A DNA stretch of 64,000 nucleotides from Cycas panzhihuaensis (Eukaryota > Plantae > Cycadophyta), in NCBI GenBank assembly GCA_023213395.1, contig CM041465.1, forward strand, positions 170,321,741-170,385,740. The letters run 5' to 3'. Numbering within the stretch: position 1 is the first letter of the stretch; every line of letters begins with the position of its first letter. The translations under genes and the position numbers were made by a program. Positions 1 through 64,000 of this stretch are shown here, one piece after another. The notes below the pieces were generated by a model that was not told the origin of the DNA, searched no databases, and worked only from the letters and a program-made list of their open reading frames with translations.

Positions 1-230
1 TTATCTATAATAGGCTTAGTTAAGCTATAGAAGTCTACTAAAACTAGAGTAACACTGACAATGCTACCTTAAATGAAATATATATACACACATTAGATGT
101 GGAGAAATCTACTCAGGAGAAAATAATGAGTGGGTTATGTAAACCAAAAGGATGCAGGTTATAAAAGAAAGATCTAGCTCACCAGATCTCACCACCATAT
201 AGACCTTTAAGGCCTATATGCAGGCCTGAA

Positions 231-624
231 TGCTCTAATACCGGATGAAAGAAATAAAATCATGGAGAATAGGGTAGAACATAAAAGAGAATCATAAATC
301 AATATATTATTATTGCACAAATATGAGAGCCATTGTATTTAATCTATTTTGTAAAGAGAGTATTACAAATGTCCATAATGAAGGTGATGTCTAAATACAC
401 CAAGGTTACACACCCCTCAAATTATATAGTTTGGGGTAGGAAGGAAACTCCTCAACCCCTAAAATTTAAATAATAATAAAATAATATAAACTTAACTCAA
501 ATTAACTAAACTTACTTTATACTTACTTACACATGTTGAGCACCCACATGTGTAAATTAATGAAGATGAGGTATGCACTCCTAGTTAGAAGGTGGGAGAG
601 GGGTGATGAGCATTAACCCCAACA
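231..624 (-). mobile_element. 5' LTR (246-624) plus PBS (231-243) of an LTR retrotransposon whose internal region runs off the left edge
   Basis: The reverse complement starts TGTTGGGGTTAATGCTCATCACC and ends TTTCA, followed by tccGGTATTAGAGCA (tRNA-iMet PBS variant). It is homologous to the LTRs at 60925 and 44823. Confidence 0.8.
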
Positions 625-3073
625 ATTACACTATGGATCACTATTTACAAATAAGTAAATGATCAATATACAAGATTATAAGCCAATGTAGAAGCTAACA
701 TCATTAGGTATACATGACTTAAAACTCAAATGTAGGATGTGTAATCAACCCAATAATCTCTAACTTGTGTCCAACATATAGTTGAGGTTGTTAAAGGGAT
801 ACCTAAGATTTTAGTAGAATTAAGTTAGAATTCACCCATGATACCTGCAATTATGTTTGGTAATAAAATTCAAGTCACAACAGAGCTTAAGTACACCTAA
901 TCCTCATCCAGTTCACCAATAAGAAGCTATATACCTCCTCTAAAGAGTGGTACATACATACCCGTGCCTATGATAGATATTGAACTGCATATATTTTAAT
1001 CTTATATTAAAGTTTTAGTTTTCCTGGTTAGTTATCAGGATGATCCCTGATTGAGGCATGATGGTATGGCTAACCAAACCTCACCAATATTTTGGTTCAG
1101 TTTAGTCCCAACTTGAAACTGACACCTCTTTTATGGCATGGCATTCTGTCAACAAAGGTATCTCAACTTTGGTAAGTATGTAAATAGGTATGAGATGGCA
1201 GAAAATAAAGTACAAGATGTATTCCTTTTAGAGAGAGTAAAAAGATTATCGAATTTGCATCAAACGTACATATAACTTAAAATAGAGTACTTTTGGAGTG
1301 TCTGTGGAGTGCTTGCTTGAAGTGATTTTAGAGTGTTGAAATGAAATGTTGATAAGCGAGTGAGGACACCAAATATTACTCTGATCCAAGTGGTTTTTTA
1401 TTCACTTTTATAATAGGCTTTTAAGCCTTACAAAAAGAAGGAAGAAAATTTCTTCACAATTTTTTTACAAAAAAACATATTTCCACTAAAACATCAATAC
1501 CTTTCTCCCATGGTAACAAAATTGAGTGTTAACTTTTGTGCTGTAAATTAGACTCAAAGCTACATCTTTAAGAGTTAGAATTAGGTCAAAATGAGTTTTG
1601 CAAAATTTTTGGTAGCCCCGCAAAGTGGATAAAATATATATTTCCAAAATCCTTACTAAAAATAACTATTGTTCACTAAAATAGTAATAGCTTTCTTATA
1701 TGACAACAAAATTAGGTGTTATTTATTGTGCTAGAAACTAAACTTAGAGGCATATCTTTTACAATTAGAATTAGGTCAATTGAAGCTCTATGGAATGTTT
1801 TACAAACATGTGAAGTTGAGTAAGTATATTTTTATTTCTACAGAAAATCTAACTTATAAATATCTCATCAACACATGATACCATATAAAATTTCCATCAA
1901 TTTTTTATCACTAGGATCTCAATATAGACAGGGTGAGAGCATACAATGATGAATATTATATATGGCTTCAAATTATTTAAAAAAAAGGGTAAACCTCCCC
2001 TTACAAATATTCTTTTAAATGTTAAAAAAAAATTGACAATATTTCCCCTTGTTAAACAGACAAAACAAAGAGAAAGAAAAGAAGAATAAGATATGCATAA
2101 ATAGATACCAAAAGATTGGAATCCTTAGTCCTATAATTTCTTATATTATGCTTCCAAACCTATAAAAGAGAAAGGGAAATCAAATAATATTAAATATGCT
2201 ATGATAAAAACTTAAAAATATTTTCAAATCCACTTTTACAATCTCCTTCACCACATGGATTTTGGAGGAGAAGGAAGTGATGGCTCCATTACAAGTACAA
2301 GTGAGGAATATGAAGGAAGTTTACTCTGATATTATATGAAAGTAGTGGATCTAGCCTTCATTTCTATGCACTAAACATAAAGGCAAAAATGTAGGAAGAG
2401 AGACTTGAGAGAAAGAGTAGCTCTCACAAAATAGGGAGGTGAGAATAAGCCTCCTCTATTGAGCTTTTACTTTTATATTGAGAGAGAAAGCATTAGAGTT
2501 AGGTGAAATGAAATTACACATAATGCATATGAAAGTGCATTTCACTTAAGTGATCTAATTTAAAGTTCACTTAAGACCCTTTTTAAGAATAATCAACTAA
2601 TGTAATGACCTTGTGACATTAACTTATTTCAATAGCTTCTCCCTTCTTGGTTAAATTTGGAGGTTTAAAATCCCTCCTTAATGACTCTAGTTTCACTTAT
2701 TTTTCAACCTTCTACTTAGCCAACCTATTTTATAATCTTGTCCATTAGTTCTCATAATATTTGGCTTTATAGATTACCTCCTCTAAAATGTTTTTCTCAT
2801 ACACCTTATTTTTGTTTCAAATACTCTCATTCAACTTGCTAATAAATCTATCGATTTTACCTTCTCCTCCTAAATATATAGTATGTATTGGAGTAATTCC
2901 CTAAGTTCTCTCTCACACTCTTCTATAGCCCTCCTTCCTTGCTTTAAATCATGAAAGACTTTTATCTTATTATCATAATATTGCTCAAAGAAATAACCTT
3001 TATTTGAAGTATTTAATGAATTTTCTTCATATTATTTCTCTTTCTGAAAGGTCCTTCATCCTCTTGTGATGCT

Positions 3074-5814
3074 TGTTGGAAATCAAATATGCAATAAGAT
3101 AATATTCGTAAATAGAAATAAACACCTCCAGGATCGAATAGTACCCTTAAGGTACCTCAAATTCTATTAACAAAACATCCTTACAACAAATATTCCATAT
3201 GATACACTATGTGTGTATTTATAATACATGATATGATAGTGAATGTGGGATCCACTTACATGTGGGATAAAACAAATATGTATTACTAATATTCCAACAC
3301 TTCCCCTTAATGCACATTTGGGTCATTTCTATTTGTAATGCCTTGTCTTTGGAAATGTCTTAAAGATAATGTCTTCAACTTGATCCTTGTCTTTAATCTT
3401 ATAGTGATTTCTTTGCTATAGAATGGTGTCTTCAACTTGATTTTCATCTTTAATTCTATATTGATACCTTTGTAGGATGATGTCCTTAGCTTGATTTCCA
3501 TCTTCCATCATGTAGTGATAACGTTGTTGTAGCAACTCTAGTAAGTATGAATCCCGATTCATCATTATGCCTGGTCTAGTATGATTTTGATGTAGATCCT
3601 ATAAGTTACCATCTTCAAATAAAACTTGATTGTCATCATTATCCTATATAAATTCTTGATCACTATGTACAACAGTGATTTCTTCAACCTTTGGAGCAAA
3701 ATCTTGATTAACTTGCATACTCTTTAAACCTGAATCATGGATCAACACAGGAGCATCATTTAGACTTGAATCAATACAAGACTCATCTTTTATAGAACCA
3801 TCATATTCATATTTAATTTCATTTGAAATAATAATGTCATCTAAATAAACCTTATTGATTCATCACTCTCAACGTCTACAATAGAAGTTGTAGTCTCATT
3901 AATGTATTCAGTCATATATTTGGTAGTAGTTTCATTAATATTTAAATATTCTTTATTTTGGCATACTATTTCATTAGTGTTGATAATATTTTCTTCATTT
4001 GTTATACCTGTATCATAACCATCACTAACCTTAATTACCTTTTCAATCATTTGTTATATCTCTTCAGGAGTTTGTTCAAATACATCCCTGAAAAAATCCC
4101 ATGCTTCCTTAGTAGTACTTGTATGTTGAATCTTAAGAATGATAAAATGGTATGTGGAAGGAAGTTCAACCTTGTTTAATATAGTAAGAATCATGATGAA
4201 TGCCTTTCTGTCTTTCTTCTCAAGCATTTCCTTTTCTTCTTCATCCTTCGGAATATCATATCCACTAGTAACAAGCTTCCACAAACCTCTAGCTATGAAA
4301 AAAACATCTCATTTTAATTGTCCAAAAGAAGTAGTCTTCTTCATTACACTTAGGTGTCAGAAGAAATAAATCCTTTAAGTAATATTCATTTATTTCATGA
4401 ATATATATAACCACATCATTTTTCTCCATGATTATAAATGTACCTCCAAATAATGTCCCTTTTTCAATCAACAAATTCACTCATTAATCAATCTCAATAA
4501 ACTTTCTCATATCTCATGTCCCTCACATCATTGAATTCATTGTCACATCATCACCTTGCCCATTTCTTATAAACAGTCACATAAAATCTAAAACACTCAC
4601 TTCACCAAATCAATGCCTTATAAATCTCATAATGATCATACATGCTACATGTCATTATTAAATTGCTAAGACACACACTTCACTTAATTGCCCAAAATAT
4701 AACTCATGCCACTACACCTGCAAGTCAGGTAACTTCAATAAAAACTCATCCTTCTTTGCCCATTTAGTCAATTAAAATACATCATCAAACATGCCTAATC
4801 TCATCCTTAAACACACACAACAAATACCCAATATTGTCATGTAACCTCACATGCAACAAGCATCTCATATCACTATCTTTCTTACCCTCAAATTAGCCTT
4901 ATCATGCCTATAAAGTCCCTTCATGTAAATCACATTCCAATGAGCACTAAATCACCATATGTTACCCAACTCATTCATGCAGACACATGCACTATCGCTT
5001 CATCACCATACTATGTCATCATCACAATAGTTCTCTCATACGAATATATGTAAGAAGGCACTTAATTTGACATTAAATAATCACCATCATGCATCTCAAA
5101 TCACTAATAGAGCGCCAAATACATTCACATCAACATGACTTAATTTTGTCTCAAAAAGTACTCTCCCATGTACAACACACACAAGAGAGCCTTAAATAAT
5201 CACCTCATATTGCACCATCACCCAACTTATTTTCTCATGTAAATTGCATACAAGAAAGCCTATAATCACCTCATCTCACCCATTAATCATGTTATTTCTT
5301 TCCTATAAACTTTCTCATGTAAATACATATAAGAGAGCACTATATCCATGCCTTAAATATTATCAACAAATCACCATCATACAACAAACTCATGCTTACT
5401 TCATTATCAAAATAAGACCCTTTTAATAAATGAAAAATGCATCATCAATATCCATAATTATCACCTCATTCATACCATCATCCAAAAGTATCATCCTTTT
5501 CCAATACTATATATGTATAATAGATATATTAGGCCCCAAGAGTAATGGTTTTGTGGCTAAGAAAAATATAATATGAAACCCTTAAATTCCTAAAAAACTT
5601 ATTTATGAAAAAAATATAGCTTAAAAATATATAAATATGGGTGTAAATGATGACCTTTAAAATATGATTCCAACAGTTTAGACAAAATTAAATTCTGATA
5701 TCATATATTCCAACGGTTCAGACAAAATTAGATCTTGTATTATAAATATGATAATGAGTGTGGGATCTACTTGCATGTGGGACAAAATAAATGTTCATTA
5801 CTAATATTCCAACA
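3074..5814 (-). mobile_element. Non-autonomous gag-only Ty1/copia derivative (TR-GAG-like), 2.7 kb
   Basis: TSD ATGCT at 3069-3073 and 5815-5819. 3' LTR 3074-3299 (TGTTGGAA...TTCCAACA) with PPT at 3300-3309. Only ~80 bp of the 5' LTR (5735-5814) is recognisable. No pol motifs inside. Confidence 0.8.
4054..4480 (-). pseudogene. gag: Frameshifted copia gag N-terminus (DUF4219/UBN2-type)
   Basis: EEDYFFWTIKMRCFF / LWKLVTSGY...KKDRKAFIMI...TTKEAWDFF matches the copia gag pattern Y..W..KM...LW..V..GY...AWD. Confidence 0.75.
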
Positions 5815-6539
5815 ATGCTCCCACCATAAAGATTCTTTCTCTATTAAGTTATATACAATTATTTATACCTTCTCCTTTGAGTTGAAGTCATTTAACCCAA
5901 AGTACTCCACAATATTGAGAAGATAAGAATCTACTTCTTCATCCTTAACTTCTCCACTAAAGGTAGGTAGCTTTACCTTCCTCATTTCATGCTAGAGTGT
6001 GCTCATTCTACCTTCTCATTCTCTTCATCTCAGTCTTAGAGTTACATTAGAAGATGTAGTATTGAAAGAATAATACTCTTTATTACAGTCATGAGTTTTT
6101 CTTTTTCCATTTCTTATGCTTGAATTCCAATGAGTTAATAGTTCTTGTGATCTACTCTTCCTTCCATTATTCCTATTGAATCCTCTAGATTATTTCTTTC
6201 TTAAGGGTTTGTTGGATATTGTGGATTATTACTTTTATGGTTTATTAGGATTCTCCCATTGTCCTCCTTGTAAATTCTTGATTGATCTTGCAAGTTACAA
6301 ATAATTTCCACCAAGGCTAAGAAAACATCAATATTTGGGTGTCCCTTTGCTTTAGAATTTCTTTTGTTCCCATTTCTCTAGAGTTTAGACCTCCTCAGTC
6401 CTCTCAAGGTATTTTTATACCATTCCTCATTCTATCAATTCTTGCTCAAATGAATGGTTTGTAATTTCTATGTATGCACTTCAATTTAGCAACCTATAAA
6501 AGTTGTTTTATAAAACCTTACAACCACTTGTCACTATTC

Positions 6540-6800
6540 CAACTTATGGAATCCTAGTAGAAATTTATCAAAGTTGCAACTTATAAGCCCTTAACAATAA
6601 TAATTTAACATTGCAACTTATGAAACTTTAGGAACAAGTTATTAATATTATAATTTATGAAATTTTAGTAGCAACCTCTCAATATTGTAGCTTTTGAAAT
6701 CCTAGTAGCAGTCTACCAATATTGTAACTTGTGAAAGCTTAGCAGTAATATGTCAATGTTGCAACATATGTTATCCTAGCTATAATTATCAATGTTAAAA
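6540..6800. repeat. Degenerate ~37-bp tandem array (~7 copies) in the gypsy 5' UTR
   Basis: Recurring (TTG)CAACTTATGAAA/GGAATCCTAG at ~37-bp spacing (6540, 6577, 6614, 6651, 6688, 6725, 6762). Confidence 0.7.
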
Positions 6801-8757
6801 CCTTGAAGTTAATCTCTTACAATCTCTTGGTAAGTTTCCAAACATGCTACTCTATTATTTTGAAACTTCAACTACACTTTGAAAAGTCTTTGTAAGCTCT
6901 CAACTTGTTGCTTTGAAAAGTTCTTATAGGCTTTCAAACTTGCAACTTTAAACCAAACATGAAACAAGACTGTAATAAGCTCTTTGCATGCTTTTAATCT
7001 GAAAATTCCTTGTTAATTTCTCCGTTGGTATATAGGCTTTAAATCTAGCTTTTCTACTGGGTTTTGTAAACTTTCAAAGCCAACTACTCTGATACTAATT
7101 TGTCATGACCCTTCTCAAGCATAAGGTGCTTGTGATATCACCTAGATGGAATTCACTTGAGTTACATAATAAGGACAGAACCAAATTATCTAAGAACTTG
7201 AATATATAAAAATTTATTTAAAATATTATATATATTACAAAAATATTTACCTAAGGGGTGTGGAAAATCTAAATGAACATAGGTGATCATGCATTAATAA
7301 GTAGGTCTAATTTGTCGATAACAATTCATGCAAGATAGATAAGATACCCAAGCATTATATCCCTCAATGAGGTAATGTACATATGATACGTGCATAAGAG
7401 AAAAATCAAATAGGTTGCTTAAATGGATTTACAACCCAACCAATAGCAATCTTGAAAAGGAAAACTTGTTAAAATATAGCAAAATAGCTATGATACCATT
7501 TTGAAATATAGTACAACAACTCTTATACCATGTTGAAATATGACACTAATGGACATATGAATATGTAATAAAATATATTTACATGAGGTGATAAAAGATA
7601 TAAACAATAAACAAATGAAGAATGAAGTATGTATAAACACATAAGATAATAATTCTTGTGGGAAATAATCATCTCTAATTATTGCATTAGGTATGAGCAT
7701 ATACTTTTATAGTACATAGGCACTTTATAGTTGTCTAATCACATAAAGGAATTGCCATAACCACCACTAAGGTGATACATGGATATGTGTGCATATATAC
7801 ACATCTTAATGACTCTAATTTAATATTACATAAAAGAGTTAGGGGCACACCTTGATATTAACACTAACCTAATATTAAACATTACTTCTAACACCCCCTC
7901 ATAATGTTTAATGTCACGTCAAGACACACTAACCCTTTGTTGTACAATTCCACTAAGCTAATCATCATAATTGCCTCCTCCTTCAAGTATGCTAGATCAA
8001 ATGAAAAACATCTCTAACTTGTACAAGTTATATCTTCAAGCTACTTAACATTGCCAGTTATTAATGACATTTGTATAAATAAAGCTCCATCTACCTAACT
8101 GTAGGTGTAATTGATCATTACAACTATAAATTCTATAGAAACCTCCTTCAGATATATGGATTTACTAGCATCTATCAACACCATTCTAGGAATAGGCCAA
8201 ACTATTCGTTCAACCAAATGAGTTGAATACCAAACAAAGTAGCTTTACTTCCTAAAGCCTCCCCTTTAGGTTCATCAGTAAGTAATATTACTTAAAGTCT
8301 CCAACACTAGTTTCTTTAAGATTTTTAATATAATTCCCTAGTCCTTCCAAGCCTTTTACTATTATTACCTAGTCTCTCCAAGCCTTTCAGTATCAACATT
8401 TGGTGTCTTAAACTCTAATCTCTCTAAGGTTTTCAATGATCCTTAAAGCCTTCATAAATGGTCTCTTCAAAATGCCACACACTTTCTAGCCTCCTCAAAA
8501 TAATCACACAGTCACCATATGGCTTACAAGTACTAGCAACTGACAAATAAATACAAGATATGAGTTATGAAATTCATTTAATAACTCTCTCATTAAAAAA
8601 ATTTCCATTTTAACTTAATGGTTCTCCATGATGAGGACTTTAAAATATGCTAAGTGACTAATCAATGTGTTTGTCTCCAAGTCTTCTTTCCAATGCAATT
8701 AATGACACTTAATTCTGACTCTAAATGATGAAGTTATACCTCAAAAATGATAATATG

Positions 8758-9935
8758 TGATCTGAATCTTGAATGGGAAAGTGAAAACTTTAACCAATTG
8801 AAACAAAATCCAGAACAATATACATATTATTACATATAATTTAAAATTTCTAGAATTTTCTTACAAAAACCCCCTTGTTTGTGCTCTGTTGAGCATACAA
8901 TGATGGGCTAACTGACATTTTGGGAGAGAGAGAATGAGAGCTGGCGCTTCTTGAGTGCGCTCATTTCTTTGGAACACTGTGTCTCGAAGTCTGCCGCTTT
9001 TGGTTTTCTGTACCAAAAACCCCGTTTTGGGTGAGGAAGACTGGCTAGCGTCTCTTCTGGGACTGCTGCACTTTACTGTCTTCTCTTCTGGACTGAGGCT
9101 GCGATTTTCTGGGCTCCTTCCAGATCCCCGCAACTAGTTTCTTCTGCTGTGTTTTCCGTCTTTTATCTCTCAACGCAGATTTTACTCTTGGAGCCGTTCT
9201 CTTTCCAGAAAATGATTTTTCTTGGAGATTTCTTGAATCTTGCTTCGTGCTGCATCTAGGGCTGCGGTGTCCTCTCTTTCGTGTCAAGAATCTCTGTCTT
9301 GATCCCCCAGATTCCTCTGTCAAATTTCGCTTAAAAGCGTTTCCATTTGAGAGAGTTATTCCCATTTTTCTGTTTTCTCCGTTTTCTAACGGTTTTCAAA
9401 ACGATTTAGAAACTCTTAGGAAAATCCATTTATTTTGGAGTTTTCCCTCTTTGAATGAGTAGAGGACACGTGTGTGCACCTTCTCCTCAAATTTCGTGCC
9501 AAACGGTTACCGTTTGAGCCGCCAAAACCATTCCCATTTTTATTATTTTCTATTTTTTGACTTGCGATGGCGGTAGTAGCACTCGATGTGACCACAGCAG
9601 TAGTAGCGACTCTGTGAGACTATGTGACTCTGTGCAGACTCAGTAGTGACCAGCTTTGTAGCAACCGTAACACTTGCATAACACCTTGGTAGCGCCTTGG
9701 TAGCAATTATAGCACCTTGGTAGTAGTTGTAGCACTTTAATAGCAGCTCGGTAGTAGTTATAGCACCTTTTTACACTTGTAGAAATACAATGTTTTTACA
9801 TTTTTAAACCTTTTAAAGGCATATTTCTACTAAATGGAGACTATTAAGCCTTTTTAAGGCAATTTCCTACTACATAAAGACCATTTACATGAAAAATAAA
9901 GTATTTGGAGCATTTTAAAGATCTGAAACGGATCA
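8758..9935 (-). repeat. 3' LTR of the gypsy element (1178 bp)
   Basis: Direct repeat of 13950-15165, adjacent to the PPT. Confidence 0.95.
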
Positions 9936-9973
9936 GAACTCCCCTTTTTTAGGAGTTCATGGCCTCATGAACT

Positions 9974-12900
9974 TTATAGTTGTAGATGAGGGAATTTGAT
10001 TTTCCCTGTCTCCTTATTGTACCATTTTGCTTTACTAGGTACTTGTCCTTTCTCTGCAATTCTGAAGGACTCAATTATGCCTCTTCGAGTCTCGGTCTGC
10101 TTCCTTTAAAGAATGCAATCATTTTGCATTGGTTCCTCTTTCTCTATCCACAACTCCTCTGGGTTTGGTAAGAGTGGAACTCTGTCTTCATCTTCATCCA
10201 ACATGGATGGCTCGAACATCTTCAGATTCTCGATATTCACTACGGAATACATCTTCATGAATTCTAGAAGTTCAAGCTGGAAAGCATTTTCCCCTATTTT
10301 CTTCAAAATTGTAAAAGGACCATAACGTAAAGGCTTTAGCTTTTTGCCTTCACCTTGCAATCTTTTCTTACTGAGGTGCAACCAAACTCTATCTCCTTCC
10401 TTAAAGGAATGGCTAGTTCTATGTGCATCATGCCACTGCTTGTATCTCTGTTGAGACTTTTGAAGCTGCTCTTCAACCTGTTGATGGATTTTCCTGATTC
10501 TTTCCAAGAATCTTTGTGCCTTTTCATCTCCTTCTTCCTCCTTTCCATTTCCTGCAGAAAGTTGAGCAGAAAATTCTAAATCGAAAGGACTTGCAAGCAG
10601 AAATCCCAAACATACCTCAAATGGTGATTTCTGGGTTGAGCTATGAATAGCTCTGTTGAATGCAAATTGTAAGTATGGGAGACTTTCATCCCAAGTCTTA
10701 GGATGCTTGGCATTGTATCCTCGTAACAGCTGTACCAATGTCCTATTGACAACTTCAGTCTGGCCGTCTGTTTGAGGATGAAAAGCTGTACTCATCTTTA
10801 GCTTCGTATCCATCATTCCCCAAAGTGTTTGTCAAAAATGACTCAAAAATCTGCTGTCTCGATCAGAAATGATTGAGTTGGGAAGTCCAAAATACTTCCA
10901 AACATGTTGGAAAAATAATCTAGCTATGTCTTCTCACGTATGTGTTTTCTTCTGGGGAATCAACATCACCATTTCTTGAATCGATCAACAACAACAAACA
11001 AATAGTCCATACCATTTTTGGTTTGTGGTAGTCCTCCCAAGAAATCCATGGAGATACTTTCCCACGGTCGTGATGGAACAGGAAGTGGAATGTACAATCC
11101 AAACTTCCTATTGGCCAGCTTTGATGTACTACATAATGTACACCCTCGTACTGCTGTAGTCACATCTTGCTGCATGTTTGGTCAATACATATATCGTTGT
11201 AAGTTTAGCAACGTCTTTCCCACTCCAAAGTGTCCAGCAACTCGAGAAGTGTGAGCTTCTCTTATCCACTTCATTCGGTCTGCATGCTTTGGAATGCAAA
11301 GCTTGTCTTGCTTGCAAAGAAGTCCATCTTTCATTTGAAATCTGCAACTACTTTTCCTTCTTTGTGGTCGCTCAAAGATAGGCTTGAATGCCTTATCTTT
11401 CAAATACAAATCAACATATTCATCATGGCAGAAAGGTTGAAATTACATAGCTACCAACAAACTGGAATTACCTTCTTTGTTGAGGAGGTCTGGGCAAAGA
11501 AGTCTGCAATCTTATTCGTCGTTCCTTTCTTGTATTTTACCACGATGTGAAAGCTAGCGTAAATAGGACATCCACTTCATGTGCACGGCTCTTTGCAATT
11601 TAGACTGAGTCTGCAAGAATTGCAAAGGCTTGTGGTCGGTGTGGATGACCACTTCTTTTCCCAACAAATAGGGTCTCCAATGCTTCACTGCTTGGTGCAA
11701 TGCATAGGACTCTTTATCGTAAGTTGGGTAATTCATGACAGCTCCATTGAATGTCTCTGAATGGTATGCTATCAGTTTTCCTTCTTGCTTCAATACTGCT
11801 CCCATGGCATAGCCTGAAGCATCAGTCTCCAATTTAAAAGGCTTCTGTAGTGAAGGTAAAGCTAACACTGGTGCCTCACAGATTTTCTGCTTCAAAAGCT
11901 TGAAAGCTTTTTCTTGTTCCAAGAGTTCTTGAATCTGCTTCTTAATCTCTTCATTCTCCAAAACTGAGTTTCGGTAGAGACTAAGATTCGGCAAAGGTGA
12001 ATCAGCAACCATCTGGATTTCATGTTCAATTGCCCTTTTAGGGGGCAGCCCTTTCGGCTCTTAGAATACATCACTGTACTTATTCTTTAGACCTTCAATC
12101 TGCTGCACTTGCTTCCTATCCAGTGCCTGTATTGAGGACTCTGCTTGCTCGTTTTCTTCCACCTTTGGCTTTATCATCAGCAGCACAAACTTCCTACAAG
12201 CATTAATTAATCTTTTCGCTTGTTGGGAAGATATGAGAGAAATTTTCTTCTGTGGTTTTGATGCATTGATCAGATATGATCTCCCGTCCTTGATGAGTCG
12301 AATCTTTCTCAGCCTCCTGTGGTGAACTCCATCTCTATCATAGAGATATGGGCTGCCAAACACGACTTGACAAACATCCAAAGGGACTACTTCACATTCA
12401 ACTTCATCAATGAACTTTTCAGAAATTGCAAATTTAAACTTATATTGGTGAGTAACCTGCAACTCTGAATCTTTTTGCAACTATCCAAGAGGATATGGTT
12501 TTGGATGTGCATGCATCTTTAATCCCAGTTTCTTTACCAATGCTTCTGAGATTAAATTCTTTTGGCTTCCTCCATCAAAGATGGCATCAACCATGCTTTG
12601 CTTCACTTGGATTCTTACCATGAAGAGCTCCTCTCTAATCTCTGGATCAACTTGCTGAGGGTTGTCTCCAGGCTCCGCATTAGCCATGAGCATCAGCTTC
12701 TCATCGGCTTCTTCAATGCTGCCAACATTTTCATCACCTACAGAGTTGAGTAAAGTTTTACCTTCAGTCTTAACTTTACCTTTCCCCTTGTTCTTGGGCC
12801 TTTTCTCTGGGTGTAGGAACCAATAGTCTTCTACGCTGTGACCCGCTCGCTTGCAATGAGTACAAGTGATTTTGATTTGGGTGGTATTAGCTTGTTTCAT

Positions 12901-13834
12901 CTTGCCAAAACCTCTAATGGATTGTTGTCCAACTTTACCTGGAAACTTCATTCCTCGGGCAGGTTTGTTGCTACCTTCTGGAGGTGCAAACCTTTTCCTT
13001 TCGGCATAAACCTTCTTATTCCTCTTTTCTATGGCAATTGCCTTCTTGTTGGCTTTGTCGAGCGATTTGACTTCAAATAGTTGAAGTTCTTCTTTGAATA
13101 TCTTTGGTGCGATCCTCTAATATATTTCAAGATCATGTCTTTACCCGATAAAGAGATGCCCAACACAACGACTTGCTTATACGAAATTACATTGTGTAAT
13201 CTTGGACATTTTGGCCTCTTTCACATCGGTAATATTGCCATCTAATCCTCTGTTGCTCTTCATATCCAATAGGATAGAATTGCTTCTTTATGAGGATTTT
13301 AAACTGTTGCCAAGTGATTTCATTTACATTATGGGATTTAATGTATGCATTCCACCAAACTAATGCATGTTTAAATAATTTTAACTTAGCAAAAGTTATT
13401 TTCTGCTGGTTTTTATACCCATAAATGGAGAAATAAGTCTCTAGTTGGTCTAGCCAATTATCCAATTTTTCAGCATCCAACATTCCATCATAGATGGACA
13501 ATTCAAGTTTTGCCTCTACCTTGAATGGATATGTGAATACTGCTAGATTTTCATCTTCTTCATCATTTTCTTGTCGGTTTTCTACCAACTCTTCATTCAT
13601 CTCCTCTTTCATCGGTTCTTCTTCTTCCTTCTTTACGCCTTTGGCTGTTGGAGAAGAAGTTGCAACTAGCTGTGCCACAAGCTGGGTTAGCCTGTCGAGG
13701 TTCTGCTCCATTTTTACGAATCTTTCCTCCATCTTCTGCTCCAGATCAGCCATCTTCCTTCGCTGTTTTCTTTCTCTCTCTAGAGGCTCAGTTAGAGGTT
13801 CACCCGTTAACAGATATTGGTATCTAGTTTTCAT
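9974..13834 (-). pseudogene. gag-pol: Disrupted gag-pol: gag, zinc knuckle, aspartic protease, [RT deleted], RNase H, integrase, divergent chromodomain-like tail
   Basis: Gag WLDQLETYF...ALVWWN; knuckle CTHCKRAGHSVED; protease AIFDGGSQKNLIS; RNase H LETDASGYAMG..YDKE..TDHKPL; integrase HTSRVAGHFG, PWESISMDF, FHPQTDGQTEVVNR, YGPF; tail IL*RKQTETRRG...KAKWY...KFPHL. Several stops and frameshifts. Confidence 0.93.
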
Positions 13835-13949
13835 AAAACTACCAACAATGAAAGCAAGAAGTTTTTTTTTCCTTTTCTTTTCTTTCTTTTTCTTTAAAAT
13901 CCCTAAATTCCCAAGGGTTTCAAGAAACTAGCTTTGATACCAAAAATAT

Positions 13950-15165
13950 TGATCTGAATCTTGAATGGGAAAGTGAAAACTTTAACCAATTGAAACAAAA
14001 TCCAGAACAATATACATATTATTAAATATAATTTAAAATTTCTAGAATTTTCTTACAAAAACCCCTTTGTTTGTGCTCTGTTGAGCATACAATGGACTGC
14101 TGCAACGTTTTGGGAGAGAGAGAATGAGAGCTGGGCGCTTCTTGAGCTGCTGCTCATTTGCTGGAACCTCCATCTCGAAGTCTGCGAAGCCGTTTTTGGT
14201 TTTCTGTACCAAAAACCTCGTTTTTGGTGAGGAAGACTGGCTAGCGTCTCTTCTGGGACTGCTGTACTTTACTATCTTCTCTTCTGGACTACGGCTGCGA
14301 TTTTCTAGGCTCCTTCCAGATCCCCGCAACAAGTTTCTTCTACTGCGTTTTCCGTCTTTTATCTCCCAACGCAGATTTTACTCTTGGAGTCGTTCTCTTT
14401 CCAGAAAATGATTTTTCTTGGAGATTTCTTGAATCTTTCTCTGTCTTTGCATCTAGAATCATGGCGTCCTCTCTTTCGTGTCAAGAATCTCTGTCTTGAT
14501 CCCCCAGATTCCTCTCTCGAATTTCGCTTAAAAGCGTTTCCATTTGAGAGAGTTATTCCCGTTTTCGCTTTCTCCGTTTTCTAATGGTTTTCAAAACGGT
14601 TTAGAAAATCTTGGGAAAATCCATTTATTTTAGAGTTTTCCCTCTTTGAATGAGTAGAGGACACGTGTGTGCACCTTCTCCTCAAATTTCGTACAGTTCT
14701 GGATTTGAGCCGCCAAAACCATTCCGTTTTATTATTTTCTGTTTTTTGACTTCTGCAGTAGTAGCCATAGCATCGATGTGACTCTGTAGCACTCGATGGC
14801 AGTAGCAGCTCTGTAGCAGCTCCGTAGCAGCCTATAGCAGCTCTGTAGCAGCTCCGTAGCAGCCCATAGCAGCTCTGTAGCAACCGTAGCACTTGCGTAA
14901 CACCTTGGTAGCGCCTTGGTAGCAATTATAGCACCTTAATAGCACCTTGGTAGCAGTTGTAGCACTTTAATAGCAGCTCGGTAGCAGTTATAGCACCTTT
15001 TTACACTTGTAGAAATACAATGTTTTTACATTTTTAAACTTTTTAAAGGCATATTTCTACTAAATGGAGACTATTAAGCCTTTTTAAGGCAATTTCCTAC
15101 TACATAAAGACCATTTACATGAAAAATAAAGTATTTGGAGCATTTTAAAGATCTGAAACGGATCA
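13950..15165 (-). repeat. 5' LTR of the gypsy element (1216 bp) with a 10-11-bp GTAGCAGCTC(T/C) tandem array at ~14800-14890
   Basis: Direct repeat of 8758-9935, followed on the minus strand by the PBS. Confidence 0.95.
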
Positions 15166-17196
15166 ATATGTCCTTCAAAAAATCAAAACAATATTGAAAA
15201 ATAATTAAGAACCCTTTTATTTAGTCATTAGTTACATATTTATTTCCATGTAACCATCCTCTATGGCTCTAAGTGCTAGAATGCATTTTAACACTTTATT
15301 CAATATAATTAAATACAAATTAAATATTATAAATAAATAATTATTTTTAAAAATAATTCCAACAACACTCGAAATAGTGTTTTTAATTACATTTTGATAT
15401 ACAACAATTTCAATGTTTAAATCAAATCCATTCATCTAATCAACTAATTTGATTGGGCAAACTATATATTTTCTATAGGTGTCAATGATCCAAGTTACAC
15501 CTCATATCATCTTTGTAAAATGTGGTGTTATAATGATTTTTCTTCTTTAATGCATTTAATGTCCAAGAACCACCCTTAATTTCAAGCCCATCATACATTT
15601 AATTTGCATTCTTCAACAACAATAGTGACAATGAGAATACTCTCTATTTGGTGGTTAACATATAGTGTTTGTTTAGACTACTCACATCTTTGATGGCACC
15701 CTTACTTTGCAAAGTCTATACCCACTATTTTTGCAATCTTTGCCCAAGTTTGATAAAGCTTTATGTGTCACTAAATAACCCTCTTTTTAGTGTATTCACC
15801 CTAGTGCATTTATGAATAGTAGTTCCTTGCCCATCTTATCTACACATTCACCAACTTAGATCTTCATTATAGTTAAACCCATGTCTATTGGGTTTTGTAT
15901 TTATGTTTATGGTCTATGTGTAGGGATAAACTCCTAATGATAGGTGTAGTGATTTCTTTCAATTAGGCATTCATTTGCTATGGCATGTACATCTTCAAAA
16001 GGGCGATGACTGATATGGGTGACTCATAATAGCAAGAATGACATATAATAGTATGCAAATATTTTGGCAGATGGTTCTAAAAAGTGACCCAATAAATTAA
16101 ATTCTTTATCAAATAAACCATACTTCTCATCATTCACTTAGCAACGATGATTATTTTGATAGGAAAATCTACATATGATTCAAACATTTGTAACACAAAG
16201 CCAACAACATTCTTCCTCATACTTCACTTAAGAGAGAATGATAATGATTCTTCATCTAAAATGTCAAAATGAATAATAGATATACTCAGGTGTGTAAACT
16301 TGATCACACTTATCGATTGAATACCTAACACACTACTAGTTTTCTTTGATAACCTAAATTGTCAGCAAACCATAAGCATGCTTGTGATCTATAATACTAT
16401 GGGATTCATTCAGTTCATAGGGCACCCGTCATTCTAATCTGAAATACATCTCCATAAGACAAGAGATTGAAACATTGATGGCAATATTATAAAATAAAAA
16501 ATTCACATTTCATACATACCTTCAAACCCTCATATGTCTAAACATTTAAATACTTTCATCAATTGGATACCCTTAACATATTACTTGTAGAACTCTTCAA
16601 AGCCATCAAAACACATTACATGTTTATCTTTTAACTAATATAATACTGGCTTTAATCACTCTTTATTTTACTCTCATAGGGTTGTCAATCCTGCTTGGGC
16701 AATCTCTTTTTGTGAATATACTCCATAACCCTACATGTTATATATAGGGATCCCACTTGAATATTAACTATCCACAATAAAAATAAATAATATTTCTACC
16801 AATTTTTAATGTGCCTCTTCAACATCTTTAGCTTGCCCCATTCTATAGTCATATCTTCTCAACATAACCTTTTTAGAATTATTGATTGAAGTTTCCTTCA
16901 TGAGGTCTCTTTAATCTTGTAAACTAAACCTTATCTTACTCTAATTTGCTTCATAAGATCGATCACACTACCCTACTTTGATATTGTATTGAAATATAAT
17001 AGAACAACTTTGATACCATGTTGAAATATGGTATTAATGGACATATGAGTATAGAATGAAACACATATACATGAGGTGATAAAAGATATAAATAATAAAT
17101 GAATAAAAGAATTAAGTATGTACAAACACATAAAATAATAAAGCTTGTAGAAAATGATCATCTCTAATTATTGCATTAAGTATGAATACATACTTA

Positions 17197-19500
17197 TGTT
17201 GGATAATGTTAATGCATATAAATATATAATTAATATAAATTAATGTGGTTATCCTTTAATGTATACTAAGGGGTCATAGTGTGCATACGTTTTCATTGTA
17301 ATTAGGCATTAGTTGACTAAGTGGCTCCTATAATGTGATTGAACAACTAGGTGGTGATATGTACTATATATTTGTGTTGGTTTAGCATAATATAATTGAA
17401 AGTGATAATTTCCTATAAGTATATTATATTATGTGTTCGTATACATTCTTTTATTTATTGTGCATATGCATATATTTATTTCATAGTTTTGTTAGTTCTT
17501 AGACTTATGTATGGGCATTTAGTTTCTATGAATGGTATTAGAGTATGTTTTGTTCACCCATATTTTTTTCAATTAGTCTCAAAGCTAAGGTTTTAGTTCT
17601 ATGGTGAGCATATCAAAGTTTTAGTCCAAGTTTATTTTTGACCCAAGTTAGGTTGTAAGACTATGAGTATATCCACCTATCAAGGATTTATTCTAAACTT
17701 ATTTTAAGAATGCCTATTTATGACCAATGAAGAGGGTAGTTTATATATTTGGAAGGTGAAGTTCTATTGTAAGTTGTTGATGGTTTTGAACCGTAGTTAT
17801 GCAGGGCACTTGGAAACATGTTAGTGTCATGAGCCTAAAACATGTTGGTGCCCATGCGATATAAATCCAGATTGAAGCATAGGTATTATGGTTATCTCAA
17901 ATCCCATAAAGGTTTATCGCATGTTTAATTTGTTATTAGACTAGTTATTTGCATGTTTTGTTAGTATACATATAGGTGTTATACGTGAGTCCAAGATCAA
18001 GGCTTTAGATATAGGCATGATCACCCTTTGAAGCCAGTGTTGTGGTAGATTGGCCATGATTTTTCCCTTTGTCATGAAGTGGTACCATGATTGAAGAGGG
18101 TTTTATAGCATGTTGAGAGCGATAGATAATTCATTGGCATGTGTAAAGAAAACTAGCATATTTGGGGCTTGGTGCAGATCTTATTGATACATTGAGAGCC
18201 TATACGTGAAAAGGCATGGTTGGTAAGTTGTGTATGTGTAATAAGAAGCAAGTTATTAGGGTTTATTGGACACATCACCCCATCAACAAGTTAAAGGATT
18301 TATTGGTGATTATTTGATGGTAAAATATTATGTAAATCTTAATTCACTCCCCTATTTCTAATCTATAATAGAGATAGATAAGGTTTATGATGGAAAATTG
18401 ATAGATATAAGTTGTGGACAAACATGATAGGCTACTGTGAGATCTATAGTAGTGTACCAGTAAAGCAGTAAAGATGCATTAAATTATTGTTGAATAATTA
18501 GTGAAGTTTGTTAATCCCCTAATTTAGTCACATGGGTGTGTGATCGGGGGCCAAAACATAAAGGTAATTTTTAAATTTTTGAGTTTTTTTTCACTGAAGG
18601 TGTACTTATGCTTATAAAAATGGTCATAACTCCATCATACAACATCAAAATTGAGTGTCCTCAGTTGCATTATAAAGCTAACTAGTAGGGATTTCCAACA
18701 ATTAGTCACATGATATGCTTTGAAATTTTTTCAAGGTGGTTTTAATGGTATAAGGTTTGGACATTGAGTTGACAAGGTATTAAAACGAAGCCTAAGATCA
18801 AAAAAAGAGATGTTTTGTCATATGGTTCTACTTGGATAACCATTTTTGTATGTTTATTCCATGGTGCAAGGGATGGGACTAAGGGTTTTCAACTAAGTTT
18901 GTCTCCTCAAGGTGTAGGAGAACCGGAAATAAGAGAAGTGGAAGCAAGTAAAGATTACTTAATAGAAAAATGTAAGTGAACCATGTACAAAAATGCCACT
19001 CTATAGTATTGACGGGTATAATAATTGGCTACCCATATGCTTGGGTAGATGTTTAGTTTTTATATAAACACAACATCAAGATTTGAAGTAATTATGTGAT
19101 ATGGTTTAGCATTAAGAGGGGAATGTTGGGTAATGTTAACTCACGTGAATATCTAATTGATGTAAATCAATGTGGTTATCCCTTTAATATGTACTAGGAG
19201 GTCATAATGTACATGTTTCTTCATTGTAATTATTCATTGGTTAACTAAGTGGCTCCTAGAATGTGATTGGACAACTAAGTGGTGATATGTATTATATATA
19301 TACATTGTTTTGGTATAATACAATTGGAAGTGATAATTTCACACAAGTATATTTTGTTAAATATTTGTACTCTTTTTTTTCATTTATCATTTACCTATAT
19401 GCCTTTATTTCATAGTCTTGTTAGGTCTTGGACCTGTGTATGGTCATTTAGTTTCTATGAGTGGTATTAAAGTATGCTTTATTTGCACACATTTCTATCA
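17197..19500 (+). mobile_element. Short non-autonomous LTR element (2.3 kb; LTRs 17197-17571 and 19124-19500) inserted in another element's LTR
   Basis: Perfect TSD ACTTA (17192-17196, 19501-19505). TGTTGG...TCA ends. PPT AAGAGGGGAA at 19114-19123. No recognisable pol in the 1.55-kb interior. Confidence 0.88.
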
Positions 19501-22500
19501 ACTTATAGTACATAGTCACCTCATAGTTGTCCAATCACATGAGAAATTTATTATAACCACCACTAAGATGATACATGGATATATGTGCATATGCACATAC
19601 TGTAATAACACTAGTTTAATATTACATAAATGAGTTAGGGGGGCACCTTAACATTAACATTAACCCAACATTAAACATTACTTCTAACAAAATTTCCCTA
19701 AAGCTAGAGCACATGATAGAAACATTAGAGTAATAGTGGTTCACTTTTCGCTCAATCCCTTAGACTATATCTTACACATAAAACTTTTCTGAAATATAAA
19801 ATCTATGATTTACTATTGTTATGATTTTTTATTCCATGTTGCAATCTGTTAATCATTGTTGCAATATATTTCATAACTTCACACTTTAATCATTTTTTAG
19901 AATAAAATCGAAGATGCCATACCACATATGGATCCTTGCTAGATCAATCTTATTGGACTACCTTACTATGTAGTCTACATATTAATAATCTTACATGTGT
20001 TCACATTTCCTGCTTATCTCAATGGGTTGTATGTTTCATACCATATAATACCCATCAATAATGAGAATGTGAATCCATACGCTATAAGCATTACTTGATT
20101 TACATCCAAGGATGACCAAAGGGGAATCCTCAACCCTTATACACAAAATAACTAGAACATAGGGGTATCCTTGACCCTATCTCAAATTGTAACTTAACAC
20201 AAAATAATTAGAGCATAAGGAATCGTTAACCCTATCTCAAACTATAAATTTTAACACTTATAAATTAGTGTAATGAGATAAAGCAATAATCTCAACATCT
20301 ATTCATGACACAATCTAATTATATCCCTTCAAAAGATAGGAGTGGTCACTACCATAATTATTAATCAATTTGGATAATTGCCTCTAAAACTAGTATTCTA
20401 AGGTTATAGAATTCTTATACAAGCTAATTAATAGAAGCCAAACTTCAAACTGATAAGCCATTATTTCCCAAACTATGAAAAATCTTAAATTAGTTGGTTC
20501 TCAAATCACAAATCTTAAACATAAAACCAAACTACTATTTTGACATCTTTTATCCATACAACAACCTATACTCCTAAATAAAATCAAATTTCTTGATCAA
20601 ATTATTTTCTACTAATCACATAATCAGACTCTAACTCTCTATGTTCCTTGCATTCTCCTAGATCTTCTCCACTTACAATCTATCTTGACTCATTCTCTAT
20701 CTCTTTATTTCTTGTATCTTTGTTATTTAGACTTTTCCTTCTCTTTTATAGAGTCGCTTCATTGCTAATAAATGTCATTAAACCTAGGTGTCAAAATTTT
20801 GAACTATAATAGCTACAAACTACTTTTAGTTATTATTGTTTGAAGTGGTTATTAGTTGACCACTATGTCCAAATTACTAAGAACATCTCTACATAATGTG
20901 TATCTTAATCACCTTTACTTTCCACATGTGCAAGCATATTTATTGTGACTTTAATGAGGCTAGTCCAATGTGATTCATTCATTAATAAGAAAATAACAAG
21001 TTAAACTATGCAAGTTAGTCATTTGCTTATCTTCAGAACCTTTAATGTGGTCATTCAATTATAAATATTCATTCATGAGATTACAAAGAAAATCCTCTCT
21101 GTGTTACCCACACATCATTTCATTTGTAAAATGGCTAAAAGTCCTTTACTCAGAAAATTTGACACATCAATCGACTGAATTTTATACCAAATTGAATCCA
21201 TAAAAATTTCTACATCTATTACCTACTCTCACATTTATATATCCCTTCTATTCCTTCTTCATTAATATCATATGCTCCCTTATTTATACTACTCATCTAA
21301 GTAATCTGATTGGCTTTTGTACTAAGCAAGCCACAACAAAATAACAATTACGTGATTCAAGTTGTTAAAGGACAAGTCCAACACCTTGTAACATGACACA
21401 ATATAGATATGCTAACTACTCTAATGAACTAAAAATAGTGCATACCCTTACCTGGTGGAGCATAGAATAAGCTTCCACCTTACATAAGGTGAGCAAGACA
21501 ATGAAACAAAAAGAATTTATATTCAAGCAACTATGAGATAAAAAGAACTTTATATACATACATGGCATAAGAAGCAACTTGTTCAAGATATAATAGAAGG
21601 TTAAATCAATTTAGGGTTGGGTCCTTACAAGAACCACTCTAGTAATGTTAGAGCCAAGTATAAAAGTAGGAGAGGAATATAGAGGGACAAGGGCGATGCC
21701 TTAGAAAGTAGCCCCTGACTACTCCTAAAGAAGTGGGATGCCCATATAGAATATGAATGTGGGATAGACAATGCACCCTAAGAAAGGGCCCTTAAGGTAG
21801 CATACCCCTTAATGAGTTTTTTTAGAGTGGGAATAGACTTTGGATATGGTTCTACCCCATAATAAATGGGAGCAATAGTCACTTGAGACACATCTAGTAG
21901 ATGGGAAAGTGGTAATGAGGACTTTGGGGTAGTGGGTTTAGATTCATGCTAGAATGCAATATCATTGAGTTTAATAACCCCAATGATATGGGATGGAAAA
22001 CCAACAAGATTTGTATAGTCCAAATGGAGGTCATGTGATATATGGACTCTCTTTACTAACTTTAATAGATCTTGTTTAGGATTGTATAAATATCCAAGAG
22101 GGGGAAACTCAAACTCCTAGGAAATAATACTCCCTTGGCCCCATGGAGTGCTATGGGAAAACCCATGATCTATCATATCTTCTAACTCAAAGACCTAAGG
22201 ACTAGGGGTGTTATGGATGAAAATGTCCAAGGAAGGTTAACCTTGCAACCTTTGAGAGGATGAAGGCATACATTAGGTAATTATCCAAGGATAAAGTGGA
22301 ATGGATGGGTCTAAATAAGAGGTTATAACCCGTAAGTCTAGACTAGGTATGGATGGTGAGAAATATTTGTAATCCCTAACTTGTCCTATAAAAAAGGATA
22401 GCTCTCATGTGGAAATCTATGATGTGAAATGGAAATGTTTATTTAGTGCAAAGTTGACTCATGCTACTAGGTCTCTAGTATGGTCACCAAAAGTCTAACC

Positions 22501-25500
22501 TAAAGGGGAGGGGTGGACCTACTGAATTTGACCCAAGACCTAAGGTTAAAGGCCAAAGTCAATAAAGGAATTCCCAATGGCCTCTCTCTAGACACTATGT
22601 GCCTCACATGTATAAATGTAAGTGTAAAGATCCTATAAGAGAAGGATTTAGTGTGCAAGCTAAAGAAGTGTGAAGAAGCATTGAAAGTAAATGAGATTAA
22701 TGATCTACAAATTTTGGAGTTAAGAAATATGGTCGAATATAAATCAAGTATATTTTGTAGATCAAGCAAAAAACTAGCTCAAAAGTTCCTCTTAGAAGAG
22801 GCATACAACACTAAAAAAGAACTCCTAAAAGCTAGGAGGGTTGTTAAGGCATGAATGCTCCAATGTCATCCCGATCCTATGATCCTACTTAATATCTAAT
22901 CCCCCAAAGGTAGTAACATCTCATAATCCTACCCAACTAATAGACATATATGTAAACTCAATTGGAATAGCAAGAAGGGGATTGTGGATGGAAAGATATT
23001 GTGTAGAGTAGGATCTTGGAATTATAGACTTCAATTAAACAATTAAATGTATGAAGCCTTAGAGTACCAACCCCACCCTATGTATATGTGGGGCAAAAAC
23101 ATTGCTCATATAAGACTCCACACATTCTAATACACCCAAGGGAGAATGGAGATGAGAAAAATTACTCTCAATAGGGCATATAGTGTTCAATCAACTTTCT
23201 TGACTACATGTAATTAGGATAGTTTCTCACCACTAGCTTATTCAAAACATAACGAGACTTGACCCTTGCTTTGAGTGTAAGACTAGTACAATAATTAATG
23301 ATGAAATCCAGCTCGTGTAGCTAGTCTCTCCTCTAGCTAGGTGATACCCTATCCATAAGAGTACTAGAGAATGAACAACACACTCCTAAAATGCAACTAG
23401 TATGTGATTTTATTTTCATGTAGACAACAAAGAAATCTAACTGATGCTAAAATTATGCCTAGAGGTTCAAGGACTCACAACAATGTATAAAAATTCTCTT
23501 TCATACCATGGGTTTCTAATACAAGCATAACTCCATCTAAACCTTGTTCCTTTTTATTTTTCTATTCATTTTTTTAATTTGATGAATTAATAGAGAGGAT
23601 ATAAGAGTCTATTGTTTGGCATGTGCTATGCCTTCTCCTTTCTCTTTTGATCATCTCTTATCTTAATGAACTCTTGGTAGCATTACTGATATGCCTAGAA
23701 GAGATCTCATGAAAATACAAGTAGTGTATCTACCAAAACCTATAACAAATAAGTGAAACAAGTAAGAACATACAATACAATAAAGCCACAAGACACATGA
23801 AGCTTACTCAATAAAGATTAATATTAAAACTATTAAATAAATAGAAATTCTAGCAACATTTTAGCTACACAGGGGGAATTTCAAACAAGAACTACAAGTG
23901 GAATTCACTAAGCATCATTGTGTAACAAAAGGATCTATAATAAAATCAATTTAAAAGTGATTAAATGTCAAAAATTCAAGTAGCTTAATGGTTATACCTA
24001 GAGAATTTCTGAGAAACAAACCATATGACATGTTAAATCTTATGAAGGAAGATATAAGATGCTATGAAATCAAGAGCGGAAACCTAAGCAATCACTACAA
24101 AGTGTAAAAGGAAGTGCTAAAGGTATGCACTAGAAGCATGATAAATCAACTTTGTAAGTGATGCATCGAGCCTCTCAAATTGTAATAGTTAAACTTTCAA
24201 ATTTATTACATCAAACCTATAGTAAATAATAAAACATATCTACCTACATGCATGCATGTCAAAAACTAGAAGCAACATATGAAATTCAATAAAAAATATC
24301 AAATTTGCAATAATAAAATCATCAAAATCATTTCCAATATGAGAAAAATCCTAAAAGCCCTGAGATGGAAATATATGTTTCCATTAAAGTCTCTGATAAT
24401 GGAAGCACAATATAATGATAAGAAGCATCCAATAAACCACCTAAAATCCTATTGTAGCAAGTTTGATATGTGTGCTTCCAAACATAATGGTTTGCCCAAT
24501 GTTATAAGTGTTTCTAAGTGAAAAAAAGTGATTTAGGGTTTCAAACATTTCTTATGAAAAGTAATAAATTTTGTTGCAAATGATCCCAACAATGTATGTG
24601 GTGAATTGTAATAGTTTCCAATAGATTATGAGTTGAGTTGCAACTATATCCAATAAGTTATGGGTTGAGTTGCAATTGTTTCCAGTAGAACTTAGTTTTT
24701 AATGCAATGTTTCAAAATGTTTCTAACAAGGAATATGAATTAGGATTTGAATTATTTCTTAGAAGGAATTTGATTTTTGTTGCATATGATGTTGTGAATT
24801 AAATTTATTGTATTAATTTACATGATGAAGCATTAGTTTCAACAATCAACTTGCTTCAGTTTTAAAGGTGCTTATATGTTTAATATTTATTTCAAGATGA
24901 AGTTTTAATTGGGCAAGTTTTGAACCATGATAGTAAAATAATAAACTAAGAGAAGGTGACAACAGGAAAAAAAAAAAAAGCAAATTAGAATGGAAAAAAC
25001 ATAGAAATTAAGAGATAAATGTATCTGCACAAGAGAAATGATCCTACTATTCAAGGTGAAAATAACTCCAAGTAGCGTTTGTAATCTCTCATAACTTTGT
25101 TCTCTATCTGTATTCAAAAACTTCCTCTCCATTGTCAAATTCTACATTGTATATGGATCATCATGTGAATGAAAAAAGTATGCTTTATTTCCCCCTTCGA
25201 ATCCTCACTGATCACTATTGCAAAAGATCTCAATTCCTGGTGTTTCTAATGAGAGTGCCTTCAATGAGAGGAAAATTGTATAGTATCAAACCCAAGATGC
25301 TAACATCACCTATCATTACCCCAAGAGATCTACTCCTAGTGCTTCCAATTAAAGGAAAATGGTGCAAAATCAAACCCTACTTTGAAGTTGTGAAACTTGC
25401 TCACAGTGTAGTAAAAAAAAATGTACATGCTCATTTAATCAAACCATCTATATCAATATCTCCCATAGTCAATGAGAAACTAGGAAGCTAATTAAGTAGC

Positions 25501-28500
25501 ATTCCAACTATACATAACCCCACATGGAAGGCCAAGCCAAAACAATAATGCCATTGACTAAATAAAGAGATCAATAACCAAATGACCAAAGAAGCCATCA
25601 ATCGAGCCTATGAGTTGTATAGCTTCTAACTGGTGTTCATGAACATCCTTGTCATAAGCTTACGAGGTTGGCATATGTGGGAAGAAATAACAATGAAGGT
25701 GAATTTATTTTGTTGGATATCCTCTTATTGCATTTGGTAATATAATGTCAAGGACAATTCATTTAGCCTATGCTAATCATAAGAAGGGCACTTCCAACAA
25801 AGATACTAAACTAAAATCCACTTCAAATTATGTCTTCATAGACCTTCATTCCATGTTTCAAAGCTACTAAGTTAGCACATGTAGGGAGAACACTACCAAA
25901 GCTACATTATTCAGTTGGATGCTCATTCGTTGCATTTAGTAAATAGCGTTAAGTATTAAACCTTATGTTTACATGTTAAGTATGTACTTTATTCACTTTA
26001 TTCTTTCATTCATTATTTGTACTTTATGGGGTGACTTATCACTTAAGTGATAAAGTGCATACCCACATTCTTTCTAGTGACACATCATTGCCACTAAATG
26101 GTCAAATGGACCCTTATGCATCTTTGCTTACTTGAGAGCCCAAAAGGACATATGTCTTTCATGCATGGCATATAAGACATGCATTGCATGTAGCTTGGAT
26201 GTTTGCCACTTGTGAAATATCCAATGTGGTTAGGTCTCTTTAATTTCTCTATATATTAAGACCTCTTCTCATGTCTCACATGAAGAATTGAAGTTGTAAT
26301 GTTATGCTATCAGTTTATTAATCAACTAGTATTCCTTTAGAGATTGGACTAATTTCATCTCCTCCCAAATTTGGTATCATCTTACTCTTTGGACTTTGAT
26401 CTTGCTTATCTTTTATTTTCATTTCTCTTGCTAGTTATCCTCTTATGCTTTCTAGAACTAGAGTGAATTATCTTCATGATTTTTGGTATCATAGGCCTTA
26501 AGCATTCTCAACCTTTGGCATTCTCAACATTTGGTATTAGAGATAGAGTAGACTGATTCCCTCTATTCTGATTTCTTCTTCAAGGGAGATTAAGAGTGGG
26601 TTTTACAAACCCTTGGTGATAACCTTTGCTCTCCGAAGGTGATCCAAGGTTGTCTAAACCTACCATTGAAAATCAAAGAATTTTTTAGAGCATTTTAAAG
26701 GCTGGAGCTCATTATTCTTAGATCTAAAATTTTTTCAAATCTTCTTCAAGGGTTTTGAGCTAATTTACTTATGTTTTCTTCCATTTGTTTTCACTAAAAA
26801 TTAGACTTTCAGCTAGTTCTTCTTGTAAATCAGGGTGCTAGAGTATTATGATGAATTTTCAATCTCATTGACTATGATTATTTGAAGTTTTAGCCTTCTT
26901 GCAAGATGTGGATCAAGTTCTGGGCATTTTCAACCCTCAAACCCCACTTGAAAAACACTAAATCACTGGTGCTAACTTTATCCAGCTTGTTCTTGGCTAC
27001 AAATCAGTCCTCAAGCTTATATTTATGATCTACAACTATTATCTAATGCTTTTAATCAGATATGAGTTGATTTATCACTATTCTTAGTGATTTTTACTTT
27101 AAAATTTAAGATTTTTTACTTATTTTATTTAAAGTAGGATGGCTATCTATATTCTAACACTGCATGCCGCTGTAGCAGATATCATTTAAGAGATTTAATG
27201 AGCACTTTATGGGTTTAAAACCCTGGATAGTCGTACAGCTCTCATTTTTCTCCTCTAAGACTCCCCTAAAATCTAGTCTCAATTAGCACATTATGGAGCA
27301 AGATCAATCACTCTAAGTGATCACATAGGCGTGTGAGTGACAACAAGTCAAAATTTATAAAATCTCATTGAAATTTTTCATTTTTGAACTTTAGTTTTAT
27401 AACTATACTTTATATAATTAAGAATATTCTTTATTACATATTCTAAAAAGTTCTAAAGTTCACCATTTTAAGTGTTTTTTAATCACTTTTTAAAGCCAAA
27501 CGTCAGTCCTTTTGAGTATTTTTAATCTTCTAACTCTTAATCTCTTCTGTATTAGTGTTAAAAAGATTAATTCAAGTGCTTTTTAGTGTTTATTCACATT
27601 AAAATGTGAAATGTTTTCCTCTTTTAAGCATTTTTTTCATTAAAGGCACCTTGCATGGTGACTTAATACTTATGATTTTTAAGGGAAAAAATCATCTTTT
27701 TTTACTTTTAAAAGTCAAAATTCTTCATTGATACAGTGACTTTATTAAATGTCTAATGTTTAGTCATTTTCTTATCATTAAAGACTAAAAGAACTTGTTT
27801 TAAAGTGCTCCCTAAGGCTACCTGTGAGGTGTCCTTGTCACTCAAGTTACAAAAGGATAAAATTCTAGCCTTTATTTTAGCATTTCAAGCTTTCTTTAAC
27901 CCTTATTTGATGTTGTGCAAGTGTTAAAAAGCTTTGTTAAAGTGATTTTTAAAGTGTTAGTACTTTGTAAAAGTGATATTTATCACTATATCATCATCTT
28001 CTCTAAGGCACCTTGCATGGTGACCTATTGCCCTTAGTCAAAAAGAAAAAGGGTTCAAGAACACTTTATCTTAATAAAATCACTTTATTTTTTTATCATT
28101 GGGACTATTTTAAAGTCCCAATACTTGGTGCTTAGTGTTTTCATTTCGCAAAGTGGCTTTCCTCTTTTCAAGCTTGAGCATTAAAAAGAACCCACTTGTA
28201 CCTTCATCACAAGGCATCACATTCCTTCATTGAGTACTTAACATTTTTTATGCTTCAAGTGCTTATTTCCTTCTCAAAACACATTGTGCTCAAGCATATT
28301 TAACTTGGTTTTGTTTAGCACTCTTTCATTTCATAAAGTGCTTTTGTAACAACATTTCTAAGTGTTCATTTGATGTGCTGAGTTACTTCCTTTGAAGCAT
28401 ATTCATTATAAGCTTGATCAAGCATTTTTTATAAGTATATCGTTCAAGTAAAATAAATCTTAAGTCCACTTTAATCCTCTAAAAGCGATTTTTAAAATTT

Positions 28501-28920
28501 TGTTAGAAAGGCCCAGAAAAGGTTCAAACCTTGACATTAAAATAACCTTAAGCTTGGTGCATTCCCTAGGGGACCAATTAACCATACAATCAGTGCACGA
28601 CAATTAAGGTTGCTTGAGGGAAAAGTGGTTTGAAAAGGGTGTTATTGGGGCTGTGAATCTCAGTGAAAATATGGTGCATCCATGTAGATCAACCCTACCT
28701 ACCTTATCTTAGATTTGGCTTAGTTAACTGTTGGATCTCTTCTATAGATCAAAGTTAAACCAACTCTTTTGCCTAGTCCTCCACCCCCCATCACTCCATT
28801 CAATTATTAGATTTTCTAGTAAGATCAAGACTATTGGTTTTATTAGAAGGTGGAACTTAAATAACGAAAGCATTGAGTTTCCAAGTTATCTACTAACTTT
28901 AAGTTTTTTACAACTTTAAC

Positions 28921-31900
28921 ATGGCTACTTTAAACATTCTTAATACGTGGACAATTAAATTAACAGGTCAAGAGAACTATCAAGATTAGAAGAGGCAAAT
29001 ACAAAACCTCTTAAAGATAAATGAACTTCGATGCTATGTTTCTGACAGAATTCCTTTACCTATACATATGGAGATTGATGGTGTTATTGTTGATCCTAAT
29101 GTTGATTATATTACTACTTGAGAGGCCAAGGATGAAATAGCCTTGGCATTCTTACATATAGTCATTGATGTTAATGTTGATTAAAACATTTCAAATGCTA
29201 AAACATCTAAGGAAGCTTAGGACATTTTGTCCTCTTTGTATGAAAGGTGAGATGAAGCTCATATTTTATTGGTTAAAGCAAAATTTTATTCTATAAAATA
29301 TGTAAAGCCTATATCAACATTTCTTCTTCTATCAAAGAAATTTATAATAAATTAAATACTTTAGGCAAACATGCTTTTAGGGATGAGCTTGTAATAGCCA
29401 TTATTTGAGCTTTACCTAAAAATTTTAATGGTTTCATCTCATCTGTTATACGAGATGGCTCTCTTTCAGGCATGTCCTTCAACCAACTTGAGAGTTTGTT
29501 ATTTCAAACGGAGCAAATTTATGACAAAGAAAATAAAGATAGAGGATCTACTTCAAGAGCATTCATGGCCAAGTTGAAGGCCAAGCAAAATCCCAAACCT
29601 TCACTCACAAAACGATTTGGGAATATGAACATTGACACCTCAAAAGCTAATGTCATTTGTCATTATTGTGGCAAGGTTGGCTACATGGCTCCTGATTGCA
29701 AGAAGAAGAAAGCTAACCTTCAACGTACACATTAGTAGCAGCCATATCAGCAACATCAGAGGCAATAGCGACCTTATCAGCAATTCCAATAGCAGTTGTG
29801 GTTTCAATAAAAATAATAACATTATCCCCCTCGACCAAATTGAGGTATATATTGAGGAGGTTAAAGAGAAAGGGGGGGTTTCAGAGGTGGCAATCAATGC
29901 CACATAAATCAGTTTATAGATGAGGATATGCTACTTTGTGCTTATCACACAACTGATATTGATGAAATATGGATCATCAACTTGGGGGAATCACATCACA
30001 TGACCAGGAGTGAAGAACTCCTTTATGACATCAAAGAAGGAAATGGTAAATCAGTGACCTTTGGCAATAATGAATCAGTATAGATTTCTGGTATAGACAA
30101 AGTTACCTCATTTCATTCTTCTTCAAATCCTTCTTCAACATATCCCAATGGTGATGTCCACTTTATTCCTTCCATGGAGAAGAGTTTACTATTGTTGGAT
30201 ATTGTGACAACAATAGTTTGAGGCTAAAATTTCGGCATGTTGATAGTGTGGTTTCCCCCTCTAATCTTTCTCGGGGGGTTCTAAAGGGGGCAGGTGTGGG
30301 GGGCGTGGAATGCCCCCCGCTAAGAGGGGGTTCAGAGGCGATAGCCCCAGACTCGAAAAATTAGCCCTGTAAACCATATTAAATTGTAAAGAGAATCAGG
30401 GTTGTTCAATACAAATACCTTAGATTCTACGGTTGAGATTTATGCCTTGGATGACCCTCTCATGTAGCCTGATTTAGGGCTTTTCTTATTATGTTGTATG
30501 TAATGTAATGTACTGTGAAGAGAGCAGTGGCTGGTTGTTCCTAAGAGCACTCTGCTACTATGATGTACTTTTTCTCCATTCTACAACAATAAAGATCGAT
30601 ACCTTTCCTGTGTGGATGTTTCTCTAGCACATTGTTAGGGTTTTATCACATTATATCGGGTGCATATGTGATGTTTGGTTTTCATATTCATGTTATTATA
30701 TTATCTCTGATTTTAGAACTTGCATGTTAAATTTTAGTTTCGATTCCTATAACTAGTTATAAAATAGTTTAGATCTTATAGTGGTTGAAGGTTTGGGACC
30801 TTGTATTTTCAACAACTATTTTTTAACCAATTGGACAAGCAACAAATGAGCATTTTATTTAAAAATAGGAATGTGTCATTAGTGACAATCATGATCAGAT
30901 TGTAGTCATTGGTTATGAAGACCATGGCCTTTATAAGTTAGATACAAATAATATAACTCTTGATTCTACTTACTCTGTCACATAATCATCAATAAAGATA
31001 CAACTTTGGCATCATCGTCTAGGCTACTTGAGTTTAGACAATATCAAGTTGATGATAAATAAGAACATGGTGCATGCACTTCCAAAGCCTTATAGTTTAA
31101 AATGTCTTTGTGAAGCATGTATAATGGGGACACAGTATTAATTACCTTTCTATAAAGGCAAAGTATGGTATGTATCATATCATTTGCAGTTGATACATTC
31201 TTATTTATGTAGACCTATGTCCATAACATCTTTTAGAGGAGCATTGTACTACATCTCCTTCATAGATGATTTCTCTCATAAAGTTTGGGTTTACTTCCAT
31301 AAACAAAAGTATGAAGCATTCCAAAAGTTCAAGGAATTCAAGCTTGAAGTAGAGAATGGATCTAACTATACAATCAAAATTCTAAGGTTAGATAATGGAG
31401 GTGAATTCACTTCAAAAGAATTCACTCAATTCTCCAAGGATAACAACATTTAGAGGCAACTTACTATTTCACATACTCCTTAACAAAATGGAGTCTTCGA
31501 ACGAATGAACTGAACTTTAGCAAACAAAGACTATGATGCATGAAAATTGACTTACATAAGCATATTGAGCAAAAGTATTTCACACAGCTACTTATGTGGT
31601 AAATCAAAGTCCTACTTCAGTAGTCACTGATATCACACCAAAAGAAGCTTAGTCTGGCAAAAAACCTGCCATCATTCACTTAAGGATATTTAGGTGCACT
31701 AGATACATGCATATCCCCAATCAACAAAGATTTAAATTAAACAAACATAGTCTAAAATACATTTTTGTAGGCTCTGCCACTCATAGCAAAGCTTGCAAGT
31801 AATATGATCCTATTGGGGAAAAAATGCATCTCTCAAGAGATATAATCTTTGCTGAAGAAGAACATAAGGAGTTAAAATCAACATCCATCTAACCTCCTCT

Positions 31901-33720
31901 TGATAAAGGCAAAAAAATTGTTGAGGCTTTCTTTCCTTCTTAATCTTCCACATCGTGTACATCATTTGCACCAACTAGACAATCCACATCATCAGATACT
32001 ACTCCACTTGATCTTTGCACATCTTTTATTGATCCAATACTGAGACTAGAAGACATTGAGGTTCAAGTCACATCAGTAAAAAAATTGCCTAAATGATATA
32101 CACAAACTATTCAAGATGGCTAGATTATTGAAGAAAAACGTCCATCAAAATATATGCAACAAACCAATTATGTACTTATGGCTGAAGTACTTTGTGTTGA
32201 TGAACCTTCCAACTTTGAGGAGGTATATAAAAATGATAATTGGAAAGTTGCAATGGATGGAGAAATCGATTCTATTGAAAAGAATGAAACATATGATTTA
32301 GTAGAATTGCTTAAGCATAAACATGTAATCAATTGTAAATTGGCCTATAAGACCAAATTCCATTCTGATGGTACACTTAAGCATCAAAAGGCTCGACTTG
32401 TTGCAAAGGGCTTCAAACAAAATGAAGGCATTGATTATGAGGAGACTTTTACACTTGTTGCCAATATGAATACCATCAGACTCATCTTGGACTTAGCTTC
32501 TCAATGCAAATGACAAGCTTATCACATGAATGTAAAGAGTACCTTTCTCAATGGTGATTTTCAGGAGGAGGTATATTTGGATCAACCTCCTGATTACAAA
32601 GTACAAGGTAAGAAGTAAATGGTTTGTCACCTGAAAAAGGCTTTGTATGGCTTGAAACAAGTTCCTCATGTATGGTACTAAAAAATCAATGATTATTTTT
32701 TGAGACATAGCTTTCATCGATCTATTTCAGATCCTAATATGTATATCAAAGTTGGGAAAGACCATGTTATCTTATTTGTCTTATATGTTGATGACTTAGT
32801 GATCACTGGTAATGACACTAAGATGATACAAATTCTCTAGGATGATTTGAAAAAAAAGTTTTAAGATGATAGATCTTAGACTTCTATATTATTTTCTAGG
32901 CTTTGAGATGTGGCAACAACCAAACTATATCTTCATATCCTAATCAAAGTATTCTTGAGACATTTTGGAGCGGTTTAGGATGCATGACTACAAACCAGCA
33001 CCAATGCCTATGGATAATGGAACAAAGCTTACTCTTAATGAGGAAGTTAAACCTATAGATCCCACTCTTTATTGACAATTGATTGGTAGCCTCATATATC
33101 TCACCAACACTCGACCATACATTTCATTTGTGGTTGGGATTTGTTCTAGATACATGTCTCAACCTAATCAGAAACATTAGAATGCAGCAAAATGCATACT
33201 CAAATACATCAAAGGCACATTACAACGTGGCCTTCATTATGCATATAATGAGGACTTCATCTTAGAAGGGTTCTCAGATTTTGATTGGGCAGTTTATCAG
33301 GATAACAGGAGATCCATCTTGGGTTATAGTTTTATCCTTAGTTCAAGAGTTGTTTCGTGGAGTGGTAAGAAGTAACCCAATATTAACTTGTCCTCCATTA
33401 AAGTAGAGTATAAATCTGCTGCCAGTGCAGCTTGTGAGATTATCTAGCTATGACAAATTCTTGGGGAGCTTAGACTTGAGCAAGATCACCCCACCAAAAT
33501 ATATTGTAACAATCAAAGTGTGCTCAAGTTAGCCAAGAATCCAATCTTTCATGCACAGACCAAACACATTGAGGTTCATCGTCACTTCATTAGAGAGCAT
33601 ATACAGAACAATGAGATCAACCTCCAATATAGACCTACAGAGGAGCATATAGCAGATATCTTTACCAAACCTCCTAGTAGAGAAAAATTTGTAAAATTTA
33701 GATATGGTCTTGGCATCTGA
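28921..33720 (+). pseudogene. gag-pol: Copia gag-pol with many stops and frameshifts
   Basis: IKLTGQENY; CHYCGKVGYMAPDC; WIINLGESHHMT; LWHHRLGYLS; FIDDFSHKVWVY, LRLDNGGEF; KARLVAKGFKQNEGIDYEETF; LYVDD; AKNPIFHAQTKHIEV, IADIFTKP. Confidence 0.95.
30193..30814 (+). mobile_element. Solo LTR (622 bp) inserted in the copia protease region
   Basis: TGTTG...CAACA ends, perfect TSD ACTAT (30188-30192, 30815-30819). The host reading frame resumes after it. Confidence 0.9.
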
Positions 33721-35464
33721 CTTAACATTGTAAATAGTAAAAGGGGGTCTTAAACCTTATATTTACATGTTAAGTATGTACTTTATTCACTTTATTCTTT
33801 TACTCATTATTTGTACTTTATGGGATGACTTATCACTTAACTAATAAAGTGCACACCCACATTCTTTCTAGTGAATATATCTTTGCTCACATGAGAGCCC
33901 AAAAGGACATATGTCCTTCATGCATGCCATGCAAGACAAGCATTACATGTAGCTTAGATGTTTGTCACTTGTTAAACATCCAATGCTATTAAGTCTCTTT
34001 AGTTCTCTATATATTGAGACCTCTTCTCATGTCTCACATGAAGAGTTGGAGTTGTAATGTTATGCTATCAATTTGCTAATCAACTGGTATTCCTTTGGAG
34101 ATTGGACTAATTCCATCTCCTCGCAAATTTGGTATCATCTTGCTCTTTGGACTTTGATCTTGTTTATCTTTTAGTTTTATTTTCCTTGCTAGTTATGCTC
34201 TCATGCTTTCTAGAACTGGAGTGAACTATCTTCATGATCTTGGATATCATAGGCATTAGGCATTCTCAACCTTTGGCATTCTCAACATTAAGGCCTACTC
34301 ACCATACTCATGCTTAGCATATCCTACAATCATAACATCCAATAGTACCACATTTCCTATAGTCATTTTGTCTGAGGCCCTGCAAACATCTACCAAGCTT
34401 TTGCACTTGGCATATTTACAAGGGCACTTCCCACAAAAATATGAGACTAAAATCCACTTCTCATTATGTTTTCATGTGCCTTATTGTCTTTTATTAGAGT
34501 TTCCACTTATGGGGAGTTGGTCTGTTTCCTTTTTGGTTGGTTAGCATGTCTCCCATCTTCTATTGCTGGTATTCTTTATTTGTCCAAAAAAAAAATGGAG
34601 CTAAATTCACACTCATTTCCATTCATATTTTTCACTATTTTTTGTACAAGAAATCATGAGATTTGCTCAAGTTTTGGGACACATTTCAAAAGAAGGTTGC
34701 TAAGTTTTAGATTGATGTATGAACAACTTGTTTGTTGCACGTTAAATGCATACTTGTCTTCATCATTAACTCATAAATAGAGTAACAAAATATATATACA
34801 TTATACATAATCATAAATAGATCAATTATTTACAATTTTAGTCAAATATAAAGTAAAGATGTGTACTTGACCATGTTTGAGAGCCCAGAAGAAAACAAAT
34901 AATATATGAACACAAGAAAAATTTAAGTATTGAGACAAGAATTAGAAGACAAACAACAAAGTGACTTCACTAAACACAATTGTTTTAGATAAACCACCAA
35001 GTGAAAATGTACAAGTATTAGAGAGAGCACTTTGTATAGCCCATAGAATTCATGAGACGCTTTCTTTAGAAGTGTATAGTAGCATGAACTATTGAATTTC
35101 TTAAACTATAGGGGTTGCATATTTAATCACAAAAAACCTTATACATATCTAAATCGTATTGTTTAAGATAAAACCAAACATTTAAGAAATAATAAAAATA
35201 GCCTTCATTAAGCTTTGTGGCCAATATGGCTGTCTACAACATATTCATTTCCAAATATTGGGCTTTAGAAATTCTTGTCAATTTCAAACATTGCTTTCTT
35301 TGAATTGCTATGTATATTTTTATTTTTGATTGCATAGAATTTAACAACCTTCATCTTATTCATTTTTTTCTCTCTTAATCGCACAAGAAAAAATGCCACT
35401 TCTTTTCCAAGAGATCCCTTCAGATTTTCCAAGTAAAATGTCGTGACACACAAGTAAATTAAAG

Positions 35465-37332
35465 CTATAAAGATGGGCTATAAGGAAGAATAATCGTCTC
35501 TCTAATAATTTCCAACAGTCCCACTACGTCTGGCATACTTGGTCGTTCTTCAGCTGATGGCCTCGTGCACTTCAAACCTATACGTGTGATTTGAATAACA
35601 CAATTGCAGATCCCATCTCGTTGTTCTGTTTCACCCATCTTGAAAATGCTACTATCAACGAGGTCCAATATTCTATCTGGAAAAGCCATGGTCACCCACT
35701 CTCTCAAGTTCAGTCCTCCTGTAAACATGCTAGCGATGGGACTTTTTCTTGTTATCATTTCCAGTAAAACAACGCCATAGCTATAAACGTCCCCCTTTGT
35801 GGAAACCCTTCCGCCTAATCCATACTCTGCATTTAAGCCAAAAGGACAAGGAAGAAACATCTTATATTTGATTGTCTCATCATCTTATATTTGATCGCAT
35901 AATCGATCGAAAATAAATCCCAAAAGAAAGGAGTTGAAATGTTATTTAGAAAAAAACTTTAAAAAAACAAAGGGAAAAAAAGGGCAAGGAAGAAACATAC
36001 CCGGGGCAATGTAGCCAATGGATCCTTTCGATGAATGCGTAGTAGTGACTGAATCCATGCTGTTTGCAGAAATTAGTTGCTCAATGCCAAAGTCTGCTAC
36101 ATGTGCTGTCATATCGAGAAGCACATTGCTGGGTTTTAAATCACAATGCACTATCTGTATAGAACAATCGTGATGCAGATATGCCATACCATGGGCTATT
36201 CCTATAGCAATGTTCAATCGTTCACTCAAGCTCAATCCACATGCATCTGCTCCGTACAAATGCTTTTCCAAACTGCCATTTGACATTAAATTAAGAACCA
36301 AACCCTCGATATCGTTAGCATTCGAGAAAGAAGTTCTGACCCTGAGGAGATTCCGGTGACGAGCTTCCCCCAGTACTTCGCATTCCTTGGCAAAACTCTT
36401 TCCAGCTTCTTCATTTTGAAAATTAATCACCTTGGCAGCAACAAGTAAGCCATCACTCAAAACGGCTTTATATACACATCCAAAGTTACCAGTTCCTAGT
36501 AAATTCGTCTCGCTAAAACCATTGGTTGCTCTAAAAATCTCTTCATATGAAATCCTTGGATATCCCAACTTTTGTTCTAAACCTTGTAAAGCAGATAAAC
36601 GCTTTGCACGAGGGTTGCAACTCCGAAAGAATCCCAAAAGTAAACAGCATGTTAGAAAGAAACCAACAGCGGCAATTGGCAATAATATGTTTAGGAGAAA
36701 GGAATGATCTCTTTTATGAGTGGGAGTAGGACATGCAGGAAAGAGTATCCATCTTCCACAAAGATGAGGATTTCCCAAGAACGATGCAGCAGTAAATTTG
36801 GCAAAAGCTCCCGTCTTGGGAATTTCTCCTGTGAAGTTGTTGCTAGATAAATTCAAGCCGTCGAGCATATTGAGATGTTAGAAGGATTTTGGTATTGGAC
36901 CAGACAAATTGTTGGAGGAGAGATCCAAGTCACTGAGGCTTTTCAATTGGTCAAAGGAATCTGGAGTTGGGCCTTGGAACACATTCCTAGACAGATTCAG
37001 ATACTGCAATCCCGCGCAACTTCCAAGTGTGACCGGAATGGCACCAACAAAGCGATTGGGTGAAATATCTATAGCTTCCACCATTACCCAATTCTTCGTC
37101 CCAATTTTTGTGGAATATGACCATGAAAATGGTTCTGAGACAATTGAAGGAATTGCAGGAAGGAAATATTGGCCATAAAAGCAGAGATGGAACCCTCTAA
37201 ATCCATACCTGTGAGATCAAGGGCAACCACTCGAGCAAGCGCATCTGAAACGCTGTTCCCATGGCAATGAACAACCGCCGAGCACGAGAGAAACATAAAC
37301 AGCAACAAATCGAATCGGCTCGTCTCCGCCAT
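35465..37332 (-). pseudogene. LRR receptor-like kinase, subfamily XII (FLS2/EFR/XA21-type non-RD), internally deleted and disrupted; two exons (37332-36001, 35826-35465)
   Basis: Signal peptide MAETSRFDLLLFMFLSCSAVVHC; LRRs (LxLSxNxFxGxIP); GNPHLCG cap; TM ILLPIAAVGFFLTCCLLLGFF; kinase GTGNFGCVY, VAAK, HCDLKPSNVLLD, DFG, GYIAP^EYG, GDVYSYG. GT-AG intron 35827-36000 at the typical LRR-XII position. Frameshift at ~37085 and stop at 36878-36880. Confidence 0.92.
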
Positions 37333-38220
37333 AACGGGCAACACAATCACAATAATCGATTCATCTATCAGTAATTTATTCCGATACTTGGGACTCGAAT
37401 CATCGAAACACTACTAACGCACCCTTCCTCGGGTCTCGGCAGAACGGACTACGGGACGACGGCGGGTATTGGAAAGTGGAGGAGGGTTGGTGGATTCTCT
37501 TACCGTCACGGGCTTTTTGTGAGGGATTTCAATGCACGCGCTCTGACTCTGCTAGAAATGGCATGACGCGGGACGACGACTTTGATCGGTTAAGCATCTG
37601 CCATTTCCAAACAGAATAAGGACGGCACACTCCTCGTAAACCTATATGAACCACAAATGACGCCTCCTGTCAAAGTCCTTTTATGGTCGTCATTTTAACA
37701 AAAGATTCAACGACGACCGTGGTGCAAATTCTACACGCTCGATACCCTCTGCGTGTCCATCCACACCACTACCACTAGTGACGGCCCACTCCTCAGGGTC
37801 ATCACGACCCGACGCCCTGGAGAATTTGGAAAGTGGACAACAACGAAAAAAATGGTATATAAATTTTGAAATGGTGAATAAAAATGGTATATAAATTTTG
37901 AAATGGTGAATAAATGTTGCTAATACGAAATCGCTGAGCCTTTATTCGCCAGGGATTGGAAACAATTTCTGGGAACCGTGTGATATGGTTAGCAAGGTCC
38001 TTGATTGACTACATACACTTTGACGGATGACTTTAGCAAAGACATGACCAATGACCATGCATTTGAATGCAAAGTTTGTCCTTACTAAACATGACACGCA
38101 TTACGGGAAGTGGGTTGAAAGGAAGATGGTATATACAGAAGTTAAGGAATGGTTATTATGAACATAAAAGACGTCATCCACGCACTTGGGTCCTTCAAAG
38201 TCATGCCACTTAGTATAAGA
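37333..38220 (-). promoter_or_regulatory. CpG-retaining promoter region of the LRR-RLK with TGAC/GTCA W-box-like cores
   Basis: Sharp rise in GC and CpG relative to the flanks. TTGAC/GTCAA at ~37669, 38005 and 38020. ~32-bp direct repeat at 37849-37913. Confidence 0.5.
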
Positions 38221-38519
38221 TAAAGATAGATACTACAAACAAAAGCTCTCTAATTTACATTAAGGATGCTCTCACCTTTTTATCTTTCAATGTTACTGTT
38301 CTAAAATACTTATAAATAAAAATATCTATATATTATGTTTATTTATTATTATTAATAGAATATAGATTGTTTAATTATTAGAAATATTAATATTATTTTT
38401 ATATTTTTTTATAATATTTATTTTATATTAATATATTATTGATTAATTATATAATTTATTGAAATAGAAAATTATTCATTTCAACAAATTTCTATCTTTT
38501 TAATAATTTTTTTTTTCTA

Positions 38520-39660
38520 GAATTTGAGAGGTTGGATAGATTGGAGAAGTTGAATTGAGGTCAGTTCCATGAAACCAAGTTAAGATTGGAAGCATTATTT
38601 AAGAGATGATGAAATCCTTATCTATAATTATATATATTAATATTATTATTATAAAACTCTAATATTAAGAGGTGGTTTTTCTTCTCCTAAAAGGGTTTTC
38701 CACCTAATAATACTATGCAAATGTATGATGTTTTATTGGTGAAATTTGATGAATAATTTCTTACAAGTTTAATTATTTTCCTCTCTCTAACATGGTATCA
38801 AAGCAGGTTTCGGAGTATGATTTTTTGAAATAAGTTGAGTGCCAAATCTAGGGAGGAAAAGCCATTCCGAGTACATGGAGTTTGTGATGAACAGTAGAGA
38901 AGATTAGAGGAGCCTACAAAGGACATTTGCACAACAAAAGCAAACAAAAGACAAAGTTACAAAGACACCACTCTATGCCATACAAATCCTATATTGAGTA
39001 AGCGTTGCCCAACTATCATCAGTTTCCGCAGAAGAGACTGCAAACCATAGAATGCATGAACAAAAGTTCTATGGAGGATACTCTAGACCGAAGAACACCT
39101 GAATGAATAAAGATGAAGTCGCATGAAGGTCCCGTGGAAGGTTTACGATCGTGATTGGAGAAGGAGAAATACAACCATGCCCATCGTCACACAGCCATTA
39201 CATGTCATGTAAAGCATGTCATCTGCAAAGAACTCTGCCACAAAGATGATGGAATACACTTATGCATAGCTAAAAGATAAACAAACACCTGTTGGAACAG
39301 TAGATTGCATGAAGGAAAGCCATTGATACAACTCCAAGTTGTATGAAGATCGAAACAAAGGAAAATTAGACAATAGTCAAGCTCTAGTCGCCACATGCAA
39401 AAGAAATTGCAACTCCAAAGGCTTGAAGATGAAGCCTCAAGCATCACGTAGCCCTCTGTTTGATTGATAAAACTGTAGATACCGTCGATGAAGAAGATAT
39501 AGGTCATCATGTAGAGAGGATAATCATCTTTGAGAATCTTGTCCATCAAATTGGCAAACGAAGCCTACAAAGCCTTCCCACTGGATCTACCTGATTGTGC
39601 CATTAACAATCTACGACCACAGGTGAAAATCATTCAAAACCTTAAGTATTTAGGGTTAAA
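38520..39660 (+). mobile_element. Truncated LTR element: LTR 3' part ending at 38792, PBS 38793-38804, non-coding interior cut at the palindrome
   Basis: ...CTCTCTAACA TGGTATCAAAGC junction. The LTR start could not be fixed. Confidence 0.6.
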
Positions 39661-39918
39661 TTATATATATATCTATATCTATATCTATATATAGATATCT
39701 ATATATAGATATAGATATAGATATATATATAATTTAACCCTAAATACTTAAGGTTTTGAATGATTTTCACTGTCGTAGATTGTTAATGGCACAATCAGGT
39801 AGATCCATATATATATAGATATAGATATAGATATATATATAATTTAACCCTAAATACTTAAGGTTTTGAATGATTTTCACCTGTGGTCGTAGATTGTTAA
39901 TGGCACAATCAGGTAGAT

Positions 39919-39970
<52 letters not shown>
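39582..39970. repeat. Spacer-less palindrome (39582-39807), a second copy of the right arm (to 39921) and an (AT)n microsatellite
   Basis: 39661-39732 is exactly self-complementary about 39696/39697, and the arms extend to TGGATCTACC / GGTAGATCCA. Confidence 0.95.
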
Positions 39971-39973
<3 letters not shown>

Positions 39974-40930
39974 TCCAAACAAATGTGAATCATTTATAAA
40001 ATCATGTATATTCCTTTTTACAAATCTAAAAAAAATAAAATATACTTCATTCATATTTCAAACTCGCCTCATCTTTTACATTTTATTTTTTCTAATGTTT
40101 TAATTTAATTAAACCAAATTGAAATAAAATTTCAAGTCCACCATTCGTTAGCCCCTTTTTCCGCTAGCCTTCTAGTCACACTAGCCTCCCATATGACCTC
40201 AATCTAATCTTGAAAGGGGCTTAACCCTTATTACCCACACCCTCAATCTTATAAAGGAGGTACATGTACCTTTTTAACCATAACTTCTTCATCTAGAGTC
40301 AGAATCCAATTCTAGAATATAAGTCAGATTTTGAGTTCAGATGTGGACATTTTGACTAGTCACTCGAGCCATTTGGATGCCATTTTGACCTACAAAATCT
40401 CACTTGAAGTCAAGCTTTTAATTACGACTAGGTAAGTCAAGGTACGTGATTTTAATTTAGAATTTTATTTATAATAGTTTAAGATTATTATTTTAATTCA
40501 ATATATATTTAATTATTTGACAAATTCATTACCTAATTGCATCATTTTTATAAATAATTATCAATTATTTCTTACAGTTTATTAATTGCATAATTAAATC
40601 ATTATCTTTGATATAAATAATGTTGTAAACATGAAAATTTTTATATGTTCGATTTAATGTCTCAAATGTATGATTAAATTTTACACCTCTTGATTATTTG
40701 CAATGAGTGTTTAAGTGTTAAAGGATTTATTTTTATGTATTATTTAAAGAATTTAATAATACATTTATATTTATGCATGAATATTTACTTTACATTAAAT
40801 CAATGATAATTACATTTTATTAAAATCAAATGTTGTGATTGTTTTAAATCTTGCTTGACCTAGTTGTTCTCCTTACTCTTTCTTTTTTTCCCATCAAAGA
40901 GAATCTCTAATCATAGGTTTTATTCTCATA

Positions 40931-43900
40931 ATGGCACTCATGCTAGCAAAAACCTCATGGGCACCAATTCCAGTTTTAAACTACTCAAATTATATCGACT
41001 GGAAATCACATATATCCCATCATCTAAAACAGCAAAAGATATAGTGATATGTTACAAGAGAATTTACAAAATGCATAGACACAAAATAGGAAGCCTATAT
41101 GGTTTACTTGATGAATTGTAATGGAGCTCTAGACACGATCCTAACCTCTCTCTCGCCGGATATTAATAGGTATTTCTCTGAAACAAATGATCTTGTCATC
41201 GTTTGGAATTCACTTAAATCAAAATACAACAAGGTCGATAAATAATAATTAGCCATTTTAGAACAACAAATATATGACTTAAATTATAAAGATTTCTAAA
41301 AAGTTGAAGACTTCTTATTGAAACTTCAATTTATTAATAAAGACTTAGAAAAGTGCATCAAATTTTCAACTAAAGTAGGTGATAAAATTGAAACTATCAC
41401 TCATGCCAAAGATGATAATACACTCATCTATCTCGCCACTAATAAACTACCTAAATAATTTAACCAATTCAAAACTACTAGGGAACAGGTTGGTTATCCT
41501 CTAATTACATTTAATCAGCTAACAAATCAGTTAGTTGAATATCAGATAATGTTGGTTTAGATTGGAAAGTTACAAGATTCTTCGCAGGCTCTTTTTTCCA
41601 AGTCAAAACCACTATATAAGTTTAAACATCATAACAATTATCAAAATAATTATAAAAGTAATCCTAAGTTCCAAAAACCTCATAGAGTTTCTTCTTTTCC
41701 TTCAAATAATTTTCATCATAATATTAAGTATTCTAGACCATTGAAAACCTAGAATACCTCTAAACAATCATTCCAAAAATGGAATACTATAAACTCTAAT
41801 CCAAATCAAAACATCAATTGTGTTTACTGCCACAAAAAGGGGCATTCCATTTAGGTCTGTAGGAATCAAATTACTTCTGAAGCTTGGAAAGATTCTAAGG
41901 GGATCCAATCATGATCTCACAATCCTAACCATTCTCTAACCACTACCACATCATCTTTTTCGGTCCCAACTGCTCAGTCAACTAAGTGAGTTCTTAATTC
42001 TAACGCATCCCATCATATGATGGGATACCAAGAATACTTGTCAACATACCATTCTGATCTTAACTCCAACGAAGGAATTTCTATCGAAAGCAGCTCTCAA
42101 TTGAAAGTTAAAGGAACAAGAGATGTTTCTTTCAAAGAAGGTTCTATCAATGACATTTTCATTATTGGATTATTACCAAATCTTCTTTTAGTCTATCAAA
42201 TCTACTAGAAAGACCTCATTGTCAAATTCTGGAAAGATAGATTTTTCATTAAACAACATTTAAACAAGTTTAAATAAATCACTTCAAGACATGTTGATCA
42301 CAAAATAAGTCTCTATAATCTAACAAACCTACAACATTCCAAAATAAAATCTTTCAATACCTTGTAGCTAAATCTGATCCAGTCAGTAAACTATAGCATG
42401 TTCGATTCAACCATATAAGCTATGACAAACTTAAGTATCTAAACAATCATAATACGGTACATGGGCTTCTCCCCCTAACCATTATCTATGGTGTTTGTGA
42501 AGCCTACATAATAAGCAAGTAACACGAGAAACCCTTTCTACACCAGAATTTATTTAGAGCAAGAGTTCCACTCGAACTCATTCATTTTGACATTTGTGGA
42601 CCCTTTCAAGTACCTCTGTACTTTAGAAGCTGATACTTTGTCACTTTTATTGATAATTTTTCTATGAGATGTTAGGTTTATATGCTCAAAACAAAAAGTT
42701 AGGTACTTGACATCTTTATTGAGTTTAAAACATTAGTTGAAAACTAAATAAACTCTAAAATAGAAATCTTTAGGTTAGATAATGCTAAAGAATATTTAAG
42801 TAACAAGTCTACTTCTTATTGTAAAAACCACATAATATGATTCCAATATATGGTTGCATATACCCTTCAACAGAATGGTGTTACTAAATGCAAGAATTGT
42901 ACCCTTGTAAAGATGACCACATACATGATACATGCAAAAGGTCTTAATTTAAAGCTATGGGCTAAAGTAATAGCTTGCTCTAACTACCTTTTAAATCATT
43001 TACCTTATAAGTATTTATAGAACATTACACCAAAATAGAAGTGATTTAGTCGTAAACCTTCTGTAAAACACCTTAGAATATTTGGAAGCATTGCTTGGGA
43101 CATGTTCTAAAAGAAAAATGATAGAAACTTGACCCTAAAAGTTTTAAATTTATCTTCATCAATTACAACAAAGAAAGTAAAGCCTACAGGCTTCTTGATC
43201 TAATCATACATAAGATTTTGATTCTACGTGATGTTATATTTAATAAAGAAATATCTTCATAAAAAACCACTTATATAGAACTTCCTATCGAGAACCTATT
43301 AACTAATACTTATCTAAAAGATCCTTTAGATATACAAGCAAATAATGAAGCAATTAATAACTTATCTTCATAAGTCTAGAAATAGACCTTAAATGAATTT
43401 AGTACATCTAAACCATCTAATCAAACATCTACGTCAAATCAATCAAATTCTATTGATCAATCTTAAACTTCTGATGCATCAAGAAATAAACAACTAGTTT
43501 GGGCTCAAAAAAATCTTTTCAGCTGTTGGTTCTGGTATTAGTGATCCATCGTATATCAGAAGAAATCATTCTAGAAAACTTCAAGCTAATTTTTCTCTAA
43601 TGGCTAAAGTCATGACCAATGATGGTCCAAAAATATTTAAAGAAGCAAACAATAAGCCCATATAGTAGTAAGCATTGCAAGTTGAATTTGATGCCTTTAA
43701 AAAGAATTCAACTTGGGATCTAGTCATACTTCTCCTTAGAAATCACTTGGTAGATTACAAATGGATTTACCAAACAAAATATAATTCAAAAGGGGTAATT
43801 AAAAAACATAAGGCTCATTTAGTTGCCAAAGGTTTCTCAAGTTGACAATATTGATTATACCAAAATTTTTACTCTTGTAGCTAAGATGAACACAATTAAA

Positions 43901-44787
43901 ACTGTCATTGCTTTAGCAACCAAATTTGGTTGGTAGATTCATTAGATGGATCTTAAAATCACCTTTCTAAATGGCAATCTTAATGAAAAAATTTATATGA
44001 AACAACCCCTCGATTTTGTTTATAATCATAATCTTGTTTGTAAGTTGAAAAAATCATTGTATGGTCTTAAATAAGCTACTCAATCTTGGTACATCAAAAT
44101 TGATAACTATCTTGTACAGAATGGATGCACTAAGTGTATTAGTGATCCCAATCTTGATTTTCTAAGACAAGATGATATCATTACCATCCTAATTCTTTAT
44201 GTAGATGATATAATCATAACTGGATCTTTAATCTCAAGCATTCAACAACTAAAATCTATTTTAATGAATAAGTTTAAAATGATAAATATAGATCTATTAC
44301 ACTACTTTCTAGGTTTGTAAATTTGTTAATTTGAGTCTAAAATCACTACTTCACAGTCCAAATATATTCTTAACTTAATAAAAAGATTTAATATAAAAAA
44401 TGTTAAACTAACTCCAAATCCTTTAGAATCAGGTACAAAGTTAATCATTGATTGTCAAACACCACTATATGATCCTACAACTTATCATCTACTTATAGGT
44501 AGCCTTATTTACATAACCCACACCCTCTTAGACATATCCTATGTTATTGCTTTGTATTTTATATATATGCAAAAGTCTCACAAATCATACTAGAAATCAA
44601 CGAAATGGATTTTATGGTATTTATAAGGTATAATATTATATGGTTTAACATATAATTATTGCAATTCTAACCTACTATTGATAGGTTACACAAATTCTGA
44701 TTAGGTAAAAGACTTTGATAATCATAAATCTATAGCCGGTTATATCTATTTTTTAGATTCCTCACCAATCACTTGGTCTAGTAAAAA
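40931..44787 (+). mobile_element. Degenerate Ty1/copia gag-pol, truncated within RNase H
   Basis: CVYCHKKGH knuckle (~41819); VLNSNASHHM (~41990); DICGPF and YTLQQNGV integrase motifs; KAHLVAKG; LYVDDIIITG; ends at SPITWSSK. No LTR pair found. Confidence 0.9.
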
Positions 44788-44822
44788 TATGAGAGGGTCT
44801 TCTTCCTTGTGATTTTATTAGT

Positions 44823-45416
44823 TGTTGGAGTGTAATGTCATCACTCAACTCCCTCTTACCTACTAGGCTTGTGCACCTCAATTTAGACATGTGATGCTCA
44901 ACAAGTCAAGGTAAGTTAAGGTAAGTTGAGTTAGTTTATTTGAGTTAAGTTACATTATTTTATTATTAATTTGAATTCAGGGCTTGAGGAGTTTCCCTCC
45001 TCCCCCAAAACTATTTATATTATGGGGTGTATAACCTTGGTGTCTTTAGACACCGCCTTTTTGAGGATATTTATCATGCTCTCAACAACAGTGGATTGAA
45101 GACAATGCTATCATGCTCTCATAGTTCATTTGTACAACATCGATCTACATTGTTACATAGATTTGTATTAAATATTTGATGCGATACTGTTATTTTGAAT
45201 ATATTGAAGTTTATTATATCTTCTGCCCTATTCTCCTTGTGTATTATATTTTCCTACATTTAGTATCAAAGCAGTCTAGCTACATTATATTCCATCATTT
45301 GGTATCAGAGCAGTTTAGCTACATTCTATTTCTAACATTTGGTATCAGAGCATAGTCCTGCTATTATATTTCTATCATTTGGTATCAGAGCAGTCTAGCT
45401 ACATTATATTCCATCA
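44823..45416 (+). mobile_element. Solo LTR whose 3' end contains four tandem PBS-bearing units
   Basis: TGTTGG start, CATCA end, perfect TSD TTAGT (44818-44822, 45417-45421). The core is homologous to the LTRs at 246-624 and 60925. Confidence 0.9.
45259..45416 (+). repeat. 4 x 39-40-bp tandem units, each TTTGGTATCAGAGC (PBS) plus ~25 nt ending in CA
   Basis: Units at 45259-45297, 45298-45337, 45338-45377 and 45378-45416. Confidence 0.95.
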
Positions 45417-45559
45417 TTAGTAGCCCTAACAACCTTACATCTCATTGTACTACTTAGTGGTCCATGCATAAATTTTAATAACTACATTAATCGTTAACCT
45501 GTTGGTGGCTTCTACTTGCTAGTGCTAAGGAAAGGTGGGGTTATGTTACATACATTGTA

Positions 45560-47512
45560 TATGCATGCATCCCTAACAATAAATGTAAGAAGATGGATAA
45601 TAAGATTTAGAAATATGCCTTTGTGGGGTATTGTGATCAAAATAAGGGGTACAAACTATGGGACCCAAAATTGAAAAAGCTTGATATTAGTTAAGAGATT
45701 TGGTTTGATAATTTGACGACATATCATGCTATAAGTATCATATCTAAAAGGGTTCATAATCTTCTGTTAATATTAAATCATTTTTAAGCAAACGTTATAT
45801 ATAAGGCTCATAATAAGAATAGGTGAATTAATGAACATATCATTCAACATAAGTCATAGGAGGAATTTATAGCAACACTAGGACCCTCTAGGCTCTTATG
45901 GGCATTGAAGATGATTGAAGGATCTAGAGTAATTATATGCCCATTAAATGATCAAGAAACTAGAAGTTAGTATGCCAACCATGCTCTTATGGTTAACAAT
46001 ATTCACTCCCACAATCCACATTCTTTTGATGAGGTAAGGAATAATCCATAATGTAAAGATGAAATAGAGGAAACTTGGGATTTAGTTCCACTACCTCTAG
46101 AAACAATCTTGGTTGGATGTAAGTAGGTCTACAAAACAAAGTTTCGCTCTAATAGAAAGGTAGAAAAGTTTAAGGCTAGACTTGATGCCTATAGTTTTAA
46201 ACATAAAGAAGGGATATATTATAATGAGACATTTGTACCTATCTCAAAATAACTATGACCAGGGTGATCCTTTCAATTGCAACCAAGTTCAGTTAGAAGA
46301 CACATAAGATAGATGTGAAGTCCACATTCCTTAATGGTGAACTAAAGGAGGACGTTTACATGGTATGACCTACTAGTTTCATTAAGGAAGGATGTGAGAA
46401 GTTTGTGTGTCACTTGAAGAAATATTTATATGGCCTAAAGCAAGCTTTATAAACATGGTTTGAAAAGGTTGATACAACCTTGAAGGAGGAAGGATTTATT
46501 ATGATAGATCTAGAGTTAATTTTGTATATTAAGAAAATTGTTATATTAATTATAATTATTATTTTGTACATTGATAATTTAATTATTACAAATGATCATA
46601 ATAAGGTAATTATTGTGATGAAACCATACTTATAGAAGAATTTTGACATGATTGACATGGAGATACTCCATTATTTTTTGGATATTGAGATAGCCCAACT
46701 GAAAGATAAGATTTTAGTGTCATAAAGGACGCATACAGAATGATTACTTGAGAAGTTCAAAATGATGGATTACAATCTTATGTGAATACTATTTGTTAAA
46801 AGAATAAAACCTATAAAGGACATCATGAAGCTTGTAATTGATAGAATACTATACAAAACTTAGGCAGGAAGTCTAATCTACTTGACCCATACTAGGCTTG
46901 ATATTACCTATGTTATTGAGTTGGTGTCTTAATACATGTTGAATCCTCAGAAGCCACATTGTGTTGCAACAAAATAAATTTTAAGATATTTAAAGTGAAC
47001 TTTGAATCTTAGTTTAGAGTATCTAAGAGATGCCAATGTGAGATTTCATTGTTAGAATAATGTTAATTGGTGTGGCAACTATAATGATAAAAAATCTATT
47101 TCAAGATACATGTTTAGTACTGGTGTTGGACCATTGTCTTAGCAATTGAAGAAACAACAAATTATTGCATTATCTTCTACTAAGGCAAAGTATTAGCAAC
47201 TCCTAGTAGGTTTTTATGAAATAATTTGGTTGAAAGGAATGCTTGATGTTCTTAATATTTGAAGCAACATAATGAGTATCTTCTTTGAGCATTATTCGAC
47301 TATAAAAAAATCCTAAGTTTCATGCTCAAACTAAACATATTGAGATACAACACCATTATATTCAGGAGATAATCAAAGTAGGAAAGTTAAATATGGAATA
47401 TTTTCCAAGTGATAAATAACTTATGGATATATTCATAAAGTCACTTACTTAAGACCATATTAGCAAAGTTTTTGTTAAACTGGACCTCCACGTGATTGCG
47501 CTTGAGGGGGGG
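45560..47512 (+). mobile_element. 3' half of another degenerate copia (integrase tail, RT, RNase H, PPT)
   Basis: AFVGYCDQNKGYKLWDP; FKARLDA; DVKSTFLNGELKEDVYM; HAQTKHIEIQHHY; PPT TTGAGGGGGGG at 47502-47512. Confidence 0.88.
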
Positions 47513-47623
47513 TAGATCTGCAAATCCAACTCTCACTCTTCTTAAAGGTTATTATTCTATGATACCAAGTTGATATGTAATTGTATCATGAATCCTAAAT
47601 CCCATATTTGTATTAAGGGGTAA

Positions 47624-48152
47624 TGTTAGCAAATACAATTAAGTGTTAACGCATTGTAGTTGTTAATTCTTCATGTGTTGGTGAGTGGTAAATATGATAG
47701 AGCAAAGTGATGTTATTTAAGAGATACAACCTTTTAAAAGAGTCTCAAACTTATTCAAAGAGTCGCATCTCTTAACTAAACATACACTTTGGAGTCCTAT
47801 AGAAAGGATCCTACGTAGAGTGGTAAATCATTAAATCAATTTTTAAACCTTCCAATGATGTAAAATGTAACATTAGTCACATCTCTTAACTAAATATACA
47901 CTTTGGAGTCCTATAGAAAGGATCCTAGGTAGAGTTGGTAAATCCTTAAATCAATTTTCAAACCATCCAATGATGTAAAATGTAGCATTAGCATTTCCAA
48001 TAAATCATAGATATTAAGTGTGGATTTTTTTCCTGAATGGGTTTTCCCCATGCCTCCCTTGCATGTTTTTTTCCTTTTTTTTTTCAAAAGTTTCATGTTG
48101 TCTTATAGGAAGGCAAACTAAATCCCCAAAACTTTTAATAGCACAATCAACA
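47624..48152 (+). mobile_element. Probable 3' LTR with an internal ~114-bp tandem duplication (47761-47991)
   Basis: PPT-like TAAGGGGTAA then TGTTAG...CAACA. Two copies of AGTC(G/A)CATCTCTTAACTAAA...CATTAG. Confidence 0.6.
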
Positions 48153-49202
48153 AAAGAGTGGCTTAAATTTTTAATTCAGGCCTAACACAATAAGCATTTT
48201 ATCATTATTGTTTATGAAATTTCATTTTCTAAGGAGGAGGAAAGACAACCCTCATAGGAGATCAATAATCATTGATTAATTAAGGATAACAAATGGGTAT
48301 TCCTAATGAAAAAGAAAGGAAAAAGGAGTTAAATTCATATTCTTTTATGCTTATATTTTAAATAACTTTTCACACCTAAAATCATGGAATTTACTAAAGT
48401 TTTAGGATACATTTTAAAGGGTTGCATGATTTTATATTGATATATGAGTAACTCTTATACTTTACATTAAATCCATATTTGTCTTTATCATTTATTGATA
48501 AATAGGGCCACAAAATATAAACACACATATTGATAATCATGACTAGATTAATCATTCATAGTTTTAGTTAAATATTAAATAGAGAAGTATGCCTGGCCAC
48601 ATCAAGAAGCCCAAAAATAAGTAAAATTTTGTCCCCTTTGTAGTGGAAGCTATGCTAAGTAGTTATGAAGTGATAGTTCTAGTTGTAAAATAGATGTATA
48701 GAAGGATGATAAGGATACACTAAAAAATAATTATCTTATACTTATCATAACTAAGCCAAAAGGACTTTGATAATTTAAATATTTATGCAATGACCTAAGG
48801 TTTACTCAACTTCCCTTTTCCATGAAGATAGTAAATGATATGGGGATAATGTAATGCGCCTCAAAGGGATCATAACTGAGTGGTGTTATATGAGTGTGGC
48901 AAGTTTAAGAAACAATTGTAGAGAAGATGGTTAGAGGGTTTCAATCCCAAGTTTGATAAGAGTTTTCACAAGTACTCAAAGGAATCCAAATACATAGTAG
49001 TCATGGAAAAAAATTGACTCAAATGCAATGTCTGAAGCATTCTCTCATGTTGAGTCCAATGCCACTATAAGACACATCCAATATGGACACAAACTATGCA
49101 TTGGCAAGTAGGGATAAGACTATCATACAACCTACCCTAAGTGCTAGGATGGTATTATTGTTTACTAGTTCTTATTTTCTCTCTTACTGTTTTACTTATG
49201 CC

Positions 49203-52200
49203 TATTACAAACCTCCTTAAAGCTAATTAATTAAATTATTAAGTGAATATGCACCTTTGAACAGTTACAACCTTTTATGAAGTGACCTACTCTATACATA
49301 TAATTACTCTCTTTGATGTAATTAATCAGTCAATTAACTATTAACATACTTTTGACATACTTATGCTCTCAATTGTCCTTTGAAACCTAAGAGTTGCCTT
49401 CACTTATAAACAAGGTTCATAACAAGTGGTATTAGAGCAATGTTCCTACCATGTGAAAACTATTTTAGCTCCCAGTTGCTCCATGTAGCAATCTAGTTAC
49501 AAAGAGGTGACGCGAGATCTTACAGATTGATCTATTGGAGTCACTCAACCCTTGTTATGGCTAGAATTAGTAAAGCATATAGCCACAGGAGAAATGAAAA
49601 ATCTATTCAATAAAAGAAAATCAATCTCCATCAAAGAACTTATTAAAGAAAAGAAAATTTAGGGTACTTTTCAAACACTCCACATTCACCTTAAACTCCT
49701 TTAGCATTGTCAAAATTAATCCTTTAACCACTGCCTTCCACTTCATAAGTCCATCAACCACTACCTTCCTTATCTTATCAAAATAAATAAATAATAATGT
49801 ACATTAACTACAACAATCTCCATAATTGTTTACCTCTCCAACTATTCAATGCCCCCTTTTTATTATAATAATCTGCTACCATCATCTGTTGTTATATTTA
49901 TATTACATTGTTGTATACTACTAACTGTACAAAATATTTGTACCAAAATACATTATTGTAGCTTGCTATTGTATTAATTATAAGTTATTATACACCTTTG
50001 CATAACTGTTCAAGGCATCCTTATATAAGACGTCGTCTCCATCATTCGGTCCTTAACACCTTTGTCTATTAATCATCAGCCATGACTGCATATTATTTAT
50101 ATACTCAAGTAATAGGATCCAAACTCTTACACTCTCACATCTAATACACAACCATACAAATAACACTTAGATGCCTACTCGCTAATTAAATAGACATAGC
50201 ACATATTGACCTTCACATACAAAGTATACAAAGTTCATAAAATCATGTGGAATAATTATTGTAGTCGTATAAACTCTATGTAGACACCAAAATAGTTGTA
50301 ACATCACCATGCATTATTCAATCTAATCTATTATATTATCTATTGCATTATAGCTTTCTACATAAGTTGGATTGGTACATAAATTTGATCAATGCATTAG
50401 ACATGACATGGGTGTGCGACACATATATAAATTTCACAATGGATATCAATTGGTTAGAAATATTAAAGGCATCATAATAAGGTTACATATTATATATATG
50501 ACTTTAATATAATTGACATATTATATTCATCACCATCCACTTAATAGTTTGTTTATCATTTTGTCGTTTGCATAATCTCATCTTCTACAAGCACATGATT
50601 GCAAAAGGTTTGGATATTACATTTCAATCCAATTATACATAATATTATTGAGACCCATCCAAGTTACTATATTGTATAATTTAATTGCAATATTCTTCTT
50701 TAAAAGGGATAATAATTGGGTTATCTTATATGTGCTTTCTTATGTCACATTATAAGCATAATTTCATATGTTCTTTTATAATAAAGGAGAATTAATTGAC
50801 TATTTCCCTTCGGTCGCTGGCTTGCTTACTCATCCATCACCTTTGACTTTTGCCACCTCATGGATATAGTAAGACTATCGATTAACGTAATATATTATTA
50901 ACATAAGTCACTTACATAAATCATAAGTTTGACAAATTAGCACATAGTTACAGAAGGGAATGGGTGGAATCACACCTAATCTATTATTAAGGTGATGAGT
51001 ACTGAAGACATGATTGACAACTCAATCCAGAAGGATATAGTTGAACCTATTACCCAAGCAGTCCATGAAGTTGTACAAACATCAAATGCTCTCTTAAATC
51101 ACACTCTACATCAAATTTTAGAAAAATTAATAGTCATGGTAGATGGCAGAAAGGAAGACATGATTATTCTTAACTCTAAAGATGAAGAAATTACTAATTA
51201 ATCATATGCTAGAACCCAAACCACAAAGAATCATTTGGGTCCTCATACAACTCAAGTTAATCTTGAAAATGAATCCATTAGGAAATATACTAATGACTAC
51301 CACAATTTGACTCTTGTAAAATAGAAGATAATGGTTTTCAAGTATATTTTAACTACCTACAAAGTATACAAGTACAGAAAAAGAAAAAAATACAATACAA
51401 TGCTTCAATATTAAGTAGAAATCACACAAATTGGGAGTGTGCATTTAATAAATAAAAAACTATTTTTGTCTAGTTGAAATTGAATCAACAAAACAAGTTG
51501 TTTTAGCTACCCTACACATAGATGAAATAGTATACAAATGGTGTCAATGCCTATAACGTACTATATTTTGGAATCAACTACCAACTTGAAAAGAATTTAT
51601 TCATTTAGTTATTGAATGATTCGAAATAGTGACTAGCCATGATTACTGTTGTGATTTATGGAAGTTAAAACAAATTGGATCTGTAAAATAATATAACACA
51701 ACTTTTACTAAGTTAATCTATGTATTAGAAAACATCCCAACCTATAGATTTATTTAACTATATATTGATGGCTTGATAATGGAGATCTAAGATGATGTTA
51801 AGGTCTAAGAACCAAAAAATCTTAACAAAGCAATACAATTAGGCAAAATATATGAAGAAACGCTCAATGCATTATGCAAAACTAATACAAACCCCTATAT
51901 TCCTCCACTTATTCAGCATAATCCATTGTGAAATGTTTATAATAAATCACTATCAACCAATTTGAATTGACCTATCAAGCCAATCTTTCAAAAGACAATA
52001 ATATAACAAGAAGAGTTAAGAAAAAAAGACCTATGTTTTAAATGTAAAAAGTAGGGTCCTGAGCATAAATGTCAAATGAACCAGTTATATATAATTAGAT
52101 TATTACCTAATGATAATATTGACGAAAAAGAACAAGAACAAGGGTTAAAAAATAATAAAAAAGATTATCATAACTATGAACATTAAGGAAGTTACTATAA

Positions 52201-53197
52201 TCTCAAGGTTAATAATCCAAAACTATTATTCTCATCTATCAGTAGTTTCACTAAACTAAATATATTAAAACTATGAGGATCTATAAAAAATTAAGTTGTT
52301 ACAATCTTGGTAGATTCATGTAGCACTCATAATTTCATTAATAGAAACTGCATTTGATAACTAAAATTATTTCCATTAAGGACTCCCTACTTCTAGGTAA
52401 GTATTGGAGGAAGATAAGTAATATCATGCCAAGGCATGCTGAAAAATATTAATTTCACAGTAAGTAATGTCAGCATTATAGAAGACTTTTACATCATTGA
52501 TATTAGAGGTGTAGATATTGTGTTCGATAGTCAATGGCTTTGTACACTTAGAACTTTTAAAATGAATCTAGTCAAGTGATTCATACAATTTAAGAAAGAA
52601 GGAAGAACCATTATGCTTTCCAAAAAAAAATGAGAAAAAACAAAGTAATATCACACAAGTATATAGATGAAGATACTGGAAAGTGTCCTCAAGATACAAA
52701 AGCTAAACTTTTCATGTTCCAAGTAGAAATTAAACTAGCAACTAAAAGAGCTAAAATATGTAAAACATCTTAAAAACATGAAAATTATTTTCAAGATCTT
52801 CAAACAGAAACTCTTCTAATAAAAGCTCACAACATCTGAATAATATCCTAATGGACACCAATTCAATGAATGACAACATTCATTTTAAGGTTTATAATCA
52901 TTTGACTATGTTTCATGGGTGAAACATATTAAAGAGAAAGGAATTGTTACAAACCTCCTTAAAATTAATTAATTAAATTATTAAGTAAATGGGCACCTTT
53001 GAATAGTTACAACTTTCTATGAAGTGGCCTATTCTGTACATATAAATACTGTCTCTGATATAACATTCAACATCACTTATTCTTTCTTCAATCAATTATC
53101 AGTTAAATGACTATTAACATACTTTTAATGCTCTTGTGCTCTCAATTATTCTCTAAAACCTCAGAGTTGCTTTCAGTTATGGAGAAAGTTTATAACA
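49203..53197 (+). mobile_element. Non-autonomous Ty3/gypsy derivative with gag and protease only (LTRs 49203-49424 and 52945-53197)
   Basis: LTR pair T(A/G)TTACAAACCTCC...ATAACA. PBS TGGTATTAGAGC at 49427-49438. PPT AAAGAGAAAGGAA. Near-TSD ATGCC/ATGAC. Motifs KLKQIGSV, ELRKKDLCFKC..GPEHKC and ILVDSCSTHNFI. No RT, RH or INT before the PPT. Confidence 0.85.
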
Positions 53198-54289
53198 ATG
53201 ACTTATTAAATAAAACTCAATCATAACAAGGTCTACAATGGACTATAAGTAAGATTCAAATTAAATAGAAGATGCACTCAATATGAATCTAAACTATGCA
53301 TTGTTAGGTAGAAGCAAGGCCATCACGCATCTTCTCTCATATGGCAAGATGGTGGGTGTGGGATAATGAGATATAAGTTGACATGTGAAAGAATTGTTTA
53401 GCTAGGTTATGGTGTCTTTTTTTTTCTCTCCTTTTCCTTTTTACAAATAGAGTGGTTTGGATGTAGTGTTTTTCTCATGATTAACTTGAGGATAAGTGGA
53501 TGCTCGCTCTAGTAATCTTTAGTCATAAATCTATGAGTGCAACATGATGGAATACAAGTGTAGATAAGAAGACAAGAAGAAATGGATAAGGAGTAAATGA
53601 GGGACCTAATGCAAACATAATTTGTAATCATCAAGGAGTTCATGGCTAGTTAATAAGATAAATACAAGATTGTTTTTATAAAAAGAAAGGAACCTATGAG
53701 AGTGTTGAAGACCATAAATTATATACTAGTTTTAAAGTCATTTTTCTCACAAAGAACTCATTTAAGAAAAGTAGGAACTTAGTAATATATAGGAACCTAC
53801 CAAAAATTCATCAATGAAGCATCAATGTTGATAAGTAAATTGATTAAAATACAAATAATAAATGCTAATAATGCAACTTAATGAAGGTTAATTGACTTCT
53901 CAAACATCATCAAATTATGAGGGAGTGATAGAAAAAGTCAAAGGCTTAAGAAATAAAGGCTTCAAATAGGACATGGTTGACTCATAAGGCTAATAGTGTT
54001 GGTGTCAATCTTGATTAGGTGCATTTAGTGTGAAATCTCAATCTACAAATTAAATGTGTATATATAACATATTCTTCTACTAGTTCTAAGCTATATAACC
54101 TTCAAAACTATACAACCCTTAAAAACACTTATCAAAGGCATATGTATGATTAAAAGAAACTCAAAACCAATAGTAAAAGAAAAAATTAAAACACTAATAT
54201 TTTTTTGTACTTTGTAGTAATATTTTTTCACTTTTCTTTTCTTTTTGTTTGTGTTCATTTTTAATTCTTTGAAATAAGAATGAAATATA

Positions 54290-56230
54290 TCCATAAGCTA
54301 GTTTACACTTATCACAAGGTATAACTAATTTATGTTCATCATGAAGTATCAACTAATTTATAATTATTATAGAGTTTAATGTAGTTTAACCCCATAACAA
54401 AGGCTAGTTATTCTATACTCATTACATAGTGTAGCTAGATTATATTTGTGGTAGAGCATGTGTCCTAAACATCATGTTGAAAAAGGGGATATTATAGTTT
54501 TTTATCTTTACAAAGTATCAACTAATTTATACCCATCATAGAGAGTCAACTACTCTAGACTCATCGCATAGTATCTTCTAGTTTATACTCATCACAAAGT
54601 TGTAATTAGTTTATACTCATTAAAAAGTTTCAATGCCACCAAGCAATTCACTTGAGGGGGCTTATAGTTTATCCTCATCAGAAAGAGTGGGTGATAGCTT
54701 ATACTTATGCTAGAGTTTCACTTAGTTTATACTCTTGAGAAGCCTATTAAGTTATTTTTTATTTACATGTGTCTAGCATTTTTACATTTCATGTAATTTT
54801 ATTTCATATGATAACATGTATTTTTTTAACACATGTAACATATATGCTTTTGTTTTGTACGATACTATACAATTGGTGCATGCATAGAGACCAAATATTG
54901 TGCCCCTTTGTGTTGTTTGATAATAGTCTTACATGGCCATTGATATTTTGTATACCACATACACATGATATTATGTAGAACTCAACAAGTTGATAGAGCA
55001 TTTAAAAGTAGATCCCATTTTAGAGTGTATTTTTGGTATTTTTATTTTTTTGGAAGATAATTTTATAAATAGTATATCCAAGAAGTTTGTATTCATCACA
55101 AAGTGTCCAATTAGTTTATATTCATTATAGAGTGTAAGGCCCAATTTTAGCTCATTGAGGAGTTTCAATTAGTTTATACTTTGTACAGTGTAGTGCCTTC
55201 AAATGCATATCTTAGGGATATGTAGTTTATACTCATTTTAAAATATAATCTACTTTATACTCATCATGAAGTTTAGTACCCCCAAACTATTAGCTTAAGG
55301 GGAACCATAGTTTATAGTCTTTTTGGAGTTTATGTTTTTCCATATTTTTAGATTTCTCTTTTTTCCTTTTTTTTTTTTATGGTTTGGAGGGGATAATATG
55401 TACATGATGATTTATACTCCTGATAGAGTATCAACTAGTTTAAACTCATTGTGGAATGTAATCCTAGTTTAGACATGTAGACGAGTATAATTAGTTTAAA
55501 CTCATTATAGAGTTTGGATTATTTACCCTCATTTCGGAGTCTCAATAGTTTGTCCTCATTTTCAAGCAAGGTCTCTTGAGTCATTGCCTTGTAGGCCAAT
55601 GTGCCCCCTTAAGTTGTGAAGGGAATCTTACATTGGTCATCAAGAGTGATTTGGTTTTGGTTGTATTATGAGAACTATCTAATAAAAATATCACCTCTAA
55701 ACCCACCATCTTATAGACAACATGATCGATGAATGGTAAAGGGATATTATCCTAAGGCATAACCTCTAGGATAGTCACAACATGGTAAGTGATAATATCA
55801 AGATTGATGCCCCTTATAGTAGTGTGACCCTAAGGGAATACATGTATTGCAGCCTTTCATTAGGAGTCAGATCACTATAGTTTATCCTCTTTAGTAGTTG
55901 GTGGTTTATAGATAACTTAGTTTAGCCTTACTAGCAAGAACTTCAAAGATATGACTAGCATAATTTAGTCATGTTAGTGATTGATGGTTTAGAGGAGGCC
56001 ACCCTAATTTAACTTCATTGGGAAGAACTTTAGAAATATGACCACAATAGTTTAGCCTCATTAATGATCAATGGTTTGGAAGAATGATTTTATTAGGAAT
56101 GGGATCACCATAGTTAACCTCCTTAGTGATTGATGGTTTTAAAGAATGAACACGTCTTGATACTCTTTAAAGAGCTTTGTGTGCTATGGAATTACATTAC
56201 AAGTTAGATCTTAATAGCTTAACCTCACCG
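54290..56230. repeat. Degenerate short-period arrays (TAGTTTATACTCAT-type, then ATAGTTTAGCCTC-type), probably the 3' non-coding region of an Ogre/Tat-like element
   Basis: The motif recurs more than ten times at 54290-55560, and a related motif recurs at 55860-56230. Confidence 0.55.
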
Positions 56231-56899
56231 ATTGGTGGTTCAAATGGTTATTAGAGGTGCTACTAGCTAGGTGTTCAAGAAGTGCCTTGTGATTTTTAAA
56301 ATAATCAACAATGAGGATGGTTTTGTATTTAATATGAAATACAAGAGGTGGATCAAGATTATTCTAAAAGGCCCATCTTATAAATCTTAAAGGATTCCTC
56401 TAAAGAGTCATCCTAGTGCCAAGGCTAAATGCCCTAGAAAGGGAACTCAGTGGAGTCAATGTTTAGATAAAATGGAGGCTTAGAGGCCTTATGTATAGAA
56501 TCAAAGAGAGGATTATATTATACAAACTCATCATAAGATATAAAAGAATTGAAATCATAGTCAGGCATAAGAGGGGTCCAAGGCAAGGAGATCTAAATAA
56601 CGATAGGGTTGGTTAGCCTCAAAATATGGCCAAGCATACCCACAATCCATATAGGATTATCCTCTCCATCAGACTTGGGATCAATAAGGATATCAATATA
56701 TCCATAGTGCCCCACACTAATGGGTGCAAAGTAGATTATACCTCACTTCAAATGAGCAAAATCGTGATCAAATTTGAGTTCTCCTTATTAAAAAGTATAT
56801 GATTATATTATCTCCTCCAAATATGATTTTCATGGCTAGTTGGTGATCATGGTAGCCCCAGTATTAATGGTTAAATATATAAACTCACTCATCATAGAA

Positions 56900-57190
56900 A
56901 ATTTTGAGCTGACCCTCAAAGTATGAGAAAATAGCTCCCATTTAGTTTAGCCATGGTCTCCCCAAGAGTAGATTGTGGTCCACATCAATATCAAAGATAA
57001 TAATTTCTACTAGAAGAGTTTCATCTTCAAGAGTGAAAAGGATGGTGATTATTCCCATGGAAGATTTGATGCTCCCATCATATCGTTGACACTTACATAG
57101 AACATGCCCAAGAGTGTTAATACCTAGCTCTTTGAGTATCTTAGCTAGCATGGCATTAATGGAGGACCCTCAATCAATAACTATTTTCTC
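56900..57190 (-). pseudogene. Ty3/gypsy (Ogre/Tat-like) aspartic protease remnant
   Basis: ID*GSSINAMLAKILKELG...HNLLLGRPWL. Confidence 0.75.
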
Positions 57191-57193
57191 TAG

Positions 57194-60100
57194 TATGCAA
57201 TTTGGAGTCTCTATAATGATGAAAGAAGATGTTAGGCCCTCTCTTCGAGGGGAGGGGGCTTAGTAGGATTGAAGATGATAAGGGGTTCTTTTGTGGGTTT
57301 TACTCTAACTACATTGAGGTCCCATAACTCTAAGGCATCGAGAAGTAGTTACTTTTGGTCTAGGTAACTTTTAAATATTCCCATTATGCTCATGCTTATT
57401 GAAATAATCTGTATCTATTTAATTATAGAGAAGGATTTCCCTTTCCCTATAGGTTACAATAATACTCTCCTAAGGTCAAAGCATCTTCAATGAATATGAA
57501 TTATTTTTAGAAGCTCAAGAACCTCATGAGGTGGAGGGCTAGAAGATAATGCATCCTTTACTTACTTCCTTATTTAGGATGTTATCATAGTGAAGGCACC
57601 AGATGCCTCAAGTATATATATCAGATATTTTCCTTTTGCATCATAACATAAGTTGAATTCCTTCCACTCTACTTGGAGACTAGCATCGGTTGAGTCTATT
57701 GAGTTAATAGTTTTAACTATAGTACTACATCAAGCACCCATTAGATGCTAGTGCACAAACTAATGGGATAACTATAACACTATATTAGGCACCCACTTAT
57801 CAAGTATGTAATTTGGAGTTTCTATGGTGCTAAAAATTGATGATAGAAGATGTTAGGCCCTCTCCTTGAGGGGAGGAATCTTAGTAGGGTTGAAGGTGAT
57901 GAGGGGTGGTTATGCGAGTTTTACCTTAATTACATTGAGGTCCTATAACTCTAGGGCATTAAGGAGTAGTTGCTTATGTTCTGGGTAACTTTTAAAGATA
58001 TCCATCATGGTCATGCTTATTGAAATAATACATATCTCTTTAATTATAAAGAAGGCTTTCCATTTCCCCATAGCTTAGGATAATACTCTCCTAAGGTAAA
58101 ATCATCCTCAATGAATCAGAATTATTTTTGGAAGATTAAGAACCTCATTAGGTGGAGGGTCGAAAGATGATGCACCCTATGCTAGCTTCCTTATTTGGGA
58201 TGTCATCAAAGTGAAGGCATTAGATGCCTCAAGTATATTTATCATGCATTTTCCTTTTGCATCATAACAGAAGGTGAATTCCTTCCACTATGCTTAGAGA
58301 CTAGCATTAGTTAATTTTGTTGAGTTGATAGTTTAAACTATAACACAGCATTAGGAAGCCACTAAACGCATAGTGGATAAACTAAATGGGTTAACTATAA
58401 CACTACATCAGGTACCCACTTAATGATTATGCAATTTGGAGTCTCTATGGTGATGAAAATTGATGATAAAAGATGTCAGGCTATCTCCTTGAGGGGAGGG
58501 GGCTTAATGGGGTTGAAGGTGATGAGAGGTTATTATGTAGGTTTTACCCTAATTACATTGAAATACCATAACTTTAAGGTATCGAAGAGTAGTTGCTTCT
58601 AGTTTGGGTAACTTTTAAAAGTATCCATCATGCTCATGCTTATTGAAATAATTTGTATCATTTTAATTATACAGAAGGTTTTCCCTTTCCCCATAGGTTA
58701 GGGTAATGCTCTCCTAAGGTCAAAGCATCCTTGATGAATAAGAATCATTTTTGGAAGCCTAAGAACCTCATGAGGAGGGTTGGAAGATGATTCACCCTCT
58801 ACTAACTTCCTTATTTGGAATGTCATCACAACGAAGGCATGGGATTCCTCAAGTATATGTATCGCATGTTTTCCTTTTGCATCATAACATAAGGCAAATT
58901 CCTTCCACTCTACTTAGAGACTAGCATTAGTTAAGTTTGTTGAGTTGATAGTTTTAACTGTAGAACTACATTAGTCACTTACTTATGCATGAAGACAACT
59001 CAACAAACTAAATGCTTAGAAACACACTCTTAGCATTGCTCAATATCTTTTCAAATGATTTTTAATATTATGAATGAATTTAATATGTTACAAGAATTTC
59101 AATATAATATGCTACCATACATTACATCACATTAAAAATGTCAAGATACTAAGCTTGTTAAACTTTGAAAATTCTTCTATATATCAAGAAGCCTATTCTC
59201 ACTTTCCCTTCTATCTCTTAGTTGTGTTCCTTTTCCAACTTCTTTTTCTCCTCAAAGTCCCCTTTCAAGATGTTGCTTCTTCCTTTTATATAGACTATTA
59301 TAACAAGCATCTTTCCTTCCAATGAGTGAGGTTGATCATCCATTAATTACCTTCTACAAGTACCAAAATTAATCTTCTGTGTAGGATGAAAGAGGTAGGT
59401 AAAATTGAGCTTTCCTAATTGTCCAGTATGAGAATCTATGAGTAGCTTCACCAGTTATACAATTAATTGAGCTATATATGATGTTCCCACCTTTAAGTTA
59501 TTGCCTAATGAAAGGGTTTATAACTTACATCCTCAAAAACTTGTAATTTGGAGTCTCTATGGTGATGAAAAATGATGAAAGAAGATGCTAAGCCCTTTCC
59601 TCGAGGGGAGGGAGCTTGTTAGAGTTGAAGGTGATGAGGGGTTGTTATGTAGGTTTTACCCTAATTACATTGAATTCCCATAACTCTAGGGCATTAAGGA
59701 GTAGTTCCTTCTAGTATGTGTAACTTATGAAGATATCCATCATGCTCATGCTTATCAAAATAGCATGTATCTCTTTAATAATGCTTACATCTTTTTAAAT
59801 GATTTTCAATATTATGAATGAATTCAACATGTTACAAGCATTTCAATATAGTATGCTACTATACATTATATCACATTAAAGAATGTCAAGATACTAAGCA
59901 TGTTAAACTTTGAAAATCCTTCTATGTATCAAAATCCTACTCTTACTTTTCCTTCTATCTCTTAGTTGTGTTCCTTTCTCAACTCCTCCTTTTTCATCCC
60001 CATAGTCCCCTTCTAAGATGTTGCTTCTTCCTTTTATATATACAATTGTAACAAGAGTCTTTCCTTCCAATAAGTGAGGTTGGTCATCCATTAATTATCT

Positions 60101-60290
60101 TGTACGAGTACCAAAATTAATACTTCTATGCAAGATGAAAGATATAGGTAAAATTAAACTTCCTTATTGTCTAATATGGACATCTGTGAGCAACTTCACT
60201 AGTTATGGAATTAACTAAGCTATAAACGACGTTCCCCCCTTTAAGTTATTACTTAATGAAATGGGTTATAGCTTACATCCTCAAAAACTT
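57194..60290 (-). repeat. Tandem segmental duplications A-A-A-B-A'-B inside the retroelement gag/protease region
   Basis: A units start at 57194, 57805, 58428 and (partial) 59542. B units at ~59043-59541 and ~59787-60290. Confidence 0.9.
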
Positions 60291-60924
60291 ATAATAATTT
60301 TCTCAAACTTATCTTCTTATGAGGCCTTCATCTATGAGTTCTCTAATGCTTACCACACATCCCTTAATCCAATGGTCACTATTAAGTCATAATTTTACTT
60401 ACCTTATGAATTTTCACTTGCACATTCTAAGTTATAAAACCTTCTATTCCTTCCATGTGTGGCTTCTTATATTTTTATGAGTTGCAAGTCTCAAGTTGTC
60501 TTCTCTACTTACACTTATAACTTTTCTTTAATGGTGGCTTCCTTCTAACCCATAGTATGTGAGATGCAAGTTATAAGAATTTCCCTCATAAATTTCCAAC
60601 TCCATTTTTTCTAAGTCTTCTTACTAATGTACATTATATACATAAGGATGCTCCTACATCAATGCCCCTTAAGGATATATCAAGTAATATAGGGCCCTAA
60701 AAGGATTAAGTTAGCTGGGAAATGCCCTTAACTAAGTAAGAAACTAATAGATGGAGAGGAGGACCTCCATTGGTAGGCATGCTCTATGGGCATGCTTGCT
60801 AAGAGGAGTTAGAATAGATATCTAAGTATAATCTATGCAAATAAGTGACACCTATCCATGGACCCTGGGTAGCTTAAGGAGGATATGTGGCCCTTCCATA
60901 CATAGGCACTCCTTGTGGAAGAGT

Positions 60925-62060
60925 TGTTGGGGTTAATGCTCATCACCCTACTCCCACCTTCTAACTAGGAGTGCACACATCACTCTCATCAATTTACACA
61001 TGCGGGTACTCACATGTGTAGGTAAGTATAAAGTAAGGTTGATTTAATTTAGGTTAATTTGAGTTAAGTTATTATTTTATTATTGTTTGAAGTTTAAGAG
61101 TTAAGGAGTTTCCCTCCTCCTCCAAACTATATATTTTGAGGGATGTTCAACCCTGGTGTCTTTAGACACTGCCTACTTTTGGACATTTATAATACTCTCT
61201 CTACAACAATGGATTGAATACAAAGCTCTTATGTTTATGCAACAATGATATATTGGTCTATGATTATTTGTTTATGTTCTATTATGTTCTCCATCACCAT
61301 TATTTTCCTACATTTGGTATCAGAGTTTGGTTTTAGCTCCTTCATCTAGTATCAGAGCAAGAAGATCTGTTAGTATTTTACTAGCCTCTTGAAGTTTTTG
61401 TGAAAAGCAAGAAGATTTATTGATATCTATAGCAGATCTACTCACAAGCAAGAAATATTGGTTATATTTATTTTCTACAAAGTTTTTTTAGTAGTTTCCT
61501 ACATTATTTTTTATCAGATTTGATTATTCTTGAAGATATACTTGTGATATAACAAACATATTTTAGATGTTTTTTTAGATTTGTGCAAGTGCATAGCTAC
61601 AAATAGTAAATATCAAGCTTTTATCATTCTATAGAGGTTTGATTAACAAGTTTTATATATTATTTGACCTTTTTCAAGCATATTTTTGTCTATTTATCTA
61701 ATATTTTTTCAGATTTGTGTAGGAGCATAACTACAAGCAATATTTATTCAAAGATTTTCTTTAGATATGCTATATATTTTTTAGATCTGCTTATTTTATT
61801 AATTATTTCACTATTTTTTTGTTTATTTATTTCAGATCTACAATATTTGCTTTAGATCTATAATATTAGCTACAGATCTGTAATATCTACTCTAGATCTG
61901 TAATACTTACTTCATATCTGTAATATTTATTCAAGGTTTCTTTCAGATCTGTATATTTTATCATATATTTGACCATTTTTTCAAGTTCTTTTTTATATTT
62001 ATAAGTTTTAGTACATATTCATCCCAACAAGCCATATAATATAGCAGATCTGCCTACTGG
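60925..62060 (+). mobile_element. 5' LTR (60925-61344, including one extra PBS unit), PBS 61345-61358 and AGATCT-rich non-coding interior
   Basis: Same family as 246-624. ...CCTACA TTTGGTATCAGAG...CTTCA TCTAGTATCAGAGC. ~21-bp AGATCTGTAATAT repeats at 61840-61950. Confidence 0.8.
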
Positions 62061-62488
62061 AGAAATATGTTTGAAACTTTGATTTATGTGGAAGAAGATC
62101 TCATCTTTGAAAGTCAACCTACTACAAATTTGCTACAGTTGCTTACTAGTTTCTTTATATTTTTTTTTATATTTAAACGCACACACACATACACAGATAT
62201 ATATATATATATATATCATGGTTCTTTGATATATCTACTCCAACATATTTAACATACTTCATATATAAATATACATGCATTTTATTTATTTGATATATTT
62301 CTATCAATATATTTAAAATTTTTCTGGTTTCATTTGTGGCTCTATTAAATCACCAGTTTTTTCTTTTTTTTTAAATATAAATTTTCTAAAATATTTCTTC
62401 TGTGATATATATATTCATTTTCAACCGAAAAAACTCAACATTTTTTTTTTTTTTTGTATAAATAAGTATTTTTTGAAATATTCCTTCG

Positions 62489-62701
62489 TTATGATCCTTC
62501 ATTTCCCATATTGAGCAGCCATTGGCTCATAATCAAATCCTTTTTTAGTTGGATTAGTACATCCATTTTCTTTTTCTGTTGCAATTGCTCTACTAGTTCC
62601 TTTATGCTTGGATCATTGAGTAGGCCTGATATTATAGAAAAATCAAACAGATTTATTGAAATTACTACATCCTTCTCATTTCTTTGATATTTTGGTATCA
62701 T
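62489..62701 (-). pseudogene. Fragment resembling the N-terminal region of plant ankyrin-repeat protein AKR2
   Basis: NLFDFSIISGLLNDPSIKELVEQLQ resembles the AKR2A/B segment PFDFSAMSGLLNDPSIKELAEQ as recalled from memory. No ankyrin repeats present. Confidence 0.55.
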
Positions 62702-63102
62702 TATATATAATTTTTTGGTAAAAGAACTCTATAAAAATTTCTATAAATAGGATCGCCAAGAGAAATGATTTCGTGAAGATATTCATTGTGAGGATACTAA
62801 CTAGCTCTTGCAAAAGATATAAAAATAAAAACCCATATTATTAAGCAGCTCTCTCCCCCATGAAATGATCTAAGCATTCACTAGTAGGACCAAAAAAATA
62901 TAAATATAAATATAAACAGGCTACTAGAGTATCAATCTTCAGCTTAATTGAATAACATAGATTCTCTGGTTAGAGAGTCCACAAGAAATAGAAGCAAGTC
63001 CACTAACCAAGCTATTAAGTACATGGAAGATAAACAAAGAGCAAAGACAAGAACCAGATGCCTATAATCCCCATCAAGGCAAGTACTGATAAAGCGTGAT
63101 GC

Positions 63103-63583
63103 TTAGTCAATCACATTATATTCCTGCATCACAACTGGGAAGGCAATAAAGGTCTCAATGGACTTGAAACCAAAAGGTCTAGTTATCCTCACATCAGAGT
63201 TGATTCCATTGTTGTCAGTTAAGAAAACGGGGTCGTGGTTACTGCTAGTGGGAATATTGCAAGGTGTAGGGCTGCTCAGTGTAACTGCCTCACAAAGCTC
63301 ATGAGAATGATCACCCTTGTAAGGGATCCTAAATGTCCTAATAGCATTGGTCTCTTCTTTGATATAGGACAATAGCTTTCCAACATGATCCTTACACTGT
63401 ATAGCAACCTTAACACCAGATATATAGGTGGAGACCCTGGTGGCGTCATCTAGGTTCAAATTGAAGACCCTGGTGATGAACCCAGCAGCTCAGGTATCAC
63501 GATAAACTTGCCCCCATAAGCTACAATAACTAACGCTTATCGTATAAAAGATTGCCCTTATTAACCAAAGAGCATAGTTACAT
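63103..63583 (-). pseudogene. Pollen Ole e 1 allergen/extensin family (LAT52/Ole e 1-like) pseudogene
   Basis: GQVYRDT*AAGFIT (family motif G.VYCDTCRAGFET), STYISGVKVAIQCK, GDHSHELCEA, LSSP..CN.P, LTDNNGINSDVR, PFGF. Hydrophobic leader with an out-of-frame ATG at 63583. Stop at 63490-63492. Confidence 0.88.
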
Positions 63584-64000
63584 TAACAAACTAGCGACTG
63601 ACCCTCGCTCACAAATAGATATTCCTGTAAAATATACAAATATTAACTTCATTTTTCATCATATATAAAAGTCAAACCCCGTCTTGCACCTTAACACCAT
63701 TAGGGATTGCACGAACATTCAGGACTCAAACAAAATAATTTAACATAGGCATCCATACCTACCATACAATCCTCAACTCCCTCGGTCGAAGCACAATCTG
63801 CTGCACTTCAACAGATCTGTTTCTCCCCCGAGTAGCGGAAGCTCTGACATTTCCTTGAGGCCGCCTCCATCCTTCGTGCTCTGCGTGACAGGTATGCGCA
63901 TGGTGACTGTGACAGTGAGGTGCAGCAAGTGGCAACACACAACGAACATTCATGGCGGCATCTGTTGATTCAAATATTCTTTAGTTTTTTATATTTTTTT

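What the first reader, a model, noticed from the sequence alone, without database searches (positions are those of the whole stretch)
231..61358. Internal PBS+U5-tip units recur in several unrelated LTR families and vary in copy number
Seen: one LTR family has 0 extra units (246-624), 1 extra unit (61313-61344) and 4 extra units (45259-45416). A second family has 32-bp units (7467-7530, 16987-17018). A third has a PBS-like motif ~39 nt before the end of both LTRs (17533-17543, 19462-19472). The copia LTRs carry TTTGGTATCAT at 26370, 26482 and 34128. A PBS-like motif also sits between duplicated segments at 5663-5735. The spacer sequences differ between families. Inference: this is convergent, mechanism-driven LTR extension by PBS capture rather than shared descent, and is the best candidate here for an undescribed system.
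Basis: partly seen in the sequence, partly recalled or inferred. Interest (0 to 1): 0.78.

Follow-up and report, generated by a model that had tools for sequence, protein, structure and literature searches.

The report
Stacked primer sites lengthen retrotransposon ends
Several plant jumping genes here, and others in unrelated samples, carry one to four extra copies of their primer site plus repeat tip stacked at the end of their terminal repeats, likely because copying that starts from the outermost primer site builds the inner ones into both repeats, a likely side effect of reverse transcription with no function shown.

Summary
The core observation holds. TSD-bounded LTRs carry head-to-tail [tRNA-Met PBS + U5-tip] units: family A (0, 1, 4; only the 4-unit solo LTR is TSD-bounded), B (1 in the 5' LTR, 2 in the 3' LTR of one element), C (1 in both LTRs). 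The window has 6 tandem PBS pairs against 0 in 60 shuffles. Copia D has older PBS remnants plus a 16-nt tip duplication. The 5663-5735 motif is not a case. 'Unrelated' fails: B and C are homologous, and A-C have no RT to place. Recurrence is shown outside the window. A metagenome scan gave 114 loci, with TSD-validated elements carrying 1+1 and 2+2 units, deeply divergent copia lineages, and two gypsy loci (5' side only). Best reading: a local tip+PBS duplication, then priming at the distal PBS, copies the old junction into both LTRs. Ten literature searches found no description; the mechanism follows textbook reverse transcription. This scan noted the same architecture once before in another genome (e1-9523320). 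Verdict: a new variant of a known kind, not a new system.

The parts
246..624 (-). Family A copy 1, 5' LTR with no extra unit
   Evidence: TG..CA ends; 81% to copy 3
232..243 (-). PBS (tRNA-Met type, 2 mismatches) of A copy 1
44823..45416 (+). Family A copy 2, solo LTR, TSD TTAGT/TTAGT
   Evidence: empty-site contig, net 599 nt
45259..45416 (+). Four PBS+tip units (39, 40, 40, 39 nt); spacers of units 1 and 4 identical 25/25
   Evidence: tip similarity p 0.003-0.01
60925..61312 (+). Family A copy 3, 5' LTR core
61313..61344 (+). One 32-nt unit in A copy 3 (LTR membership not validated)
61347..61358 (+). Terminal PBS of A copy 3 (1 mismatch)
7467..19689 (-). Element B, no coding detected, TSD 4 of 5; hosts nested G and C
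7467..7530 (-). Two 32-nt units ending the 3' LTR of B (LTR 7467-7893, purine tract before it)
16987..17018 (-). One 32-nt unit ending the 5' LTR of B; matches 3' unit 1 (27/32) better than unit 2 (24/32)
16975..16986 (-). Decayed terminal PBS of B (5 mismatches, all transitions)
17197..19500 (+). Element C, no coding detected, TSD ACTTA/ACTTA, nested in the 5' LTR of B; LTR core homologous to B
17531..17571 (+). 41-nt unit in C 5' LTR; inner junction lacks CA
19460..19500 (+). 41-nt unit in C 3' LTR; inner junction lacks CA
17574..17585 (+). Terminal PBS of C (3 mismatches)
25954..34287 (+). Copia element D, TSD TTAAG/TTAAG, LTRs 90% identical
   Evidence: RVT_2; INT before RT
26370..26383 (+). 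PBS remnant 158 nt before the D LTR end (also at 34128-34141)
26482..26495 (+). PBS remnant 46 nt before the D LTR end (2 mismatches; 4 in the 3' LTR at 34242)
26502..26533 (+).
26532..26543 (+). Terminal PBS of D
8758..15165 (-). Nested Ty3/gypsy element G, no unit (negative control)
49203..53197 (+). LTR element H, no unit (negative control; gypsy-like by eye only)
5663..5735 (-). Rejected: short direct repeat near the 5' start of another LTR, not a PBS+tip unit

Best explanation
The units are former LTR-end/primer-site junctions that sit inside TSD-bounded LTRs, likely made by a local duplication of U5 tip plus PBS and likely copied into both LTRs when reverse transcription primed at the outermost PBS. 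Shown: the head-to-tail [PBS + spacer + CA tip] layout, presence in both LTRs, copy-number variation among insertions, and recurrence in divergent lineages. Inferred step 1 (seed): slippage or template switching during reverse transcription duplicates 20-50 nt around the 5' LTR/PBS junction, often starting right at the 3' end of the 12-nt PBS, where plus-strand strong-stop DNA is thought to end. Inferred step 2 (fixation): minus-strand strong-stop DNA primed at the distal PBS includes the inner PBS and a new CA tip, so both progeny LTRs are one unit longer and integrase uses the new tip. Inferred step 3 (turnover): several PBSs on two co-packaged RNAs let priming and second-strand transfer use different copies, adding or dropping units; the inner junction can then decay. 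No function is needed.
For: Units inside TSD-bounded LTRs: A2, B, C. Both LTRs share the count in young TSD-validated elements elsewhere: L054 2+2 (98.0%), L068 1+1 (97.5%), solo L059 with 2; also L060 and L001 without TSD check. L006 shows the unfixed state: PBS+leader duplicated with no CA tip, and its 3' LTR lacks it. Unit ends resemble the family's own tip (A2 p 0.003-0.01, B p 0.003-0.007). In relatives of C the inner junction more often has the usual LTR-end layout (A at 17530 in 90-95% of depth, G at 17532 in 79-92%, C at 17529 in 13-41%; runs X1-X3), whereas both C LTRs here lack CA. Family-A contigs show joints that skip 40 nt (4 of 4 runs) or go back within the array. 9 of 20 clean duplications have no leader letters, against about 15% expected, P=0.001. 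Unit-bearing copia groups are 24-45% identical in Gag/PR/RT; gypsy domains follow the duplications in L044 and L070. The strand-transfer scheme is from passages of PMC6894440 and PMC13191261.
Against: No reverse-transcription intermediate or RNA was observed. B has 1 unit at the 5' end and 2 at the 3' end, which plain intramolecular copying does not give; post-insertion slippage explains this equally well. Across 37 hand-picked loci, CA precedes the first PBS in 27 and the last in 26 (background 26%), so general decay of the inner tip is not seen; the scan demanded two exact PBSs, which favours fresh cases. 17 of 37 loci have spacers explained by neither tip nor leader. Microhomology at the junction in only 3 of 9 tip-only cases (background 10%). 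The C unit shows weak tip similarity (p 0.41 and 0.027). Gypsy cases are single insertions seen on the 5' side only. The 9-of-20 count is open to bias from leader turnover and hand-picking.
Confidence: 0.72

Rival explanations
1. Ordinary post-insertion tandem duplication and unequal recombination in the chromosome make and resize the arrays; reverse transcription only passes on what is there.
For: The 5'/3' mismatch in B (1 vs 2) and in L073/L076; tip+leader and leader-only duplications (11 of 20 clean cases); many other tandem repeats in the window.
Against: A 3' or solo LTR cannot gain a PBS by local duplication because none lies beside it; units in TSD-bounded 3' and solo LTRs (A2, B, C, L054, L059, L068) need priming at a distal PBS or inter-element recombination. 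So this rival can explain the seed and the resizing, not the fixation.
Confidence: 0.15
2. Within this host the units of A, B, C (and D) descend from one ancestral extended LTR; no convergence is needed for the window.
For: B and C LTR cores and internal regions are homologous; A, B and C start alike; one A-B spacer pair p=0.001.
Against: A vs B, C and D cores do not align (z <= 1.0 for A2); unit lengths differ (39-40, 32, 41); 23 of 26 cross-family spacer pairs are not significant at 0.05. It says nothing about the other-genome lineages. It can hold alongside the best explanation.
Confidence: 0.3
3. The extra PBSs are kept by selection: extra tRNA docking or bipartite priming as in Ty3 and Drosophila Gypsy, back-up ends, or decoys for tRNA fragments and small RNAs.
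For: Inner PBSs in A2 are better kept (3 of 4 exact) than some terminal ones; the unit region is deeply covered in relatives; some units fold back on the tip (L004 group, no shuffle control); a second PBS binds tRNA in Gypsy (PMC1635307).
Against: Counts vary from 0 to 4 within a family; inner sites decay in C and D; exact inner sites outside the window were imposed by the search pattern; Gypsy's second PBS is at the RNA 3' end, not stacked in U5.
Confidence: 0.1
4. Chance motifs or assembly artefacts.
For: The 5663-5735 site is chance-level; 3-mismatch matches are near background (47 vs 39.8); short-read metagenome contigs can be chimeric (L073/L076).
Against: 6 tandem pairs vs 0 in 60 shuffles; units differ from each other (32-37 of about 40); TSDs; independent runs show the units.
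Confidence: 0.03

Closest known systems
Canonical LTR-retrotransposon U5/PBS junction and two-strand-transfer reverse transcription (PMC6894440, PMC13191261, PMC12786077; passages)
   Same: TG..CA LTRs, 5-bp TSD, tRNA-Met PBS 0-3 nt after the LTR; whatever lies 5' of the priming site is copied into both LTRs.
   Different: The junction is stacked 1-4 times inside U5, so PBS copies sit within 3' and solo LTRs.
Engineered retroviral vectors with two PBSs (Voronin and Pathak 2004, J Virol 78:5402; seen only as a title in two reference lists; text not held)
   Same: Two PBSs on one RNA; by its title both are used frequently.
   Different: Artificial constructs; here natural, each unit ends in a new CA tip, and the result is inherited.
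Ty3 bipartite PBS and Drosophila Gypsy 5'/3' PBSs (PMC1635307; abstract and discussion)
   Same: More than one site for the same primer tRNA.
   Different: Those sites lie at opposite ends of the RNA; these are tandem at the U5 end.
Tandemly arranged TRIM/Cassandra copies (PMC13570524; passages)
   Same: Repeats containing LTR sequence and a PBS, often within one TSD pair.
   Different: Their unit is a whole LTR plus internal region; here it is 21-52 nt of PBS and tip, with no PPT.
U3 tandem repeats of Tnt1 and retroviruses (PMC3601003; passages)
   Same: LTR length variation by short tandem repeats.
   Different: Those lie in U3 and are promoter elements; these lie at the U5 end and contain the PBS.

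Membership tests
LTR retrotransposon (elements A, B, C) | TG..CA termini, 5-bp TSD, PBS after 5' LTR, PPT before 3' LTR | tested here: met
   A2, B (4 of 5) and C have TSDs; B and C have purine tracts; A1 and A3 have a PBS only
Ty1/copia (elements A, B, C) | INT-RT-RH coding order or copia Gag | tested here: inconclusive
   No tblastn hit at E<0.01 in the B, C, A1 or A3 internal stretches held; superfamily unassigned
Ty1/copia (element D) | RVT_2-type RT with integrase upstream of RT | tested here: met
   PF07727 E 9.7e-14; INT hits 31268-31859 precede RT/RH
Named plant copia lineage (Ale, Ivana, Tork, SIRE, Gymco etc.; names recalled) | Placement on a reference RT tree (REXdb/GyDB) | not testable with these tools
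   No reference library held; only pairwise identities
Ty3/Gypsy-type 5'/3' dual PBS | Second tRNA site at the 3' end of the genomic RNA | tested here: inconclusive
   Units of A-C lie in the last 30-156 nt of the LTR, tandem with the true PBS; R/U5 border not mapped, so the D -158 site is open
Tandem-array TRIM | Alternating full LTR and internal region (PBS..PPT) | tested here: not met
   Units are 32-41 nt with no LTR start and no PPT
Dual-PBS priming | cDNA initiation at more than one PBS of the RNA | not testable with these tools
   Needs VLP cDNA; inferred only from units in 3' and solo LTRs
   Positive copia groups 24-45% identical, plus gypsy L044 and L070 (LTR inclusion not shown); no tree was built

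The most novel reading that the evidence does not exclude
A general ratchet for LTR growth: the 3' end of plus-strand strong-stop DNA re-primes in U5, and distal priming then fixes the product, so the U5 ends of many plant retrotransposon families are stacks of fossil primer-site/attachment junctions. Copia D (remnants at -158, -46 and -16) would record three successive extensions, and multi-PBS arrays would let copy number change at each replication cycle.
Probability: 0.35. Interest if true: 0.7.

Novelty: new variant of a known kind. Interest (0 to 1): 0.47.

Why it matters
It gives a concrete, testable route by which U5 and the integrase attachment end are renewed and LTRs lengthen. Natural elements would record which PBS was used and where plus-strand transfer landed, a fossil read-out of steps studied mostly in engineered retroviruses. 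In practice, LTR annotation tools can stop at an inner PBS and miss the TSD, PBS-primed (iPBS) markers will prime inside solo LTRs, and solo LTRs gain target sites for tRNA fragments (inference).

Tried and rejected
No whole genome is held, so the genome-wide scan was not possible. Viral-contig scan: 0 matches. The metagenome records are not searchable by handle, so 3' LTRs of the gypsy loci were not seen. No RNA holder listed. 5663-5735 rejected as a unit. Coding remnants in A, B, C: none found. General decay of the inner CA across families: not seen (27 vs 26 of 37). My note that C's inner tip reads GA was wrong; the CA positions read TG. PBS-end microhomology: 3 of 9, not decisive. MFE folds of units had no controls and are not used as support. 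Of 114 loci, 37 were scored; the rest were other contigs of the same family or insertion, or repeats without retroelement signs (bacterial-type Pfam domains in L003, L016, L078; none in L013, L021, L030, L051, L058, L077, L086). L009 was scored although aldo-keto reductase pieces follow it. The 47 clusters merge some families (e.g. L001 with L004). Literature: 10 searches found no description. PMC400373 and PMC1170264 are not held. That a modified base at tRNA position 64 ends plus-strand copying after 12 nt is recalled and was not confirmed. Repbase, TREP, REXdb and paper supplements were not seen and may record such LTR ends.

Full report
Setting. The window is 33% GC with CpG o/e 0.27, full of nested, decayed LTR elements, with a receptor-kinase remnant and an Ole e 1-like frame. 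It is plant DNA; gymnosperm-like is my inference only. No genome is held. Relatives of the A stretch occur in 22 of 24 listed runs from 13 studies.

Observation. Family A has three copies: A1 with no unit, A3 with one 32-nt unit before its PBS, and A2, a 594-nt solo LTR with identical 5-nt TSDs that ends in four units of 39-40 nt. A contig of run X7 lacks a net 599 nt there, the LTR plus one TSD, so the units are part of the inserted element. Each A2 unit is a 2-nt spacer, the PBS and 25-26 nt whose end resembles the LTR tip (p 0.003-0.01). The two 'second family' sites are the LTRs of one element, B (7467-19689, minus strand, TSD 4 of 5), with one unit at the 5' end and two at the 3' end. Element C sits inside B's 5' LTR and has one 41-nt unit in both LTRs. 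Copia D has two exact TTTGGTATCA 10-mers inside its LTR (0 of 1000 shuffles) and a 16-nt duplication of tip plus first PBS letters in both LTRs. G and H have no unit; of 17 LTR ends scanned, 7 have a site with at most 2 mismatches. Tandem PBS pairs number 6 against 0 in 60 shuffles. The 5663-5735 site has no CA tip and lies near the start of another LTR; it is rejected.

Relatedness in the window. B and C LTR cores align (z 7-23) and share internal sequence. A does not align with B, C or D, but A, B and C start alike and one A-B spacer pair is similar (p=0.001, 1 of 26). A, B and C yield no coding hits. The window therefore shows at most three groups (A, B/C, D) and cannot prove convergence.

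Relatives of A and C. On the A array, contigs of 4 of 4 runs skip 40 nt and others go back within it, so array length varies (joints in a repeat laid at 80% likeness are soft evidence). For C, 379-436 contigs per run in X1-X3 were laid (8 in X8). The inner junction more often has the usual LTR-end letters than the window copy, one contig skips 41 nt, and loose ends of low agreement at 17568-17569 suggest varied flanks beyond the unit.

Other genomes. In one family, L054 has 2+2 units (98.0% LTR identity, TSD), L068 has 1+1 (97.5%, TSD) and solo L059 has 2 (TSD); L073/L076 show 1 vs 2, with the 5' flank not held. Copia L060 and short element L001 have units in both repeats. In L006, L045 and L049 the second repeat lacks the unit. 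Copia domains follow the arrays in L004, L005, L006, L007, L015, L020, L060, L072 (weakly L038), and gypsy domains in L044 and L070. The copia groups are 24-45% identical to each other and to D. The gypsy cases are single insertions seen on the 5' side. Of 37 hand-picked loci (18 with retroelement evidence, some related; 19 by junction only), 20 are clean duplications: 9 tip-only, 9 tip+leader, 2 leader-only. Tip-only is expected in about 15% (P=0.001), but leader turnover could inflate this. CA precedes the first PBS in 27 and the last in 26 of 37.

Mechanism. In the standard scheme (passages of PMC6894440 and PMC13191261), everything 5' of the priming site enters minus-strand strong-stop DNA and so both LTRs. 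A duplication of tip+PBS gives a second, distal PBS preceded by CA; priming there lengthens both LTRs by one unit. A PBS inside a TSD-bounded 3' or solo LTR is hard to explain otherwise. The seed may come from slippage of plus-strand strong-stop DNA, from a switch between co-packaged RNAs, or from chromosomal duplication; tip-only junctions favour the first for some cases (inferred). Second-strand transfer relies on short PBS homology (PMC12786077 passage), so inner copies could be used instead. B's 5' LTR keeps unit 1 and lacks unit 2 (27/32 vs 24/32), which fits this but also fits later deletion. A2's order, with units 1 and 4 alike, points to several steps. Confidence 0.72.

What is known. 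Ten searches found no description of stacked PBS+tip units in LTRs. Seen: passages of PMC3902901, PMC4227088, PMC3601003, PMC6894440, PMC13191261, PMC2790888, PMC13570524 (12 of 32 places), PMC4350172, PMC12786077; abstract and discussion of PMC1635307. The two-PBS vector paper was seen only as a title; its text and the Ty1 plus-strand paper are not held. Repeat libraries, subscription journals and supplements were not seen.

Verdict. Real, recurrent and apparently undescribed in the library searched, but an expected consequence of known reverse transcription with no function shown. New variant of a known kind; interest 0.47.

Noticed in passing
window 8758-15165 (-): Gypsy element G has Gag, RH and INT hits but no hit to a gypsy RT query, suggesting an internal RT deletion; 7-nt gap between LTR and PBS; LTRs 93.6% identical.
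   Followed up: partly
window 35465-37900 (-): Broken LRR receptor-like kinase gene (kinase domain by Pfam; LRRs by eye), with a PPR-like fragment nearby (by eye).
   Followed up: partly
window 38793-44800 (+): Another copia (PBS, INT, RT/RH remnants) ending just before the A2 solo LTR; no unit upstream of its PBS. A further RT/RH remnant at 45974-47440.
   Followed up: partly
window 39582-39970: Near-perfect palindrome (74-nt arms with no loop; 115-nt arms) combined with a 110-nt tandem repeat and (AT)n, inside the leader of that copia.
   Followed up: no
window 54314-55513, 57186-58974, 59045-60295: Degenerate 28-nt repeats, a 621-nt tandem array and a 748-nt duplication.
   Followed up: no
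window 63103-63489 (-): Ole e 1-like frame (PF01190, E 2.9e-6).
   Followed up: no
window 25784-25839 and 34420-34475: 56-nt direct repeat (86%) on both sides of copia D, outside its TSD.
   Followed up: no
L059 vs L073/L076: Same right flank: a solo-LTR form and a longer form of what looks like one insertion.
   Followed up: partly
L004, L005, L074, L103 arrays: In this copia group the unit spacer holds an inverted copy of the LTR tip, giving a hairpin (no shuffle control).
   Followed up: partly
L021 410-1340 (-): Long 30-nt tandem array whose units hold a PBS-like 12-mer; could be a satellite grown from such units or an unrelated coding repeat.
   Followed up: no

Follow-up and report, generated by a model that had tools for sequence, protein, structure and literature searches.

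A solo LTR with four tandem primer-binding-site units at its U5 end, and tandem primer-binding sites in other plant LTR elements

Engineered retroviral vectors carrying two primer-binding sites (PBS) were the subject of a 2004 study by Voronin and Pathak, whose title reportedly announces frequent dual initiation. Such vectors resemble the locus described here in placing two PBS on one RNA, and dual initiation is the step that a model of downstream priming needs; however, they are artificial, retroviral and limited to two sites, whereas the array reported here is natural, implies up to five sites, has its own CA ends and is fixed in LTRs. Among plant elements, the canonical U5-PBS junction and solo LTR share with our locus the TG..CA termini, a 5-bp target-site duplication (TSD) and a tRNA-Met PBS, TGGTATCAGAGC, two nucleotides after CA, but passages of the relevant papers place the PBS beyond the 5' LTR, directly next to it (Neumann et al. 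2019, PMC6317226; Jatropha copia, PMC3852365), whereas here four lie inside the integrated LTR and are kept in the solo LTR. The motif itself, correctly recognized in the original prediction as the plant tRNA-Met PBS that normally adjoins the 5' LTR from outside (PMC3852365, PMC6317226, in the passages seen of both), is usually placed 0-2 nt after the LTR (PMC3852365).

Other described systems share single aspects of the array. Bipartite or multipartite PBS of Drosophila Gypsy, Ty1 and Ty3 also provide more than one tRNA-binding site per element, yet, as excerpts of PMC1635307 describe them, the additional sites pair with tRNA regions away from its 3' end and do not act as priming sites, whereas all array copies here match the tRNA 3' end, each repeating the same 3'-end motif. 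Tandem-array TRIMs and Cassandra arrays contain repeated PBS in a tandem retroelement structure, but each repeat there comprises an entire LTR and an internal domain (PMC7215508, in part), whereas here the unit is 39-40 nt at the U5/PBS junction within one LTR, and an Rfam search of the window returned no matches, including none for the 5S domain carried in the LTR of Cassandra. Finally, tandem repeats of retroviral and Tnt1 LTRs are likewise copy-number-variable repeats inside the LTR, but they lie in U3 and are tied to transcription (PMC3601003, in part), whereas those reported here lie at the U5 end and are made of replication and integration signals. We found no description of PBS arrays inside LTRs in the literature searched, and the layout is absent from the available parts of PMC3212995, PMC7472051 and two preprints, among them 10.1101/2021.07.15.452536; records of such arrays may exist in annotation files or in Repbase.

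The window (the whole 64,000-nt stretch of DNA that was analysed) is plant DNA of 33% GC, with LRR-kinase pieces and copia and gypsy debris. Within it, a solo LTR, bounded by a perfect TSD, consists of a 436-nt core and a 158-nt array of four units (Table 1). Units 1-3 each run directly into the TT and PBS of the next unit, and CA plus TT stands before every PBS copy. The original prediction had called four PBS units at the U5 end: all four units are present, but the PBS is exact in only three of them (units 2-4), that of unit 1 reading TTTAGTATCAAAGC with differences at 45262 and 45269, where most contig depth has the letters of units 2-4. The spacers of units 1 and 4 are identical (25/25) and those of units 2 and 3 differ, as predicted; the remaining spacer pairs match at 19-21 of 26-28 columns. 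The repetition is well beyond chance, with nine PBS near-matches (at most one mismatch) in the window against 0.30 expected, a count reached in 0 of 100 shuffles, and TRF described the array as 4.2 copies of period 40 (score 211). By canonical standards, this is a solo LTR: it has TG...CA termini and a TSD around a single LTR without an internal region, and homologous LTRs elsewhere (copies B and C) are followed by a PBS and internal sequence. The one canonical property that it breaks is the placement of the PBS outside the LTR, three exact copies and one altered copy lying inside the TSD. Judged by motif, the array copies are tRNA-iMet primer-binding sites, being the complement of the tRNA-Met 3' end within 0-5 nt of an LTR CA.

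Table 1. Features of the solo LTR and its family copies in the window, and layouts of tandem-PBS elements from metagenome contigs
Feature	Position (strand)	Length (nt)	Description
Left TSD	44818..44822 (+)		TTAGT; basis: sequence and empty-target joint
Solo LTR	44823..45416	594	TG at 44823, CA at 45416
LTR core	44823..45258 (+)	436	TGTTGG...TTCCTACA, ending at 45258; about 75% identity to copies B and C over the first ~290 nt
Unit 1	45259..45297 (+)	39	TT, a PBS differing at two positions and a 25-nt spacer that ends in CA, same as spacer 4
Unit 2	45298..45337 (+)	40	TT + exact PBS + 26-nt spacer ending CA
Unit 3	45338..45377 (+)	40	TT + exact PBS + 26-nt spacer ending CA, similar to native U5 end
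Unit 4	45378..45416 (+)	39	TT + exact PBS + 25-nt spacer; CA is the integrated right end
Right TSD	45417..45421 (+)		TTAGT; basis: sequence and junction contig
Copy B, LTR	60925..61312 (+)		Followed by internal sequence
Copy B, double PBS	61313..61358 (+)		Two PBS 32 nt apart; unit 61313-61344 ends CA, then TC + second PBS
Copy C	232..624 (-)		LTR 246-624, single PBS 232-243, no extra unit
L052			3 PBS at 5' end, 2 units in 3' LTR; TSD CAAGT
L066			2 PBS at 5' end, 1 unit in 3' LTR; TSD CTGCA
L080			2 PBS at 5' end, 1 unit in 3' LTR; TSD AAATC
L071 (allele L074)			1 unit + PBS (2 PBS) at 5' end, 2 units in 3' LTR; TSD TGTCC
L037			2 PBS at 5' end, 1 unit in 3' LTR; copia gag; left end off contig
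L001			3 PBS at 5' end, 2 units in 3' LTR; no TSD match
L006			2 PBS at 5' end, no unit in 3' LTR; TSD ATCAT; copia gag
L007, L079			2 PBS at 5' end, no unit in 3' LTR; copia-type pol domains

Three lines of evidence place the array inside the integrated LTR. First, the TSD adjoins only the fifth of five CA ends (the native end and the four unit ends), and a 5-mer TSD match is expected by chance with a probability of ~0.002 per end, or ~0.01 over all five. Second, the empty target appears in contigs from two organisms (two of run X1 and one of run X4), which join 44816 to 45416 and skip 599 bases, exactly the LTR plus one TSD; these joints are short, with sides of 30 and 22 and the letters between not known. 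As the target is itself a short repeat (44792-44822 plus 45422-45550), the empty forms may be paralogous; the five TSD bases were duplicated whether or not this is so. Third, one X1 contig, from an independent run, spans 45381-45460 with 0 differences and covers unit 4, the TSD and the flank (36 letters to the left of the junction and 44 to the right, depth 6.6). The right array-flank junction is not an assembly artefact; among the contig pieces listed, none runs across all four units. At the left end, 24 contigs of X2 have loose ends that precede 44823, whose agreement of 0.46 reflects many different insertion flanks. Taken together, the TSD, the empty target and the junction contig confirm with good confidence the original claim that the array belonged to the integrated LTR.

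The structure of this right end also bears on an alternative in which the array originally lay in the 5' leader of a complete element and was brought up against the end of the 3' LTR by a deletion, with unit 4 joined to that LTR's final bases and the TSD. Double PBS confined to the leader are indeed known (L006, L007 and L079), the second PBS of copy B is followed by internal sequence, and the spacer ends look like LTR ends, offering short homology. The right end, however, is spacer 1 to the last base (25/25) rather than the native TTCCTACA, which leaves CA alone as crossover homology, and complete elements with units inside their LTRs exist. Further, and more indirectly, ten contigs of X3 run from unit 2 at 45332 into extended, mixed sequence (agreement 0.55, median length 65 nt), as would be the case for integrated ends that follow a unit. 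We regard such a deletion as very improbable.

Beyond the solo LTR itself, related copies and independent runs point to arrays elsewhere in the family. The two other family copies in the window carry two PBS (copy B) and one (copy C). Copy B has no sister LTR in the window that would place its unit inside or outside the LTR, and its second junction (CA-TC-PBS) is closer to the native junction of copy C than to its own first. Contig pieces covering two PBS were recovered in all four of four runs (organisms A, B, D and F, from four studies), and some pieces from X1, X10 and X12 cover about three, both among the 32 of 6305 pieces listed; they differ at 3-13 positions and hence derive from other family copies. 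Joints that go back within the array represent further units, and joints from the LTR core to spacers 1-3, with short sides of 19-43 letters, represent LTRs that natively end like these spacers. In addition, loose ends resembling LTR interior join spacer 3 at 45356 in ten contigs of X1 and six of X12, and a start of the unit-3 type follows a PBS in 20 contigs of X1, so the unit variants are older than this insertion. The multi-PBS pieces of every run and the double PBS of copy B bear out the expectation that the array is not unique to this locus, and favour a trait shared across the family over slippage confined to one site.

The units do not simply reproduce this LTR's own junction, as only spacer 3 resembles its U5 end beyond chance: in end-anchored alignment, a score as high was reached by 33 of 5000 shuffles and by 15 of 8182 CA-ending words, while spacers 1, 2 and 4 did no better than shuffles (857, 2819 and 820 of 5000, respectively). 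A copia affiliation of the family is plausible; its TGTT start, Met PBS and 5-bp TSD are compatible with copia, as they are with some chromoviruses and TRIMs, and a search of the 1.1 kb after the PBS of copy B gave no Pfam match and no coding region of the family.

To place the array in a wider context, we scanned metagenome contigs for pairs of exact PBS separated by 14-40 nt and recovered at least 113 tandem-PBS loci; the same scan returned three matches in 596 Gb of prokaryote genomes and no tandem-PBS loci in viral contigs. The 113 matches listed form 44 clusters (those with one or two loci being scored on their first locus), of which 19 have CA 0-3 nt before the first and last PBS and 25 lack CA before both, some of the latter possibly not being LTR elements. 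Neither the window LTR family nor the sequence downstream of copy B matched any of these 113 loci (E 1e-4). A second LTR-like copy was present at 18 loci among the matches listed. Seven of these (L004, L021, L043, L044, L047, L058 and L062) are uninformative, their copy being truncated or nested, representing another 5' LTR, or lying beyond the contig, and the remaining 11 correspond to nine elements, L052 being the same as L053, and L071 and L074 being alleles of one site.

Four of the nine (L052, L066, L080 and L071) are complete elements of one family, unrelated to that of the window, in which both LTRs carry units and the TSD lies beyond the last of them, perfectly matched in L052, L066 and L080; no Pfam matches lie between the LTRs of L052. 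The layout with units in both LTRs was seen only in other families; no complete element of the window's own family was found. PBS stacking inside the LTR is a recurrent feature of plant LTR elements. The asymmetry of L071 could stem from a later 42-nt deletion. Leader-only duplications (L006, L007 and L079) were also seen, so both states of a downstream-priming model exist in nature. The original prediction, that the outermost PBS primes, is accordingly only partly upheld: priming just 3' of unit 4 is needed at this locus, but it is no rule, as these three elements combine a double PBS at the 5' end with a 3' LTR free of units. Growth by duplication of the U5/PBS junction, also predicted, is qualified by the resemblance of spacer 3 alone to the U5 end of the solo LTR.

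Several further observations were made among these loci. In a copia family (L004, L005, L007, L028, L072, L079, L094, L097, L098 and L110), two or three PBS directly follow CA, and the spacers seem, by eye, to hold an inverted copy of the U5 end that would form a small hairpin; some copies end after a unit. L072 was considered as a case of priming from a middle PBS and rejected, its second LTR copy lying on the other strand at 78% identity and thus not being a sister LTR. Near-pure PBS microarrays without CA ends were also found, with five PBS at period 21 (L003, L049 and L054) or four at period 16-17 (L008 and L051).

The borders of the units are informative about how they arose. In 16 of the 19 CA-flanked clusters (among the matches listed), the leader that follows the last PBS is repeated for at most 3 nt after the previous PBS, and one breakpoint therefore lies at the PBS 3' end; the measure tolerates one mismatch and undercounts in old copies. 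Of the other three clusters, one is mixed and two repeat 9-15 nt of leader. Further, the L052-type spacer is the native U5 end of a sibling type (L055/L101), in which that U5 end follows AAAGC, close to the PBS end AGAGC.

These borders weigh against the proposal that slippage or unequal exchange at the DNA level makes and varies the units, with reverse transcription merely transmitting them whenever a downstream PBS primes. Such slippage would not be expected to break at the PBS 3' end in most CA-flanked clusters, nor to supply a spacer matching a sibling subfamily's U5 end in place of the element's own, and the unit order 1-2-3-1 is no duplication of neighbours. On the other hand, the identity of spacers 1 and 4 is what a recent duplication would leave, tandem repeats are common in plant LTRs and UTRs (according to passages of 10.1101/2021.07.15.452536), and some clusters (L002, L083, L016/L107, L006 and L047) resemble plain tandem duplications with leader sequence included. 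Genomic slippage accounts for some clusters, and may account for L071; as the general source of the units, we consider it unlikely.

Instead, the array of the solo LTR probably arose when reverse transcription started from a PBS lying beyond the four units and so copied them into the LTR. In the standard scheme, as outlined in parts of PMC7197481, the PBS is where tRNA-iMet starts synthesis, and all sequence upstream of it is copied to the 3' LTR, while plus-strand strong-stop DNA ends at the PBS and then moves to the 5' end. A PBS can therefore enter the LTR through reverse transcription only if a PBS further downstream has been primed. In a first step, a short piece comprising a U5 end and PBS would be doubled at the 5' end of an element, likely through a misplaced jump at plus-strand transfer, when the new strand ends at the PBS. 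Next, tRNA-iMet would prime the downstream PBS, everything upstream would become U5 and be copied into both LTRs, and the unit's own CA plus two nucleotides would provide the integrase end; the corresponding product, with units in both LTRs, is observed in L052, L066 and L080. Integrase specificity resides within the last 8-15 bp (PMC3601003, in part) and the units end in CA plus two nucleotides, so each unit can serve as an end when the neighbouring PBS primes. On the same standard scheme, internal CA ends could not act as alternative att ends in finished cDNA, as originally suggested, and would be ends only if their own PBS primed. Repeated rounds, with out-of-register transfer between PBS copies, would then add or drop units, as the varying unit counts and one asymmetric element suggest, and the order 1-2-3-1 could reflect such a transfer doubling a three-unit block. 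Finally, LTR-LTR recombination, an established route, would leave the solo LTR.

We are less confident about the growth of units at plus-strand transfer than about the downstream priming. The breakpoints at PBS ends and the foreign spacers lead us to infer that units originate at this transfer, sometimes on a sibling template. A more specific, and tentative, possibility is a ratchet at the U5/PBS junction, in which plus-strand transfer lands on the U5 of a co-packaged sibling and adds a unit made of a PBS and the sibling's integrase end, which later downstream priming fixes in both LTRs. If so, the array would be an ordered record of the LTR ends of past partners, integrase ends would have a route for being swapped between subfamilies, and solo LTRs would be left with their own priming and small-RNA target sites.

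A separate question is why arrays, once formed, are retained. One answer would be selection, with extra PBS absorbing PBS-directed small RNAs (miR845 or 3' tRNA fragments) or increasing primer loading; this concerns maintenance and is compatible with an origin by downstream priming. In line with it, passages of PMC7197481 describe miR845 as targeting the PBS in plant retrotransposons and 3'-tRFs as inhibiting mammalian ERVs at that site; arrays recur across many families and several organisms, and three of the four PBS copies here are still exact. However, more target sites on one RNA could equally increase silencing, unit number varies freely and single-PBS copies such as copy C exist, and folding of the array is unremarkable (z 0.61, matched by 144 of 200 shuffles). 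Selection of the array is, in our judgement, quite improbable, and the evidence favours none of the functions in the original prediction over neutrality. Most likely, the units are tolerated by-products.

If a downstream PBS can prime and so shift LTR ends outward, elements in nature are not limited to a single primer site, comparing the unit counts of an insertion's two LTRs reveals which PBS primed it, and both primer-site choice and errors of plus-strand transfer become readable from genomes alone. Solo LTRs with arrays also keep PBS copies that PBS-directed small RNAs could target. There are practical consequences as well. In array families, ends would be misplaced by tools that set the LTR boundary at the first PBS. 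iPBS markers, which prime on the PBS, would likewise misplace ends in such families. The same would hold for PBS-primed methods such as ALE-seq (described in part of PMC7197481).

The surroundings of the solo LTR hold further elements. Its target repeat lies between two separate decayed copia pol fragments (43500-44791 and 45550-47500), and the copia RVT_2 and SH3 matches that flank the solo LTR belong to older fragments outside the TSD. A Gypsy-type element at 8752-15165 (-) has 1.2-kb LTRs 88% identical to each other, a Met PBS at 13931-13942 and Ty3 capsid, RT_RNaseH and SH3 matches, and direct repeats of ~580 bp (85% identical) at 25953-34289 enclose copia-like fragments (RVT_2 at 32127-32513) of an old copia element. 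An LRR receptor-like kinase gene at 35465-37410 (-) comprises several open frames (Pfam LRR_8 and Pkinase) and appears broken by stops or frameshifts. Toward the far end, a tandem repeat of ~610-bp units, 78-86% identical, occupies 57186-60295, and an exon with a Pollen Ole e 1-like domain lies at 63103-63489 (-).
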